From the NCBI GenBank assembly GCA_024137785.1, contig JAHRHZ010000073.1, positions 5,194,250 to 5,258,249 on the forward strand: a stretch of 64,000 nucleotides of DNA. The letters are read 5' to 3'. This document shows, one piece after another, positions 1-64,000 of this stretch. How positions within the stretch are numbered: position 1 is the first letter of the stretch; the number at the start of each line of letters is the position of its first letter. This DNA is from Ginglymostoma cirratum (Eukaryota). The notes under the pieces are model-generated. The model had not been told where the DNA came from. It worked only from the letters and a program-made list of their open reading frames with translations, and ran no database searches. Both the position numbers and the translations under genes were made by a program.

Positions 1-362
1 TCTAAGTGACATTGATAATGTATGTATTCTCCAAAAAATGTGTCTAAAGTACAGTCACATAAATTATATTATCACAAATCACAAAATACTTCAATACGAA
101 ATTGATCTTTGACGTGGTGGGTTTTTCAAGTAATGCAGTATCACAAGTGCATTTTTGTTCCTGTGCAGTTAAATAAATGGTGATTGTTACAAATTTCAAG
201 TCTACACTGAGTATTCTTACCAGTCGAGCATCCGTGGTTAAATTCATAAGGTGACCTCATGTCCACTTTGATCAGGAAGATAGCTCTATTGCCAAATATG
301 TTCTTCACAGCTGACATGACCTAGTTGGGGACGGCGGTATGGGGGGGGGGGGGGGGGGGGGG

Positions 363-462
363 NNNNNNNNNNNNNNNNNNNNNNNNNNNNNNNNNNNNNN
401 NNNNNNNNNNNNNNNNNNNNNNNNNNNNNNNNNNNNNNNNNNNNNNNNNNNNNNNNNNNNNN
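363..462. other. Assembly gap (100 N) preceded by a poly-G run (341-362)
   Basis: Directly visible. Confidence 0.99.
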
Positions 463-914
463 GAGGGGGTGATCAGTGCCACTACTTATTGTCTGCAGTG
501 GGTCCTGAGACCTTGCAATGCTAATTCTGATTGATTAAACGTGAAATACATGAATGAAAAGAATACTGCTTCACATCAAATATTATTTACTATTTAACTC
601 ATAACATCAAAATTACAAGGCTTTTGTTCTTCAAATAGACCGACATCAATTCATATTTCTTTATTCCAGAAATGACTGCCTATAATTTAATAAGAGTGAT
701 TCCTCTGTCTCTGCTCCAGCCCCACTAATACTTTGAACCAAAGTAGAAATCAAAAGGTAAATCTGTGACCCGACTACAGCCTTATGTATTGACAAAATGA
801 GATTTCAGTCAAAACTATAACATCATAACTAACAAATACTCTCTGCCTCCAACTCTGTTGCAAGAACTAATGAAACTGGCATTGTCAATTTAGCTGGAGC
901 TCTAAATGTGCTCA

Positions 915-1700
915 TAGTAACAACAGCTTACATTTAGATAGCACACTTAAAACAAAAAACAATTTTTTCAAGATGCTTCATAGAAAAAAATATTAGGCAC
1001 AGTTGACACCAGTTTGCAAACAATTGGGTATTACTGTGGGTGTGCAAATGCTGACCAAAAAAGTAGATCTTTGGAGAAACTTAACAGAAGAGTTTGAAGC
1101 AGTGAGGTGGAGAGATATGGAAGGGAACTCCAGAGTTTAAAGCCTGGACCAATGAAGATTTAGCTGCAATGATGCAAGAATACAGTGATCCAGAAGCAGC
1201 AGAAATTGAAAGAGTAAAGATCTCATAGAGGGGTTGTAGAGCTGGAGGCTACAGAGATGGGGGTGAGGCAGCAACTGGAAATTTGAAAGTAGGATGAGTA
1301 TTTTAAAATTTATGTTTGGAAGCCAATATAGATTATGAACCACAAGAAACAGAATTCAAGGGATTAGAACAGGAGAAGCAGAGTTTTGGATGAGTTCAAG
1401 TTGCTGGCACACGAAAGGTGCAAGGCAGAACACTGTTGACAGTCTAACGCTAAACAACTCATAGATCAGGGTTTCTGAATCTGAGCTCAGATAGATATTA
1501 AATAAGTTAAAGTAAGTAATAATGGTGTTAGAGAAGATGTGTGGTCAGAAGATCAAAGTCCAGTTTCAATACAGACTGTCACAAGACAGAGCCAGATTGA
1601 GTCAATGGCTGGGGACGGGATTTGTGGCGGGAACAAAAGGTAACAGTGAATCTTTCTGAAATGTGCTATTCTAAATCAGAAGACATGCATTCAAGTTACA
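915..1700 (-). mobile_element. Degenerate L2-like LINE 3' fragment
   Basis: Minus ORF 1137-1343 has LYWLPNINFKILILL, resembling the L2 ORF2 C-terminal LHWLP..FKILLL motif; L2-type tail in reverse near 915-985. Boundaries approximate. Confidence 0.55.
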
Positions 1701-2002
1701 CTTCAGAAACAATGGCAGCAGACATGGCCTCAATTTTACATCTGATTCAAAAGATATACATCTGCAAGTGCATCCATCATGCAACACCGAACTGGAGTTT
1801 TAACCTAGACTTTTGTCTCAAGCTTCTGAAGAAGGACTTAGCTGTATAGCTGGGTAAGGCAAATGAACTTATTATGAACACAGCCCAAGCAAGGTTCACT
1901 AATTAATGTTCCAGATGGGATACACCACACTGTTAAGTTCCTGGGGGAGGATGGATGAACTGACACTGTTCTTCATTCAGCAGGTTTCAACAAGGCTAAT
2001 TT

Positions 2003-2580
2003 AGATTCATAGAGTTGTGCACATGGAAAAAAACCCTTTGATCCAACTCGTCCATGCCAACCAGATATCCTATATAAATCTAGTCCCATTTGCTGGCATT
2101 TGGCCCATATCCCTCTAATCCCTTCCTATTCACATACCCATCCAGATGCCTTTTAAATCTTGTTAATGCACCAGCCTCCACCACTTCCTCCAGCAGCTTA
2201 TTCCACACATGCACCACTCTCCACGTGAAAAAAAATTGCCCCATAGGCCCCTTTTAAATCTTTCCCCTTTTACCTTAAACCTATGCCCTCTAATTTTGGA
2301 TTCCCCCACCCTAGGGAAAAGACCTATCTATTCACCTTATCCATGCTCCTCATGATTTTATAAATTTTAATAAGCTCACCCCCCAGCCTATTCAGCCTCT
2401 CCCTATAGCTCAAACCCTCCAACCCTTGCAACATCCTTGCAAATCTTTTCTGAACCCTTTCAAGTTTCACAACATCCTTCCTATAGCAGGGAGACCAGAA
2501 TTGCATGCAGTAGCCCAAAAGTGGCCTAAACAAGGCCCCGTACAGCCGCAGCATGACCTCCCAACTCCTATATTCAATAA
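2003..2580 (-). mobile_element. CR1-type LINE 3' fragment (ORF2 C-terminus + 3' tail)
   Basis: ORF 2324-2647(-) LYGALFRPLLGYCMQFWSPCYRKDVVKLERVQKRFARML is typical CR1 ORF2 C-terminal sequence. Confidence 0.85.
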
Positions 2581-3149
2581 AAGAATCACTTTGGTTATGG
2601 ATACCTTTCTCATGGATCCATTTGAACATATGATTTAATTGAGTCAATTTAGTCAGGTTTCCTGTCCTTGGGCAATTTTCAAAGGAAAATCCTGAGATGT
2701 CATTCGAAGGAAGTGACTTGCGATCCAGAAGAAGGCACTGTTATTTTTGTAGTCACAAGAAATTACAATCTAGTCTGTTTTGACTTGCCTCTCACACCCT
2801 TTTAAAGGCTCTCATTTGAATTTTCCTTCACATTGATAGGTGTGAAAACCCATGGGTTTCTCTCAAAACAGTCAGTTAATCCATGGGCATTTATGGCTGC
2901 ATCAGCTCTCTTGAAAAAAACTCATTTTGGAAGCACTTGTTAAAAATGTTCAAGCATCAGGGATGTATGTTGGGTTTCTGGCCATGAGGACTGCATGGTG
3001 TATGGACTTTATATCAAATTCTTATTTGACTGCGTGTGGCATCAAGGAGATTTAGCAAAACTGAAGGCAATGAGAATCGGGTCATACCCAGCACATAGAT
3101 TGTTGGAACTAAGTCATCTCAGCTCCAGATGACCTTTGCAGGGGCACAT

Positions 3150-3495
3150 CAATGGTAGTTGCCTTTTCTCTTGGAGAAGGGATTTCAAGACTAGGGAGCA
3201 CATTTTTAAGGTGAGAGGAGAGAAATTTTTAAAAAAGACACGAGGGGCAATTATCTTCCCCCCCCCACAGACGGTGGCTCTTGTGTGAAATGAACTTCCA
3301 GCGGAAATGGTGGAAGCAGGTACAATTACACCATTTAAAAGACATTTGGATAAGTACATGAATAGGAAAGGTTTAGAGGGATATGGGCCAGGAGCAGACA
3401 GGTGGGACTAGTTTAGTTTGGGATTATGGTCAGCATGGACTGGTTGGACTGAAGGGTCTGCTTCTGTACTGTACGACTATGAATCTATGATTATG
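3150..3495 (+). mobile_element. CR1-type LINE 3' end
   Basis: Homologous to 2003-2330 in opposite orientation; ends in a (ga..ctatga)n-like tail. Confidence 0.75.
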
Positions 3496-4085
3496 ACCTT
3501 CTCTCCATCATAAGATCAGAAATGGGGACGTTTGCTGATGATTGCACAACATTCAGCATCGCTCTTGGTTCTTGATACAAAAACAGCCCATGTCCAAATA
3601 CAGAGACATCTGGAAAGCATCCAGGTTTAGGCTGACAAGTGAGAAGTATCATTTGTGTCACACAAATGCCTGGCAATGACCATCTCTGATAAGAGAGAAT
3701 CTAATTATTATCCCTAGAGATTCAGTGGCATTATCATCACTGAGCCATTCACTTGCAACATCTTTGGGTTACCATTGACCAGAAGCTGAATTGAACGAAC
3801 TATATAAATACAGTGACTACTAGAGCAGGTCAAAGGCTAGGAATCCTGCAGCAAGTAACTCATCTCCTAACTCCCTAAAGCCTGCCCACCAACTACAAGG
3901 AACAAGTCAGGAGTGTGATAGAATGCACATCTCTTGCAGCTCCTACAACACTCTAGAAGGTCGATGCCATTCAAGAAAAAACTTAATTGGCACCACATCT
4001 GAAAAAAAATTCATTCTTGCCACCAGTGACACCCAGTAGCAGCAGAGCATATTAACAAGATGCATTGCAAAAAGTCACCAAGGGA
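3496..4085 (+). mobile_element. Second LINE family (CR1/L2 group), decayed RT 3' region
   Basis: agcaggtcaaaggctaggaatcctgcagcaagtaactcatctcc... (AGQRLGIL..VTHLL..SL.T.YK.QVRS); homologous to 6685-7460 and 55620-56655. Confidence 0.7.
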
Positions 4086-4989
4086 TTGGGACAATTAAGT
4101 TTTCCAAAGGCAAGAGTTCTGTGGCTGAGTGACTGTCAGAACAAGCACAAATGCAGTAGGATTTCTGAGGATAATGCAATGCGTTATTATTTATGAAATT
4201 TGAACAGAATTTACATGTCCAAGTAGCTGCCACAGTTACGTCAACGCTTAACTGAACATGGACAAATTGGAAAATCCCTAATGAGGAGTAAATTCTTTCA
4301 GGCAAGTCACAAATTTAGAAAATCATGGCATTTACAAGATGGCTATATTTGAAATAATCTCTTTTAATTGAAAGTGAGGCAGAATACCCTGGAATCGGGG
4401 GGATGGTAAATTCAACGTGGAAATTCTAAGGTCAGCCTTCAAATTCTTACACAATGTAAAGGCAAACGGCTTTGTTGGGCTCAGTTAGTTTGAGAGATCA
4501 GGAGAGGGAGGCGGGGGAGGTGAGAGGATACTGGGTAATGACACAAAGAAGGCACAGTTGTGCCAAGATGGGAAAGCGAGTGCTTTTGTGCGCATCAACA
4601 ATCAGAATGCGTGTAAGCATCACACCACTGTTTGAAGACGTGAAACCTGTTTCAAGACTCAGTCTTCAGAGGATGTCTTTCTGCTGTAAATTACTCAAAT
4701 ACTCAGGAGGGTTGAGTGAAGAGAATTTTAAAAGGAGAATGGAAGACACTTCTTAGTTGCCGTTGAAAAACCGAGGTGAATTTATTCAAAGGCAACATAT
4801 GCTGAGTCTGTGCTATGAAGTATAAAAGTGACATGGGATTTTCGATTATGATAAGTAGTTATAGCACAGGGGAAAACACTTTTACTATAGTTTTATGTAT
4901 TATAACCTGCCAAGTAACGTTTAGTCAATGATGCCTCCACCTTATGAAGAAGAATCCAAAGTTCTGAAGGCACCTCTTTGAAAACACAA

Positions 4990-5445
4990 AATCTAAACAG
5001 GAGTAGGCCATGCTACCCTTCAAGCCTGCTCTGCCATTCATTATGGTCATGGCTGATTATCCAACTCAACAGCGTGATCCTGCTTTTCTCCCATTTTCTT
5101 TGATTCTTATAGCCCCAAGCATTACCTTCAACCTCTTCTTGAATCATACAATGTTTTGGCCTCAGCTGCCTTCTGAGATGGATAATTCCACAAGTTCACC
5201 ATTCTCTAGGTGAAGAAATTTCTCCACATCTCATTCCTAAATGTTTACCCTTCATTGTAAGACTGTGACCCCTGTTCTGGACTCCCTTCACTATCAAGAA
5301 CATCCTTTCAGCACATATCCTGTCTAATCCTGTTGAAATTTTATAGGCTTCTATGAGATTCCTCCCCCATTCTTCTGAACTCAGGCAAATATAATCCTAA
5401 TCAATTCAACCTCTCCTCATACATCAGTCCCGCCATCTCAGGAAT
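4990..5445 (-). mobile_element. CR1-type LINE 3' fragment
   Basis: Starts caggagtaggccat...cccttcaagcctgctctgccattca (reverse of the LINE tail), recurring at 10745, 26600, 29030, 54060. Confidence 0.7.
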
Positions 5446-5522
5446 GGAAACACTAACTTTGTTTCTCTCTCCACAGACGCTGCCAGACCTGCTAAGCTTG
5501 ACCAGCATTCTCTGGTTTTTTT
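5445..5522. mobile_element. Single arm of the short Penelope-like palindromic element family
   Basis: ctctccacagacgctgccagacctgct...ccagca matches arms at 36590, 51125, 61810. Confidence 0.6.
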
Positions 5523-6684
5523 TTGACATTTAACCTGTTCCTTACAAAAGAATTCTTAAAATGTAAAATCTTTTCATGTAATACTTTGCTTCAGTTGCTG
5601 GGGAATTCATTCCTCCTTTTAAAAGTAATTTGATGCTACAAGAATCCCAATGACCAAACCAGAAATTTGAGTCCGCAAACTTGTATTGTCTCCTCATAGG
5701 TCCCCGTACCCAATGTCATTTAACCATGTGCATCCACCATTCATGGATTTTCATACCATATGCAACCTAGACCCAGCTACTCATCACCATAACCCATGAC
5801 GACACCCGCCCCCTCCATACAGACATGCAAACGTGCATGCACGCACTCACAATCACATTGCCATCTATGCCAATCTATCAAACCTGCATGATCATTCATA
5901 TCCCCATGCCAACCAATGAACTCTCATACATGACCCCACACCTCCATCACTCCAAGACCTTTACAGTTCCCAAGCTATCTCAGTGTCAACTCATATCTCC
6001 CACCACAATCTTATGCACCTCTTTCACCACGTCAGCTCATTAATTATCCAACATGAGCACTGATCAGGAGGCATCATGTCAAAAAATAAAGTAACCATCT
6101 ATTGGTTATGTCACTGTATTTAAAAAAACTCAATAATACAAAAAACAAACATCGAATACAATTAAAGTGCTTCAACACATCTGTTATGAAAACAATCATT
6201 TCACTTAATTGGTAATTACCTTATGTTAGAGCCGATCATCAATAGGTGCCCCATTGCAAAAATTCTAATTTAGAAAATCAGTTATGCAACCTAAATCCTA
6301 GAACAATTTTCTAAACAGACACTCTCAAATACCTAGCACTTCTTTTGCACTTGTTTGTTGGCAACTTTATGAGTTTAAATACATTTTGCACACAACCGCG
6401 CCTTTTCACAATCCCAAAGACTGATAGGCATTTACCAAAGGGTACTTTGTCACCCTGGGACCAAATCCAAAAGGAGTCTCCAAAAGGGGAGAACAATTAA
6501 ACAACTCCCCTTTACAGAAGTCAATGCTTAACAAAGTATGAGTTTCATTAGGGCTCAGATTGATCATTTTGAACTTGTTAAACAAGTGAGGCATTACATT
6601 CATATCTGTTTATCTGTTTAATATGTCAATGTACGACAATTATGTACAATGCAACTGACATAGCTTGTAAACTAAACAAGATCC

Positions 6685-7460
6685 TCAAGATAGCTTCCAA
6701 GGCATAACTATCTTCAACTGCTTTGTCAATGACCTTCCCTCCATCATAAGGACGCTCACGGGCAAATGGACAATATTCAGCACCATTTGCAGGTCATCAG
6801 ATACTGAAGCAATCCATGTCCAAATGCAGCAAGACAAGAATAGCCCGCAGGTTTGGACTGACAAGTGACAAGTGTCCTTTGCACCACACAGTGACCACCT
6901 CCAACAAGACAGAATCGATGCATTATTGCTTAGCATTAAAAGGAATTACTGTCGCTGAATCCTCCACTGTCAACATCCTGGAGGTCACAATTGATCACAA
7001 ACTGAACTAGACACGCCGTATAAATATACTGGCTACAACAGCAGGTCAGAGGCTAGGAATCTTATAGTGAGCAACTGAACTCCTGATATCCCAAAGTCTA
7101 TCCACCATCTTCAAAGCAGAAATCAAGAGTGTGATGGAATTCTCCCTACTTGCCTGGGTGAGTGCAGCTCCAACAATACTCAAAAAGCAGCCAGAAAAAA
7201 AAACAAACAGTCTACTTAATGGGGACCATATCTACAAGAATCCACTCCACAACCGTTGTTCAGAAGCAGCAGTGTGTATATGAACTACAAGACGCAATGC
7301 ACTAATTTACCAAGGTCCTTACACAGTACCTTTCAATCTGACAACTATCCAGAAGAACAAGACACACAGCAGTACAACACTATGCATGTTTCCTTCGTCA
7401 CTCACAATCCTGATACTTGGAAATATATCGCTGTTCCCTCAGCATCACCGACATTCTGAA
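6685..7460 (+). mobile_element. LINE (CR1/L2 group) RT 3' fragment
   Basis: Homologous to 3496-4085 and 55620-56655; many stops and frameshifts. Confidence 0.7.
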
Positions 7461-8772
7461 TTTTTTTTTAAACTCATTGATAGGATGTGGGCATCACAGT
7501 TCCAAGAGGGTTATGGACCATTTTCGCACAATCTACTCCCCAGTTAATCATCAAAAGGGTATCTGACATCTCCCCCACAAATCATCCCTGATCCCTACCT
7601 GAAAGATGTCCTGGGACATATCCACAGGGATATCATAACTCTCTAGAATGATATTCTGGTTATCTAAATTCTGCAGTGAGAACAGACTTGCTCTTACCAG
7701 GTCTAATGTCCACACCCATGGTTCCAGACAACAAGAATTCTGAAATCAGTTTCTCTATGGAGGCAGCTGATCATTTAAATATAAACCACACTAGCAAAAC
7801 CTACTGCATAAACTGTCGCACAGGATGTGGCACAAATACGGTCAAGCAATGGGAAGCAAGCTGCTATTTAAGAACTTTTGGGTATCTAGCTTCTGATGTT
7901 TCTGATGGTTATTGTCATTTCCATGGTTTTCATTCCCTTTATGATTCTCATTGGCTTAATGGTTACCATCTTTTCGCCATTCTCATTACTTTCATAATGC
8001 ATGTGTAATGCAAGATGCGTGATTGATCTACGTTTCAATATTATAATTATTTTAGCATTTGTTTTAAACTAGTGGCATGTGGGTTTGGCCTGTGTGTTTA
8101 AAGGGGTTTAACAACTAAATTTGAGCATTTTGGTAGCCACGGTGATTATTTGGCTAATTGCACCATATTAAAAACAAACAAGTTCCGATCTTACTATTGA
8201 ATTTGTTGTTTAGCTTTTGAAAAATTTTTTCAATATATGTATTGCTGATGTCACTGATGCTTTTGAGCACTTCAATTTAACATTTTTGAGAGCTTCACTA
8301 TGATATCTTTGAGCACTTCACTTGTTCCAACCGAAAACATTTACTGCTAAATGAGAGCTGCGCAATTTTTAAGAGCATTGAAAGCAAAAATTATGTTCAA
8401 GAATTCTCATAGCTTGTGATATTGCAGGCCCACCTATAGTATACCATTGCACTAAAACTCAACTCCTCAGGCTAACGGCACTGAAGAATATTTAACATGA
8501 AATGCTAGCAACAATACCTATGTTGCCAAAATGTGGTTAGTTATCTCATGTTGCGTCTTAAAATAACCTGTATTTCTCACTTTACATGCTGTAAAATTTG
8601 AACAGTTACGTACTTTTACAAATTTTATGAATAAAATATTAATATAAATAATACTTATATAATAAAGGAAAATTAAAATAATAGAGATTGAAAGCTGTGA
8701 CACATTACTACAACTGTTCACCAAGAGGTCCATACAATTTCGAAGTTCCAAAAACAGGTGAAATTTTGGGAA

Positions 8773-8985
8773 AACAGAGAGGCCAAGCAGCATCAGGGGA
8801 GCAGAAAGGCTGACGTTTCGGGCCTAGACCCTTCTTCAGATTTTCATTCACATTTTCTGAAGAAGGGTCTAGGCCAAAAACGTCAGCTTTCCTGCTCCTC
8901 TGATGCTGCTTGGCCTGCTGTGTTCATCCAGCTCTACACCTTGTTATCTCAGATTCTCCAGCATCTGCAGTTCCTACTATGTCTT
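8773..8985. mobile_element. Short palindromic insertion (Penelope-like terminal repeat) with 12-bp TSD
   Basis: Inverted arms ~8781-8840 / 8856-8915; direct repeat aaattttgggaa at 8761-8772 and 8986-8997; hammerhead-like core CTGAAGA..GAAACGTC. Confidence 0.7.
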
Positions 8986-10744
8986 AAATTTTGGGAAGCA
9001 CTGTTTGACATATTTCCAGAATAGCATGTTTCTCCAGCTACAGGGCTTACTACACTAGTTTCGCCTACCATTTGCAATGTATGGCACTGAGTTTCTTAAA
9101 TAAAGCTATTTTGAGGAACCTCTTAAACCATAACTTTTGACACTTAATTTCTTTGATAATAAAGCTTGAAATCGCAACATTTTGAACCAGGACAGTGTGC
9201 CACTCTTCAGTCACAATTAACAATTCTATGCCCACTTGGGCATGGACACATTGAGATCTAAAAGAGTAATTTGGGCATGCAAATTATCATGTCAAATTCA
9301 CATCTAAATTTCTGATCCACGGAAGCTTTATGCCATGAATTTTCTGACTCTGCGCTTTAGTTTTGCAGGTAACAATATATATTAGAAATTTCAAGGAACG
9401 AGAGTTTGATACGCACTGCTGGTGGGCAAATATTTACACTACTGTGTAGAATTGGAAAGTATTACCTTTTAAATCAAACCTCTGCTCCTGTAAGCGAGCA
9501 GAAAATATGCATTAACAGAGCAGGTAAGAAAATATTCTTGATTATTTTAAAAAGGCCCAAACCTTACTGCCCAAAAATTACAGATGGTATCCAAGTTCAC
9601 AAATTCCACTGCTTCCTGACCCAGAACTAAATATCAGAATTATACAGGCATTATTCATTACAAAGCATGAGACATCTATACGAACACAACAGACATGGAG
9701 GGATTTGGAACTGAAACCATGCAATTTGATTGTGTAACAGAACTAAAGTTGTATTCTATTTAATTACTGCTGATAATTGAGAGTGCAGTTAATTTCAGTA
9801 CAGCTAACGAAAGTTTCACTGTTATCTCTAACAGTGCTATAATTATTCCAACTGTAAAACATATATTTGTGAATTAGGGAAAAAGTGAATTTCTTTTTGT
9901 ATTAACATTCACAATAGTGGGTCATGAGTATTCAGAATGAAATTCCAAATGAAGCACAACATGTAATCTTTGTAAATACTATATTTTGTGTCAAAAAGAA
10001 CCAGTTCATCTGTAATTTGTCCTCCACCCTCTAATATACTTTTTCTCCATTTTAATTTGCCAACAAAAATCCATCTACCATGCACTTAACTGAGAATATC
10101 AAACATGGGATTAAGAAGAGATTAGAGTGTAATTTCAATTAATTAACAGGTCTGGAAAAAACTGAACTCCTGGCCCTCACTTGGGATCACCTGTTTTCCG
10201 AACAACACTGACCAGAAAGAAATGTAAAATTCAAATGCTTTCTGAGGAGAACTCATTCTGGATAAAAATCTAAAGTGGACACATTTTTACAGCATGCAGA
10301 AAGAATGGAAGAGACAGGTGATATTCATTGCAAAATTAGAATACATTTAGCATTCTACACAAACACTGTGGAAAAGATGGTCACCAACAAGTAGGAGAAC
10401 TTTATATTTCCCTTACAGCTTACCGATTGCCCAAAATCTTGAGACATTGAAGTACAGCAACGGTAGAAATCGGACTTTGGGTAATACCTTTGCTATGCTT
10501 CTAGGTGAACTAAGATTGGTATTTGCACTCATTTAGGTGTCTTACGTTTAGAACTGTTCATAGGCTGCCCAATATTTAACAATATGATAGTGCAGCCTAG
10601 GGAAGGAACAATACTGTTCCATTCCTTTACGATCTGATCCAGTCATGCATACCTTTCACTTGTGTGCTTTAACCTTTTGGAAGGCAGATTGAAACAAAAA
10701 TACAACAAAAATCAGATGCAATTTGTTAAGCTGCTTCATTTTAC

Positions 10745-11450
10745 AACATAAGGCCATAAGAAAGGGTACAGGTGTTTGCTGTTCAGCCCCTCGAGCCTAC
10801 TCTGCCATTTAACAGAATCATGGCTGATCGAACCCTCTTCATGTCCACTTTCCAGCCCTTTCCCTGTAACCCTTGATTCCCCTACTGATCAAGAATCTGT
10901 CTCAGCCTTAAATATGCACAAGGACTCTGCACCCCACCCCTCCGCAGTAACCCTGGATTCCCCTACAGATCAAAAATCTGTCTCACCCTTAAATATAGGC
11001 AAAGACTCTGAACCCTACCCCCTGTGGCAAGCAGCTCCAAAGACTCTCAACCCTCAGAAGAAATTGGAGCCCCTTTTTTCTGAGACTATGCTCTCTGGTC
11101 CTCCACTCTCACACGAGGGCAAACATTCATCCATCAGCACTTACCCTGCCAAGCCCCTTAAGAATCCTCTAGGCTTCAATGAGATCACCTCTCATTCTTC
11201 TAAACTCCAATGAGTAGAGTCCCAACCTGTCTAGCTTTTGCTAATAAGACAATACCAGGGATCATCCTGGTTAAACTGCCTCCAACGAAAGGATATGTTT
11301 CCTTAAATAAGGGGACTAAAACTGCTCACAGTTCTCCAGATATATTCTCACCAGCACCTTGTATAGTTGCAGTCAGACCTCAACTCTTATACTGCAACCC
11401 ACTCGAAATAAGGTTAACATTCCATTCGCCTTTCTGATTATCTGTGCTTC
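10745..11450 (-). mobile_element. CR1-type LINE 3' fragment with internal ~81-bp tandem duplication
   Basis: Same family as 4990-5445; unit gtaaccc.tgattcccctac.gatcaa.aatctgtctca starts at 10866 and 10947. Confidence 0.7.
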
Positions 11451-13399
11451 ATGTTCAAGTACCCTCTTGTGTGAGCAGACAGTGACACAGTTGTTAGCAA
11501 GTTAACTTATCTGAACCAGCACAGCTTAGCTTTGAGCAATAGTTCTGCTTCACCACATTGGTTGATCTTATTTGGCTTAAAAAAAAGTACTTTACCGTCC
11601 TTTGTAAACTCATGACTTTACCAAAGTCTGCCTGCACAATATTCTTCTTCAACACCTGATTAACCACGCAATTTGTGTTTGTCCTGTCTGCCGAAAATGC
11701 TTTATTTGTTTTTATACTGTGTACACAGCCCAAAGGGAACAGGGCACTCCAAACACTATATGCTAGCCTTAATATCTCTCCATACTGCTTATTATTTATG
11801 ATATCAAGATATCATAAGCAAGATATCAAATATATCTCTTCAGTATTCAACCATCTGTCACCAGGTTTTTTTTTAAATTTGCTGTAAGACACTTATCTAT
11901 AAAAATGCAACATTTACAAGCATTTTTAAATTTCTTCCTGTGTGCGTGGCGAGGGAGGGGGAATGTCATAAGTTGATCCAGATATCAACTTTTCAGATTT
12001 TATGACTCATTGTATGGGTGCACATACGCAAACCATGCTGAGTATCCAGCAATGCAAGCCATTAAAGTTATCTGGGAATGAATTCCTCACTGCAATTCAT
12101 CTATTCTAGTAAGTGGTAGATGTAAACATCTCAAAATTACTTGCATTCTCTTCCGTATGATCTTCAAATATTCTATAAATTGAAAGGCATGGAACAATAA
12201 AAGCTGTGTATGGTGCCCAGAAAGTTGATTCTCAACTAATTTCAGTAGGATTGAAATCAAAGTTCAATACATTGCAGTGGAGGCTTTGGTGATGGAGTTG
12301 TTCATACCGGTTTCTCAACCTGATCACATCACATGTTCAAATTCGGGTTCAGTAACCCACTTTATACAGCTTTATACAAATCATGGAAACAAAATTTGTA
12401 ACCCAACTGGCAAAGATATGTTTGGGCGAGACTCTACAGCATGTTCAACTACAGTCAATAAATCTGAAGTGAATTACCGTTGATTGAAATTTTCAGTTAG
12501 GTATTACATACTGACAGCACAGCTTTAAAATGATAAATTCTTTAAGACTTGCAGCAATCATCCAAACTTCATATTGTTAGGTCAGTTAATGGTGTCAAGC
12601 CAGTCAAAAACAATTACCATGCTTAAATTCTAGTTTTATTTTAAAATTAATGTGCCACTGAGTATTGTCCATCTAGTATTCCAACAGTTCAAATAAAAAT
12701 CATTTAATTTCTGAGCACTGCAATCATGAGTCGGTATCATTATAATTGCAGGGAGTTGGAAAAATATAGGATCATAGATTTCTGATATCATTAAACTGAC
12801 CATAAAAATAACTAAACAGTATTAATAGAAACAAATACTAATTTCCGACCTTTATGTAGTCACAAAGTATAGAAAAATGCTCACGAGAAAGTGATTCAAA
12901 TGATAATTCAGGTGAACATTTTTAAGAACGCATTAAACTGCCTTTGTTCTTGCAATAATTTACAAGTTTGGATCACAAGCAAGAACAGAGTTCAGAAATT
13001 AAGCTCCAAATAAGATTCTCTGTGTAATCTTTATAAAGACTATATTTTATCTGCAATGGAAGCAGTTCATCTGTCATTTGGTTTTATACGTTTTAATATA
13101 CTTGCCTTTAATTTGTTAGGGAGGAAAAAAAACACACTAACAGGTTGTATATAGTAACTCAATACATAGAACACTTTAACTAGATAATCTCTATATGGAA
13201 TTCATTTTATAATCCAACTTTTAGGGCGAACGGAAAAAAAAAATTTAGAAGAATGTTTACCACGGGGCTATTTTACACTTTTTTGATTTTGGGCTACATG
13301 TGCCAAGCTGGCATATCAATACTTGAACATACCGGCTGTAAAACTTTACCAAATTCTGCAAAGTAAACCGGCCTTCAGTAAAAACAAAGATGGGGTGGG

Positions 13400-13615
13400 G
13401 GGAGGTGGGAATCAGATGCTGAATGTTTGGTTTCTGACACAATGATGTCAGCAGCATGGGTTCAATTCCTGCACCAGCTGAGGCTACTGCGAAGTTCCTG
13501 CCTTCTTAACCTGGCTTTTGGGTGGAGGCATGGTGACCCTTACAGCATCTCTCTCTCCCTTTCCCTAATGGGAGAGCAGCCCTATGATCCTCTGGGCCTA
13601 TCACAACATTTGCTT
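13400..13615 (+). mobile_element. tRNA-derived SINE-like element
   Basis: B-box-like gggttcaattcc; related sequence in reverse at ~25075-25190. Confidence 0.45.
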
Positions 13616-14460
13616 TACTGGCTTCACCGATTCCCACAATCCATTTTGTAGCACATGAAGTTCTGATTGAGTAGTCTGAATTAATAAGATTCGCCCTTAT
13701 GTTATGGAAAAAGAAGAAATCCTTCAACAGTGTATTTTGTATCATAAATTTCAGAATGCATGTGAATACAGACTGTCAAACAATTTTAAAAAATGACCAG
13801 TTTAGAAAAACATAATTCCACTTCTCTATTTAAAAGATTCTTTGGGAATCATTTAGAATTTGGAAACATTTTTCAATTTGGACTGCAAATCGAATTACCT
13901 GTGCTAATTAATTTCGGCAGAGTATTGAATGAAAAATTTTCCCAGGGGTAAAAGCATTCTCTGTAAGCTTTAAATTTGAGGATTCCAGAATCCAGAAATC
14001 TCAGAAATGCATCCAGAATATCATGACACCACCTCTAACTTCAGTCCTTTCACATCCAACTGCCCTTTCTGCAATGCAGATTAACCATCGCCACTCGATA
14101 TGGAGATGTACATTCAGCCAGCTAAAGGTGTTAACATTTTAGTACCCCTTTTGATTTCAATCAATAAATTACTTATCAAGGTGGTGCATAACTGACACTG
14201 CTTGGAACATCATTTTGTTCAAAAAAGAAAAAAAGACACGTATTATTTAATCTGCTTAGTTGCACAACTGAAAGGGGTTTCAGCATTATTATTCAAAACT
14301 AATCAATTCAGTTATCAAAAATACATTTTCTTAAGCTATTACAGCTTTTGGATTTGAATGAATAAAGGCTTCCTAAATATTATGTTTAGTTTTTGAAAAA
14401 TCTTATCAGAATTCCTACATTAGAATTGGAAACATTTTATAATAGCCAAAGGCCACTCCC

Positions 14461-14620
14461 AAAGAAGGCAAGGCAAATTTGACCACAAGAAACTCCCTAA
14501 CCTGATATAACATTTTGATGTTTTAAAAAGTTCAGACTGCATAATTAATGCTTTCATTTTAAAAGGAGGAGCCACAGAACTTGCAGATATCTATAGAATC
14601 TCCTCTATATAAATACAGTT
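14461..14620 (+). promoter_or_regulatory. col10a1 copy 1 proximal promoter (RUNX core ACCACA 14482-14487, GGAGGAG box, TATAAATA 14608-14615)
   Basis: Co-linear similarity to the promoter of copy 2 (62061-62226); TATA lies upstream of a donor site conserved between the copies. Confidence 0.8.
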
Positions 14621-14639
14621 GTCCTCATCACTGGAAAGC

Positions 14640-14735
14640 AAGTACTGTATCCCACTGCCATACTCTACACCAATTCAGAGGATAATCTGTTGAGGAATCT
14701 TTACGGAAGGAAGGTCCTGAAACCAACATATACTG
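14640..14735 (+). other. col10a1: col10a1 copy 1 exon 1 (5' UTR, non-coding; TSS approximate)
   Basis: Ends ...catatactg|gtatgtt, matching copy 2 ...aatatgctg|gtatgtt; COL10A1 genes have a non-coding first exon. Confidence 0.7.
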
Positions 14736-15297
14736 GTATGTTCCATTTAAAATTGTGTTAGCATATGAAAGAACAAGGATATCAGAAGAAGCATTCACTG
14801 ATTCTGCTAGCAATAACATTGTTTTGTAATTTTGTTAGAAGTGATCACATTTGTCAAAACCAGGAATCGCAAACTTCCTTTGCAAGCATGGAACTGTATT
14901 ATTTAGCAAGATGCAATTTGAAAAACACATGAACAAGTTTTAAAACTAATCTCACCTAACACTTTTCAGCTACAATCATGAATAATATTTTAAATTTAAG
15001 AACACCACACTTTGACAGAAAACATTTATGCAAGTTTTACATTCAAAAATTTGAAGGGGACCATCTGGAATGTTCTTGTCTTGTCAAAGATGTTAAGTGA
15101 AAATATCACTGTAACCTTGATACAGAAAACTTATTATCGTAACAATTTTTGCGAATGGAAACGTGGACAAAAACAGTCTCCATTGCTGCACATTTTAACA
15201 TCTAATTTCAATCTAATTTGTGTCAAAATCAAAGGCTTTGAATCCTGTTTTACATTGGAACTTATACAATTGCTTTTTTTTACATTTTAGTTGCAAC

Positions 15298-15409
15298 ATG
15301 GTTTCTAAGGAAATTGGTGCACTTATACTATCGCTGTCTTTGAACCTGGTTTACGGAACAGACTTTATCAGATATGTCTATCCAGCCTATAATATAAAAA
15401 GTTACGGAG
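15298..15409 (+). CDS. col10a1: col10a1 copy 1 first coding exon (exon starts 15291): signal peptide + start of NC2, MVSKEIGALILSLSLNLVYG/TDFIRYVYPAYNIKSYG
   Basis: Acceptor tttttttacattttag|, caacATGg start, donor ggag|gtaagt (phase 1); SLNLVYG resembles mammalian COL10A1 signal end SLNLVHG; paralogous to 62809-62911. Confidence 0.9.
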
Positions 15410-18400
15410 GTAAGTTCATATTTTGTTCTGAAATATTTAATAAACAAGATGGCTGCGGCTTATTCAACATGAGATAACACCAACAGATGATGGTGACGAT
15501 TCACTTCAGTCCAACGTGATCATGCGCCAAAATGAAGCGTGATTAAACTTTGTGCTAAAGTTTTGAAAACTATTGAAAATTTTTCAAAGAGATGACAACA
15601 TTCATCCAGCTTGAAAGTGGAAAACAGAACTAAAACTTCATGCTGAACTAGTTCGTATGAAAGCATATGCACCATCGGTTATCAAGGTCTCCAACATTCA
15701 TTATTGTAGAAGAATTTTGAGAGATCTCTGGAGGGTTCCTTGTGTGGGAAATCATCAATCACCACCTAAGCCTAAACACCCAAAGCACATTGTCTCATTG
15801 TATGAGCATTTGCACTAAAACAATAATCCTACGCCAGACATTTATTTATGACATGCACAATGCTTCTAAATGATAAAAGTCAGTCCAACAATACTGTCAA
15901 TCTTGCTGAAGGGTATCATTCACCTCAAAGTCAAAGGGGTATCAGTTCAAATGTCACCTCAGCAATTGCATATTTGAGTAAACAGTGTAGCACTGAGTAA
16001 ATGTTACATTGCCAACAGTTTTGCTTTTTTGGGTAACCTGTTAAAACTAGGCTCCAGCTGTCAATGGAGATGGATACGAAATAAGAGTCGGGGTAGTGTT
16101 CTGATATCCTGGTCGATACTACCAAAACAAATAAGTTGGTCATCCCCACTTGGCAAACTGGTTCCTACAGTTACCTACAAAACAACACTTTAGAAGCAAA
16201 ATCTATGTGACGTGCTTTAGGACATCTTGAAGATATGAAAGATGCTATTTTAACTTTAATCGACTGGGTTTGCATAATTCCCAACAAAAAAAAAAAAACA
16301 AACTGCCATCAGATTACTTTGTTCAGACGTTGCATGTTAGCATGCAGGCTCTAAAATGCTGTAGAATTTCTAGTTTGCTTAGATGATATGCACATAAAAT
16401 GGACTAAATACAAAAATATCCAAGAATTCTTCATCTAGAATTTGGGAGCTATTTACTGTTGGGAGTTTTTCATTATTACGCCCAGTGAATCTAACAGCAA
16501 TCTCAACGTTGAGTGCAAATTCAGATTAACATTAATGCTATACCATATGCTGTGCCATTAACTTCCATCCACCCCCCTTCGAGCAGTCAGCAAAATCACT
16601 TTATCAGGCAGAAATTCCCCTTACCCACCCTCAAAACTGTTAGCTCTAAACAAAGTAAAATCTTCTTCGAAGAGATGTAACTGAGTTTTTAAAAAGATCA
16701 GTCGAGTAATAGTTAGTACTAATGAGCTGATGTGGCCCTGAAAATTACAAATCAAAATCACATATCATATGTTACACCTTGAATGATGTTACATATCTCC
16801 ATTATAACTAACAACTAGTTTAACATTTTTGTTTAATTCAAAAAAAGGCATAACGCCTGGACAAACCGATTTCCTTGCAGACAGCAGATTCCTGCCTGTG
16901 AATAAGTGTAGCTTCCAGCAGGCGTAAGTAAGTAACAATAGTTCCTTGGCAGATTGTCTTTGGAAAATCATGACCAAACCGTCATCTGCAAGGAAATCAG
17001 AACACACTTTTCATGCAATATAAATTGTTGCCCCCTTTGAAATTTGGCATTCCTATGTCTGAGTTGCAAACAATGTCCATTTTGTTTGCAAGGTATTGCT
17101 GAATAATTCTGCATGTTTCAGGCACGTTAACAACTCAGTTATTGCAAAATGGAATACAATATGCGGTAAAAATCCATCACTTCTGCATAATACCATGATT
17201 TTCAGAATGAAAAATATTAACGCTTGAAGTGGAACTTTCCCATTTCAGGCATCCTTCACTGCCAACACACAAATAGAAACACTACATTGAGATGCGCAGC
17301 AAGGTTCCTTCTACATTGCCCAACAATTCAACTCAGAACAACACTGCTCACTAAATCTACTTTGCACAGATCACACAAATCACTGGAACAAGATTGACAA
17401 CTTAATGCTTCAAAATTGCCTGGACTCATTTCACATTGGCCTCCAAAAGCCAAACAAAAGAAAATCCAATATTTTAGAATAGGCTGGATCTGAATCTAGG
17501 TCCAACAAGTGAAGGACTAGCGTGCTACATAAAGAAAGCATTGCATGACTGCAAAATCGCGTTGTGAACCAGAAATACAAGTTAAAACCTGATGTTCAAC
17601 ACATAAAACGAGATATGTCGTACTGAATCTAATTATCAATATTTCTTTATAAAAAATATTTTTATGAACACTGCAACAAAATGATGTTGTAATGTTGTCT
17701 TACTGTGGCTGTTTGGTAACTTTCACTTATGTCCAATTGAGCTGTGGCTGGAATGCACAGCTTGCCACCATTGGATAAACTGCTACAGAAATTTGAAAAT
17801 ATTCTGGCAGGAGACCTTTTCTAGAAAGGAAAAATTTTTCTTTAAGAAAACAATTCTCAAGGTAATTGCAGCAAAAGTAATATCACTGAGACTCACTCTC
17901 TACGCAAGAGGAGAACAGTTAAGCAGCAGCAAAGAATAAATCATACAAGTCAGAAAAAAGAACAGGAACCTACAAAATTTACAGTAATGTTTGTGTCCGT
18001 TACTGACTAATGAATAGTTTTTCTATTTCTCAATCAATTAATTATTCAACTTACAGATAGTTCACTGGCGCAAATGCTACAAGTTGAAAGATTATAATCA
18101 ACAACTTCTAGCCAAGTAAAATGGCATTACTTTCAACTGTAAATTGAAGCTTCAGTCTGATAGTTTCCATATTTAAAGTTAAGATGCAACTTCTAACTTA
18201 CATGAAAGGTGAAAATCCAAAATCAATTTAAATGAGTTCAATTTAATTAAATTTGTCAAAGTACAAATTTTCAAAAATTTAGATTCAGCCTTTGGACCTT
18301 ACTTTTAAAACAAAGTGTTCTACTAGTCAAATTAAGATCTTTTCAATTTTTTTTTAGAAATGAGTGGAATAAAAATGTAGCACTCATCAACTCAAAGATA

Positions 18401-18959
18401 CCACAGATTGATGTCCTTTCATTTGAAACAAAATGCAAAGCATTTGATTTCTGGGAATTTCTGAATTTTCCAACTACAATTTTGCTGGCACAATATGAAA
18501 GTATTACCCTCGGCAGTGTGACAGCAGGAAAGGATAATTAATCACCGGAAGCAAAATTTATTATCCAGCCATTACCCCAAATGTAATGATGACAAATTAG
18601 CCAGTTCTATAAAGAGCAAAAATGTACTTCTAAGGCAAATAAATGAGTATATACTCAATTCTACAGTATTGCTGTTTTGAGTTTTACAAGTGCATGTACC
18701 TTCACTGATGATCTAGAGATTCACTGCAGTCTCTTACGATGAAGATTTTAAGATTTACCATAATCAGTAACCATTTTCAGCCAAATTCAAATCCAAACTA
18801 AAATAATATTGATAAGTAAAGATTACACCTCACTTCTGTGACACAGAATACTGGATGTAGATTTTTCTTTATTTCAACATCAGTGCGAAGACAGACAGCA
18901 TAAATCAATTAAAATATTTTGTTTGTTAGATTAGTCCAGTCTTTGCAGGAAAAGTAAGT

Positions 18960-19385
18960 CCGACCTCATATCATTCACCATTATCACCCATGCTCACCCA
19001 AATATGCAATTGCCCTTTCCCAACAATCTTGATTTTAAAATTCTTATCTTTGCTTTGAAATCTCTCCATTGTTTCAGTTTTATAGATCTTTGTAAACATC
19101 TCCAGCTACCCATCTCTCCACTTTTTTTCTATTCATCTAATCCTTGCATATTGATCATCCTAAACTTTATTCACTCAATCACTTGAGGTGTGCCCTCAAT
19201 TTCCTGGCCACTAAACTTAGCAAAGTGCTCCCTACAATGCTTTATTTCCTAACTCACCTTTCTCCTTTAAAATGCTCCTTTAAACACACTTCTTTAACTA
19301 AGCTTCTGGTTAAGCTTGGTAATCTGCCATAATACCTCTTTATGAGGCTTGGGGCCCTAAATGCCCACGTGAAGCAATCTGGGCC
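18960..19385 (+). mobile_element. Degenerate L2-like LINE 3' fragment
   Basis: ORF 19004 LDFKILIFALKSLH resembles the L2 ORF2 C-terminus. Confidence 0.55.
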
Positions 19386-21722
19386 ACTTAAGTTGAATAA
19401 ATTAACCCTGCTCAGGTGTTGTCAGCAATTTTTTGAGAGACTAGGATATGCCCGAGTTGCCGGTGGCTTCACTGTGAACCTTCCTATGAACGTCAAGAAA
19501 CTGATGGTTTTGTGCCCTGAATACAAATTAACAGTGACACAGTTATTTCAGGTTGCTTTTACACAGCACAAATCCCTGACATGGTTTTGAATCTTGGAGG
19601 CCTAGGTAAGGAATAACTGAAACCATGGAGGCTCACTATGCTCATCAGATCAAAAATGGCTCATGCAAACTCAAGAACAAAACCTCACCTTCCCTTCTGT
19701 CTCTTTGTACTAATCCATTAATTTTCTTTCCCTTTCTTAAATTGATTTTTCTCTATCTCATTTAATTCAAATTCACTCTCTCTTCCTCTGTCATTCAGTC
19801 CATTTCTTTCCTTTCTTTCAATTTCATTGGCAAGGAGATAGAATATTTGTTGTAATGTTTGAGCTTCCAAATGCACCACTGACCTCAGACTATTGTTACC
19901 AGCTCACAACTTCAACATTTTATGGTGCAATGCTTAAAACATAGAAGTAATCTGAGGAACGATGAGGGGGGCAATGGAATCATGTATTTTTTTTTCCCAA
20001 ATGCACTAACCAAAACAACACCAATGCATTAAAAAAAAAATCAGATGAACTAGAAATTGCAACATATTTTGGCAAAATTTGCTTATGAATGGACCACCCA
20101 TCATATGTAACTTTCTGCTTTGTTATACAGAAACTAATTTTAGTTATAATTAAATTTAAAAGATAATAATTTTAATTTCAAGTTTTTGTTACTAGTAGGA
20201 AACCACAGGAAACAGTTACATAGGTACAAGATCATGAGCATTACACGTGCAGGCATGTAGATGATATTGGCACTTCGATGTCATTAGTTTTTACATGATT
20301 CTGTTGATTATCAGCTGCAGCCCCAGAGATGTTAGCATTAACGCCACTTCTCTAAGAATTCTATTAATCTTCCTAAATTATGATGGACAATCAAGAGAAG
20401 CCCACCTCCTGCAGAATTTCAACCCTTTCTTTCTTTAAGAATTTGTCTAAGGATCTTTGAAGTTTACATCAGTCTTATGATACCAAAATGTCTTTTCTTA
20501 CTTTTGCAAGTTAAGTTGTTCAAAGGATTGAGAGCGCGGTTTTCACTTACTTGATTCGTTTCAGTAATCCTGCACATCGGACAAATTGAATAACTTATTT
20601 TCATCCTGACTTCTTGTGAGCAAAACACGTGGGAGAAGGGGCTAATGAAAGGTGACACTTTCAGTCCAACCTGGTACGAGTTGACTTTCGACAGGTTATT
20701 TTTACCTGATGCAGCGATGCTTATATTATCTAATGAAATATAGGAACCAGTGTTGATATTGTGATACTGAAGTATCCAACAGACATTTATTTCAGATAAT
20801 TGCATACAAACATTATATTTACAGGAACAACGTCTGAGCTACAATTAAGCTAATAGTTACAATATAGCAGCATGGTTTCAATAGCACTATGCATCAAGTG
20901 ATCCAAGATGGACTATAAGATATTCAAAGCCTCAGATCACATGCTAAAATAGTGATGTCATCTCTTCAAAATTCCCCCCTCAGAATCATAACACAACATA
21001 ACCAATGCAACTTACGCTGAAATAATCTGACAACTGTGACAAGCTGACCTTTCACATTTCGACAATCAACCAAAGAGAGGAAATGTTGGAAAACTGGTAA
21101 AGGAAGCATTTCCTTTGTACATCCGGATGTCACCAGCTTTAATCTCAAGCTGCACCTGAAGGCCCATCTGACATTCCTCAGGGTTCAGTCAGCTCTATCA
21201 AGAGTGGTACCTCTGAGTCAATCTCGGGATAAACACTGAAGTATCCCACCCAAAGTATATTCTATCCCCTGCTGTCCTTCGTACTCCTTCCAGTGGTGTT
21301 TATCATGGAGGAATAAAACTGTTACCTGTTTGTTTAGTGTGTTACTTGGAACAGGAGATGCAAATTACAGTTTAAATTTACAGCAATTGAAATGCTCAGA
21401 AATTTCTACAGTTTGTTGGACAATCTACAGGCCATATTCATATTGCTAAATGTTTGTTCCTGGATTTTGAAGCTAAGTTTCCGTAAAATTCACTTAAGAA
21501 CTAGTTCCTTGCTGTATTACGCTTTAACTCAGCTTTTGCCACACTTTAACTGAATCAAATAATTCTACTAGCATAATCTGTTTTACCGCACTCTCAATGT
21601 TAAACTGAGAAACTCAAAGAACAATGGCATTCCTTCCAATGCTTTTGATGATCATTACCGCACTTCTACAAGGTAAAAAATACAGATTTAGACATTAACT
21701 CATTTTGTTTTTCCTAAACTAG

Positions 21723-21794
21723 GTAATGAAGTAAACTTCCCTCATTCATTGAGCAATGAAGACAGTGAACACAACAGCAATTCAAAATCTGCAA
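21723..21794 (+). CDS. col10a1: col10a1 copy 1 mini-exon A (72 nt): (G)NEVNFPHSLSNEDSEHNSNSKSA
   Basis: Acceptor ttttgtttttcctaaactag|, donor gcaa|gtaagc, phase 1-1, open frame; start and end resemble mini-exon B. Confidence 0.75.
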
Positions 21795-23232
21795 GTAAGC
21801 TATACTCAGTATTTTGACATAGAGCAGTATTGTTTTTTAAAACAGACACAAGCTGAAGTGAACAATGCAAATTTACACTAAACGGCACTGGCATCTTGTT
21901 GTTATTGACTGCTCGTGTTTTAGACAGTGAAGAATTTATTAAGAACTATGCACATCATTCTAATATTTCATATCTGTAAGATCTACTTCCATTCCTAATT
22001 CATATTTTCATATCTGAAACGAAAATTCAAATATCAAGGCCACTATAAAACATAAAGCAAATGCCTGTTGTTCACTCAAAGCACAAAATCATTTTCATGT
22101 TTGATCAATCTTAAAAGAAAATAGAGACCAATTAGGAACCAATGAAGGGCCTAATTGTCAGTATCTAGCTCTGTTCTTAGATTTGTCTATTTGTCAACAT
22201 ATGCCTTTAATAAAAATGCTCTTTATGCCATCATTGCTAACATTAGTGGTCTCAAAATAAAGTTACATGCCCATGACCGTTTGTAGAACAGAGAAGCAGA
22301 TTTCTAGTTATTTTTTCCAATCCTCCTTAATTATACAAATTATAATACGGGACATGAGTAGTTACTGCAATACGTTTGCTCTTTTGGAAGAGTTCAATCC
22401 TTTGAGGTGTCAATAATAGTTCTATTGGTACACTTGATAATCTCAAAATCCATAATGTATCGGCATGTGAATATCCATTTCAGTCATTTTAAGTCAAGAT
22501 TTTCAGACCTTTGCAAAATAGGAGTCTCATACAAGTACGGACGTGATAGAATAGGCTTGTGCACACCCCGCACCCACCCCGGTCTTAATCAATTATGTTC
22601 CAGTAATCATAACTCTTCGTTGAGTGCATACACTTTCACAGTTTAATTTGTGTTCGCCTTTTAATTTCCCAACAGTCTGGCCACTGAATCTATTTTATGT
22701 CTGCTACACTAGTTAATCTAGCCTAATTGAGGGAAAACTCCCAGAATCTATAATTCAATGTAAATTAGTAGACACTAAGAAGTACAACTTTGTTTAATCT
22801 TCGTTTTCTTCTAAAAATGTAGAGGTAGAGACGCTGCTTTGGTTGAGGGAAAATTAAAGAAACATTTCCAGCAGCCAAAGACTTAGGGGCAGTAGGGTTA
22901 GTTTTGGATTACTGTAGCATACAGCATTGCAGACATCAGTCAACGGTTTCAAAATTTTATCATATTATGAATCCATCGTCAGGGCTCCGAAAAAAAAAGA
23001 AGTAAAATTACCTTACGTTGAAAATGATGCGCTGATCTTTTATGTACTGCAAATGGTTTATTGCTCATTAAAGCCATGGACAAGACAGAATTTGAAGACT
23101 TATATCTGAAAGACTGAATCCATCCTGTTTGATGCTTGCTCAAAACTTAATGCTTTGACCTTTGCCTTTCCTATTCCTAACTGAAACTGACAATATGTAG
23201 TGTCCCTTGATCCTCAGACCTTCTCCATATTA

Positions 23233-23572
23233 TGGGGAGGCAATGTCCTAGTAATTTTATTGCTAGACTATTAATCCAGAAACTCACCTAATATTTTGGG
23301 GAAACAAGTTCAAAACCTGCCATGGCAGATGTTGACATTTGAATTCAATAAAGGGTCTAATGATGATTAAACCATTGTCGAATGTTGGACAAAACCCAGC
23401 TGGCTCACTGCTGTCCTTTACGGAAAGAAACTCCCATCCTTACCTAGTCTGGCCTACGTGAGACTCCAGACTTCAGCAATGTGGTTGATTCTTAATTGCT
23501 CCCTGGGAAATTCGGGATGGGTGACAAATACTAGCTTAGCCAAAGGCACCCACATTCCAGGAGTAATTAAAA
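23233..23572 (+). mobile_element. tRNA-head SINE (DeuSINE-like)
   Basis: Homologous to 29695-30017 and 54660-55047; tail resembles the LINE 3' end at ~56560-56650. Confidence 0.65.
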
Positions 23573-23689
23573 ATTCACTAAAATAATCTGTGACCTTATC
23601 ATTACCATGACTGAAAAACACATTTATGCCTTTGACACTCTTAGACCCAACTTCCCAAGGATATTAGAGGATTAGCAAACTAATAGTAG

Positions 23690-24725
23690 ACAGTGTTTGG
23701 GATGAGGGGACATTTACAGGATGGCAACCTGTAACCAAAAGAATGCCACAAGGATTCGTGCTGAATAACATTATGGAGAGGAAGAACAGAGGAGCTGAAT
23801 ATTATTTAAATGGATAAAGACTGTAGAAAAATACGGCAAAGGGGAATTTGGGAGTTCTTGTACGTAATTCACGAAAAGCTAACATACAAGTTGAGCAGCT
23901 AATAGGGAATGCAAATTAAATCTTGGCCTTTATTTCAAAGGGAATGAATTACACAAATAGACAAGTCATGCTAAACAAGTCACAGGCTGGATCACACCTA
24001 GATTACAATCAACAGTTTGGGTCTCCTTATCTAAGGAAAGACACAATAGCATTAGAAGCAGTCCAGACAAGGTTCATTAGGTTAATCATGGGTATGCAGG
24101 GATGGTCTTATGAAGGGCCTGTACTTATTGTAGTTTAGATGAATTTAGTTTAGAGGCAACAAGATTCTTACGGATAACACAGTGTGGAGCTGGAGGAGCA
24201 CAGCAGGGCAGGCCGCATCAGAGGAGCAGGGAAGTTGAAGTTTCAGGTCAGGGCCAAAACGTCAACTATCCTGCTCCTCCGATGCTGCCTGGCCTGTTGT
24301 GCTCCTCCAGCTCCACACTGTGTTATCTCTGACTCCAGCATCAGCAGTTTTTAATATCTTCAAGATTCTTATGGGACTTGTCTGGGTCAATACAGAAATG
24401 TTGTTTCCTCTGTGGAAGAGTCTAGGGCCAGAGTGCAATACTCAGAGTTAAGGGTCACCCATTTAAGTTAGAGAGGGGGAGGCATTTTGTTCTCTCGGAT
24501 GGCAGCAAATTTGTGGAATTCTTTACTGCAGAGTGCTGTAGAGACTGGGTCATTAAGGATATTCAAAGCTGGGATAGACAGACTTCTACTCAATAAGGGA
24601 ATTGAGGGTTACATGGAAAATGCAGAAGAGTGAAGTTGAGCATTCAGATCAGCCATGATCTCACTGAATAACAAAGTAGGGTCAATGGAATGAAAGGCCT
24701 ATTCCTGCTCCTACATCTAATAGTC
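23690..24725 (+). mobile_element. CR1-type LINE 3' fragment interrupted by a nested insertion
   Basis: ORF 23923 ...QFGSPYLRKDTIALEAVQTRFIRLIMGM.. is CR1 ORF2-like. Confidence 0.8.
24171..24360. mobile_element. Palindromic Penelope-like insert nested in CR1, 11-bp TSD
   Basis: Inverted arms gataacacagtgtggagctggaggagcac... / ...gtgctcctccagctccacactgtgttatc; caagattctta at 24160-24170 and 24361-24371. Confidence 0.75.
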
Positions 24726-27199
24726 TTCTTTTCACTTGACCCCTAAGATCCATCCAACTCAATGCTCAACCACCTACATCCATGTTGCCTGAATTCCTGC
24801 TCACTTGATTTTCACCTACTCATTTTTTTGCAGCCTCTCTTCACCAAGTTTCCAAACATATCCTCCGCACTGTTAAACTTCATGGTCCTGCATGTTTGCC
24901 CTTTGTCCGATCTACTATAGTTAATACAGCCTCCGGTCAACTTTACCACATATTCTGAAAATATATCTTTAGATCCTTCCCTCATGTTATATCTATTACC
25001 TCCCTAAAAGCCTTATATTTCAACAGTCGACCTTCCAACTGTTCGTCACATTCGCCACAGTCCTACCAGACCATCAGACTGCTTTCTCTCTCTGTCTCTC
25101 TCTCTCATTAGAGATGACTGGTGGTGGTTTAACTTGAGGGTCACCACACCTCAGCCAAGGGGAGAGGCTGAGACAGGGATCCCCACATACTATAAAACAC
25201 CTTGGTGTACTTGTTATGTTAAAGATTTGTCATCGGTATTATCTGCTGCTGTTGTTGCCATTTGCTGACAAGAGTCATACGCGGAATAAAATGATTTCAG
25301 CAAGAAATTGGTGGGTGGCAGAGCTCCAGCAACTAGTGTCAAAAAATGCTTTTGCAGGTGGAAGAAAATTAGCAAAGAAAAGATTAATCATTAAAAGTGT
25401 CATGTACCTTTAGAAATGATGAACGGATTGATTTGTCAAAATAAGATGAAAACATCATTTAAGAACAACAACTGGATACAGTTTCAACAAACTAAATTAA
25501 CAATGCAGGTTTCTTTTTACATAACTGCGCTGCTGTAAGTGTCTGTATTATGGGGAAATATTAAGTACTAAAATATTTTTTATTTTTGTAACAAGTCAGG
25601 TCAACAGGTTTAATTTTGTAAACAGTGGTCAACAAGTTCTTGATTTATACAACATCTATGTTTTATACACTGGTAGTTAATGTTTGATAGAGTAAGTCTC
25701 CATTGACCACCACAAGAACACACTTTCCCTCTACCTAAACTGTCAGAAAAGATGTGCTTTCTTCAGAAATTTTCAGTTCCTGATGTTTTTTGTACATCTT
25801 GAAATATTTAATTTAAAAATATGCAATTTAGAGTATAATTGAATTGTTTGTGCTTTTTAATGTTGGTTTTAAGGTACATTGAGAGAAGAAACTATGTATG
25901 TATTTAGGCTATCTAAAAATGGAATGCTTTTCATACTTGAAGTTACTGTGCAAACAGAGCACAAGTTGGGAGGTGATAGTTGCACCCTATCTCAAAGCCA
26001 ATATAAATAATACCTGTGGTGTTTTACATCCAACCACTGTCTCTCACTCCTTTTTGGAAACCATAGGGGAGTTTAACACGACACACTATTGCAACAGAAT
26101 CTGAGCTCGTTACATAGGGTTTCGCAACAGATGTTATAACAAAACTCAACCTAAATGGGATGTTGGGGAAAGTCAAAATAAATCAATTGTGCACCCTATT
26201 GTTAAAGAGCAATACAACAGTATTGTAATAGCATGTCAGCTGCCTTGGTAAGACCTAACTCTAACCTGCAGCACCATGATTGGCTTGAGTTGTTGCTGAC
26301 TGCTGGTATAGTAAAATATTCTGATTAGACAAGAATTTTTTGAGACTGAAACCATCTTATTTGTCCGTCAGTAGTCACACCTATATACCCCCGATTCAGA
26401 CCCCTTCTATCTAATTTGCTCCTTACTTTGATTTGATTTAACTTTGATGCAACCTCAGTTCCTGTCCAAACCTCATTGAGTCTTAAGCCTTATTTGAGAT
26501 TCAATGCAGAAGTCACCTTCTTCCAAATACAAAATAGTGATGACTGCAAAAGAAAAATCATACAAAAGCTTTTATCAACTCCAGGATCGATTCACCATGA
26601 GAAATAGGAGCATTAGGCCATTCAGCTCATCAATTCTGCTCCACCATTCAATGAGATCAAGGCTGATCTGATAATCCTCAATTCCACTTTTCTGCCTTTT
26701 CCCCATAACCCTTAAAGCCTGACTCACTTCCCTTTGACTGCTTCACTTTTTCCAAAAGTTCAACTTATCAAGAACTCTGAAGACTGAGACATTTTGGACA
26801 CAAAGTACGAGCAGAAATCCCCCGTCAACTTCACTAGCTTCAGTGCCACAGAAAATTGTTTCTTGGATCCTCATCTAAGCTTACAAACTACTCAATAAGC
26901 TTATACAAGCCTCTTCAGCCCAATGTGTTCTGTTCTAATGAGCCAATGTCTCGCACAGCCCCAAGTTAACAAAACTGAAAACGCCTCCTATAACTTGTGG
27001 TTGCAGCCAATAGGGCCAGAATGGAAGATGATTCTCACTTCCCGAAATATTTGGGATAGGTTCAGTTGATTTTAAACAAACAGAAGTTCTGACACATGCT
27101 CGGCTTGATTTGAGAAGTTTAGCAGAATTGTTTTTCTCAGATTGAACAATCCATCTTCCTTAGAAATTTTTCCACCATAGGAGGTCCACCTCCAGTTCT

Positions 27200-27960
27200 T
27201 ATTCTCAGCCCATTATAAAGCTCTTTGGAACAAGTTTTATTTCATTATATCCATCCCTTCAAACAAACCAATTCTTTGGCTATGCCATTAATTTGCTTCC
27301 CATTACAAATTCATCCATTCTCTCTACATTTCGGGTGATATTTTTCCTTCAATCTTTTTTTAACTTCCGACTTCTTACCTTAAATCTATGCCGCCTCGTT
27401 ACCTACCACCTCCACCAAAGGGAAAAGATTCATCCCATCTAGACCCAGCACAGTTTTGTACACTTCAACCAGGTCCTCACTCAGGATTCTCTACTCTGAG
27501 GAAAATACTCTCAGCCTACCCAGTCTCTCCGCATAGTTAAAATGCTCCAACCCAGGCAACATTCTGGTGAATAGTCTCTTCTGCGTCTTTCTAGCGCAAT
27601 AAATTCCTTCTCATAACGTGACAACCAGATCTGCACACAGTACTCTGGTTGTGACCCAGCTAATGTCTTGTACAATTCCATCATAACCTCTCAGCTCTTG
27701 TACTCAATACCTTAACTATTAAGACCAAGTACCTCATATGCCTTCTTAACCATATTATCTATCTGTCCTGTGCTTTCAAGGATCTACGAACATACTCACC
27801 AAGGTCTCTCTGATCCTCCGTACATTCTAGCGTCTTATGGACTCCCTTGCCTGTAAGGCCTCCTGAAATGTATTACCTCTCACTTTTCAGGATTAAACTT
27901 CATCTGCCACTGTTCTGCCCATCTGATCAACCCCTCTTTATTGTCTAAGGATTTCCTCCT
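27200..27960 (-). mobile_element. Decayed CR1-type LINE fragment
   Basis: Similar to 2200-2580 (accagatctgcacacagtactc... is the reverse of EYCVQFWS). Confidence 0.65.
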
Positions 27961-28452
27961 TGCTTTGTATTAGTGTGGGTTCGGAGTTTCTTTTGGGCCT
28001 GATTATTTAGGCTGCATTATGATCATTTTGTCAGCACATTCTAACAAGATTAGGAGGATATTTTGATCCAATATCTGTGTTATACCCAAAGAAGTAGCTG
28101 AAGCCAGAATTTTTTTTTAACCTAATTCTTCACCCCTGTTAAAATTTCCACAGCTACTTCAATTTCTGCAATACTCTTAGCTTAATTCAAACTGTGCACA
28201 ATCAAGACATTATGCGAATTGAGATCATAACTTCTTGTCCTACTAAGTCTGATGCCTGAAGCAATACTGCAAATTAGGTGGGCTTGTATTACTATTTTAT
28301 AACTGTGCTCAAAACTTCTTTTCTAAAAAAAAAAATGACCTGACGAAAATTAGAATGGACAGAACTGCTCCCTCTAAAGCACTTCTTTTAATAATATTGT
28401 GAAAAAGTGTAGATATTCACGTATTTGTAATCTTTTTCTTTCCCTGAAATAG

Positions 28453-28515
28453 GCAATGAATTCAAAGGGAATAGTGGACCAAGCGATGAAAACAATGGTG
28501 ACTCTAATTCAGCAA
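28453..28515 (+). CDS. col10a1: col10a1 copy 1 mini-exon B (63 nt): (S)NEFKGNSGPSDENNGDSNSA
   Basis: Acceptor tctttttctttccctgaaatag|, donor gcaa|gtatgc, phase 1-1; homologous to exons C-E (x-x-KG...E-N..NG.SNS). Confidence 0.8.
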
Positions 28516-29029
28516 GTATGCTCTTTTTAATAATAAGTTTCATTCAATATTCACATTAATTACGGTTATGTGAGCTATACAAATACTTTATAGCTGCTCC
28601 TTAAGTTCAAAAATTCAACTTACAGTCTTTGAAGATGGCTTAAAATCTTTATATCAAAATCTTGCATAAAACACAAAAACGTCAGAGCGATAATAATGTT
28701 TATTATTATTTTCCAAAACAGGTTATCAAATAAAAGGGAAATACTCGTGGAGGATTGATGACAATGGGCAAAATGGCGACTCAAATTCCGCAAGTATGCA
28801 AGATTTAAGCTTAACATGTATGACAGGTTTATTTATCCAAGAAATAAGCACCTTTACACTCACTGTTAAAAGCTCCAATTATCAAAGTTTGATATGAAAT
28901 CAGAAGAGCTAACTCGAGAAACCCACTACATATTGTCATTCTCTTGCCATAAATATGACAGGAGCATAGTAGAAGTAATGAAAAATAAGTCAGATCTTTC
29001 TTGTTACAGGTCTGTAAAAACCACAACAT

Positions 29030-29480
29030 ATAGAAAGCAGAATCAGGCCATTCGACTCATCAAGTCCGCTCTGCCATTTGATCAAAGCTAATACGTTTCT
29101 TAACCCCATTCTCCTGCCTTCTTCCTGTAATCTTTGATCCCCATACTGATCAAGAACTTCCGTTTCTCTGTCGTAAAAATACTCAGTTACTTGCCTCCAC
29201 AGCTTTTCGGAGCAATGAGTTCCACAAATTCACCAGTTTCTAGCTGAAAAAAAAATCATCCTTCTATCATCCCAGCATTTCTAGCCACAGGGAGCTGTGG
29301 GGCAGGTTTTATATATAAGGCTAAGATAGATAGATTCTTGATCAGGAGGAGAATCAAGGGTTACAGGCAAGAGCAGGAAAGTGGGCATGAAGATTGTTGG
29401 ATCAGCCATGCTCTTAATGAATGGTGAAGCAGATTTGACGGGCCAAATGGCCTACTCTAGCTCCTATTTCTTCTGGTCTC
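29030..29480. mobile_element. Two LINE 3' ends in inverted orientation (29030-29260 minus, 29290-29480 plus)
   Basis: Both match the CR1-type tail family; partly reverse-complementary. Confidence 0.6.
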
Positions 29481-29694
29481 TAGGTGGATTTCTTTGCAGT
29501 GAAATGTTGCCAAGTACTTTGATGCTTGATTTGCAGTACCAAAATTCAGGTCCAAACCTGGGTCCTTGCATTTACTCTCCAAATGACCCAATAGAGTCTA
29601 TGCATACATATAGAGTTAGGCTGCTAGAAGCAACAGTTGTTCAGATAAAACTGGCTAGCATTGTTTTTCCTGATTCCTTCAGATTTTATTTACC

Positions 29695-30017
29695 AGGGAG
29701 GCAGTAGCCTATTATAGCTGGACTTTTAATCTAGAGGCTCAGGTAAAGTTCTGGGGACCAGTGTTCAAATCCCCAATAGCAGATGGTGGAATTTGAATTC
29801 AACAAAGGCAATCTGGAATTAAGACTCTATTGATGACCATGAAACCAATGACAAGAAGGAATCCATCGGGTTCACGAACATCCTTTCGGGAAGGAAAATG
29901 CTATCCTTTTCTGATCTGGCCTAAATGTGACTACAGACCTGCAGCATTCACCCTTAACTGTCCTCTGGGGAATAAATAATTGCCTAGCCAGCGACGTTCA
30001 CATTCCATCAATGAATC
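29695..30017 (+). mobile_element. tRNA-head SINE (DeuSINE-like)
   Basis: Homologous to 23233-23572. Confidence 0.65.
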
Positions 30018-32270
30018 ACTGAAAAGGTTTGCAACTGATTGGATTATTTAGAGCTGATGAGCTTGAAGAACCCCTATGTATGTCACAGTGGATGTTAGAT
30101 GCATTACTCAATTCACCAAAGCATTCGCGACAGAGGAATTGTATCTTCTGATGACTTAAATAATAGAATTGAAAAATTACAATAGAGATGGAGAAACAAT
30201 TCAGGTACTTACACATTACCAATTTAACACACAATGTAAACAAGTTGCTGGAAACTAATCAGTGACACAGCAACTAAATACTTGGACAAATATCAGTGAA
30301 TGGTAGATCAAAGTCTGATTGACTACTTTTAATGATGTTAAGAGCATGGTGGATTAGGAGATACGATGATGCAAACAGATCAATAACAAATGAGAGAACA
30401 GAATCAGAAATAGCTACGTGTTCAGTATCAGCAACTAGCTGAGAGATAGAAGACAGAGATCAAGGAAATCACCTCTGTAGCCACTGATATCAGCAAGTTG
30501 GAACCTGGAGGCCATGAATTCACCCATGAGAAACCTAGGCCATGCGTGCCCGCTCAACAAACTTGCTTGTGGCTCATCAAAAAATGAATTCTACTGAAGA
30601 AAAGTACAACACAAGTACTATTTAAAAGTCTAGAGACCTAACATAAAAGTAATCTAGATGACAATTTCTGTACAGATTTTCTTGAAGTACAGTCCAGTAT
30701 TTTTGGAGATGTGGGTGCCGAGTTATCTAACAGGGCAGCAAGTGTTGCTGTATCTTCACAGGGAAGGTGGACAATTTTGTGATCTGTTTCCACAAGGGTG
30801 CAACAGGTAGGTTTGGGGGTGAAGAGAGAGGGAGAGAGGAATCTACAGTGCAATACCTTTGGGTGAAGAGGGGATGGAGATAATCGTAGATTGGTTTTGG
30901 AAAGTGACCATTCCGGCCATCATCTTTGCAGCAGCAACCGAGACCCACTTCCCCGCCTTTATCTCCAAATATTTCCCTTTCACGTAATGATCCAACTCAT
31001 TTAAAAGTCATATTTGAATTTGACTATATAATAATTTCAGACCCCAATGAATTGCTCGCAAATGGTTTCTTCTGCTGTTATCACTCCCCTTAAATCAGTG
31101 TCCTCTGGTTATCGATCCGTCTCCAATGAGAAGCGTTTTTGTCCAGAAACCTCAGCTTCATTAATCTATCTGCCAATATGCCAGTAACAGTCAAGTCAAT
31201 GTTTTGTACACGCTTAATATCCTTGCTGCGAGTGTGAAAGCTCTGTACAGTGCCTACAATCAAACTGGAGCTCGATTCATCCATACTCCTAGTTAGTGAC
31301 AGGAGACTGTCTAGAATGTAAGTCAATGCATCCAGCAGCTTGGTATATATTGTCAATTTTCTCCTGCTAACCACCTCATTGAGGTCCTCTGTGATTGTGC
31401 GCTGGCTGTATCTATTCTTTCCTCAGGTCTGGCAGCAGCTCACACAGGTTTAGTGACTCAACCTGCTTTGATCCTAACTCCTCACTAGCCCCTAAAATGC
31501 ATTCAATGCTGATATCTGAGCAGGTGGCTTCCAGTGTCAGATCAAGTGATGAGGCCTTTTATCAGCATTGTGGCATTACTATTTCTCTTCCTGCTGGGCA
31601 CGTGGTAGTTCCTGGATTTCTGAAAACAGAAAATCAAAGAAAAGGGCTGAGTGGAAAACAACAGATCCATGGTCACTCAATAACTACTTATAGATCATGC
31701 CAGATTTGAACTGGGAGCTCAGAAATAAATGAATATACTGTCATCTTAATGTCCATTTGTAGCACAGTCAAGACACAAAGGACACAGATTTAAGGTAATT
31801 AGCAAGAGAAGCTGAAGTGGCATGGGGAAATAATTGTTTGAAAACTGAATTCGTGATTAAAATTGGAATGCCCTACCTGAAAAAGGGAGGTGAACTAGAT
31901 TCAATTGTGTTGTTCAAAAGAATGTTGTTTAGCACCTGAAGGCAAAGAAATTGCAGGGATGTGGAACACGGTACTAGTTAAGTGAGGCTAGGTAATTTTT
32001 TATTCCAGAGAACCAGCTAGGACTCTTTTGATTCTATAATTCTACATGAAAAATTAATAAAAGGTTTCCTTGAATAACTTGCAAAGAAAACAGGGAAGAA
32101 TAACCACGCTATTCACACGCTCCCTCTGGTTAGCAAAATTCAAGCCACAGTACAAAATAACTCTACACCATAATTTTTACTACTCCCTTTAACCAATCAT
32201 TTAATAAGCAGTTAACTTCGCCTTGGACCAATATATAAAAACTAATAAACGTGGATAGCAAAGGCTAGAA

Positions 32271-32552
32271 AGGCGGCATGGTGGTTAGCACTGCTGCCTC
32301 ACAGTGCCAGGGACCCGGGTTTGATTCCAGCCTCGGGCGACTGTGTAGAGTTTGCACATTCTCCCCCTGTCTGCATGGGTTTCCTCTCACAGTCCAAAGA
32401 TGTGCAGGTTAGGTGGACTGGCCATGCTAAATTGCCCATAGCATCTAGGATGGGAAATGGAGGGATAGGGTAGGGGTTGGTCCAGGTGGGATGCTTTTCG
32501 GAACGTCAGTGTAGGCCAAATGGCCTGCTTCTACACTATAGAGATTCTATGA
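32271..32552 (+). mobile_element. HE1-like V-SINE
   Basis: tRNA head ggcggcatggtggttagcactgctgcctcacagtgccagggacccgggtttgattcc, V-domain gagtttgcacattctcccc...gatgtgcaggttaggtgga, CR1-type tail ...gattctatga. Confidence 0.8.
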
Positions 32553-32601
32553 ACAGTAAACATAGTGTGGCAAAAGATCATTCCAAGTACTTTAAATCAT
32601 A

Positions 32602-32720
32602 TTTTCTAAGGATTTGGATTAGATTTGTAGCTTGGGTTGTGGATGTTGAGGTTGGTTGGCTCGCCAAGCTGGTTCGTTGCGGAACATCAACAAACCAGCT
32701 CGGCAAGCCAACCAATTTCA
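32602..32720. mobile_element. Short hairpin insertion with aatcata direct repeat
   Basis: ttgaggttggttggctcgccaagctggtt / aaccagctcggcaagccaaccaatttcaa inverted; aatcata at 32595-32601 and 32720-32726. Confidence 0.55.
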
Positions 32721-34809
32721 ATCATACTTATATGTCACATTCATTACAATGTAATGAAACAAAATGTTACTTACTTCTAAGATCCTGATTAATACAAGAT
32801 ATTGTGCACAGGCTAATAGCTTACAACATCCCTATTTTCATGACTTGTAATTCCCTGCAGTTTTCTGAAAGTATTTTTCAGCTTCATATCAATTGCTGGT
32901 TCTTGACATATGTTCTATCAGGCTTAAATTTTTATACATTACCAACTTTAGTTAAAACTCTTTAAATCTATTTTGTATGTATGGAAAAACTAAACAGAAA
33001 GCTAATCCCAGCAACTAAATAAGCTATTTAAATTTAACCCATTTTGTAAACAGAAAATCTATCAACAAAAGGAATGGTTAATATGGAATAAATTGTTGTG
33101 GTACATCTGGCATGAATCAAACATGTTCTCAGTAGTGAAGTCTTCTCTACTCAATAGTTTACTTCATACAAATTGTCAACATGAATCTGCTATAAATTGT
33201 TATCTTTATCAATTCTCTCAGAGGAATGCCTCATGATCAGCTACACATTCCTTTCTAATGTCCTTTAGTGCCTCCCATCTTCCTGCTCTTGTATCTATAC
33301 ATTTCATGCTTGAACACTTCCAGTCTACCTTCTTCACTTTCACATCCAGCAAACAGCCTTTTTTCAAAATCCTCTCTAGTGTCATCTATGATGATGACCA
33401 GTAATACTTTCTTTCCTCGTCCACTTTTGTGACATCCTCCTTCAATGAACTGTGGCATTTAAGAAAGAACTTGCATTGATCTGACATTTTGTCAGAGCCT
33501 CAGGATATCAGAATGTGCTTCACACCCACTGAAGAACACTTGATGTGTTATCACTTAGATAAATTAGAGGAAAACTGTAGCCAAGTTGATTTCAGCAAAG
33601 TCCCATACAGTGAGAAAAAAAAATCACAATCTGTTCTACTCATATTTGTCAAATTGATACAAAAAAGTCCATGAAATTGGGAAAACTCAAATTCCTGTTT
33701 CTCAGAAAGCTTTAGTATAATGTTCATCTAAAAGGTGTCATCTCCAGCCTGATCATTATGCTTGTAAGGCACAATAATTTCCAGTAGATGTCAGTGTCTA
33801 GCAATGGGAACACGGCACAATGTTCTCGCTTTGCCTGTAGGACAAACTGTAACAACTATTTTTCTATTTGGAATGGGAACTTACTAATTTAGCAGAGATA
33901 GTTGCTAACCCCTATCACTAGGTATATTTACTCATAATTTAATTGCCTATAATTTTGTTCTTAAAAGTTAGTTTGAAGATTGATATGCAAGATCAATCTA
34001 ATTTCATTTTTAGTTTCTTTTTCTACAACACTAAATAAAGCTTGGTATCCACAGCAATTTCTCAAATCATTCCAATATCTGCTCAGAAATGCTTTTTATA
34101 CCAGTTCAAGTTTCAAAATAAGCCATTTCAAAATCCATGTTGCATTAGCTTTTCTGTGCATACAGTTGCTGCCCTTGAGCTTCTTTCCAGCAGTCCTGAG
34201 CAGCAAAGAGCTTCAATATAGGTGTCAAAAAAATTGAATGCAAGTTCACGTGAGATCAAGTTGGCATAGGGGGAATTTTTTTTCCCCATTTTGTTTCAAT
34301 TCCAGTTATGGAATCTTATATACCCATAGCACACAAACATTCAGAGATACATTTCCTGTTATTTTTAAAACATCAGAAAAATAGACATATCTAAACAAAC
34401 AGAAGCAAAAAAAATTTGAAATGCTCTACACTGCCAAGGAAAAAGTATTTTTTATTGCAACATCTATACACCTAAATTGTCAATAATAACACAAGCATAA
34501 AATAGCATCAGCACATGTTTACAAAAGGTACTTTATTACCCAGATTAAATACATGGCTATTTATGGACCGTCAGTTGCACACAGTTCACATATAAGTTGA
34601 CAACTTGAGTTTTGAGTTCAGCCTTTTGAGTGATATGAAAGATTGTACTTGACTAGCATAATTTTCTGTACAATAAACCCATCTCAATAAAGTCATGATG
34701 TGTGAAAATACACATTTGTTTACTTTGGCAGGAAAAATAGAAAAGCTTAATACTATTCACATGGAGAGATTGCAGGGCTTGGTGGTACAGAGGGATTTCC
34801 AGAAAACCG

Positions 34810-35460
34810 ATCATGATAAAAATTAGTATACAGGTATGCAGCAACTGTTCAAAGGCATTGAGAATGCCGGTGCCAATTGGAAAAACCGAATATAGAAATA
34901 GGGAAATTTTTTACAGTTGTGCAGGGCCTTCAGACCACATCTGCAGTACTGCATACATTTCTGGTTTTCTTCCTTGAAAATCGCTTACATAGTGGTTCTG
35001 AAAAGGTTCATTCAACAAATTTGAGATGAAGGACTTTTCCTAGGAAGAAAACTTGAACAGACTGGGGTTAAACTCACTTCTAGTTTAAAGGAATGAGAGG
35101 TGAACTTATTGAATCATTTACAATCTTGAGGGGAGTCTATCGGGAAGATACAGAGGATATTCCCTCTTCCGGGGGAGACTAGAATCAGAGGACACAGTTT
35201 AAGAACAGGAGATCCCCTTTAAGGCAGTGACGAGTAAGGAACATTTTCCAGAAAACGTTAGTCTATGGAAGACTCCTCCCTAAAAGTAGTAGTAGCTTGG
35301 TCATGGAATTTATTCAAAGCAGAGTTAGATGGACTTATGATAGACAAGGAAATCAAGGGTTTTGGGAACAGACAGGAAACTGGAATTGTAACCACATGAA
35401 AACCAGCCACGATTTCGTAAAATGGTGAAGGCGGCTCAAACGGCCAAATAGCCTCTGAAT
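34810..35460 (+). mobile_element. Decayed CR1-type LINE 3' fragment
   Basis: agaccacatctgcagtactgcatacatttctgg (RPHL.YC..FW) and tail similarity. Confidence 0.7.
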
Positions 35461-35995
35461 AAAGGGAAAATTGCAAAGTGACTCAGCAAAAATCACTGGT
35501 GCACATCTTAGTGTTTGGTCATAATCACAAAGGAGCAAAACAAGAATCCTTGAAGAAGCTTGTTTATTCAATGTCACCAATAGGAAAGGGCATGGCTGGA
35601 CGAGATCTCAGAAGAGACCAATACAGCCTACGAAGCACTAAAATAACCAAAACAGAAATTATACTTGTTTTCCTCACTTATATGTTTCCTGCTCACCAAA
35701 AACAATCGGTAAATCATTCTGATTAACAGGAAACACCAATGTGTTTCCAACCACACACAAGCAAAAAGCTTTTCAATTTTAATAATTTAAAGCTATCATT
35801 CACAAAGAAACAAGCTTTTGTTGTCTATATATAATAGACCTGACAATTAAAAGCGCTGCTGGGGTTTATAATTTATAACCATTTTTAAAACTTATGAAAG
35901 TATTTATTTCAGGTTTTATCTGTTGACTGCAATGTACTTTAAGCAAAAGTGCTTGAAAAAATTCAATGAGGTTAATTTTGTCTTTCTATAAACAG

Positions 35996-36067
35996 GTCAT
36001 GAAACAAAAGGACAATATTCACAAAGGTCTTCTGAAGAAAATGAACAGAATGGTCATTCCAATTCTG
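35996..36067 (+). CDS. col10a1: col10a1 copy 1 mini-exon C (72 nt): (S)HETKGQYSQRSSEENEQNGHSNS
   Basis: Acceptor ttttgtctttctataaacag|; clear paralogue of D/E; the homologous donor reads ctaaat, and a weaker in-phase GT (tctg|gtacta) lies 3 nt upstream. Confidence 0.55.
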
Positions 36068-36494
36068 GTACTAAATAACAAGTCACTTTATTTGTCCTTT
36101 CAGAACACAGGCACACTTCAAATTTAGCAATGGGACAAAGACAGTTTCTTTGTAAAAGTAGTGAACTTGTGCACAATAAATGCAGAATTAAGGGCCATGC
36201 GCTGTTAACCTAAATGCTGAGCATTCAAAACTCAAAGCAAACTGTGAAACTGGACTGAGTTAACCCAGATTGTGAAAAACTAAATGGGTCATTATATTGA
36301 GTTGGAAACAGCAGACTACCATCCTTTATCAGTCTGGCATACAGGTGTATCCAGTTGTTATACTACATGGTTGACTTTTAATTTTCAGTGAAGTGGTCGA
36401 GCATGTCAGCCACTCAATTAGCAATGAGTATTTGCTACAGAAATTAGCAATAATATTGGATGGTCAGATGAACACTAGCCTTGTCACCATAATA

Positions 36495-36634
36495 AAGAAC
36501 TGCAGGTGCTGGAAATCTGAAACAAAAACAAACTCAGGTCTGGAAGCATCTGTGGAGAGAAAGCAAACCTAATGTTAACTGAGTCTTTCTGCACAGATGC
36601 TGCCAGATCTGCTGTGTTTCTCCAGCAATGTCTA
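36495..36634. mobile_element. Palindromic Penelope-like insert with ~16-bp TSD
   Basis: ccttgtcaccataata 36479-36494 / ccttgtcaccacaata 36635-36650. Confidence 0.7.
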
Positions 36635-36950
36635 CCTTGTCACCACAATAGACAGTGCAGCAATCTTACAGCAGTCAGCCTGGAAAAAGTCTGACAGCTG
36701 GTAACCCGGTTGGGAGACTAGCACACCAGGGTTACAAAAACTAATTCAATGCCTGGTTTAAATCTGTTAATTGGAGTAGATAGACAACAGTTACAAGTAT
36801 ATTTAAAATTTCCAAGTGTAAAACTCATGATAAATTATGCTTCATCAGCAATTTTATGTTTTAATTTAAGAATCTTACTTTAAGTAGTGCACATTAACAA
36901 ATACTAAAACTAAAAAGCGAATACATTTATTTTGTGTACTTCCCAAACAG

Positions 36951-37028
36951 GTCAACAGGAGAAGGGACAATACCCGAGAAGATCATCTTCTGAAGAAAAT
37001 CAACAGAATGGTCACTCTAATTCTGGCA
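36951..37028 (+). CDS. col10a1: col10a1 copy 1 mini-exon D (78 nt): (G/S)QQEKGQYPRRSSSEENQQNGHSNSG
   Basis: Acceptor tttgtgtacttcccaaacag|, donor ggca|gtgagc, phase 1-1; 61/78 nt identical to exon E. Confidence 0.85.
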
Positions 37029-37439
37029 GTGAGCAAAAAATCCTTTTATTTCTGTAGAATAAAGTTGTTCTTTACTGGCTCGTGCAAATTACAAGTTCAT
37101 CAATGGTGTGAAGAAGCTTTCACTTAATTGCATGGAATAAACATGGAGTTGTGCTAATCAAAGTGTTGACTTCAAATCCTCTTTGGAAGAGTTGCCCTTC
37201 AGGAATGCATATTGAAAATAATTCAATGTCTAGCTTAAAATCTATTAATTAGAACAGACAGACAACAGTTACAACATATATTTAAAATTCCCTTCTGTAA
37301 AATCCACAATACAGACAATTAGTTCCTGGTGAAAGTTTTATTTTCAATTAGAATTATTGCTTTTATCATGCAATATTAATAAATGATCAAACTAAGAAGA
37401 GGATTCATCATGTTTGATTTTATTGTATATTCAAAATAG

Positions 37440-37517
37440 GCCAACAGATCAAGGGACAGTATTCAAGGAGATCATCTTCTGAAGAAAATCAACAGAATAG
37501 CGATGCCAATTCTACCA
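37440..37517 (+). CDS. col10a1: col10a1 copy 1 mini-exon E (78 nt): (S)QQIKGQYSRRSSSEENQQNSDANST
   Basis: Acceptor tattgtatattcaaaatag|, donor acca|gtaagc, phase 1-1; synonymous differences versus D. Confidence 0.85.
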
Positions 37518-37937
37518 GTAAGCTGTGTACTTTTATGCATGAGGCAAATTTGTCCTTATGTTGCATGAAACAAACAGGTCGATCCAAATTAATTGACATA
37601 CCATTTCTGTTATTGACTAACCTCAGGTGATATCATAGAAAAAAGGGGCAAGAGTAGGCCCTATGACCCTTCGAGCTTGCGCTGCAATTTGTTATGATCA
37701 GAGTTGATCTAACTCAGTATGCTGGTCCTGCTTTATCTCTACCCTTTATCCCTGAGAACTATGCCTAATTACTTCTTGAAAAATTCAAAAGGTGGGGATT
37801 TTAAAACTGCACTCATAACTTGCTTCTATAAAAATTGCGATGCAGACAGAAAAAGGTATTGAAAAGTAATACTTAGAATGTGAACGATAAAATGTCAAGT
37901 GAAAAACAACAGCTGTGTTTTATTTTTACTAAAACAG

Positions 37938-38033
37938 GCGATGAAAGTAATGGCCACGATTTAGAAGACATTGTGGAGAACAATAACTCAGATTTTTCTT
38001 CCTCTTCTTCCTCCTCCTCCTCTTCTTCTTCAG
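37938..38033 (+). CDS. col10a1: col10a1 copy 1 mini-exon F (96 nt): (S)DESNGHDLEDIVENNNSDFSSSSSSSSSSSS
   Basis: Acceptor tttatttttactaaaacag|, strong donor tcag|gtgagc, phase 1-1; splices in frame to EEEYGEPG. Confidence 0.85.
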
Positions 38034-39662
38034 GTGAGCTGTATGTAATTATCATATGCAGAACAGCAGAGTTCGAAAATACTATCAAGACCATATGAAC
38101 AAGAAAATCTATTTTTAATGCCCTTTCTCTACATATTAACTTGGAATACAGGTCTGATCAGCTATTTCATTATGGAAACTTGTCAAGATTCGGCTGGTCA
38201 TTTTGGCAAAACAATCAATATTCAACCACTTTATATTTCAGTTGTGTTTTGAGCATGGTGTTCAACCACTCAGGAACCACATTTTCTTGCAAACATTGGA
38301 AAAGATCAGAGATATGGAAGTAAGACAATTAATACTTCAAAGTAAAATAAATAGTTAAAACTAACAGTCCAATTGAAGTTATGAAGCTGCATTAAAAAAT
38401 TAAAAGAAATTAAACAAAAAGACAAATTTTTTTGCCAAACATTTTATTTGTATAACATAGGTTTAAATGTTTAAAACAATATACAGTAAACAGGCAGGTG
38501 TAGTGGGCTGTGAAGAAAAGTTTTTTCAAGACCAGACACAGACGGAACCAGACCTGCAAGTGAGTAGACAAATAAGTCACGGCAAAGTGGTCAGAGTGGC
38601 GTTATTTGTGATTGAGATCTGCCTTAGTAGTCTCTTGATTTAGAATAATGAATTTCATTTCACATGGATCCCTCAGTACTCCGTGCAAATTTTTACCGAT
38701 TTTAAAATATTGAGCTAACTACGGAGTTTTTACTGCTATTCTCTCCCCATAAAATTCTAATACAAAATAATCATAATGAGGCTAAAAGACCCATCTCACT
38801 TCTGGCATAGTCCAGCTATGGTCATAAATGTGTCAGAACTGAAATATAGTGTATCACAGCATTATAATGGTTGAGTGTAAAGGTCAGAGCTTCTACCAGA
38901 CCAGAACAAGACAACTGAGAAATACCTTATTAAAGCTGTAAGATTCCCTGTTTCCAGATGCTGAAAGGCCAGCTGGTTCAATTGCCTAAGTATGCTCAAT
39001 GGCATATATCTTTCCTGCTTGGGTTCCATGCCTACATAGAGACTTGGACTGTCCTTGGAAAATACACACATACATAAAAACATATATACTTGTTTCCTTA
39101 CAAAACAGGCTACAAGGACATTTAGTTTTCCTTTCCAGGGATGCAAGCATTTCACCTCTTTCCTGCTCACCTGTAATTCCTGCACCACCCCCAACTTCCT
39201 AGCAGTGACTGGCCAAATTTCCTGACTCGGACTGGATTTAAATGCCTCAGGTGTACCCCAATTCTGTGAAGACAGGAAAACCACTCCCAGCCAAGCCATT
39301 AATGTCCACCAGGGTTACTAGCAGAGGAATTCAATTCTTTCCTTCCTAAAATTAGAAGTGTTTTAATATAATCAGATCCTATTACTTGTATTCTAACGAT
39401 ACTACATCATCAGATACTCCTGAGCTTTAAAATGATACGTGAAATAATATTTCACCAGCCTTTCTTATCAGAAAGGGAACAGAAGAGCACTTCTTCCCTC
39501 GTGACAATGGCTTTGGTCACCTGAGGTATTTTGTGTAGTATAGATAGACTAGTGCAAACAAAAAAAATAATAGAATTCAATTCTTGCTGGAATACAACAT
39601 ATAGTGCACACTAATTGCATTCTAACACAACAACCTGAATGGCATTTATTTATTTTTAACAG

Positions 39663-41497
39663 AAGAAGAGTATGGAGAGCCAGGTCCACCAGGTCCACCT
39701 GGATTACCAGGACCAATTGGTCCACCAGGATACCCAGGAAAGCCAGGGTTTGGGCTGCCAGGTCATCCTGGTAAGCCTGGACCACCCGGACCACAAGGAC
39801 TATCAGCTATTGGAAAACCAGGCGGCCCAGGAGAACCAGGAAAGCCAGGTGTGCCAGGGTCTCCTGGCCGAAAAGGGGATAAGGGATCTCAGGGGATGCA
39901 AGGACCTAGAGGACCTCCAGGACCTAGTGGACCACCCGGACCAGCTGGGTTATCTGTTATTGGGAAACCAGGACCTAAAGGATCACCAGGTCCTCCAGGA
40001 ACACTTGGATTTCCTGGAAGAAAAGGGGATCCAGGATACCCTGGTTTACCAGGACCAAAAGGAGATAAAGGTGTTGGAATTCCAGGACGTCCTGGTGATA
40101 AAGGTGCTCCAGGACCACGTGGTCCACAAGGACCACCTGGTCCAGAAGGTAAAGGACTCAAAGGACCCCCAGGTCACAAAGGTGAACCAGGACACAAAGG
40201 TGAAAAGGGATCACCAGGGTCCCCTGGGCATCCAGGTAAGCCAGGCCAAGATGGTCCACCAGGACCACCTGGTAAAGATGGAATTGGGAGGCCTGGAATA
40301 CAGGGACCACGAGGAGTTCCTGGAATGAAGGGTCACCCTGGTCTGCAAGGTTTGCCAGGTTCACCTGGGTTGCCAGGTGTCGGAAAGCCAGGCCTTCCAG
40401 GACTCAAAGGACACCCAGGTTCTCCTGGATTGACGGGAAAGCCTGGAGATAAAGGAGAGAAAGGATCATCTGGAGAACCTGGACCTCGCGGGCCTGTAGG
40501 ACCACCTGGGTCACCAGGACCAAAAGGCCCAAAAGGTCCACCAGGTAATGTTGGTGCACCAGGAGAGAAAGGTCATCCAGGACTAAGGGGTCCAGAAGGG
40601 CCTTCTGGGCCAAAAGGTGAGCCAGGATCAAAAGGTGAGCAAGGAAAACCCGGGCCTCCAGGAAAGTCAGGTGCAGAGGGTAAAAAAGGAGGACCAGGTC
40701 CATCTGGTGAAAAAGGTGATAAAGGGCCTGTTGGGCCACGTGGCAAAGCAGGGAGTCCAGGTCCTCAAGGTCCTCAAGGGCCACAAGGGCCTCCAGGTAA
40801 ACCTGGAGAGAAAGGACATCCTGGATTACCTGGTTCAGTAGGTCTAACCGGGAGTCCAGGTTCTCCAGGACACCCAGGAGTGAAAGGAGATCCTGGGGTC
40901 CCAGGACCACCGGGTCCTCAGAGTAAATTTAATGCAAAAATCATAAAGGGGCCAAGTGGTCCACCTGGACCAAAAGGAGCAATTGGTCCACCAGGCATTC
41001 CAGGAGCCCCTGGTCCAGCAGGTCCACCGGGAGAAATTATTATACCAAAAGGAAAATATGCAGGTTATAGTGGTTACATCGATTCAGGTGGCGTGGTGAG
41101 TCCTGTTCCAGCATTCACAGCCATTCTTTCTCAGCCATATCCTCACAAAGGGCAACCAATAGTGTTTGACAAGATACTGACCAATTCAAATAACAACTAT
41201 GATTCATCAAAGGGAATTTTCACATGTGAAATATCTGGTATCTACCAATTTTTTTATCATGTACATGTTAAGGAAGCAAATGTTTGGGTGGCATTATATA
41301 AAAATGATGAACCTGTAATGTACACGTATGATGAATATACACCACAATACGTTGACCATGCATCAGGAACAGCTATCTTACATTTGGATGAAAATGACAA
41401 AGTATATGTACAATTACCTGCAGAAAAGTCTAATGGTGTGTACTCTTCTGAATATATGTATTCATCATTTTCTGGGTTGTTAATAACACCATCATGA
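39663..41497 (+). CDS. col10a1: col10a1 copy 1 terminal exon: Gly-X-Y triple helix with imperfections + C1q (NC1) domain
   Basis: Acceptor tttatttttaacag|, phase 1; helix start [22 protein letters not shown] is co-linear with COL10A1; NC1 [26 protein letters not shown] fits type X better than type VIII; helix and NC1 in one exon. Confidence 0.93.
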
Positions 41498-42274
41498 TGT
41501 ATGTCAATTTAAAAAGGCAGAGTTGAGAGTTTAAATCTGACCAAGTCAGTTGAGATTACAAGGAAATTTATGAAAAATGGCATAAATATCCAACAAATGT
41601 CAGTGCAAAAAAAAAAACACAGAAATTTAACATTACTATATTGATCAAAAAATCATAATTGCTGAAGGCAAGATTATTTAATCTCATAGCGTTTGTGCAG
41701 ATTGAACAGATAGTTTCTGATATACTTCTAAAAAAGTCAGTTTTTAATATGCATTCTTGCCAATTGGTCACTGCAAATTTTTGTTTTTAAGAGTATCTAA
41801 CGATATCACAGATCATTTTATAATGTCCTCCCACACAACGTTTTTGCCTCAGGGTACTCGCTTTCTTAGCATTCCTGCAAACAATATATGTTAACGTTAA
41901 AAGTATGTTACTCGCCACAGGAAATGGCAGTTTTGGGCTGCATTTACATTACAATTGCAGCATCAGTGAAAAGCAGTTTTGAAGTCATAGTGGACATCTG
42001 GAAATCTCACATTAACTTCACCCCAAAATTAGGACAAACCTAAGATTCTCATTACAACTTTAGAGTTGGCATGACGCAAAACTGTTTTGCGCAAATGCTA
42101 GTTACAATGTAACCTCAGCCTCAAGTGTAATCTTAAACTGTACTCATTGTCTTCCAACTAAAATCAGTCTACAATATCTATTTTAATTTACTACTTGAGG
42201 TTTTAGGATGTAAAGGCTCAGAATATGTTGTATAATTTTCATATTTTAGTTAACACTATTAGTTCTTCAACAGC

Positions 42275-42336
42275 AATAAATATTAATGATTCCATTGTTC
42301 TGTTTATAACATGACTTTTCTTCAAAACCAAATAAA
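42275..42336 (+). other. Candidate polyadenylation signals (AATAAA at 42275 and 42331) closing an ~0.8-kb 3' UTR
   Basis: First AATAAA hexamers I found after the stop codon; followed by GT/T-rich sequence. Confidence 0.5.
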
Positions 42337-42619
42337 CATCAAATGTAAACAGTGATTTTTCTTAATGACTATACTGGAAATGAGAATTTATTAAAATTTC
42401 AAGTCATATTACTAATAGGAGATTTTGTGTGTAAGTAAATGATATCCTGTATAACTTTGTTTATATATAATTTAACTCCTGTTCGTGTAAGCATCTATGT
42501 TACGCATTAATTTTATAATACTGAGCATGTTTGTGTTTGATTTTAGAACAGAATGAACATGTTAGATGTTATACCAACTACACAGTATTGAACTGCTGGA
42601 ATAAGCAAGAGCAATATAT

Positions 42620-42850
42620 TAAGAACTGCAGATGCTGGAAATCTGAAAAAGACAGGCAGAAATTGATGGAGAAACTCAGCACGTCTAGCAGCATCTGGAG
42701 ACAGAAAACAGATTTAATGTTTCAAATCCAGTGACCCCTCATCAGAGCTGTTCTGATGATGAAGGGTCACTGGACTTGAACTGTTCATGCTGCATTTCCT
42801 CCAGAGATGCTGTCAGACCCTGCTGAGTTTCTCCAAATATTTCTGCATTT
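42620..42850. mobile_element. Palindromic Penelope-like insert
   Basis: Inverted arms centred on ~42745; ctgatga...gggtcactggacttgaa hammerhead-like remnant. Confidence 0.65.
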
Positions 42851-45139
42851 CAAGCTCTGGAATATGTTCTCACCCAATGATTGCTTGTTGACTGTGCAAA
42901 CTGAAAGTCTGCTAAATCTTCAGTGAGATGCTGATCGAGCAGAACACAATACCACCCATTAACCTGCTCATCATACTAAATTTGCCAAACAACTGGTCTT
43001 CTTAAAGCTCAAAGATGCTGTCATTTAAATTTGCACCACCTACACACAGGTGAAACACTTTCATAATTTCTAAGCGGAGTCCTTTTTTATCTTTAATGTA
43101 GAAAACTTGCAACACTTGCAACCTAATTATCACATTTATCATATATAAGCATATAATTATTCAGTGTCCCAGTCTGGGGCAGAATCACCTGTGCATCTAA
43201 AAGAATCTGTACTTCTGCAGAGACATGAAATCCCCTTCTGTCTATCTGCAATATCCACATTTTAAACTATCTTTGCCCAGAACAATTAATGGAATTTAAA
43301 GAAGTATTCAAAACTGTGCAGTAAAATAACTAGACTTAAAACCACAAAATGTAAAATGCTTATGACTGATTCTATGTTGCTATTGCAAAGAGAAGAGAGA
43401 GTAGGCCAGGAGGAATAGTGTAAAAAAAGCTATGATGCACCATACATCATATTTCCCATCTGTTGTTCGACTTTCACATAATATTATGTATAACAAAGTT
43501 GCAATACAAAAACACTTGCTGGGGTTATAAAGCCCTACATCTTTGGCCAGTCTGAAATAATCATCTAAGTTGTGAAGTCAAGCTGATGATTTTAGAAGAA
43601 ACAACAGAACATATTATCTGCTTGTAATATGATTGATAAATGTTACTCAGAGTTCCTTCTGCAAATGTATGATTACTGAGGGAGTCACATGTCTTCTTTT
43701 GAGTCAAATAAAGTGTTTTATCAGATATTGTTAAACAATTGACTTCTAGTAAATCTTTTGCCCCTGTGGAAACTATTAGGGCTTTGCGTGAGCTTGAAAG
43801 AAACAATGCCCCGATGAAAATAGAAGCTGATAGCAAAAACTTTCCCAGTGACAGTTTGAAATAAGGGAAACACAAATTTTGGCAAAAGTGACGTAGGTGA
43901 AGAGGTTAATTTCCATCTGCAATATGGAAGTCCGCAACCAATCTGTGAAATTCGGTCTAATGTGAAGACTTAGAAGGTTAGACAATTAAGCTCATGGGAA
44001 TTCACTGATTTCAAAAGTCCACAAGCAAATTCAATCTATATTTGAAAAATCTGAGAAGAAAAATGTTCATTGGGACAATTTAAAAGCACAATCAAAATGA
44101 ATGGATCACCATTTGACAAACTAACAATAATGACTGCAGTAACCACTTTCCTTTAGGTTTGATCCAGAGGTCAGAAGTTTTGGGATATGCATACATACTT
44201 CAACTTCACGTCAAAACTATTCTTGTATGGCACAGAAAACAGAATCCCTTTCCTCATGGAGGCCTCATCCCAACCTTACGGAATCTTTCTTTGCCTGGCC
44301 CAGGCCTGACTCCATTTCCAGCTAGGTGGATGACACTTAGCACATTTGGACTTTCAGGAATTGGCTATGTATGCTGATTAGCAAGTACAGCTTGTAACCA
44401 AGGAACAAATAAAAATCACTTTCAAACTGGGCGACTAGGAGGAGAGGGCATCTCACAGCTATCAAACACCCCAGCTCATATTTTCCTTTAGAAACATTAT
44501 TTTTTTCCATCAACTCAGAATATCTTGTCACCCAAGCCAACGAACACATTACTGCAATTTCATTAAAAATCAGAGATCGTCTTGTCTGTATAATATTTCA
44601 AGATGCAAATCTCCACTATTGAAATTCACGTCATTTCAGCATGACTGATGTAGTGACAATGGAAACAGTTGACAGGTTACATCAGATCAGTATTTGAAAA
44701 AGAAAATCATCTTGATTTGGAAGCAAAATGGGAACAAAGGATTAGTTTACTTCTCATGTGGACAATAAACACAAAAACGAACGGAATGGACTAAACAGCC
44801 CGTTTCCACCTTGAAATTTCTATGCAAACTATACAAATCAAGAGGAATTTATTTAGAAAAATACACACCAAAAGTGAAAAATTCATTGCAACAAACTACG
44901 TCTGCCTTCCATACTATATATACATTACATGCATTATTCAGATGTACAACTGGAAGAATTCCAATACCCAGTTTCTTTTTAAAACAATGCACAAAAAGAA
45001 AGATTAAATGTGTACAAATAGGTTACATTCTCACATTCCAATCACTTAATCTAAACTATCAACATCCTTTCTCCCTTACCACTCCAACCCACCCGCTCTG
45101 CCCACTATTGCATAAATTCTTTCCCCGCCGTACTTCACT

Positions 45140-45272
45140 TCAGCTCTGATGACAAGTTATTTATACTAGAAACGTTAACTTGATTTCTCTCCATGGATGC
45201 TCCCTGACTGGCTGTGATCTCCAGCATTTTTTGTTTTCAGTACAGATTCCAGCATCTGCAGTAATTTGCTCC
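45140..45272 (+). mobile_element. Single arm of Penelope-like element
   Basis: ctctgatgac...gaaacgttaac...ctctccatggatgct...ccagcatctgcagtaatttgct. Confidence 0.6.
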
Positions 45273-48229
45273 TCCATCAAATAGGTAGGCTTGAATTTCT
45301 AAATTCCTGCAGATATAATTATTCCACCTCATATTTCCAAAATAATTCTGAATATTTTTGTGTGTATGGCCCTCCAAAATCTAATGATCTCTGGCATACA
45401 GTGCTGCTAATAAACAGTGAGCTTGACACTAAATGCACCTTTTCAAAGCAGAACAGAAACATTTGGGTCAAGTGTAAGATTTGAGGAATCCTACATACTG
45501 CGAATAAGATCTCCATATATAGTTGTCTGACCCAGAGATTTCAGATATTTAACAGTAAAATACATTGCAATTAAATAAAAATTTGCACTGGTATCTGATG
45601 TACTTTTCTCACTACAATATCAATCACAGCCAACACCTTGTTCTTCTCAATGCATGAATTGCCAACCCATTTGAAGCAGTCCTTTAAACTTAATTGATCA
45701 ATAATCACAAAATACTGGTCAAGAGAGCATTACGTTACCTGCTATTAGTGATTTGTGTATTAAAATTGAAGACCCTTCTACAAAAGCAAAGCTTTGCCCT
45801 CTCCTACAATAGCCACCTAGTTTGAAAATAATTTTTTATTTGCTCCATGGGTACAAGCGGCACTTGCTAATCAGCATGCGTGGCCAATTCCTGAAAGTCC
45901 AAATACACTAAGAGTTGACTGCATGGCTGAGAATGGAGTCAGGCACAGGCCAGGCAAAGAACGATTCTGCAAGGTTGGGATGAGGCCTCCGTGAAGAAAG
46001 GGATTCTATTTTCTGATCCATACAAGAATAGTTTTGGCATTAAGTTTAAGTATGCATGCATATCACTAATTTTGAACATAATTGCTTTTATTACTGTTTT
46101 TTTATAATTAGAGTTTTGACTGAGTTTTCCATGGTTAACGCATACCTTCTCATCTTTTAGGTTGTTTTTTTGCTGAAAAATGGATTATATTATCAGGTCT
46201 ATTGATTGCCTCAACATCATCGTTCTGGAGAAATCAGGTTGTTCTTTCATATACATCCCTACCCTCTCCTTACGCTGCCTTATCATCCTATTCTAATCAA
46301 TCTCTCCTTTGATAATATTTTAATGAATATTCTGAGTATAGTATAAAAACAGAAGGTACTGTAAATTCATAGTTGCTCAGTCAGCATTCACAAACAGAAA
46401 AGAGAAGTTTGAACATTTTGGGAGTGCCTTAACTTTTCTCCTCACAAATATTGACTGAGTTCTCGTGCAGTTATATAAATTTTTTACTTTTTTTCCAGAG
46501 TGTTTATTATTATTGTCGGTTTTACTGGCTTTGTACATGTATACATGACACTGATCTGTAGTCTTGACAGGAACAACTATAACTTGCCTATGAGAAAGTG
46601 CAAGGTTTATTCCATTCCTGTTGCAGGGGTTGCTCTGTAGCTCTTTTCTTTCTTAAAAGAAGTGCTTTCTAGACTTGACTTGAGTTGCTTCGGTGGTAGT
46701 GCTCCTGCCTCTATACAAGCAAACCTCTGGTTCAAGTTTCACTCCAGTACCTGTTGGCTATGTAGAGTTTATACAGTTTAATGCAGGTCAGCCTACAAAA
46801 TCCATCCAAAACTGCACACACTCTCCAAGGGAGAAGATTGAGTAGTCACGCACAGCAACAATATAAGGATTCATTTTCTGACACTAAACCTATCATGTAT
46901 CACTTATTCCTCCTTCCCCTACAATTCTATATATGCCTAAAAACTGAAGATTTTGTCTGTGTCTAATATTAAAAATGTCAGCTACTGGGTCATATCAGTC
47001 TTCACCCTTAAGTAAGTGTTTCACTACAATTCTATTTTGTCAGGTTGATAAGCTAACTATGGATTTATGATTGTTTCTTTGTAGTACAGGCATTGTGCAA
47101 AGAATGTGAGCTGAGTTTGATAATAATGGAAGATGAGGAAAAGCAGAGTTTTGTCAAAAAAGCCACTTAGCTAATTCCTCTAATACTGTGCTATACTTAG
47201 GAATACTCATAGTTTGACTTTGATAGATTGTTTCCTGATATTTATTCTAGATTTGCAATTCAGCCATTTCTCTCTGTCTTTTTGCATTAACTGAATATTC
47301 TTTAAAGTAATAAGATAGCTTCACCTGATCAATACCATTTAAGATTTTATATACTTTTTAAAAGACCGTATAGGCTTCTCATAGCTTTTCTTTTTGCTTT
47401 GGAAGAAATCATCACACTGATAAGACAAATCTTATCAGTTTTGTCACTCTTTTCTCCATCCATTCCAAACAAGTACCGATTTTTCAGACATTTGTCCGTG
47501 AAGGATAAACGTTTTGTCAAGTTTGATGAGTCTCCACTTTTAGTAGAACACTGGAATTTCTGGGGCACCCCTTTAAGATGTGCAAAAAGCAAAGGTCACC
47601 CTGCACAAGGCAAGATCTATTTTTACAGTCCCGCGAATTAGGCAGCAGCAGGGAATTCCTTCCTCCGATCATGTTTTTCCTTAACAAATTCTTGCTGGAT
47701 GCTGGAGGAAACATGACGTGGTCACCTCAAACACCAACTGACCAACAATCATGTAGCGATCCTGAATCTAAAGCAAAGATTTTAAGAAGTATACCTCACT
47801 GTCTTTGAGAACTCTCATCCTTGATCTAATCAGGAGCCAGAAGTCAAACTTCTTGCATATCTAACATTAGAATATTTTCAAATACTCCAATGGCATTTCC
47901 CTTGTCCCTCATTAGAATCTTCCGAATAAGTCAACATAATACGGAAAAATACCCCACTAAATGTTGGAATTAATTATTTCACAAGAATTTCATTTATTCT
48001 CTTTAGAAAAAAAATTCTCCAGGACTCCACCGCAGTCACTACTGAAGAATAAAAGCCAGTATCTTTCCTTCTTATTTATGCCCTTGTTGGTGATCATGAT
48101 TGGATTAATTTTTTTGTCTCCTCCTCTTTAAAAAGGTCCTGAATCCTTGCCAGGATAGGACTCCACAGATCTTCAGCAACTGGCCCAAAGATCACCCATT
48201 CTTTTAAACTAACTCAAACCACTTTCCAC

Positions 48230-48435
48230 CACTCCAATTAGTTAAGCCTTAAGCTTCAAAATTCCCACCCTCAACTTTTAAGAACCAAGCTTTTGGTTAC
48301 CTTTGTTAACAATTAATTCATTAACTTTCTTCATTATGCGGCTTGTTGAAAACATTTGTTTGATAATGCTCTTTGTAAAGTATCTTCTGACGTTTTGCTA
48401 CCTTACATATGCTATATAACCGCAAGATGCTGTTC
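48230..48435 (+). mobile_element. L2-like LINE 3' tail
   Basis: Tail ...gacgttttgctacct...tgctatataac.gcaagatgctgtt, related in reverse to 915-985. Confidence 0.45.
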
Positions 48436-50992
48436 TCAATCTCAACAACATTAACATAGGCAAAATCACAGCCGGAACCAACAACAGCTGTGGTGCAGCC
48501 CTGTTTGAGAAAGTGTTCAGTCCAAGTTCATAGGGCCAAAATATTTGCTGTGCCCTGGCTTCAGCATTCATTCAGATCTAGCAATACAGTCAAGATTGAA
48601 AGTAAAACCTCACACCCCTACATATACGCCTACATAGTTTCTTGCACTAAGTTGTGTGATATTATCAGGCTGGGCTGCTTTACATTTCTCCCTTTTATCA
48701 GTTTTGCTTATCACATTTTATCGAAGTTATCATATTAATTAATGATGGAAATGTCCGCAATGATAGAAACTTCGACACTCTTGTATCTCACAATTATTGA
48801 GTTGCTCTTTCAAAGGTCACGAGTATCAAACATGTTTTACAGAACTCCCAGTAATATGTCGGTCAGATTGCTAGACTGACTTCTTCTGAGATTAATAGCA
48901 GTTAGCTATATCTGCTTGTTGTGTTTATTTTGAATTTCCCCGAATTGCTTTGACTGATTCAGCTCTGTTTGATATTGTAGGCTCACGATGGTGGTTTGGC
49001 TGCTGTCCTAGTGGCTGTGAACTTGGTTTTTGCTTTTGGATTGACCTTCACATGATGACGTCTTCATGGACAATTTTGGCATGAAAGGAGTACACAATAT
49101 AATTGTATACTACTAGTTGTTTACTTTATACTTAAATACTCGAAGTTCAAATCACATAACTTTGGATCTGACTTCTATTAAACTGAAATTGATCAATTAA
49201 TAAGCACTGAAATAACGTGATGCAATGCACTGAAAGGATTTTGTCTACTCCTCCTCTCCCTGACACACAATAAAATGGGCACTTATTCAATTCATTCTTC
49301 TTTATTTTGAAGCCATGTCAAGATTTAGAATTTGAGGGGAGAAAGGATGGGAATATGCATCATACAAGACAACATTATGATATGATTGAAGCCGAAAGCA
49401 TTAATTGTTATAAATACGAAGACAAATAAGATGGAAATACATTTTCAGAACACAATAGCAGAAATGCTTAATCGTCGCTCAAAAGATTTCAAATCACGAG
49501 CTCTGGTCAACCACCCCAAAAAAAAAAAATCATAACTCTCTCCTTGGCTAAATTATCCAGCATTTTGGAGCTATGCTGGATGGTAAAGATAATCTTAGAA
49601 ATTAGTATCCTAGCTCGTGATATTTAATTCTCATTGACTGCACCGCCAAAATCACTCCTTCCACAACTGAAATATTGCCAATTTCTGGTATTACCTCGAC
49701 CCCAGTGAGGCAGAGGTTCTGTTTTTTCATATTTTCTAATCAACCTGTTCAGAGATGTTGTGACACACCTCTGAAACAGGCGAGTCTTGAACTCGGGTCT
49801 GCTGGCTCGGAGGTAGGGAGACTACATGAGACCACAACTGTTTGGTTACTTCAGGAACTATTTTCTCCTATGATCTTCACACAGATCTCCAATAACCCAC
49901 CTGCAGGTTCTTAATACAACAAAACACTGCCCACTCAGTTTTAAATCCTCCACTGTCTACATGCTAGAAAGCATCCTACATGCTTTTTATTCTAGTTAAT
50001 GGCTCTCTTCTACCATGGTACAGCTTTCAGCAAAAGCAAAGCTTTGAAATTCACTGCCCTAACCACATTTTCCTTACCGCTGCTTTTCTCACTTTCAAAA
50101 GTTCTCTCAATATTTACTTCTTCAAGCATACGTTCTGTTACCTTCTTTAATATCTCTCACATTACTTGACATCTTCCATTCCCCTTCAATTTTTTGCAAA
50201 TGTAACTTTTTGAAAGACTAAACAACAGTAAACATTACTTTGGGATAACAACTGTTTTTGTATTAAATTTTCCAACAACATGTACAAATCTTATTCACTA
50301 TTGGATTATACTGTACAAGAGCCAATAAGGAAAACTGAATGGCAAGGGTTAAATCAAATAGGGGAATCAATCTCACAACATTTACCTGGTAAGCACTTGC
50401 AGAACTGCATAAAAATCAAAGAGATCATCTCTCATTCTTCTAAACTTGATAGTGTTCCAGTCAATCTTCTCTCAAAGCAATTCTCTCATCCCAAGAATCA
50501 ATTTAGTGAGCTTTCATTGCACTCTCTAAGGCATCCTTTCCTTAGGCACCAAGAACAAAACTGAATATGAGAAATCCATTTGTTTCTCTTTCCCTATGCA
50601 TATTATGTTGCTCAGATCTGACTACAAGACTGACCACTTCAGTCCCAAAATAACAAACAAACTAGTTATGCTGACTCATAGATATAAATTGTGCCAAATA
50701 TCTTGTCAATTGAATATGCTGCCATGTGCACTTTTAATTGATTTTTTTTTGTCTGCTCTTTATAATGTCATACTGTTGATGAACTCAAAGTACAACAATG
50801 TAAAACAATTTGGGAGATGGGAACATGCAAGTAAAATTGAATAGCATGCTCGACATGTATAAATAAGAAATTACTGAAAATTTATGTGGTGAAAACCGAT
50901 CTTGAAAAATATGATCAACCCAGCCTTACAGCACACCCTCAATACTGCAATGGAGGATCAACTCTATGGAGTTGGTCTTGAATCTCAAGTCA

Positions 50993-51208
50993 AGAACAAA
51001 ATCACAAGTTGCTGGAAATGCTCAGCAGGTCTGGCAGCATCTGAGAAGAAAAAAAATCAGAATTAACGTTTCAGGTAAAGTGACCCTTCCTCAGCACAGT
51101 TCTGAAACATTAATTGATATTTTTCTTCACAGATGCTGCCAGGCCTGCTGAGCTTTTCCAGCAACTTCTGTTTTTGTTCCTGATTTACAGATCCGCACTT
51201 CTTACGGT
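50993..51208. mobile_element. Palindromic Penelope-like insert with 15-bp TSD
   Basis: ttgaatctcaagtca 50978-50992 / ttgaatcccaagtca 51209-51223; long inverted arms. Confidence 0.75.
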
Positions 51209-54059
51209 TTGAATCCCAAGTCATCTGACTTAAAAACACGAGTGCTACCACTGAGCAAAATCTGACACCCAAGTGAGCTAAGTGATCAGTTAATCTAAGA
51301 TATTTTCACAAGTTAATACTTAATGTAATTGAGTAGCCTACTGACTTTATCTTGTGTTTCATGTTAGTTAGCTAAGAGACAAGAGGTTAGGTATGTTTTT
51401 GTTAACATTAAAATACAAGTCATGGGATATGAGACAACTTTGTGAAACCTTGAAAGATTCTTCCAAAAATGGGAGTCGGCTTACATGGCTGATGGTCTTG
51501 ATGTAGGTAGTCACCATATTGAATTATGCTAATAAAAACAAAACCAGTAATTCAAGTTAAATCAATGTGACACATTTCAGGGCATGAATTAATTCTACGA
51601 GGATATCTTTACCCATAAACTAAATATTTAAACAACTTTAAATTTAATATCTTTGACGTCCAAATTAAAGGGTTCATCAAATTCATTTTGAGTCATTTGG
51701 GTTATGATATCATTAGGATCTTACTAGACTAGAACAAATCATCCACAATAAATCATTTCACTCTCATCCATTAACTTGGAGATTCTAAATTTTCTGAAGG
51801 GTCTGACAACAGTTCGCGCATTAAGAACATGCAATAATTTGGTAACAAAACAAAACATCAAGGAGGCACCATGCATATTTTCACTCTGTAAAGGTTATTT
51901 CTGAACATCTGTCCATATCTATCTATCTCCTTTAGCATGAACATGATCCTCGAATGGCTTACTGCAGCACATGTCCAAAAGTAAACTCTCTGGCATAGCT
52001 GCGACGTGGGTGTTGTTTCTTCACAAGCAGCACTTGATCGCATTTGTCAAACGGCATATGTACATATCCCACATTGACAAGAAACTGTTTTTTTATGTGG
52101 GCCAGAGGAATGCCTGTTCCACAAATTATCAATCCGCGACTTCAATCCACTCTCATCAAACCATTGTCATGGACAAGTATAAAATTCTCAGGAAACCTGA
52201 TTTTTGATATTGCCTTGTGTTTAAAAATTATAATAGGCATTTATTTTGTTCTTTTAACCATGCAGGATAGTACCACTGCAAATCTCACTTTCTCATGGCC
52301 TGTGCTTTTCAAATAAATTGCCATCAAACATTTCCACCACACCATTCAGTTGTTGGACATAATGAAATTCATCAGCATTTTATCCACGTCACCAATGTGA
52401 CACAACGGAGATTTGTGTCTTTGCGCTGTCTGATAACGAATAGCTAGAACTAGCAAAATTGGCAAAGATCTTTTGCTCGCTTTTGAGTGATGAGTCTTCA
52501 ATCAAACTATTTTTGCTCTATAACATGGCTATCCAAACTACAAGTTACTCTGAAACCTTCACTAGACTCCGGGTTTGATTTGGTTTATTTAAGCACATTT
52601 CTATGCAGTAAATTTCAGGAGATGTCATCACCATTCTGACGATTTTCAAGTAGACATTCTGATAAATGTTTCTTTAGATCTGACCAGTGGCAGGTTACTA
52701 GTATCATGGTGCATTTGGCTTGGACATCCTCTTCAAGACAGATTGTCTCCCACATTTTACCAATACCGAATTCCCTCACTGCAACAGTTACCTGACAAGT
52801 TAACAAATCTTATGACTTCTGGCTTGCAACTGCCTTTACAGGGATTTTTTTTTTGCTAGAGATGATTGCTGTTTGTCACTTACTATACATGGTCTGCTCC
52901 GTGTGGGCCTCTCTTGAAAACTCATGCATCTTTTTGACAACACAGCACATTGCCTGATTGATCACACATTACCTTATAAATGTGAGCGAAACATGCATTT
53001 CTGAAGTGAAAAATAAAATCAACTCCTACCGAAAGTATAGGATTACTTAGCAGAAAAGGGGGTCTCAGACTCGTATGCATAGCACAAGCCTAACCATGAA
53101 TTTTGGCGCTCGGAAAAATGGGATCAGCTTATGCACTGGGTCACTTTATAATTCATGATCTACGACAATTGGTTTTAAAATACACACAATGTGCTCAATT
53201 CTCCCCAATTTGGAAACAGTGCAGAAATGATAATATCTCAAGCAGTTCATGCCTGAACTTTAGTAACTGTACAATTTACCATCATACCTAAATCAGAATT
53301 GGCATATATTAGTTATGTAAATACGACAACTCTTCCTTTGTATCTGACGCTGAGTACCTTCAAAACACATTACAATCAACCCTCTCCTTGGTGTAAAAAG
53401 GAAAAAACTTCCAGTGCAATTAAGCATTTTAAAAACTTAAGATTTATGAAACAAAAATGTCTTTCTGCATTGTAAAGGCTCATTATACAACATAAATAGC
53501 AGCATTACAAGAAACAAAAGCCTAGAATTGAAAAACAAAGGAAATGGAAACTGGCACAACACAGTCATAACATCTCATTACTTTGGTACATGAACATAAT
53601 CCAACTATAGTCATTCTGAATTAAGCAGATTATATATAATCTCATTACACATCCTGTCATGTTAAAAATCTTGCAGACAGAATACACTTCCTGATCATAT
53701 TTCAAATGTTCCAAGTTAGTATATCTTCCAACTCACTACAAGCGTGCTGCAAGAGATTTGTTAGCATATGTACATAGGCATTTTTTGAAAAAAAGTTCCC
53801 GAAAAGCACATCTCAGCTTTGACGCTTTGGCACGTGATATCTTAGAAACAGCCATTTACGTCTGGAAAAAAAAAACAAAAATCTGCATAAAGGAGAATGG
53901 CTTTAGAATAGTTAGATGGCTGTTTCCAGCCACCGCATATTCAACCAGCCAAAGAACTTTTTTTCCATGCTGTAGACTTCGAACTCCACAACAATAACCA
54001 AACCAGCAGGTAATAAATAAATAAAACGCATTACGTGGTACAGTGTTTTATAGTTAAAA

Positions 54060-54640
54060 GAAAATAAGAAATAGAAGTCAGTGTAGGTCATACGGACCCT
54101 AAAGATAATTCAGTCATTTAACAAGATCATGGCTGATTGATAGTTTTTTTTAGCCAAAAAGAATTAGGTGATTTAAGAAATGGAAAGTAAAGTTGAAGCT
54201 ATCAATTTCAGTCTGAAATATACTTATCATCTATACTTTCAAAACACTCTGGGCTAGGAAACTCCAAAAATTTCTAACTTTTAAGTGAGGAAATTACTCA
54301 TCTTCATTCCCTTATCCTGAAACTATGCATCCTTGTTCTAGACTTGTAAGTTAAAGACACAATCTCACACACCTGCCCTATCCAGCTCCTGCAGAATCTT
54401 AAATGTTTCAATTAGATTACTTCACAATAGTTATAACTTAGAGACTATAGGGTCATTTTACTTAACCTCTTCTGACAGAATAGCCTTATCAACCTTAGTA
54501 ACCAATCTAAGTATAACTTAACTGCAAACTCTCGAAAACATGTATATCCTTCCAGAGGTTCTGGTACCAAATCTGTACAGTACTCTAGTTGTGGTCTCAC
54601 AGAATCCTTCTACAAATGAAACAAGACACATTTACTTTTA
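54060..54640 (-). mobile_element. Decayed CR1-type LINE 3' fragment
   Basis: Same family as 10745-11450. Confidence 0.6.
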
Positions 54641-54659
54641 ACAAAGGTTCTTTTGGTAC

Positions 54660-55047
54660 GTAGGGGAAGCAGTGGCATATGGTGATGCTACTAGTTGTGC
54701 TCCACAGTTTCAGGCTAATGCTTTAGAGACGAGTGTTTAAATCCCATCACAGCTTGTGATGCAAGCTGAGTTTAATAAAATCTAGAATAAAAATAAAATG
54801 CTCATCTAACGACATCCATGTACCATGGCTACCTCTCGTGAAAAGAATCTGATTCACTAATGTTCTTTAGGAACAGAAATCTGTCATCCTTACCTGGTCA
54901 GCCTACATGTAATTGACAAGCTACATCGATCTGACTGACTCTTAACTGCCTTTTGAAATGCCAAACCACTCAGTTCAAGGACAACTAATGATGGGCAACA
55001 AATACCAGCCTTCCCAGCAATGTCCATAGCCCATAGAAGAATAAAGA
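54660..55047 (+). mobile_element. tRNA-head SINE (DeuSINE-like)
   Basis: Homologous to 23233 and 29695 copies. Confidence 0.65.
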
Positions 55048-55619
55048 AAATGCTGGTGTTTTTCCGAGTACAAGCACCCATAATCTGTGAGAATTTCAAG
55101 ATTTAATAGTTGTTCATCATGTGAATTTCTATTCTTCTGACCAGATGTCAGTCTTTCAATTCTCTACATTGGGCAAAAAAGTGGCAGATGGAATACACTG
55201 ACATACCTTGACTAAATCACACTCTACAGAGAGTCTTTATATTCTCCTCACAGTTTACTTTCCCACCTAGTTTTGTATCATCTTAACACTTGAATTTTTA
55301 TTATTTAATATTGATTGTTGTTTTATTCCTCCTTAGGGCATTCCAGTTCTAACAACTTGCCATCATAAAAAAAATACACTTATTCTGACCCTCTTTTCTG
55401 GGCTTTAAACAGTCCTCTATCCATGCTAATAAATTATCACTATCACCACAATATCATAACTTGCGCAATAATCTTTAATGTGGCATCGTGTAAAATAATT
55501 TTTGAAAATCTAAATTTACAACATTCAATGGTACCTCATTATCCATTCTGGCAGTCACACCTGCAAAATATCTTAAACAATTTGATAAACATAATTTTCC
55601 TTTCATAAATCCACATTGA

Positions 55620-56655
55620 GCAGAGTCAACCAGCTACGGTAAGAGTGACTTCCCTTGACATCAAGGAACCTGAGCAAAACTGAGGTCAACAGAAATCATG
55701 GCAAAGCTCTCCCCAGTTAGAGTCACACATGGTACATAGTAAGATGACTGCAGTTGTCAATTAGCTCAGTCCCAGGACATCTCTGCAGCTGTTTCTCAGA
55801 ATAGTGCTCCAGGTCCAACCATCTTCAGCTTCTCACCAACACAAGGTCAAAAGTGGAGAAATCCACTGATGATTGCACAATGTTCTATTTGTAACTCCTG
55901 AAATACCGAAGTAGGCTGTGTCAATACGCAGCAAGATCTGGACAACACTTAGGTTTGGCCTGATAAGTGGTGAGTGGTATTCATGCCATGCAATGACCAT
56001 AGCCACAAGAGAGATTCTAACTACTTCCACTCACTGTTCAACGACATTATCATTTCTGAAATCCTCACGATTAACACCCTGAACATTACCATTGACAAAC
56101 AAATAAATATTAAGGCTACTAAGTACAGCATGTCAGAGTCTAATAATTCAGCTGCAAGTAAATCACCTCCAGACTCCCCAGAATTTGTCCAACTGCAATG
56201 CACTATGCAGGGGTGCACCGGAATACTCCCTGTTTTGCCTGGACTAGTGCAGCTCCTACAACAATAAAGCAGCTTGAAACCACTCTGATCAAAGAGCTCA
56301 TGTGATTGGAACTCCATCCAGCCACCAACACATAGTGGTGGTGCATGCTGTCTTTAGGACACACTGCATCAACTCACCATGGCAGCAGTTTCCAAACCTG
56401 CAAATTCTACACCTTGAAAGGAAATAGCAGCATATCCATGGGACCACTACGACCTGCACATTTCGTCCAAGCCACGTACCACCCTGATTCGCCATTCTTT
56501 CACTGTTACTGGTCTGAATCCTGGAACTCACTTCCCTACAGCGTATTAACTGCAACAATTCAAGAGGCAGCTCACCACCACCTCAAGGGCAGTTTAGGAT
56601 GGACAATAAACAATGGCCCGGTCACACATCCTGTGGATGAACGAAAGTAGAAAAA
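55620..56655 (+). mobile_element. LINE (CR1/L2 group) RT to 3' end
   Basis: Homologous to 3496-4085 and 6685-7460; carries the tail shared with the SINE family. Confidence 0.7.
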
Positions 56656-58409
56656 CACATTACTGCCACTTCCTTAATAATGGAATTCAGCATGTTTCTA
56701 ATAACTGTTAACAGGCAAATGGGTCTGCAGTTCCTCATTTTCTTTCGCCCATTTTTTCTTCAATTATAACACCACATTCCAATTCACTAACGCTTTTCAG
56801 AACCAAGGAAGTTTTGGAAGATGAAGACCTGTACATCAACTACATTTACAACCACCTCTTTTAGAATCCTACATCTGTAGGCAAACAAGTCCAAGGGACT
56901 TGTCAGCTTTCATTCCCAATAATTTCTCCAGTACTACTTTATCAATACTGAGTACTTTTGAGTTGCTCACTCTCATTAGACAATTGGTTCACCACTATGA
57001 GATATTTTTGATGTCTTCAACCATGAAATCAAACAAATGTGTTTAGCATCTCCATCTCTTTATTTACTTCTCATTTCACTTTCACCAGTCTTTGAATAAG
57101 GGACTAAATATTAACTTTGCTACCTTCACACTTCCTACATATTTGAAATCTGAAATTCTGAAACTCCATCTTTGGTCAGTTTACTCTCATGTTCTGCTTA
57201 TTGACCTTCTCAGCTTTTTGGTCCTGCCTAAAAACTTCCCAGTCCTCAGACTTACCACTCCTCCTGGCAATATTTTAAGATTCTTATTTCATTGGAATAC
57301 TACCTTTAACCTCTATAATTAGCCACAGATGAATCGCTTTCCTTGTGTGATGCAAATTCATTGAGAACTATGAAATACTTCTTTAAACATTCACAATTAC
57401 TCACAACATGTCTAATTTTCCATTCCACCTTAGCCAACCCACTCTCATACCTATGTATTTAGTTTCATTTAAGTCCAATACTTCAGTCACACTATAATCA
57501 CCTTCCCCAAAAGATATCATGCCGTAAAATTACAACTTAACCCTATGCCATTACACAGAACATTGTCAAAATATCCTCTTCTGTTTGCTATCATAACTTA
57601 TTGTTCTAAAAATCCACATCAAATGCAAACTACTTTAATCCTTTTGATTAATAAGGCTGAAATACAATTTGCTGCTTATTAAGAGTTGACCAATGTATCC
57701 ACAATGCTCTACAATACTGTTAAAAAGTGGATTGTTGGCAGAACAAATGGCCAGCATATGTGCTCATTTACGAACCAACAAGGTGTACATGAACAAGCTG
57801 AATACATCTACCAAGATTCTAAACCGATGGTCAAGAGCTGCAAACGAAAGCCTACATCGGGCAGAACAGGAGTGTTGCTAGGCCTTTGAGTAAAATTGCA
57901 GAACTACCATATATGAAAGGTGATCAAGCAATAATTTGCCAAGCCTCTCCTTCACCTCATTTATGAACTATTTTTAAGCCTGAACTGTTTGAGTGACTAC
58001 AGTGCAATTAAAAGGAAGAGTGACTCAGTTGATCACTAAGGCAGCTGCAATCAAAGTGATTTTGACCATACAGCTCGTGTCTGTTTTATGGAAAAGATTT
58101 TACATTTTGACAGAGTAATGTATAGGTAAATTACATTAACTATTGATAGTTTAACTTGTAGTTGAAATATATCAAAGTAAATAAAGTTTGACTTCTGTCT
58201 CATGGTTTATTTGTGTTGTTACCAAGTTACCTTCTGGAACTGTTTTCTCCCCTCTTATTCTTTCATGCGATTTACACATCAGATTGAAAAGTCATGAAAA
58301 TGCATGGCACATTGACCACAAGGAAAACAGAAAACAAAAGAGGCAGCTTTTCTTGCCTTTACCTAGTTGTCAATGGGTTAGTAAAGCAATTATCAACGAA
58401 CAGAGCATT

Positions 58410-58685
58410 TTACTGACAAGCACAATGCTGTGGGTCTGGAATCACATGTAGGCCATACCAGGTATGGATGGCATATTCCCTTCCCGAAAGGGCAATAGTT
58501 GACTTGATGGATTTTAACAACATTTTGTTGATGGTTTCAGGGTTACCGTTAACTGATTAATTTTTAATTCCAGATGTGATTTATTGAATTTAAACCATGG
58601 TGGCAATTAAACCCGTGCCCCCAGAGCAACTGTCCAGGCCTTTGGATTAACACTCCAGCAACATTACCACAACCCAGTACTCCCT
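58410..58685 (-). mobile_element. SINE fragment (DeuSINE-like), reverse
   Basis: ctgtgggtctggaatcacatgtaggcc...ccaggtatggatggcatattcccttcc is the reverse of the SINE core. Confidence 0.55.
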
Positions 58686-61600
58686 AGAGTAATAAGTATC
58701 AGCTAGAGATTGGAGATCCAGAAGAAACAAAAACACATGGTACAACTCAGCCTAATGAAAAACCAAACCTAGGAGGGAAAAAAAGGATGAAATTATGGCG
58801 ACATGCCATGCAGACAAAATACTCTGCTGAGGGAGAGCATACATTCAACAGTCCCAAGCATTCAGTGCACAGGGTCCAGGAATGAATGCAGAAGCCTATT
58901 TGTAAACAGCAGAGTTAGTAACCTCCAGGTAACCTAAAGAGTTGCTTCAGAGAAAATGGAGTTGAAAGCTAAAACTAGTGATAGATTGGTGGACTGATTA
59001 CTGAAAAATGAGAGGCATGAAAATATGAGGAAGAGAGAGCAATACGGTGTACACAAGAACAACACTTGACAGTATAACAAGTTGAGGACAGGGAAAAATA
59101 CAGTTGGAAGAATGACAGCCAACAGCAATCAGCAAAAAATATGGTACATATAGAAAATAGAAAACTTAAAAGCAGCCATGTGAAGTGAACAATTAGATCA
59201 TGCAGCAGTCAATGGTCACTCTCAAACAAGGAACGGGTCTAAAAGTGACCAGGCTACAAAGCAGAAAAATGCTCATAGTTGGCTTACCAAGAATGGTTGT
59301 GGAAATGTCATAGCCTTTGGATCAGGATCAACTGGAAATAACAGAATTGGCACATAGAGTGTAATCATAAATTAAAATGGAACATTACACTTTAGTTACA
59401 AGCAAAACCATACAACTCCAATAAGCGATACGTACCGATCTAGATTAGGCAGAGTATGCACTAACAGCCCTTTTGTTTTCTTATTCCCTCATGTTTTATG
59501 TTCCATACATCTTCATGACCTCTCAAACTATCCAAAAACGTTAGCATGGATCCAGTTTTTGGAGTTTTTCTCCATCACTTACGGCACTGAGGTCTCCCAA
59601 AGTCTTTTACTTTCTCAAAGGTAATCTGGATTGATTATTGACAAGCTCTTTTGCCTTGTAAAGGTTCACTTTTAAATTCTACCTTTGATGCCATTCACCT
59701 ACCATTCACTTCTTGAGACCTTCACACATACCTTCTGTTGCTGATCAAATCCGGCCCTTCCTTCCCCATATTATCTCAAACTGTTCTCAATGGCTAGTTC
59801 TATAAGAATATTCTACCTCTAATATTTGAAATGAACTTGCAGATGTTTCAGTTTATGCAGCTTGTCCACTGTCAATTACTAAGTTTAAAATTGTTCACAA
59901 GGCCTGTTAACAAATTGTTATGACCACTTAATCCAAAATCCTTGCTTCTTTTCAAACTGGTGAATTAACTTCTACGCTACTTTTACAACTGAAATAAGCA
60001 AGATTAAATGAAAAGCACACAGCTTTGCAGCCTGGCTATGTTCTGACTGAAGATCACAGACCCAAATGGTAACTTGGGCTTTTGGCCCACAGATGCTAAC
60101 ACACCTAAGAATTTCCAATCTATTTTGTTTTTACATAAAGACATTTACTAGATTCAACATGGTCAAACCAATAGCCAAGAGTTAAAAACAAAATTTTATA
60201 ATGATGGACTTGGCCATCCAGAATATAGGCAGGGCTTTGGCGCCAGATTTTGAGAGCTGCTGTGCAACAATGGTAGGTCAAACAATCACCAGCAGAAGCC
60301 ATGCCCTCATCCCATCTATCAGCTGTGAATCGATCTGAAGAATTTTTTTGTTGCACCAAGGAAAGTCTGACCTGGTCAGTCACTAAATTAAACACCTTCC
60401 AGTGTCTGTCTACTTAACGGTTGAATGATGATGTGTTTGTTAAATTTTTATAGTGTAACTTACAGATACAATGGATTCAGAAGGATAGTGTAACTTGGGT
60501 GAAAGTACATTACCTCTTGAGTGCATCATGAAGTTGAAATATATACAAATAAACAGTTGTGGTTTAAGTTCTGTCTGACTGGTTCTGTCTTGGTTTTAGT
60601 AAACTTTGAGTCCAAATATCCATATGTATAAGCATATTTGTAACAAGTAAAGGTTACAAATATGAAAATTAAAGCAAACTGGTGCGCTGGCTTTGCTATC
60701 AGCTCCTTCAATTAATAAGTTGCCTAACAGCAAAACTATTGTTAGTGTACTACAAAACTGCTCATATCGACATCTTCCAACTCAATATTTGTCTACAGTG
60801 AACCTACTTCCTTTTCCTTCAATTATTATCAAGACTACCCTTTGCTTTACAATATCAGTGTTTCGTTTGAATCAAACACCTTGAAAGCAGAATTTTCCTA
60901 ACCACAGCCATGATATATGGTACCCTTTTAACTGCCTTGCTCACTGTCACAGCCTGCTGCTGCTAATCACTAGCCAGATATTTACCACCTCCCAAAAAAA
61001 AAGGGTATGACAGCCTCCTGGATTTAAATGCCCAGGTAACCATCACCCTCCTTGAAACCCTGTAATATCTGCACTTTTAAATCTAAACATATCTCAAGTT
61101 CCTGAAGACACAGACAGCAGATATGTAGATGGATGTGTTTGTCTGGGATCACAAAGATCTCCAAAAACTTCCAAAAAGAAAAGCTGTTGCAGCAGGCCAA
61201 CAGCACTGCTATTCCAAAATAGCCATTGTTTCATTTATTTAATTAGGCTACGTATTTAAACAACTCAGCTTAAAAATTTCAAAAATAGATATCTGAACTA
61301 ATTTAAGATGCCAGCAGGTTAAATTAAGTATTTATCTGTAACTCAAACTACTGGAGGTATAGAAGGTGAACTGTAATTCCTTCTTCCAACTGCGCCCCAG
61401 TTCCTATTTGCCCAAATTCAGAACTTTTTCCCTCTGCAATGCACTGTTTTGTTACTATGCTGGACTGAATTTTCAAACCCACCTTTCAGGGAAAGAAAAT
61501 CTTTGGATTCGTAACAACATAATAAAATAGGCTTTCAGTAAGTGTACTTTGTTCACAAATAAAATGTACAATATCTGATGTTAACTACAGTCTGCGAACT

Positions 61601-61718
61601 TGGTTATTTAGTCTCTACTTTAGCAATATCTTGCTCAACCAGCTGAAGTGCAGATATCATACAAAGTTGATAAACAGTGAAATGATGTCTAGGTAAAACG
61701 ATCAAAAACACTGAACTG

Positions 61719-61902
61719 AGAAATCAGAGTTAACGTTTTGGGTCCAGTGACCGTCCTTCAGGTCCTTCTGAGGGAGGGTCACCGGACCCGAAACGTTAAC
61801 TGATTTCTCGTCACAGATGCTGCCAAACCTGCTGAGCTTTTCCAGCAACTTCTGTCTTTGATTCTGATTTACAGCGTCCACAGTTATTCAGTTTTTTAAA
61901 AA
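61719..61902. mobile_element. Palindromic Penelope-like insert
   Basis: gttaacgttttgggtccagtgacc / gggtcaccggacccgaaacgttaac inverted; actgaactg at 61710-61718 and 61903-61911. Confidence 0.7.
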
Positions 61903-62060
61903 ACTGAACTGTTATTTTTCATGACCATTTATAAAGTATGTACTCCAAGTTGGTCAACATGAATGACTTAATTTTAAAAAAAGCTTCCCAATTTCTTTTT
62001 TTAATTACCTGTTTCACATTTGGATTTGAAGACCTCTACATGAGATAGCTACCAATCTCG

Positions 62061-62230
62061 AAGATGGCAAGGAAGCTTTCACCACAAACAACCCACTAGC
62101 TTGACATAACATTTTGACGCAAGAAACTTGTATATATATAAAAAATGTATAATTAGTACTTTTGTTTTGAAAGGGAGGAGTTACAAATTTTAGTTGCGCA
62201 GAGTTAAAAGTTTACAGATATAAATATGAT
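62061..62230 (+). promoter_or_regulatory. col10a1 copy 2 proximal promoter (ACCACA 62081-62086, GGAGGAG, TATAAATA 62219-62226)
   Basis: Co-linear with 14461-14620. Confidence 0.8.
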
Positions 62231-62249
62231 GCACAATCTGTTTAGAAGA

Positions 62250-62337
62250 CAGTCCTTCATCAATCTCTGCATTATTTCAGCGACTAACCTGTGAGGGATA
62301 CTGAACTGAAGCAAGGCTCTGAAATCAGAATATGCTG
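62250..62337 (+). other. col10a1: col10a1 copy 2 exon 1 (5' UTR; TSS approximate)
   Basis: Donor atatgctg|gtatgtt, homologous to the copy 1 exon 1 end. Confidence 0.7.
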
Positions 62338-62808
62338 GTATGTTTTAGCTTTAACTTTACAATAATGCTGACTTGGGAAAAGATCAAGGAAGGCGGAGGT
62401 TAACTTTTATGTATATTTACAGTAAACTACCACAACAGTTTACTTTTACAGAGCACAACAATAAATAAATCAGCGTGTCCGGTACACTTCACATTCCTAT
62501 CATGGGATGTGACCAGGTAAGATTGTCAAAACAGCACACATGCAGCATTAAGGTATTAAGCAAAATATGATCTGAAAAGCATTAAATTCCTTACCCAAGA
62601 TGTTATAGTTATCTATAAAGTCATACATCAAGAAGAACAAAAATACTTTCTTAATTTGTATACACATATTTGAATCTCAAAATAACTTCAATAATTCCAC
62701 TCAAGAGTTCAGTTCTTGAAATTCTACGAAATACAGTTAAGCTAAATTACCTTTTCAATTTATGCTCATCATGATTTTATTCACTCTTTACAGATCTGAT
62801 CAACAACC

Positions 62809-62911
62809 ATGGTTTCAAAACAAATCACTGTGTTTCTGTTATTGCTTACACTGAACGTGATCCATGGAATGGGATACAATGCCGCACATCAACGTTGGAA
62901 AGGTCATGGTG
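62809..62911 (+). CDS. col10a1: col10a1 copy 2 first coding exon (exon starts 62794): MVSKQITVFLLLLTLNVIHG/MGYNAAHQRWKGHG; the rest of the gene lies outside the window
   Basis: Acceptor ttcactctttacag|, Kozak aaccATGg, donor ggtg|gtaagt phase 1; LLLLTLNVIHG resembles mammalian COL10A1 LLLVSLNLVHG; MVSK start shared with copy 1. Confidence 0.85.
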
Positions 62912-63944
62912 GTAAGTTTAAACTTAATTTAGGATTGCTGCCTTTACTGGTTTATGTAAGACAACGCGGCAAAATGAGGCATGCCTATATTGTATAAGGG
63001 GGTTGTCAGCTTCATTCATAAGTTATTTACGTTTAAAGAATTTGTGTACATTTATTATATACTGTACATCTCTTTAAAAAGTTCAGGTGAAATGTGCAGA
63101 CAAGTTTCTATACAAGTTTCTTTGATCTCTTCAATTCATTCATTCTTCTGTGCAAACCTCTCATCATGTTTCCTTGCTGCTATGTTGACCATTTTATCAC
63201 AGATTTTCTCACCTTATTTTGTCTTCAGCTTTTACCATACAGACTATATTATACACACGTCAATTATATACTCAAAAATATAGCTCTGCAATACAAAATA
63301 TGCATATTTGTCTGCAAAGTATTGAAATATAGTATTCCATATCTACATTATACGGTATATATGTATATACACTAACATTTCAGAAAAGGTTCAGTTTCCA
63401 GACATGCAACCTAGACACACACACACCATACAAAAACATCATTGGATAATGGAACCTGTCTTCACTTTACTCATTTTCATTGGAGAGCAGATATCAGTTT
63501 TAATTCCCAGCTATTCTTAAGTGGGAAAAATTATGGACAGAGGAAGCCTATGCTCAATGAACTTTAACAATATATGGTCATTTTCATAAAGCAAGTGCAC
63601 GCATCAAGAAAGGGAGAATAAGGTCCTAAAAGTAGGGAAGCTGTAAGCACTTGGAGCAGGCAAATGGGTGAATTAGATGGAGCACAACCTCAGGGTGAGA
63701 GGTTTAGACTTGGTGCTGTGTGATTGAGGGTGCTAACATTGTGGTTGCGTCATTTAATTCCGCTGCCACTTCTTGTCGTCACCATCCAATTTTCAAGTTT
63801 TCTGAGCAATATGCATGATGCATGATGCATTAACAGGTGTGGCTTAGACCTCTTTTTACCTTTCTTTCATGCTGCTCAGAACAGACCACTAAGTAAGGTT
63901 CACACAAATTATTTCAGTTTCCAAAAGTCCCTCCATTAAAGTCC

Positions 63945-64000
63945 AGGATTAAAAACAAAGTTGCTGGAAAAGCTCAGCAGGTCTGGCAGCAGCTGTGGAG
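63945..64000. mobile_element. Start of another Penelope-like palindromic element (truncated by the window end)
   Basis: gttgctggaaaagctcagcaggtctggcagc matches 51008-51040. Confidence 0.65.

Follow-up and report, generated by a model that had tools for sequence, protein, structure and literature searches.

In mouse, collagen X is encoded by three exons, with the triple helix and NC1 together in exon 3 (available part of PMC2134813). Col10a1 is located within Nt5dc1 intron 6 or next to it, close to Frk, and the cluster of copies spans at most 400 kb (PMC6759074). Debiais-Thibaud et al. 2019 (PMC6759074) named the Ser/Glu-rich part of one such copy, Col10a1.5, the 'SE domain'; it sits between the signal peptide and the helix and comprises 21–31% S, 10–12% E and 5–8% D. 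These authors likened the domain to DMP1 and other SCPP proteins, reported that it matches the DMP1 superfamily in CDD, suggested convergence, and proposed that this front end has a role in building tooth dentine. In catshark, Col10a1.5 is expressed in odontoblasts and confined to mineralising odontode cells. Expression is low, at 5 TPM in catshark jaw and 8 TPM in ray jaw, and in catshark vertebra only Col10a1.4 was detected in mineralising tissue, with Col10a1.5 below 1 TPM (PMC6759074). Secreted proteins are phosphorylated at S-x-E/pS by the secretory kinase FAM20C (PMC8348777, available part), and catshark fam20C is expressed in tooth and scale ameloblasts, odontoblasts not being stated in the accessible portion of PMC9122587.

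We analysed a window of 64,000 nucleotides from Ginglymostoma cirratum. The gene at 15298–41497 on the plus strand is, by sequence, the orthologue of chondrichthyan Col10a1.5. Its single open last exon (39663–41497, +) encodes the short-chain, interrupted Gly-X-Y triple helix, a linker, the C1q/NC1 domain and the stop codon, the arrangement by which collagen X is recognized; Pfam reports Collagen (E = 6.5e-65) and C1q (E = 5e-34) at 39665–41494, both above cut-off. Against the first collagen copy of a horn-shark gene model (XP_067876004.1, P0007), the last exon is 85% identical in the helix and 92–94% in C1q. The C1q domain matches that first copy at 119/130 positions (92%) and the second at 94/130 (72%), and is 55–60% identical to three tetrapod collagen VIII/X records. 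The closest tandem copy is Col10a1.5, as judged by eye from near identity to the printed whale-shark Rt-Col10a1.5: the signal exon, four of the seven small exons described below and the last exon agree almost letter for letter, and about 9 substitutions plus a single 3-residue gap separate the two proteins (~98–99% identical over shared parts, again by eye). Directly downstream, the signal exon of the next gene (62809–62911) matches the Col10a1.6-type beginning with which the whale-shark model continues, so the gene order is as expected for Col10a1.5. Besides this gene, the window takes in only the first exon of the following collagen X copy. We identify the gene as a member of the tandem collagen X array of cartilaginous fishes, in a species closely related to whale shark. 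Short acidic motifs occur in Col10a1.2,.4 and.6 as well.

The first coding exon (15298–15409, +; 112 nt, ending in phase 1) carries the start codon, a hydrophobic stretch judged by eye to resemble a signal peptide, and the start of NC2; it is identical to the horn-shark model at 34 of 37 residues. Between this exon and the last, a first-pass annotation had placed six short exons, and all six hold up: each has AG/GT ends, their lengths of 72, 63, 72, 78, 78 and 96 nt add up to 459 nt, and splicing them into the open frame of the signal exon yields a coding sequence of 2406 nt (801 aa) uninterrupted by stop codons. The count, however, was one short. A further copy, mini-exon 3, lies at 28722–28793 (+; 72 nt, phase 1-1, AG/GT ends, donor CAA/GTATGC) and is open throughout. 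It matches horn-shark residues 601–624 at 15 of 24 positions in the expected order, is recovered (E = 5e-16) by a profile that excluded it, has no internal S-x-E, and contributes the Ser to the S-H-E formed at the following junction. Preceding it on the plus strand are mini-exon 1 (21723–21794; 72 nt, phase 1-1; 21/24 residues identical in horn shark) and mini-exon 2 (28453–28515; 63 nt, phase 1-1; 15/21), both present in the printed whale-shark prediction. Following it on the same strand are mini-exon 4 (35996–36067; 72 nt, encoding RSSEE; 20/24), mini-exons 5 (36951–37028; 78 nt; 23/26) and 6 (37440–37517; 78 nt; 22/26), each encoding RRSSSEE, and mini-exon 7 (37938–38033; 96 nt; 26/30), whose 12 terminal Ser codons run into the EEE of the last exon. 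Together, the seven span 531 nt (177 aa), for a corrected coding sequence of 2478 nt and 825 aa. A rule-based exon scan of the interval yielded 45 candidates, of which the highest-ranked were five of the seven; those at 37440 and 28722 were lost to its pyrimidine filter, and a profile search was used instead.

All seven SE units recur in the same order in the horn-shark model, with 144/179 residues (80%) identical, slightly below the 85% of the helix, and 63–88% identity per unit. The horn-shark record is a fused gene model that includes a reverse-transcriptase stretch, and the printed whale-shark sequence is a gene model with three of seven SE exons missing and intron-derived stretches present. 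Thornback-ray Col10a1.5, assembled according to the methods of PMC6759074 from a jaw transcriptome, is a 5'-truncated transcript that retains the last SE units only; in it, repeat units and the poly-Ser unit are joined to the helix. Among the best 150 matches listed by phmmer, sharks were represented by a single cluster (P0007). Word-index protein searches returned no shark Col10a1.5 with the C1q region (6 matches among 343 candidates, all bony vertebrates), no match among 7493 with the horn-shark SE region, and, with the whole last exon, one match at E up to 1e-100 from 8000 scored candidates, a teleost fusion model; low complexity and database content, rather than absence, account for these blanks. 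Part of the last exon appeared in 17 of 23 sequencing-run rows; 11 of these 17 were only guessed to be RNA, and none was listed as RNA. Judged by their sequence features, the mini-exons are real.

How consistently they are included is a separate matter. The mini-exons had been said to restore the reading frame, but they preserve one already intact: a transcript joining 15409 straight to 39663 would read through as well, at 1947 nt (648 aa). With every mini-exon divisible by 3 in length and this shortcut likewise open, the frame provides no evidence of inclusion. The least secure copy is mini-exon 4 (35996–36067), whose donor, CTG/GTACTA, is weak and apparently shifted; the position matching the donor of its sister copies reads CT instead of GT, and use of an alternative donor in frame, at 36052, would shorten the exon to 57 nt. 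It is conceivable, though unlikely, that some mini-exons, above all this one, are skipped or dead in G. cirratum, leaving an SE domain that is shorter, variable or lost. Frame neutrality, the open direct splice, the lost donor GT and the three exons omitted by the whale-shark model would all fit such a reading. Against it, all seven copies are open with canonical ends and keep the order of the horn-shark units, to which they are 63–88% identical, and 3 nt before the lost donor there is an in-frame GT. The catshark Col10a1.5 transcript record is only 1235 nt long, with its probe in C1q/3'UTR, so the catshark expression data are silent on SE-exon inclusion; the printed catshark SE part may be a prediction.

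The encoded SE domain is ~180 residues long, Ser/Asn/Glu-rich and acidic (net charge −18, pI 4.5), with S, E and D at 26.5%, 11.0% and 6.1%, inside the published Col10a1.5 ranges. Every motif listed in the first-pass annotation (RSSEE, RSSSEE twice, SNE, SDE, SHE and S12-EEE) is found in the sequence. S-x-E occurs 13 times (7.2 per 100 aa), compared with 5.6 in 20,000 composition shuffles (p ~1e-4), and SSEE occurs 4 times, a count that 0 of 20,000 composition shuffles reach. Three of the 13 S-x-E sites are formed across splice junctions, and 11 of the 13 are at aligned positions in horn-shark XP_067876004.1. The helix is unusually basic (net +31, pI about 10.2). Run singly, six of the seven mini-exons gave no Pfam match at E up to 1, and the horn-shark model gave none to the Pfam DMP1 family at E up to 10. 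RGD is absent from the 825-aa window protein and from the matching part of P0007.

We favor, at a probability of roughly 0.7, a reading in which this Col10a1.5 carries an SE arm built by mini-exon duplication, phosphorylated by FAM20C and mineral-binding in dentine. The chain would be secreted (in catshark, by odontoblasts) and trimerise through C1q. Golgi FAM20C could phosphorylate up to 13 primary sites per chain, the S-x-E sites of the SE domain, or up to 32 if an S-x-pS relay passes through the poly-Ser tract. The collagen network would then carry a tethered, polyanionic and probably disordered arm that might bind calcium and calcium phosphate and set the position of apatite in the dentine of teeth and denticles, acting like the DMP1-type acidic SCPPs without being an SCPP. 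The mineralised-tissue role proposed in the first-pass annotation is plausible and partly supported: odontoblast expression in catshark agrees with it, but a role in tesserae is unlikely, as the mineralising tissue of catshark vertebrae yielded Col10a1.4 alone and Col10a1.5 stayed below 1 TPM in vertebra (PMC6759074). The S-x-E sites form a concrete list of candidate positions for FAM20C phosphorylation of a collagen in shark dentine.

The SE domain could instead be a pro-piece, cleaved after secretion to release phosphopeptides that inhibit or delay mineralisation in the manner of ASARM, leaving an ordinary collagen X. Furin recognizes the consensus R-x-x-R, and by eye the six-exon domain contains no such site; moreover, the longest Ser run adjoins the helix after the last RR and would stay on the collagen. 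Two RRS sites in each of the window and horn-shark SE domains, repeat units of 24–26 residues that would give similar peptides, and poly-Ser/ASARM stretches known in SIBLING proteins (PMC8348777, available part) lend the idea some substance, yet we consider it distinctly unlikely. We rate as very unlikely a purely structural arm, one that neutralises or cross-bridges the basic helix and controls solubility, secretion or network spacing. The opposite charges of the two parts (pI 4.5 and about 10.2) suit it, but simple acidity needs neither S-x-E nor SSEE, both enriched beyond composition and conserved, and catshark expression is confined to mineralising odontode cells (PMC6759074).

The favored reading of a duplicated arm draws on the exons themselves. 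All eight coding introns are in phase 1, and leave-one-out DNA profiles recovered all seven mini-exons at 19.8–59.5 bits (mini-exon 7 weakest, 19.8 bits), over a background of at most 7.6 bits elsewhere in the window and 9.1 bits in 10 shuffled windows. Mini-exon 6 is a tandem duplicate of mini-exon 5 together with its upstream intron (74.6% over 291 nt). Between two exon copies, 3 synonymous and 6 non-synonymous differences fell among 25 codons, with 73% identity in the upstream intron and 78% in the exon. Neither the seven-copy profile (next match 6.4 bits) nor tblastn with the horn-shark domain found an eighth copy in the window. A weak tblastn match at 16154–16195 (E = 0.011) corresponds to a stretch of the horn-shark model outside the repeat units.

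The uniform phase 1 of the coding introns and the mutual homology of the exons show that the SE domain grew by local exon duplication rather than from an SCPP gene. By this comparison, the mini-exons descend from a single small symmetric exon in the phase-1 intron that was duplicated in tandem again and again, each step being frame-neutral. Capture by exon shuffling, with an SCPP or sparc-L gene as the donor, is suggested by the compositional likeness and the CDD match to the DMP1 superfamily (PMC6759074), but is scarcely credible against eight of eight phase-1 introns where SCPP introns are mostly phase 0 (PMC9122587, available part), seven mutually homologous exons, no Pfam DMP1 match in P0007 or the six single exons, and no RGD. 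Intron phase and exon homology thus favor the convergence suggestion of PMC6759074 over exon capture. More tentatively, at a little under even odds, the SE domain may be a phosphorylation module built de novo in a collagen gene by serial phase 1-1 mini-exon duplication, its seven units kept one-to-one with horn shark and optional inclusion able to tune phosphate load. Each new copy would then be frame-neutral and could add a FAM20C site across a splice junction.

The combination of collagen X with an SCPP-like acidic domain, of which the first-pass annotation knew no description, has been known since 2019: PMC6759074 named the domain, likened it to DMP1 and mapped the gene to catshark odontoblasts. 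The proposal itself is plausible and the same inference appears there, but it is not novel, and the present case is a rediscovery. The main text of PMC6759074, figures aside, does not give the exon structure of the SE domain and contains no occurrence of 'phosphoryl' or 'Fam20'; nor was the seven-exon anatomy found in the open literature text searched (figures and non-open papers aside). What the window newly indicates is that the SE piece is built of seven small duplicated exons. Relative to that main text, the additions are this anatomy and the FAM20C reading, in which phosphorylation is predicted. A useful outcome is a corrected Col10a1.5 gene model, the public shark models seen being fused or missing exons.

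The gene shares with published Col10a1.5 (PMC6759074) its domain order of signal, SE, helix and C1q, its repeat motif, its composition and a downstream Col10a1.6. It has seven SE exons, whereas the whale-shark model has four of these plus intron-derived stretches. Like tetrapod COL10A1, it has a signal exon and one exon for helix and NC1/C1q; unlike it, it has seven extra coding exons and an NC2 of ~200 aa, compared with 38 aa in mammals (PMC2134813, available part). With caseins and the acidic SCPP/SIBLING proteins (DMP1, osteopontin, DSPP) it shares predicted secretion, Ser/Glu-rich sequence, many S-x-E and SSEE/SSSEE clusters, and, with the latter, odontoblast expression (for Col10a1.5, in catshark). 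SCPP-type features are indeed present, namely a signal peptide (by eye), an acidic region and predicted S-x-E FAM20C sites. The window protein nonetheless differs in its fusion to collagen, its phase-1 introns and its lack of a Pfam DMP1 match, and its exons are neither derived from nor beside sparc-L. SCPP membership by intron phase (mostly 0; PMC9122587, available part) is contradicted by eight of eight in phase 1, an origin from sparc-L 5' exons (sparc-L being compared by description only) by exons that lie inside a Col10a1 gene, behind a signal exon of Col10a1 type, and are mutual copies, and SIBLING membership by zero RGD in 825 aa.

The premise that cartilaginous fishes lack the expanded SCPP repertoire of bony vertebrates is partly outdated, as an elasmobranch scpp derived from sparc-L has been described (Leurs et al. 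2022, PMC9122587, available part). According to the same portion of that work, shark Sparc-L and Scpp proteins average 1.7–5.1 S-x-E per 100 aa, and elephant-shark Sparc-L also amplified a 24-aa motif. The elasmobranch scpp/Sparc-L system differs from the present gene in locus, parent gene, ameloblast expression and a phase of 0 in the first three introns. Both nonetheless represent independent chondrichthyan gains of S-x-E-rich acidic sequence, and de novo construction in a collagen gene would mean that SCPP-like proteins arose along a third, separate path, in Col10a1.5 with another intron phase.

All six mini-exons that the first-pass annotation had placed ahead of the collagen helix (21723-21794, 28453-28515, 35996-36067, 36951-37028, 37440-37517 and 37938-38033) were recovered exactly, with AG/GT ends. 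Spliced in after the signal exon (15298-15409) and ahead of the last exon (39663-41497), which encodes the collagen helix and C1q domain, they gave the expected open coding sequence of 2406 nt, or 801 aa. The exons had been said to restore the frame; they instead preserve it, because all have lengths divisible by three and all introns are phase 1, leaving a direct signal-to-last splice equally open (1947 nt, 648 aa). No assembly gap lies inside 15298-41497, and a 100-N gap at 363-462 is far from the gene.

The count of six fell short. A DNA profile built from the six exons plus their splice flanks detected a further copy at 28722-28793 (+ strand; 72 nt, open, phase 1-1; E = 5e-16) with the same donor as the neighbouring mini-exon, extending the coding sequence to 2478 nt and 825 aa; a profile of all seven copies and tblastn with the horn-shark domain gave no eighth. 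The seven mini-exons are paralogous copies of one another, since leave-one-out profiles recovered 7/7 at 19.8-59.5 bits, with background at or below 7.6 bits elsewhere in the window and 9.1 in ten shuffled windows. Identity among the three RSSEE-type copies is 75-78%, and two of these match over 291 nt at 74.6%, upstream intron included. At exon 35996-36067, CT (within window 36065-36075) occupies the position where sister exons have the donor GT, and the substitute donor would be a weak GT that lies three bases upstream in frame; the options are a donor shift specific to this lineage, an exon that is dying, or an error in base calling.

Other features of the window include inverted repeats at 24173-24327 and 32643-32725, and an 81-bp tandem repeat (10866-11021, 1.9 copies) within a 153-codon open frame 5' of the gene. 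A reading frame at 2324-2740 (- strand) and dispersed repeats at 23257-29808 resemble LINE/SINE remnants.

When the C1q region was queried with phmmer, the best match was the horn-shark RefSeq model XP_067876004.1, a fused prediction in which two collagen X copies are combined with a reverse-transcriptase stretch. Its first collagen copy holds all seven units of the serine/glutamate-rich (SE) domain in unchanged order, with identities of 21/24, 15/21, 15/24, 20/24, 23/26, 22/26 and 26/30. Identity to this gene model, which is not a transcript, was 80% for the SE domain, 85% for the helix and 94% for C1q, and 11/13 S-x-E sites aligned. The gene model with seven exons fitted better than that with six (score 723 versus 611; SE lengths of 181 and 157, respectively, against 180 in horn shark). 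The record is misannotated as 'collagen alpha-2(IV) chain-like', which hides Col10a1.5 from name searches.

Cartilaginous fishes carry five or six tandem Col10a1 copies (Debiais-Thibaud et al. 2019, PMC6759074). By sequence comparison, the gene is identified as Col10a1.5 of a close whale-shark relative, because it nearly matches the whale-shark protein printed there (Supplementary Figure 3; roughly nine substitutions plus a single gap of three residues across shared parts, by eye) and is followed by a Col10a1.6-like gene. The first coding exon of that neighbour (62809-62911, + strand) encodes a Col10a1.6-type signal peptide and has a phase-1 donor; the remainder lies beyond the window. The horn-shark version of this next copy has a short Ser/Asp-rich stretch ahead of the helix; the main text of PMC6759074 gives short acidic motifs for.2 and.4 but not this one. 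The printed whale-shark model differs in containing 4/7 mini-exons plus stretches that are intronic here. Two of its coding stretches, 19567-19605 and 39626-39662, are intronic in the window, yet present and open. The former has a fair acceptor, a strong donor and phase 1-1 but is not matched by anything in the horn-shark model; its coding status is therefore probably a prediction artefact.

Ser makes up 29% of the six-exon insert, Asn 15% and Glu 11%. The insert contains 13 S-x-E sites, where shuffled sequences predict 5.6 (p about 1e-4), and SSEE occurs four times, a number reached in 0/20,000 shuffles. Three S-x-E sites span splice junctions, their Ser being encoded by the split codon. Secreted proteins are phosphorylated by FAM20C at S-x-E/pS; among them are DMP1 and osteopontin, regulators of hydroxyapatite (PMC8348777). 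Mammalian collagen X forms homotrimers and has an NC2 of 38 aa (PMC2134813, PMC11930776). Each chain could carry 13 primary and up to 32 relay phosphoserines at putative sites, which would give the collagen network a tethered, calcium-binding arm at the dentine front. In catshark, odontoblasts of both teeth and scales express Col10a1.5 (5 TPM in jaw, <1 TPM in vertebra; PMC6759074).

Three rivals compete with this tethered arm. The SE mini-exons may be partly skipped; for their inclusion, transcript-level support in this analysis comes only from a ray Col10a1.5 from a jaw transcriptome, in which the last SE units run on into the helix (PMC6759074). The catshark record, being 1235 nt with a 3' probe, does not prove inclusion. 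The arm could instead be purely electrostatic or serve assembly: the SE domain has a pI of 4.5 and the helix 10.15. The helix region (39674-41100) is itself strongly basic, opposite to the acidic arm, with 46 Lys and 10 Arg versus 25 acidic residues in 470 aa. Lastly, the arm could be released as inhibitory peptides.

The exons are real, the finding is a rediscovery, and the contribution is a corrected gene model. Collagen X with an acidic domain, not known at first pass to have been described, is already published together with its reading: the discussion of PMC6759074 proposes a combined acidic and collagenous dentine role and convergence with SCPPs. Its main text makes no mention of phosphorylation, FAM20C or SE-domain exon structure, and we found no follow-up on the domain in searches of open-access papers. 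A previously unreported detail may be the anatomy of seven duplicated phase-1 exons, which favours convergence.

An scpp gene does exist in elasmobranchs (PMC9122587) and S-x-E-rich Spp2 duplicates are reported (PMC13188829), so sharks have acidic phosphoprotein candidates other than Col10a1.5. What defines SCPP genes is descent from sparc-L together with an exon-intron structure in which most introns are phase 0 (PMC9122587), whereas 8/8 coding introns of the window gene are phase 1. Given these introns, the lack of RGD in the window protein and the lack of a DMP1 match in Pfam searches of six single mini-exons and the horn-shark model, Col10a1.5 is not an SCPP, though it would work like an acidic one.

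What the first reader, a model, noticed from the sequence alone, without database searches (positions are those of the whole stretch)
21723..38033. All mini-exons are symmetric phase 1-1: a modular cassette and evidence for convergence rather than SCPP fusion
Seen: lengths 72, 63, 72, 78, 78 and 96 are all multiples of 3, and every flanking intron is phase 1, matching the ancestral COL10A1 intron-2 phase. Any subset can be skipped without a frameshift (up to 64 combinations). Established: SCPP coding exons are separated by phase-0 introns. Inference: the domain arose inside the collagen intron by exonisation and duplication, independently of SCPP genes, and alternative splicing could tune phosphoserine load between tissues.
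Basis: partly seen in the sequence, partly recalled or inferred. Interest (0 to 1): 0.75.

Follow-up and report, generated by a model that had tools for sequence, protein, structure and literature searches.

The report
Duplicated acidic mini-exons in shark collagen
A known shark tooth-and-scale collagen carries a known acidic, serine-rich segment, which turns out to be built from seven copies of one small exon that its sister genes hold once; this supports the already proposed idea that sharks evolved a mineral-binding collagen without borrowing from bony-fish dentine genes.

Summary
The window holds shark Col10a1.5. Its serine/acidic (SE) domain and the idea that it converged on DMP1/SCPP were published in 2019 (PMC6759074). 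The exons are real and all phase 1-1, but there are seven, not six. 35996-36067 was missed, so 128 subsets stay in frame, not 64. All seven recur in order in a horn-shark gene model. The symmetry is one inherited fact, because the exons are tandem copies. Not found in the papers I searched: Col10a1.2, .3, .4 and .6 each hold one such exon in the same intron. Catshark cDNA splices it into .2, .4 and .6. A catshark .1 cDNA lacks it, and no match was found in shark Col8a1 or Col8a2. The exon's 5' half resembles the end of exon 2. So an exon gained once in early cartilaginous fishes, probably by partial duplication of exon 2, was amplified in .5. It was not exonised in this gene. Phase favours a non-SCPP origin, but the homology search was weak and this shark's own scpp was not located. 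Splice tuning is untested: no reads were laid. Interest is moderate.

The parts
14606..14735 (+). Putative TATA box (14606-14613) and non-coding exon 1 ending at a GT donor after 14735; 5' end unknown
   Evidence: Seen in sequence; inference only
15291..15409 (+). Exon 2: ATG at 15298, signal peptide and start of NC2, ending in a Y-N-I-K-S-Y-G motif; 112 coding nt, phase 1
   Evidence: matches the published whale-shark Col10a1.5 N-terminus and the horn-shark model
21723..21794 (+). Mini-exon m1, 72 nt, phase 1-1
   Evidence: 21 of 23 residues identical to the horn-shark unit
28453..28515 (+). Mini-exon m2, 63 nt, phase 1-1
   Evidence: 14 of 20 to horn shark; similar unit in the catshark transcriptome sequence
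28722..28793 (+). Mini-exon m3, 72 nt, phase 1-1; no S-x-E site
   Evidence: 15 of 23 to horn shark; similar unit by eye in the elephant-shark prediction, none in the catshark transcriptome sequence
35996..36067 (+). The donor homologous to m5's reads CT instead of GT; a weak GT lies 3 nt upstream
   Evidence: 19 of 23 to the positional horn-shark unit, which is one residue longer (75-nt form)
36951..37028 (+). Mini-exon m5, 78 nt, phase 1-1
   Evidence: 22 of 25 to horn shark; shares upstream intron sequence with m6 (z 20.6; 489-nt period)
37440..37517 (+). Mini-exon m6, 78 nt, phase 1-1
   Evidence: 21 of 25 to horn shark; present in catshark and ray transcriptome sequences
37938..38033 (+). 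Mini-exon m7, 96 nt, phase 1-1, acidic with a poly-serine run; holds 13 of 32 predicted primed phosphoserines
   Evidence: 25 of 31 to horn shark; joined to the collagen exon in catshark and ray transcriptome sequences
39663..41497 (+). Terminal coding exon: Gly-X-Y helix and C1q (NC1) domain, entered in phase 1
   Evidence: Pfam Collagen E 6.5e-65 and C1q E 5e-34

Best explanation
The gene is chondrichthyan Col10a1.5. After Col10a1.1 split off and before Col10a1.2-.6 arose, one small exon was gained in the ancestral phase-1 intron between the signal-peptide exon and the collagen exon. Its 5' half probably came from a partial duplication of the 3' end of exon 2 (the NC2 Y-x-x-K-G/S motif), followed by an acidic S-S-E-E-type stretch. 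Paralogues .2, .3, .4 and .6 kept one copy. In .5 it was copied in tandem to seven, giving a 177-residue Ser/Glu/Asp/Asn-rich segment between signal peptide and helix. Symmetry allowed these genomic gains and losses; it does not by itself imply regulated skipping. Likely function: odontoblast FAM20C phosphorylates the 13 S-x-E sites (up to 32 serines with priming). The collagen X trimer then presents three polyanionic, probably disordered tails that bind calcium and promote apatite growth in dentine, working like DMP1 without descending from it. Most transcripts are expected to include most exons, with m4 and m5 the likeliest skipped. Shown here: gene identity, exon boundaries and phases, tandem homology, single copies in paralogues. 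From papers: odontoblast expression of catshark Col10a1.5 and fam20C, and cDNA inclusion in catshark. Inferred: exon-2 origin, dating, phosphorylation, mineral binding, isoform use.
For: Identity: about 10 differences by eye from the published whale-shark Col10a1.5; fourth of six Col10a1 copies on C73. Composition S 27%, E 10%, D 6% lies within the published SE range. Paralogue exons in G000 C73.2 5115272-5115343 (72 nt).3 5154641-5154700 (60).4 5191418-5191489 (72).6 5260448-5260486 (39), all 1-1. Catshark cDNA riboprobes include the unit in .2.4 and .6 and join exon 2 straight to the collagen exon in .1. A DNA profile trained only on the .5 exons ranks the .3 exon 1st (E 0.002) and the .2 exon 2nd (E 0.056) of 193 hits in 234,690 bases. 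Col8a1 (8 frame-keeping candidates) and Col8a2 (27) show no comparable exon; mouse Col10a1 has two coding exons. Exon-2 link: mini-exon starts match exon-2 ends better than shuffles (0 of 600, both with one exon per gene and with all 11). The catshark .4 unit starts with the same six residues that end exon 2 of .5. Shark Col8a2 exon 2 ends in K-G-Q-Y like m4-m6 (2, 10 and 4 of 2000 shuffles). All seven units occur in order in horn shark. Expression.
Against: The protein profile did not pick out the paralogue exons: ranks 181 (.3), 411 (.6) and 811 (.2) among 10,622 ORFs, and .4 was not listed. In the DNA profile .4 (rank 9, E 14) and .6 (rank 49, E 65) are not significant. Mononucleotide shuffles do not control for shared Ser/Asp/Glu codons. 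The exon-2 resemblance rests on 6-residue matches noticed before they were tested; m1, m2, m7 and .6 show little of it. The 2019 paper reports a CDD DMP1 hit for this domain. A weak 27-nt frame-keeping candidate exists in Col10a1.1. The catshark transcriptome sequence lacks an m3-like unit that window, horn shark and (by eye) elephant shark have, which could be skipping. The horn-shark support is an automated, fused gene model. No reads, phosphorylation or mineral data from this species.
Confidence: 0.66

Rival explanations
1. One reading: the array is a regulated cassette whose combinatorial skipping sets phosphoserine load by tissue or stage.
For: 128 of 128 subsets keep the frame, and predicted S-x-E sites range from 0 to 13. 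Donors of m4 (5 of 9) and m5 (4 of 9) are weak against the consensus. Class 1-1 exons are about twice as common among alternative exons. Casein splice variants with different phosphate counts are a precedent (abstract). The catshark sequence lacks an m3-like unit.
Against: Symmetry follows from tandem duplication: 108 of 118 near-identical adjacent human exons are symmetric. Catshark and ray transcriptome sequences show runs of consecutive units through m6 and m7. m7 alone holds 13 of 32 primed sites and has a 7 of 9 donor. Catshark expression is concentrated in secretory odontoblasts and is under 1 TPM in vertebra, which leaves few tissues to tune between.
Confidence: 0.2
2. The acidic exon was captured from sparc-L or elasmobranch scpp and then duplicated.
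For: CDD DMP1 annotation in the 2019 paper. Elasmobranchs do have an scpp, with S-x-E sites and one phase-1 intron.
Against: Acidic SPARC/SCPP exons are 0-0 or 0-1, not 1-1. The unit profile hit 1 protein (horn-shark Col10a1.5) among 1,835,955,588 representatives. No DMP1 family in the Pfam scan of that protein. The unit's start matches collagen exon 2. m1-, m3- and m4-like units appear by eye in elephant shark, which is reported to lack scpp. Caveat: the 23-column profile also missed single-copy paralogues in other sharks, so it has little power.
Confidence: 0.06
3. The mini-exon is older than cartilaginous fishes: the ancestral NC2-coding exon was split by a phase-1 intron gain, or a jawed-vertebrate exon was lost in bony fishes and in Col10a1.1.
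For: The K-G-Q-Y motif is shared with the end of the Col8a2 exon. Shark exon-2 coding parts are short, 73-112 nt.
Against: In .4 and .5 the Y/N-x-K-S motif is present both at the end of exon 2 and in the mini-exon, which is duplication, not splitting. Col8a1, Col8a2, mouse Col10a1 and the catshark .1 cDNA lack the exon, so several losses would be needed.
Confidence: 0.1
4. The single exons of .2, .3, .4 and .6 arose separately and resemble the .5 exons only through shared selection for acidic serine-rich sequence.
For: Weak or absent significance for .4 and .6, and failure of the protein profile.
Against: Same intron, same phase and similar size in four genes. .3 and .2 top the DNA profile search. 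The catshark .2 unit begins H-Q-I, like catshark .5 units. The earliest-branching paralogue lacks it.
Confidence: 0.1

Closest known systems
Chondrichthyan Col10a1.5 with its SE domain (Debiais-Thibaud et al. 2019, PMC6759074)
   Same: Same gene and domain, same composition, same convergence hypothesis. The short acidic motifs that paper noted in Col10a1.2 and .4 are the single exons found here.
   Different: The paper's main text does not describe exon structure or phase of the domain (11 uses of 'exon', all on synteny). Its whale-shark model lacks m3, m4 and m5 and contains intron-derived stretches.
Acidic SCPPs (DMP1, DSPP, SPP1) and caseins
   Same: Secreted, acidic, S-x-E-rich, grown by duplication of small symmetric exons; odontoblast expression; splice variants known in caseins.
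   Different: Phase 0 and SPARC-L-derived, against phase 1 and collagen-derived here. They are free proteins; this segment is tethered to a trimeric collagen with a C1q domain.
Elasmobranch scpp (Leurs et al. 2022, PMC9122587)
   Same: An independent cartilaginous-fish route to an SCPP-like phosphoprotein.
   Different: It is a duplicate of sparc-L 5' exons (introns 0, 0, 0, 1), ameloblast-specific, with Y-rich and PDYXXPXX repeats; none of these is seen here.
ODAPH (PMC7807025)
   Same: A tooth phosphoprotein with an S-S-E-E motif and phase-1 introns; phase is used there to exclude it from the SCPP family.
   Different: Small non-collagenous enamel protein with cysteines; homology not tested.
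Tandem arrays of symmetric, disordered exons (Schad et al. 2013, PMC3632108)
   Same: General mechanism that explains the all-symmetric pattern.
   Different: Here the single-copy state can still be seen in sister paralogues.

Membership tests
Col10a1.5 (chondrichthyan type X collagen) | Signal-peptide exon plus one exon for the Gly-X-Y helix and C1q domain | tested here: met
Col10a1.5 (chondrichthyan type X collagen) | Fourth copy in the tandem cluster of six (.2, .3, .4, .5, .6, .1) | tested here: met
   (order of six C1q hits on C73); paralogue starts match the published ones
Col10a1.5 (chondrichthyan type X collagen) | SE domain between signal peptide and helix (S 21-31%, E 10-12%, D 5-8%) | tested here: met
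   S 27.1%, E 9.6%, D 6.2% over 177 residues; alignment
Col10a1.5 (chondrichthyan type X collagen) | Lies in intron 6 of Nt5dc1, on the opposite strand | not tested
   Nt5dc1 exons were not searched
SCPP family | Coding exons separated mainly by phase-0 introns | tested here: not met
   8 of 8 coding introns are phase 1; the feature is stated
SCPP family | SPARC-type signal-peptide exon and origin by duplication of sparc-L 5' exons at that locus | tested here: not met
   The signal exon is the Col10a1 exon 2, phase 1, in the Col10a1 cluster; this shark's SPARC signal exon is 57 nt, phase 0
SCPP family | Acidic composition with S-x-E (FAM20C) sites | tested here: met
   13 S-x-E sites; phosphorylation itself not tested
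SCPP family | Sequence homology of the unit to SPARC-L/SCPP exons | tested here: inconclusive
   No hit among 1.84e9 representatives or in Pfam, but the profile is short and weak; sparc-L/scpp not located in G000
SCPP family | Expression in mineralising cells | not testable with these tools
   Catshark odontoblast expression from PMC6759074; no data for this species
Tandem array of duplicated symmetric exons | Adjacent homologous exons of one symmetric phase | tested here: met
Regulated alternative-splicing cassette | Several isoforms seen in RNA, with tissue- or stage-dependent ratios | not tested
   No reads were laid on the locus; only frame compatibility is shown

The most novel reading that the evidence does not exclude
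Each repeat is a two-part module: a duplicated NC2 lysine motif (Y/H/Q-x-x-K-G/S, resembling the Y-D-E-K-S lysyl-oxidase site of the collagen I N-telopeptide seen) followed by a FAM20C phosphoserine cluster. Col10a1.5 would then be a covalently fibril-anchored mineral nucleator, the shark stand-in for DMP1 and dentine phosphoprotein, with cross-link and phosphate numbers set together by exon copy number across species and by exon skipping within a tooth.
Probability: 0.12. Interest if true: 0.72.

Novelty: new variant of a known kind. Interest (0 to 1): 0.42.

Why it matters
How sharks mineralise dentine without the acidic SCPP genes of bony fishes is an open question, and the 2019 convergence idea rested on composition alone. 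Exon phase, the single-copy state in sister genes and the link to exon 2 give that idea a traceable history: one exon gain on the cartilaginous-fish stem, then amplification in the odontoblast paralogue. This adds a second chondrichthyan route to an SCPP-like phosphoprotein, beside elasmobranch scpp, and makes the claim testable by RT-PCR, comparative genomics and phosphoproteomics. It also corrects public gene models. The mechanism, tandem duplication of a symmetric exon, is ordinary.

Tried and rejected
RNA evidence: one search listed 23 runs for the collagen exon, with no RNA holder on record, which is no evidence either way; no reads were laid on the locus, so isoforms stay open. Protein searches with the C1q part (3 hits among 343 candidates), the helix start (best 120 mostly other collagens) and the mini-exon alignment (0 of 5142 candidates) returned no shark Col10a1.5 isoforms. 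The DMP1 family search of G000 was uninformative: nothing rang in the controls either. The atlas gave no usable hit for the horn-shark SE domain, which shows neither absence nor novelty. Pfam on 9 single mini-exons and exon 2 gave 0 families, but they are too short to count. sparc-L/scpp was not found in G000 by family, SPARC exons or a published primer (12 of 22 primer matches translated, none scpp-like). An 'AAAYAG acceptor signature' of the mini-exons was dropped, because the Col8a2 terminal acceptor and a SPARC acceptor have it too. A repeat-like stretch in the Col10a1.6 intron (C73 about 5258740) was rejected: no acceptor. A possible micro-exon near window 25874 did not pass the candidate scan. 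Genome-wide searches with m5 and m6 found only m4-m6. Earlier-findings look-ups returned nothing. Kawasaki 2009 was not held.
Full report
What the locus is. The window carries a plus-strand gene with a signal-peptide exon (15291-15409, ATG at 15298), small internal exons, and one large exon (39663-41497) with a collagen helix and a C1q domain. Six such C1q exons lie in tandem on G000 contig C73, and this is the fourth. The predicted 825-residue product differs from the published whale-shark Col10a1.5 at about ten residues by eye. It is Col10a1.5 of a shark close to the whale shark (inference). PMC6759074 already describes its serine-rich acidic 'SE' domain, its expression in secretory odontoblasts of catshark teeth and scales, a CDD similarity to DMP1, and a possible convergent origin. 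Of that paper I read text parts 1-3 of 7, word passages, and supplement parts 1, 6, 7 and 8 of 8 plus passages. Two supplement pages were pictures and could not be read.

The observation. A seventh, m4 at 35996-36067, was missed. It aligns with m5 and m6 (z 13-16, 0 of 300 shuffles). At the position of m5's donor it has CT instead of GT, and a weak GT lies 3 nt upstream. A profile of the units searched against 1,835,955,588 representative proteins returned one protein, a fused horn-shark gene model (XP_067876004.1). It holds all seven units in order at 21/23, 14/20, 15/23, 19/23, 22/25, 21/25 and 25/31 identity, against 524/610 for the collagen exon. Its fourth unit has the extra residue of the 75-nt form. 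All 128 subsets of the seven exons stay in frame. Catshark and ray transcriptome sequences show runs of the same units ending in m6, m7 and the collagen exon. No reads from this species were laid, so exon use here is inferred.

Why all are symmetric. The exons are copies of each other: m1-m6 form one network and m7 links through m4; m5 and m6 share about 250 nt of upstream intron (z 20.6). A tandem copy of one exon keeps the frame only if it is symmetric, and in a phase-1 intron it must be 1-1. In human genes 108 of 118 highly similar neighbouring exons are symmetric (PMC3632108, sections 16 and 17 and passages). So the pattern is one inherited fact. The host intron is old: exon 2 ends in phase 1 in 6 of 6 Col10a1 paralogues and in this shark's Col8a1 and Col8a2.

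Where the exon came from. I fetched 200 kb around the window and scanned each paralogue's intron. Col10a1.2.3.4 and .6 each hold one 1-1 exon of 72, 60, 72 and 39 nt. Those of .2.4 and .6 are the most acidic frame-keeping candidates in their introns, among 6, 4 and 2 candidates. The .3 exon falls below the acidity cut and was picked by its resemblance to m3. Catshark cDNA riboprobes in the 2019 supplement show the unit spliced into .2.4 and .6, while .1 joins exon 2 directly to the collagen exon; the .3 probe does not cover the region. A DNA profile trained only on the .5 exons ranked the .3 and .2 exons first and second of 193 hits in 234,690 bases (E 0.002 and 0.056). It ranked .4 ninth and .6 49th, neither significant, and a protein profile failed. 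Col8a1 and Col8a2 introns gave 8 and 27 frame-keeping candidates, none resembling the unit (400 bases of the Col8a2 region read N). Mouse Col10a1 has two coding exons (PMC2134813 passage). With the published branching order (.1 first, then .2), the simplest history is one gain after .1 split off. m1-, m3- and m4-like units in the elephant-shark prediction (by eye) place the start of amplification before the holocephalan split.

The first 11 residues of the mini-exons match the last 11 of exon 2 better than shuffles do: 17.0 against 10.3 with one exon per gene and 14.9 against 11.1 with all eleven, 0 of 600 each. The catshark .4 unit starts with the six residues Y-N-I-K-S-Y that end exon 2 of the window gene. 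Shark Col8a2 exon 2 ends in K-G-Q-Y, as in m4-m6 (2, 10 and 4 of 2000 shuffles; m3 66, m7 124, m2 210, m1 1715). These were noticed before they were tested and are short, so I put the exon-2 origin at about 0.55. If right, the source was collagen coding sequence, not neutral intron.

SCPP fusion or convergence. SCPP introns are described as all phase 0 (PMC7807025 passage) or mostly so; elasmobranch scpp and sparc-L have 0, 0, 0, 1 (PMC9122587, section 5, passages and supplement passages). This shark's SPARC has phases 0, 0, 1 around its acidic exons. An intact acidic SPARC or SCPP exon would be read out of frame in a phase-1 intron. No SCPP or SPARC protein was hit by the profile, and Pfam DMP1 did not score on the horn-shark protein. 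These negatives are weak: the profile has 23 columns and also missed single-copy paralogues from other sharks, and sparc-L/scpp was not located in G000. Independence from SCPP is likely (about 0.85) on phase and on the collagen-internal source.

How it probably works. The seven exons give 177 residues (S 27%, N 15%, E 10%, D 6%), with S-x-E sites of 1, 2, 0, 3, 2, 2 and 3 per exon, or 5, 2, 2, 3, 3, 4 and 13 if phosphoserine primes the serine two before it (the priming rule is recalled). fam20C is expressed in catshark odontoblasts. Phosphorylated tails on a collagen X trimer would bind calcium and favour apatite growth in dentine (inference). Splice tuning is possible but unshown. For it: weak m4 and m5 donors, 1-1 enrichment among alternative exons, the casein precedent (PMC6437144 abstract), and no m3-like unit in the catshark sequence. 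Against it: consecutive units in both transcriptome sequences, a narrow expression domain, and the concentration of sites in m7. Catshark and ray units are more alike within species than between them by eye, which suggests turnover at the genome level.

Novelty. Gene, domain and convergence hypothesis are known. The exon architecture, the single copies in sister genes and the exon-2 link were not found in four library searches. PMC13188829 passages mention only col10a1.4 expression. Subscription journals, bioRxiv supplements and public genome annotations were not seen and may already show these exons. The telopeptide resemblance in the novel case began as a recalled motif; passages of PMC5932954 and PMC12216727 show the peptide, but nothing here tests cross-linking.

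Verdict. Observation partly confirmed, interpretation partly supported, interest 0.42.

Noticed in passing
window 36068-36076: The m4 donor homologous to m5's reads CT instead of GT; a new GT 3 nt upstream keeps the frame (72 against 75 nt). Best candidate for skipping or recent decay.
   Followed up: partly
window exon junctions m1-m7: All mini-exons start G-T/C, so the split codon is always Ser or Gly. Three S-x-E sites (starts of m2, m4, m7) exist only when the upstream exon ends in A.
   Followed up: partly
window 62794-62911: Exon 2 of the next paralogue, Col10a1.6 (103 coding nt, phase 1); a TATA-like run near 62132 and a donor like that of the .5 exon 1 near 62338.
   Followed up: partly
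P0004 (XP_067876004.1): The horn-shark model fuses a reverse-transcriptase fragment, Col10a1.5 and Col10a1.6 and is named collagen alpha-2(IV)-like; it contains the .6 mini-exon unit.
   Followed up: partly
PMC6759074 Suppl. Fig. 3 against window 19419-19605 and 38460-39660: The published whale-shark Col10a1.5 model includes intron-derived stretches, omits m3, m4 and m5, and runs on into Col10a1.6.
   Followed up: partly
G000:C73:5336434-5336460: A 27-nt frame-keeping exon candidate with good splice sites in the Col10a1.1 intron; absent from the catshark .1 cDNA and unrelated to the unit by the tests run.
   Followed up: partly
PMC6759074 Suppl. Fig. 3, catshark row: The catshark sequence goes from an m2-like unit straight to three m4/m5-like units, with no m3-like unit: genomic loss or skipping.
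   Followed up: no
G000 C289 35.73-35.75 Mb: Only one SPARC-type gene was found; sparc-L and elasmobranch scpp were not located in this assembly.
   Followed up: partly
window 2324-2740 (-): Open frame resembling the end of a LINE reverse-transcriptase ORF (recalled resemblance); several SINE/LINE-like pieces lie in the introns.
   Followed up: no
window 10866-11021: Two copies of an 81-nt tandem unit upstream of the gene.
   Followed up: no

Follow-up and report, generated by a model that had tools for sequence, protein, structure and literature searches.

The run of 12 serines encoded at 37997–38032 of the window (the whole 64,000-nucleotide stretch of Ginglymostoma cirratum DNA analyzed here, numbered from its first letter) forms the end of the Col10a1.5 SE domain nearest the helix, Col10a1.5 being a type X collagen of tooth and scale odontoblasts. 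Comparison of orthologous protein sequences identifies the conserved unit as a serine run followed by one or two glutamates, S(n)-E(E). On balance it is probable that this tract is phosphorylated, binds Ca2+, and regulates dentine mineralization.

The gene was assembled as an 825-aa frame without stops from nine coding exons having canonical splice sites, comprising an ATG at 15298, seven mini-exons of 63–96 nt, and a terminal exon (39663–41497) that carries both PF01391 and PF00386; the coding introns of Col10a1.5 are all in phase 1 (8/8). The SE domain spans 181 residues with 26.5% S, 11% E, and 6% D. Four mini-exons within 28722–37517 are alike including their intron flanks (73–82%, blastn) and constitute a tandem duplication family, whereas the Ser12 mini-exon gave no blastn match to the other mini-exons of the gene. 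The features are as follows, with residue identities given relative to the NCBI horn-shark model P0004.

15298–15409, plus strand: signal-peptide exon of Col10a1.5, coding portion; 37 codons and one further nt, donor in phase 1; 34/37 identical to P0004
21723–21794, plus strand: SE-domain mini-exon 1; 72 nt, phase 1-1; 21/24 identical to P0004
28453–28515, plus strand: SE-domain mini-exon 2; 63 nt, phase 1-1; 15/21 identical to P0004
28722–28793, plus strand: SE-domain mini-exon 3; 72 nt, belongs to the family of tandemly duplicated exons; 15/24 identical to P0004
35996–36067, plus strand: SE-domain mini-exon 4; 72 nt, SSEE; 20/24 identical to P0004
36951–37028, plus strand: SE-domain mini-exon 5; 78 nt, RR-SSSEE; 23/26 identical to P0004
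37440–37517, plus strand: SE-domain mini-exon 6; 78 nt, RR-SSSEE; 22/26 identical to P0004
37938–38033, plus strand: last (7th) mini-exon; 96 nt, acidic stretch and then Ser12; 26/32 identical to P0004
37997–38032, plus strand: Ser12 tract; 6 TCT, 5 TCC, 1 TCA
38034–39662, plus strand: phase-1 intron after the Ser12 exon; GTGAGC ... TTTTAACAG, with a branch-point-like CTAAC at 39622
39663–39673, plus strand: opening codons of the terminal exon; Glu (its codon divided as G/AA), Glu, Glu, Tyr; a tandem acceptor, CAG-AAG-AAG, is also located here
39674–41038, plus strand: triple-helical domain; 455 aa, 8 interruptions, net charge +30
41111–41485, plus strand: C1q (NC1) trimerization domain; Pfam PF00386, E 5e-34; the stop codon ends at 41497
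62809–62911, plus strand: signal-peptide exon of Col10a1.6, the next tandem paralogue; agrees with the last residues of the published whale-shark alignment row; the remainder of the gene lies beyond the window

The exon at 37938–38033 has a clean acceptor (taaaacag) and a near-consensus donor (CAG/gtgagc), and it closes with 12 consecutive TCN codons followed by a single G, as had been claimed in an earlier sequence-only reading of this DNA. The letter F assigned to the exon in that reading denotes a sixth mini-exon and is superseded by the present count, in which the Ser12 exon is the seventh. No other run of at least five TCN codons occurs on either strand of the 64-kb window. TCY codons account for 11/12 of the tract and for 31/79 of the gene's other Ser codons (rough P of 3e-4), a bias that fits an origin by slippage. 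The TCT/TCC run, described earlier as microsatellite-like, is an impure repeat with at most four perfect units in its longest stretch (TRF score 52); the Ser count is the same, 12, in the window and in the published whale-shark row. The last mini-exon is found in all three elasmobranch rows of the published alignment (PMC6759074 supplement). The longest plus-strand pyrimidine run of the window, 39 nt at 37993–38031, contains the Ser12 tract and is followed by AG/GTGAG (region 37993–38039), an arrangement that resembles a recursive-splice signal; skipping of the exon stays in frame.

The terminal exon opens at 39663 (ttttaacag/AA GAA GAG TAT GGA), and the join 38033>39663 yields S12-EEE-Y. From the sequence we infer that this splicing takes place in the nurse shark (Ginglymostoma cirratum). 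The direct join postulated in the sequence-only reading agrees with the thornback-ray Trinity transcriptome assembly, in which (PMC6759074 supplement) the Ser tract runs straight into EE-RN-GEPGPP, and with P0004, in which the Ser tract is joined directly to the helix exon and all seven mini-exons are present in unchanged order. Suppl. Fig. 3 also has a catshark row, but this exceeds the listed 1235-nt transcript in length and for that reason was not taken as cDNA proof. The same reading placed EEE at the start of the triple helix; the codons do open the terminal exon, but EEE-Y just precedes the helix, whose first Gly-X-Y is at 39674. Two other junctions were considered and rejected. The published whale-shark model separates Ser12 from Glu by an insert of ∼40 residues, which, when the same acceptor is used, reaches a stop after 4 codons in the window and is therefore best read as a prediction error, and retention of the intron after Ser12 leads to a stop 21 codons further on. 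At the tandem acceptor CAG-AAG-AAG (39660–39668), the in-frame alternatives 39666 and 39669 would lose one or two Glu.

Sequence features identify the gene as chondrichthyan Col10a1.5, a type X collagen. In type X collagens a signal peptide precedes a short-chain helix that measures about 460 aa and is interrupted about 8 times, and helix and C1q share one terminal exon; in the window gene a signal peptide is likewise present, and the helix runs to 455 aa, is interrupted 8 times, and shares the terminal exon with C1q. Chondrichthyan Col10a1.5 is expected to lie in intron 6 of Nt5dc1, in a cluster that exceeds the 64-kb window; the window gene is fixed as.5 by gene order because the Col10a1.6 signal exon comes next at 62809. 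Helix and C1q together are identical to horn-shark.5 at 523/607 positions, and identity to the whale-shark.5 row is about 99% by eye, which places the source of the window very close to the whale shark. Elasmobranchs have six tandem Col10a1 genes, and the Col10a1.5 described by Debiais-Thibaud et al. (2019; PMC6759074) and the window gene are alike in having a signal peptide, SE domain, helix, and C1q, followed by Col10a1.6. The composition of the window SE domain falls inside the ranges published for Col10a1.5 (21–31% S, 10–12% E, 5–8% D; PMC6759074). Relative to the visible whale-shark row of Suppl. Fig. 3, the window differs by ∼9 substitutions and one missing triplet (by eye) and has the same last mini-exon with 12 Ser, whereas the published whale-shark model is without three of the seven mini-exons, has EEQ instead of the window's EEE, and has its Ser12/Glu junction broken by the insert.

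Database searches recovered few relatives. Searching with the C1q region among near lengths gave 3 matches in 343 candidates, none from a shark; the SE region of P0004 matched none of 8000 candidates; among longer lengths the single match in 2725 was P0004 itself, which was also the one clear shark Col10a1 model among the best 150 HMMER matches. In NCBI this 2324-aa horn-shark model fuses Col10a1.5, Col10a1.6, and retrotransposon-like sequence under the label 'collagen alpha-2(IV) chain-like', a mis-annotation that conceals Col10a1 genes in databases.

With acidic SCPP/SIBLING proteins (DMP1, DPP, MEPE-ASARM) and elasmobranch Scpp/Sparc-L, Col10a1.5 shares secretion, an S/E/D-rich composition with many S-x-E sites, small duplicated exons, odontode expression, and the status of putative FAM20C substrate, but it is fused to a collagen X helix and C1q and sits in the Col10a1 cluster, not at sparc-L. 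Its acidic composition with S-x-E sites is that of an SCPP. The mostly phase-0 introns of scpp genes (PMC9122587) differ from the 8/8 phase-1 introns found here, and an origin from the sparc-L 5' exons without collagen or C1q is at variance with the Collagen and C1q domains present. Col10a1.5 therefore resembles SCPP/SIBLING proteins by convergence and is not a member of the family. Pfam matched none of four single short N-terminal exons, so that the published DMP1-superfamily annotation was not reproduced at single-exon level.

Six orthologues were compared at the protein level: the window, whale shark, horn shark, catshark, thornback ray, and elephant shark. The Ser run measures 12 in the window, 12 in whale shark, 11 in horn shark, 9 in catshark, 2+TT+5 in ray, and 5 in elephant shark, all in frame, although a transcript origin is clear for the ray row only and the frame is imposed by the gene models. 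The expectation that tract length would vary is borne out between species, in whole codons and at the protein level (5–12 Ser in six orthologues). Repeat lengths in other than multiples of 3, which would have counted against the earlier proposal, were not encountered, all six being in frame; this check is weak because gene models enforce frame. A Ser run with Glu directly before the helix is present in 6/6 orthologues from sharks, ray, and chimaera, once the mis-predicted insert of the whale-shark row is set aside; these lineages split 352–447 Ma ago (PMC6759074), and the elephant-shark prediction, as far as visible, has three separate S(n)-EE clusters (S9, S7, S5). The four residues before the first Gly-X-Y are EEEY in the window, EEQY in whale shark, EQQY in horn shark, EEHY in catshark, EERN in ray, and EEVS in elephant shark; Glu1 is thus kept in 6/6, Glu2 in 5/6, and Glu3 in 1/6. 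EEE as a conserved unit finds no support: Glu3 is found in a single orthologue and contributes nothing to S-x-E priming, and the horn-shark sequence has just one Glu.

At the same four positions other paralogues have THYC (.1), RWYR (.2), RDVG (.4), and GIKR (.6), read by eye from translations of the catshark riboprobes and, for.6, from P0004,.3 not being visible. A Glu cluster at the helix start is therefore present in 0/4 other paralogues with a visible N-terminus, in the comparison of first terminal-exon codons that the sequence-only reading had proposed, and Glu at the helix start appears, from these sequences, specific to.5. The suggestion that EEE in the ancestral terminal exon was co-adapted with the new exon survives in the modest form that Glu at this position appears.5-specific, but not with EEE as the unit conserved. 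Short acidic S-x-E segments also precede the helix in.2,.4, and.6, indicating that the acidic head is a cluster-wide trait amplified in.5.

The canonical FAM20C motif, given in the sequence-only reading as S-x-pS, is S-x-E/pS (PMC7422707, PMC7948968). By the strict rule 12/12 tract serines of the window are marked whether Glu3 is present or not; with one Glu every second serine is marked, 6/12, or 5/11 in horn shark. Two Glu are enough for propagation, and Glu3 has no part in priming. The mature N-domain has 12 direct S-x-E sites (13 listed, one in the signal peptide) and 32 when S-x-pS propagation is included, and the Ser12 tract supplies 12 of the 32 predicted sites of the SE domain. In two separate studies, fam20C is expressed in catshark odontoblasts (PMC9122587), as is Col10a1.5, concentrated in secretory odontoblasts (PMC6759074). 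The window protein is thus secreted, contains the S-x-E/pS motif, and has a co-expressed kinase, the co-expression being taken from these catshark papers and not from nurse shark. Because kinase and collagen occur in the same catshark cells, the tract is, by analogy, likely phosphorylated. FAM20C is also reported to act outside its motif, on all nine MEPE ASARM serines and on Glu-free phosvitin stretches (PMC7422707, PMC7948968), so that phosphorylation of the tract need not depend on the glutamates and, by the same analogy, Glu priming may be dispensable. Phosvitin polyserine and the Spp2 serine stretch are likewise uninterrupted serine runs modified, or predicted to be modified, by FAM20C; the Ser12 tract differs in comprising only 12 residues, in having at its end an S-x-E site that splicing creates at the junction, and in being attached to a trimeric rod. 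For shark collagen X, the literature searched, mostly without subscription papers, yielded neither phosphoproteomic nor biochemical nor knockout data.

In the proposed mechanism, FAM20C in the Golgi would first phosphorylate the two serines nearest Glu1 and Glu2 (S-x-E) and then proceed back along the run (S-x-pS), or alternatively might treat the run as polyserine of the phosvitin type. Once C1q had trimerized the chains, a basic rod of 455 residues would carry as many as three flexible phosphoserine tracts tethered to one of its ends; by binding Ca2+ and clusters of calcium phosphate, these tracts would regulate dentine mineralization. The functional unit would be a casein/SIBLING-like S(n)-E(E) cluster tolerating lengths of 5–12, with neither exactly 12 Ser nor EEE required. 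The 36 phosphoserines in register envisaged in the sequence-only reading are a ceiling only, as that number presumes a homotrimer, full occupancy, and an ordered tract. Four Col10a1 paralogues are co-expressed in odontoblasts (PMC6759074), and the.5 and.6 helices are similar in length (455 vs 452 aa) and in the pattern and spacing of interruptions; with shared odontoblasts and similar helices, heterotrimers could lower the count to 12–24. Lying outside the helix, the tracts of a trimer probably form a flexible brush and not a registered lattice. Two further observations count against the model: Col10a1.5 is weakly expressed in the lower jaw, at 5 TPM in catshark and 8 TPM in ray, where Col10a1.4 reaches 110 and 92 (PMC6759074), and horn shark has a single Glu, which by the strict rule leaves 5/11 serines marked.

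The tract would more likely promote mineralization than inhibit it, because it would be immobilized in the matrix. The opposite effect of a phosphorylated tract, in which it acts as an inhibitor or a stabilizer of amorphous calcium phosphate in the manner of casein phosphopeptides or ASARM, perhaps freed as soluble peptides at RR sites, is considered rather unlikely. RR-SSSEE is present in two of the seven mini-exons, and SSSEE resembles the casein cluster motif; Ser12, however, is C-terminal to both RR sites, so that cleavage there leaves the tract on the collagen, and these sites lack the upstream Arg of a canonical furin motif. Growth of mineral, including hydroxyapatite, is inhibited by phospho-ASARM, by phosphorylated full-length DMP1, and by free DPP at high concentration (PMC2798077, PMC8036283, PMC7422707), which by analogy would count against a nucleator. 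Immobilization nonetheless favors nucleation in DPP, which speeds apatite nucleation when immobilized and phosphorylated but not when free or dephosphorylated (PMC2798077).

A primarily structural function is improbable, in which network assembly is driven by binding of a polyanionic head to the strongly basic helix of adjacent molecules, or to cationic matrix of another kind, with mineral binding secondary. The charges invite such a reading, the SE domain having −18 before any phosphate against +30 for the helix (+32 and +28 for the horn-shark.5 and.6 helices), yet the Col10a1.6 helix is equally basic (+28) though its visible acidic head is short, and the expression site of.5, together with its DMP1-like composition, points toward dentine mineral. 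Equally improbable is the reading that trinucleotide slippage has inflated the run into a flexible and nearly neutral spacer, in which neither the length nor the following glutamates matter much for function. The TCY-biased codons, the range of 5–12 Ser in six orthologues, the two Thr that break the ray run, and the variability of Glu2 and Glu3 speak for it; the persistence of a Ser run with Glu at this position in 6/6 orthologues speaks against it, as do the S9, S7, and S5 of the elephant-shark prediction, each with EE, and the present impurity of the repeat (at most four perfect units) argues that the run is maintained as serine and not as a DNA repeat. It is very improbable that the pyrimidine run is mainly a splicing signal, a recursive-splice-like (Y)39-AG/GTGAG by which the exon is removed in frame and many transcripts are left without the Ser tract: only 1 of 1970 plus-strand YAG sites has at least 29/30 upstream pyrimidines, compared with 16–21 at the gene's real acceptors, and skipping keeps the frame, but the exon is conserved as coding sequence (26/32 identical to horn shark) and is contained in the ray transcript, whose Thr codons would break the pyrimidine run.

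A bolder version of the phosphorylated-tract model is offered tentatively, as possible but doubtful. In cartilaginous fish, tandem duplication of a phase-1 SSEE mini-exon and Glu substitutions in the opening codons of the helix exon would have made a FAM20C site at a splice junction and so a dentine nucleator built into collagen, the phosphoserine brush on the trimer end doing in cis what DPP and DMP1 do in trans in bony vertebrates. The charge would be tuned between species and dentine types by how long the tract is, how many Glu follow it, and which splice variants arise through the tandem acceptor or exon skipping.

The feature is known in substance, the Ser run, the domain, and the dentine hypothesis all being in print. 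The SE domain, its likeness to DMP1, and the proposed convergence with dentine SCPPs were published in 2019, and the 12-Ser run is already visible in the whale-shark row of Suppl. Fig. 3 (PMC6759074). The main text of PMC6759074 contains no match for 'phosphoryl', 'Fam20', 'microsatellite', or 'polyserine', and its 'exon' passages concern synteny only. Relevant literature on shark Col10a1.5 found in the search, mostly without subscription papers, consists of PMC6759074 and a 2026 study of catshark Spp2 (PMC13188829). Three points appear undescribed in the literature searched and are increments on a known feature: the arrangement in seven mini-exons, the S(n)-E(E) site created at the junction, and the mechanism by which the kinase would act. 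No new gene or domain is added; the 2019 proposal is made concretely testable, in one short region and with a named kinase in the same cells. Shark dentine mineralizes without an odontoblast protein of DSPP/DMP1 type, for which the SE domain was proposed in 2019 as a substitute, and in the natural series S12-EEE, S11-E, S9-EE, and S5-EE the dependence of phosphate load and mineral induction on Glu priming and on the length of the tract could be examined. Should the model prove true, the protein would unite a collagen and a phosphoprotein nucleator in one covalent chain.

Several minor observations concern the remainder of the window. A 100-N assembly gap at 362–461, with a G run before it, is distant from the Ser12 tract. 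An extra mini-exon near 31630 was rejected, being without a flanking donor and absent from the horn-shark tblastn. Two intronic stretches are used as exons in the published whale-shark prediction: 38461–38560 is out of frame in the window, and 19567–19605 has plausible splice sites, yet is absent from the horn-shark model. In the mini-exons at 36951–37028 and 37440–37517 RR stands directly before SSSEE, and K-G-Q/K-Y opens four mini-exons, so that cleavage or cross-link sites are possible. A catshark Col10a1.2 riboprobe, read by eye, encodes a similar Q-I-x-G...SSEEN segment, and for this reason the SSEE mini-exon module may predate Col10a1.5.
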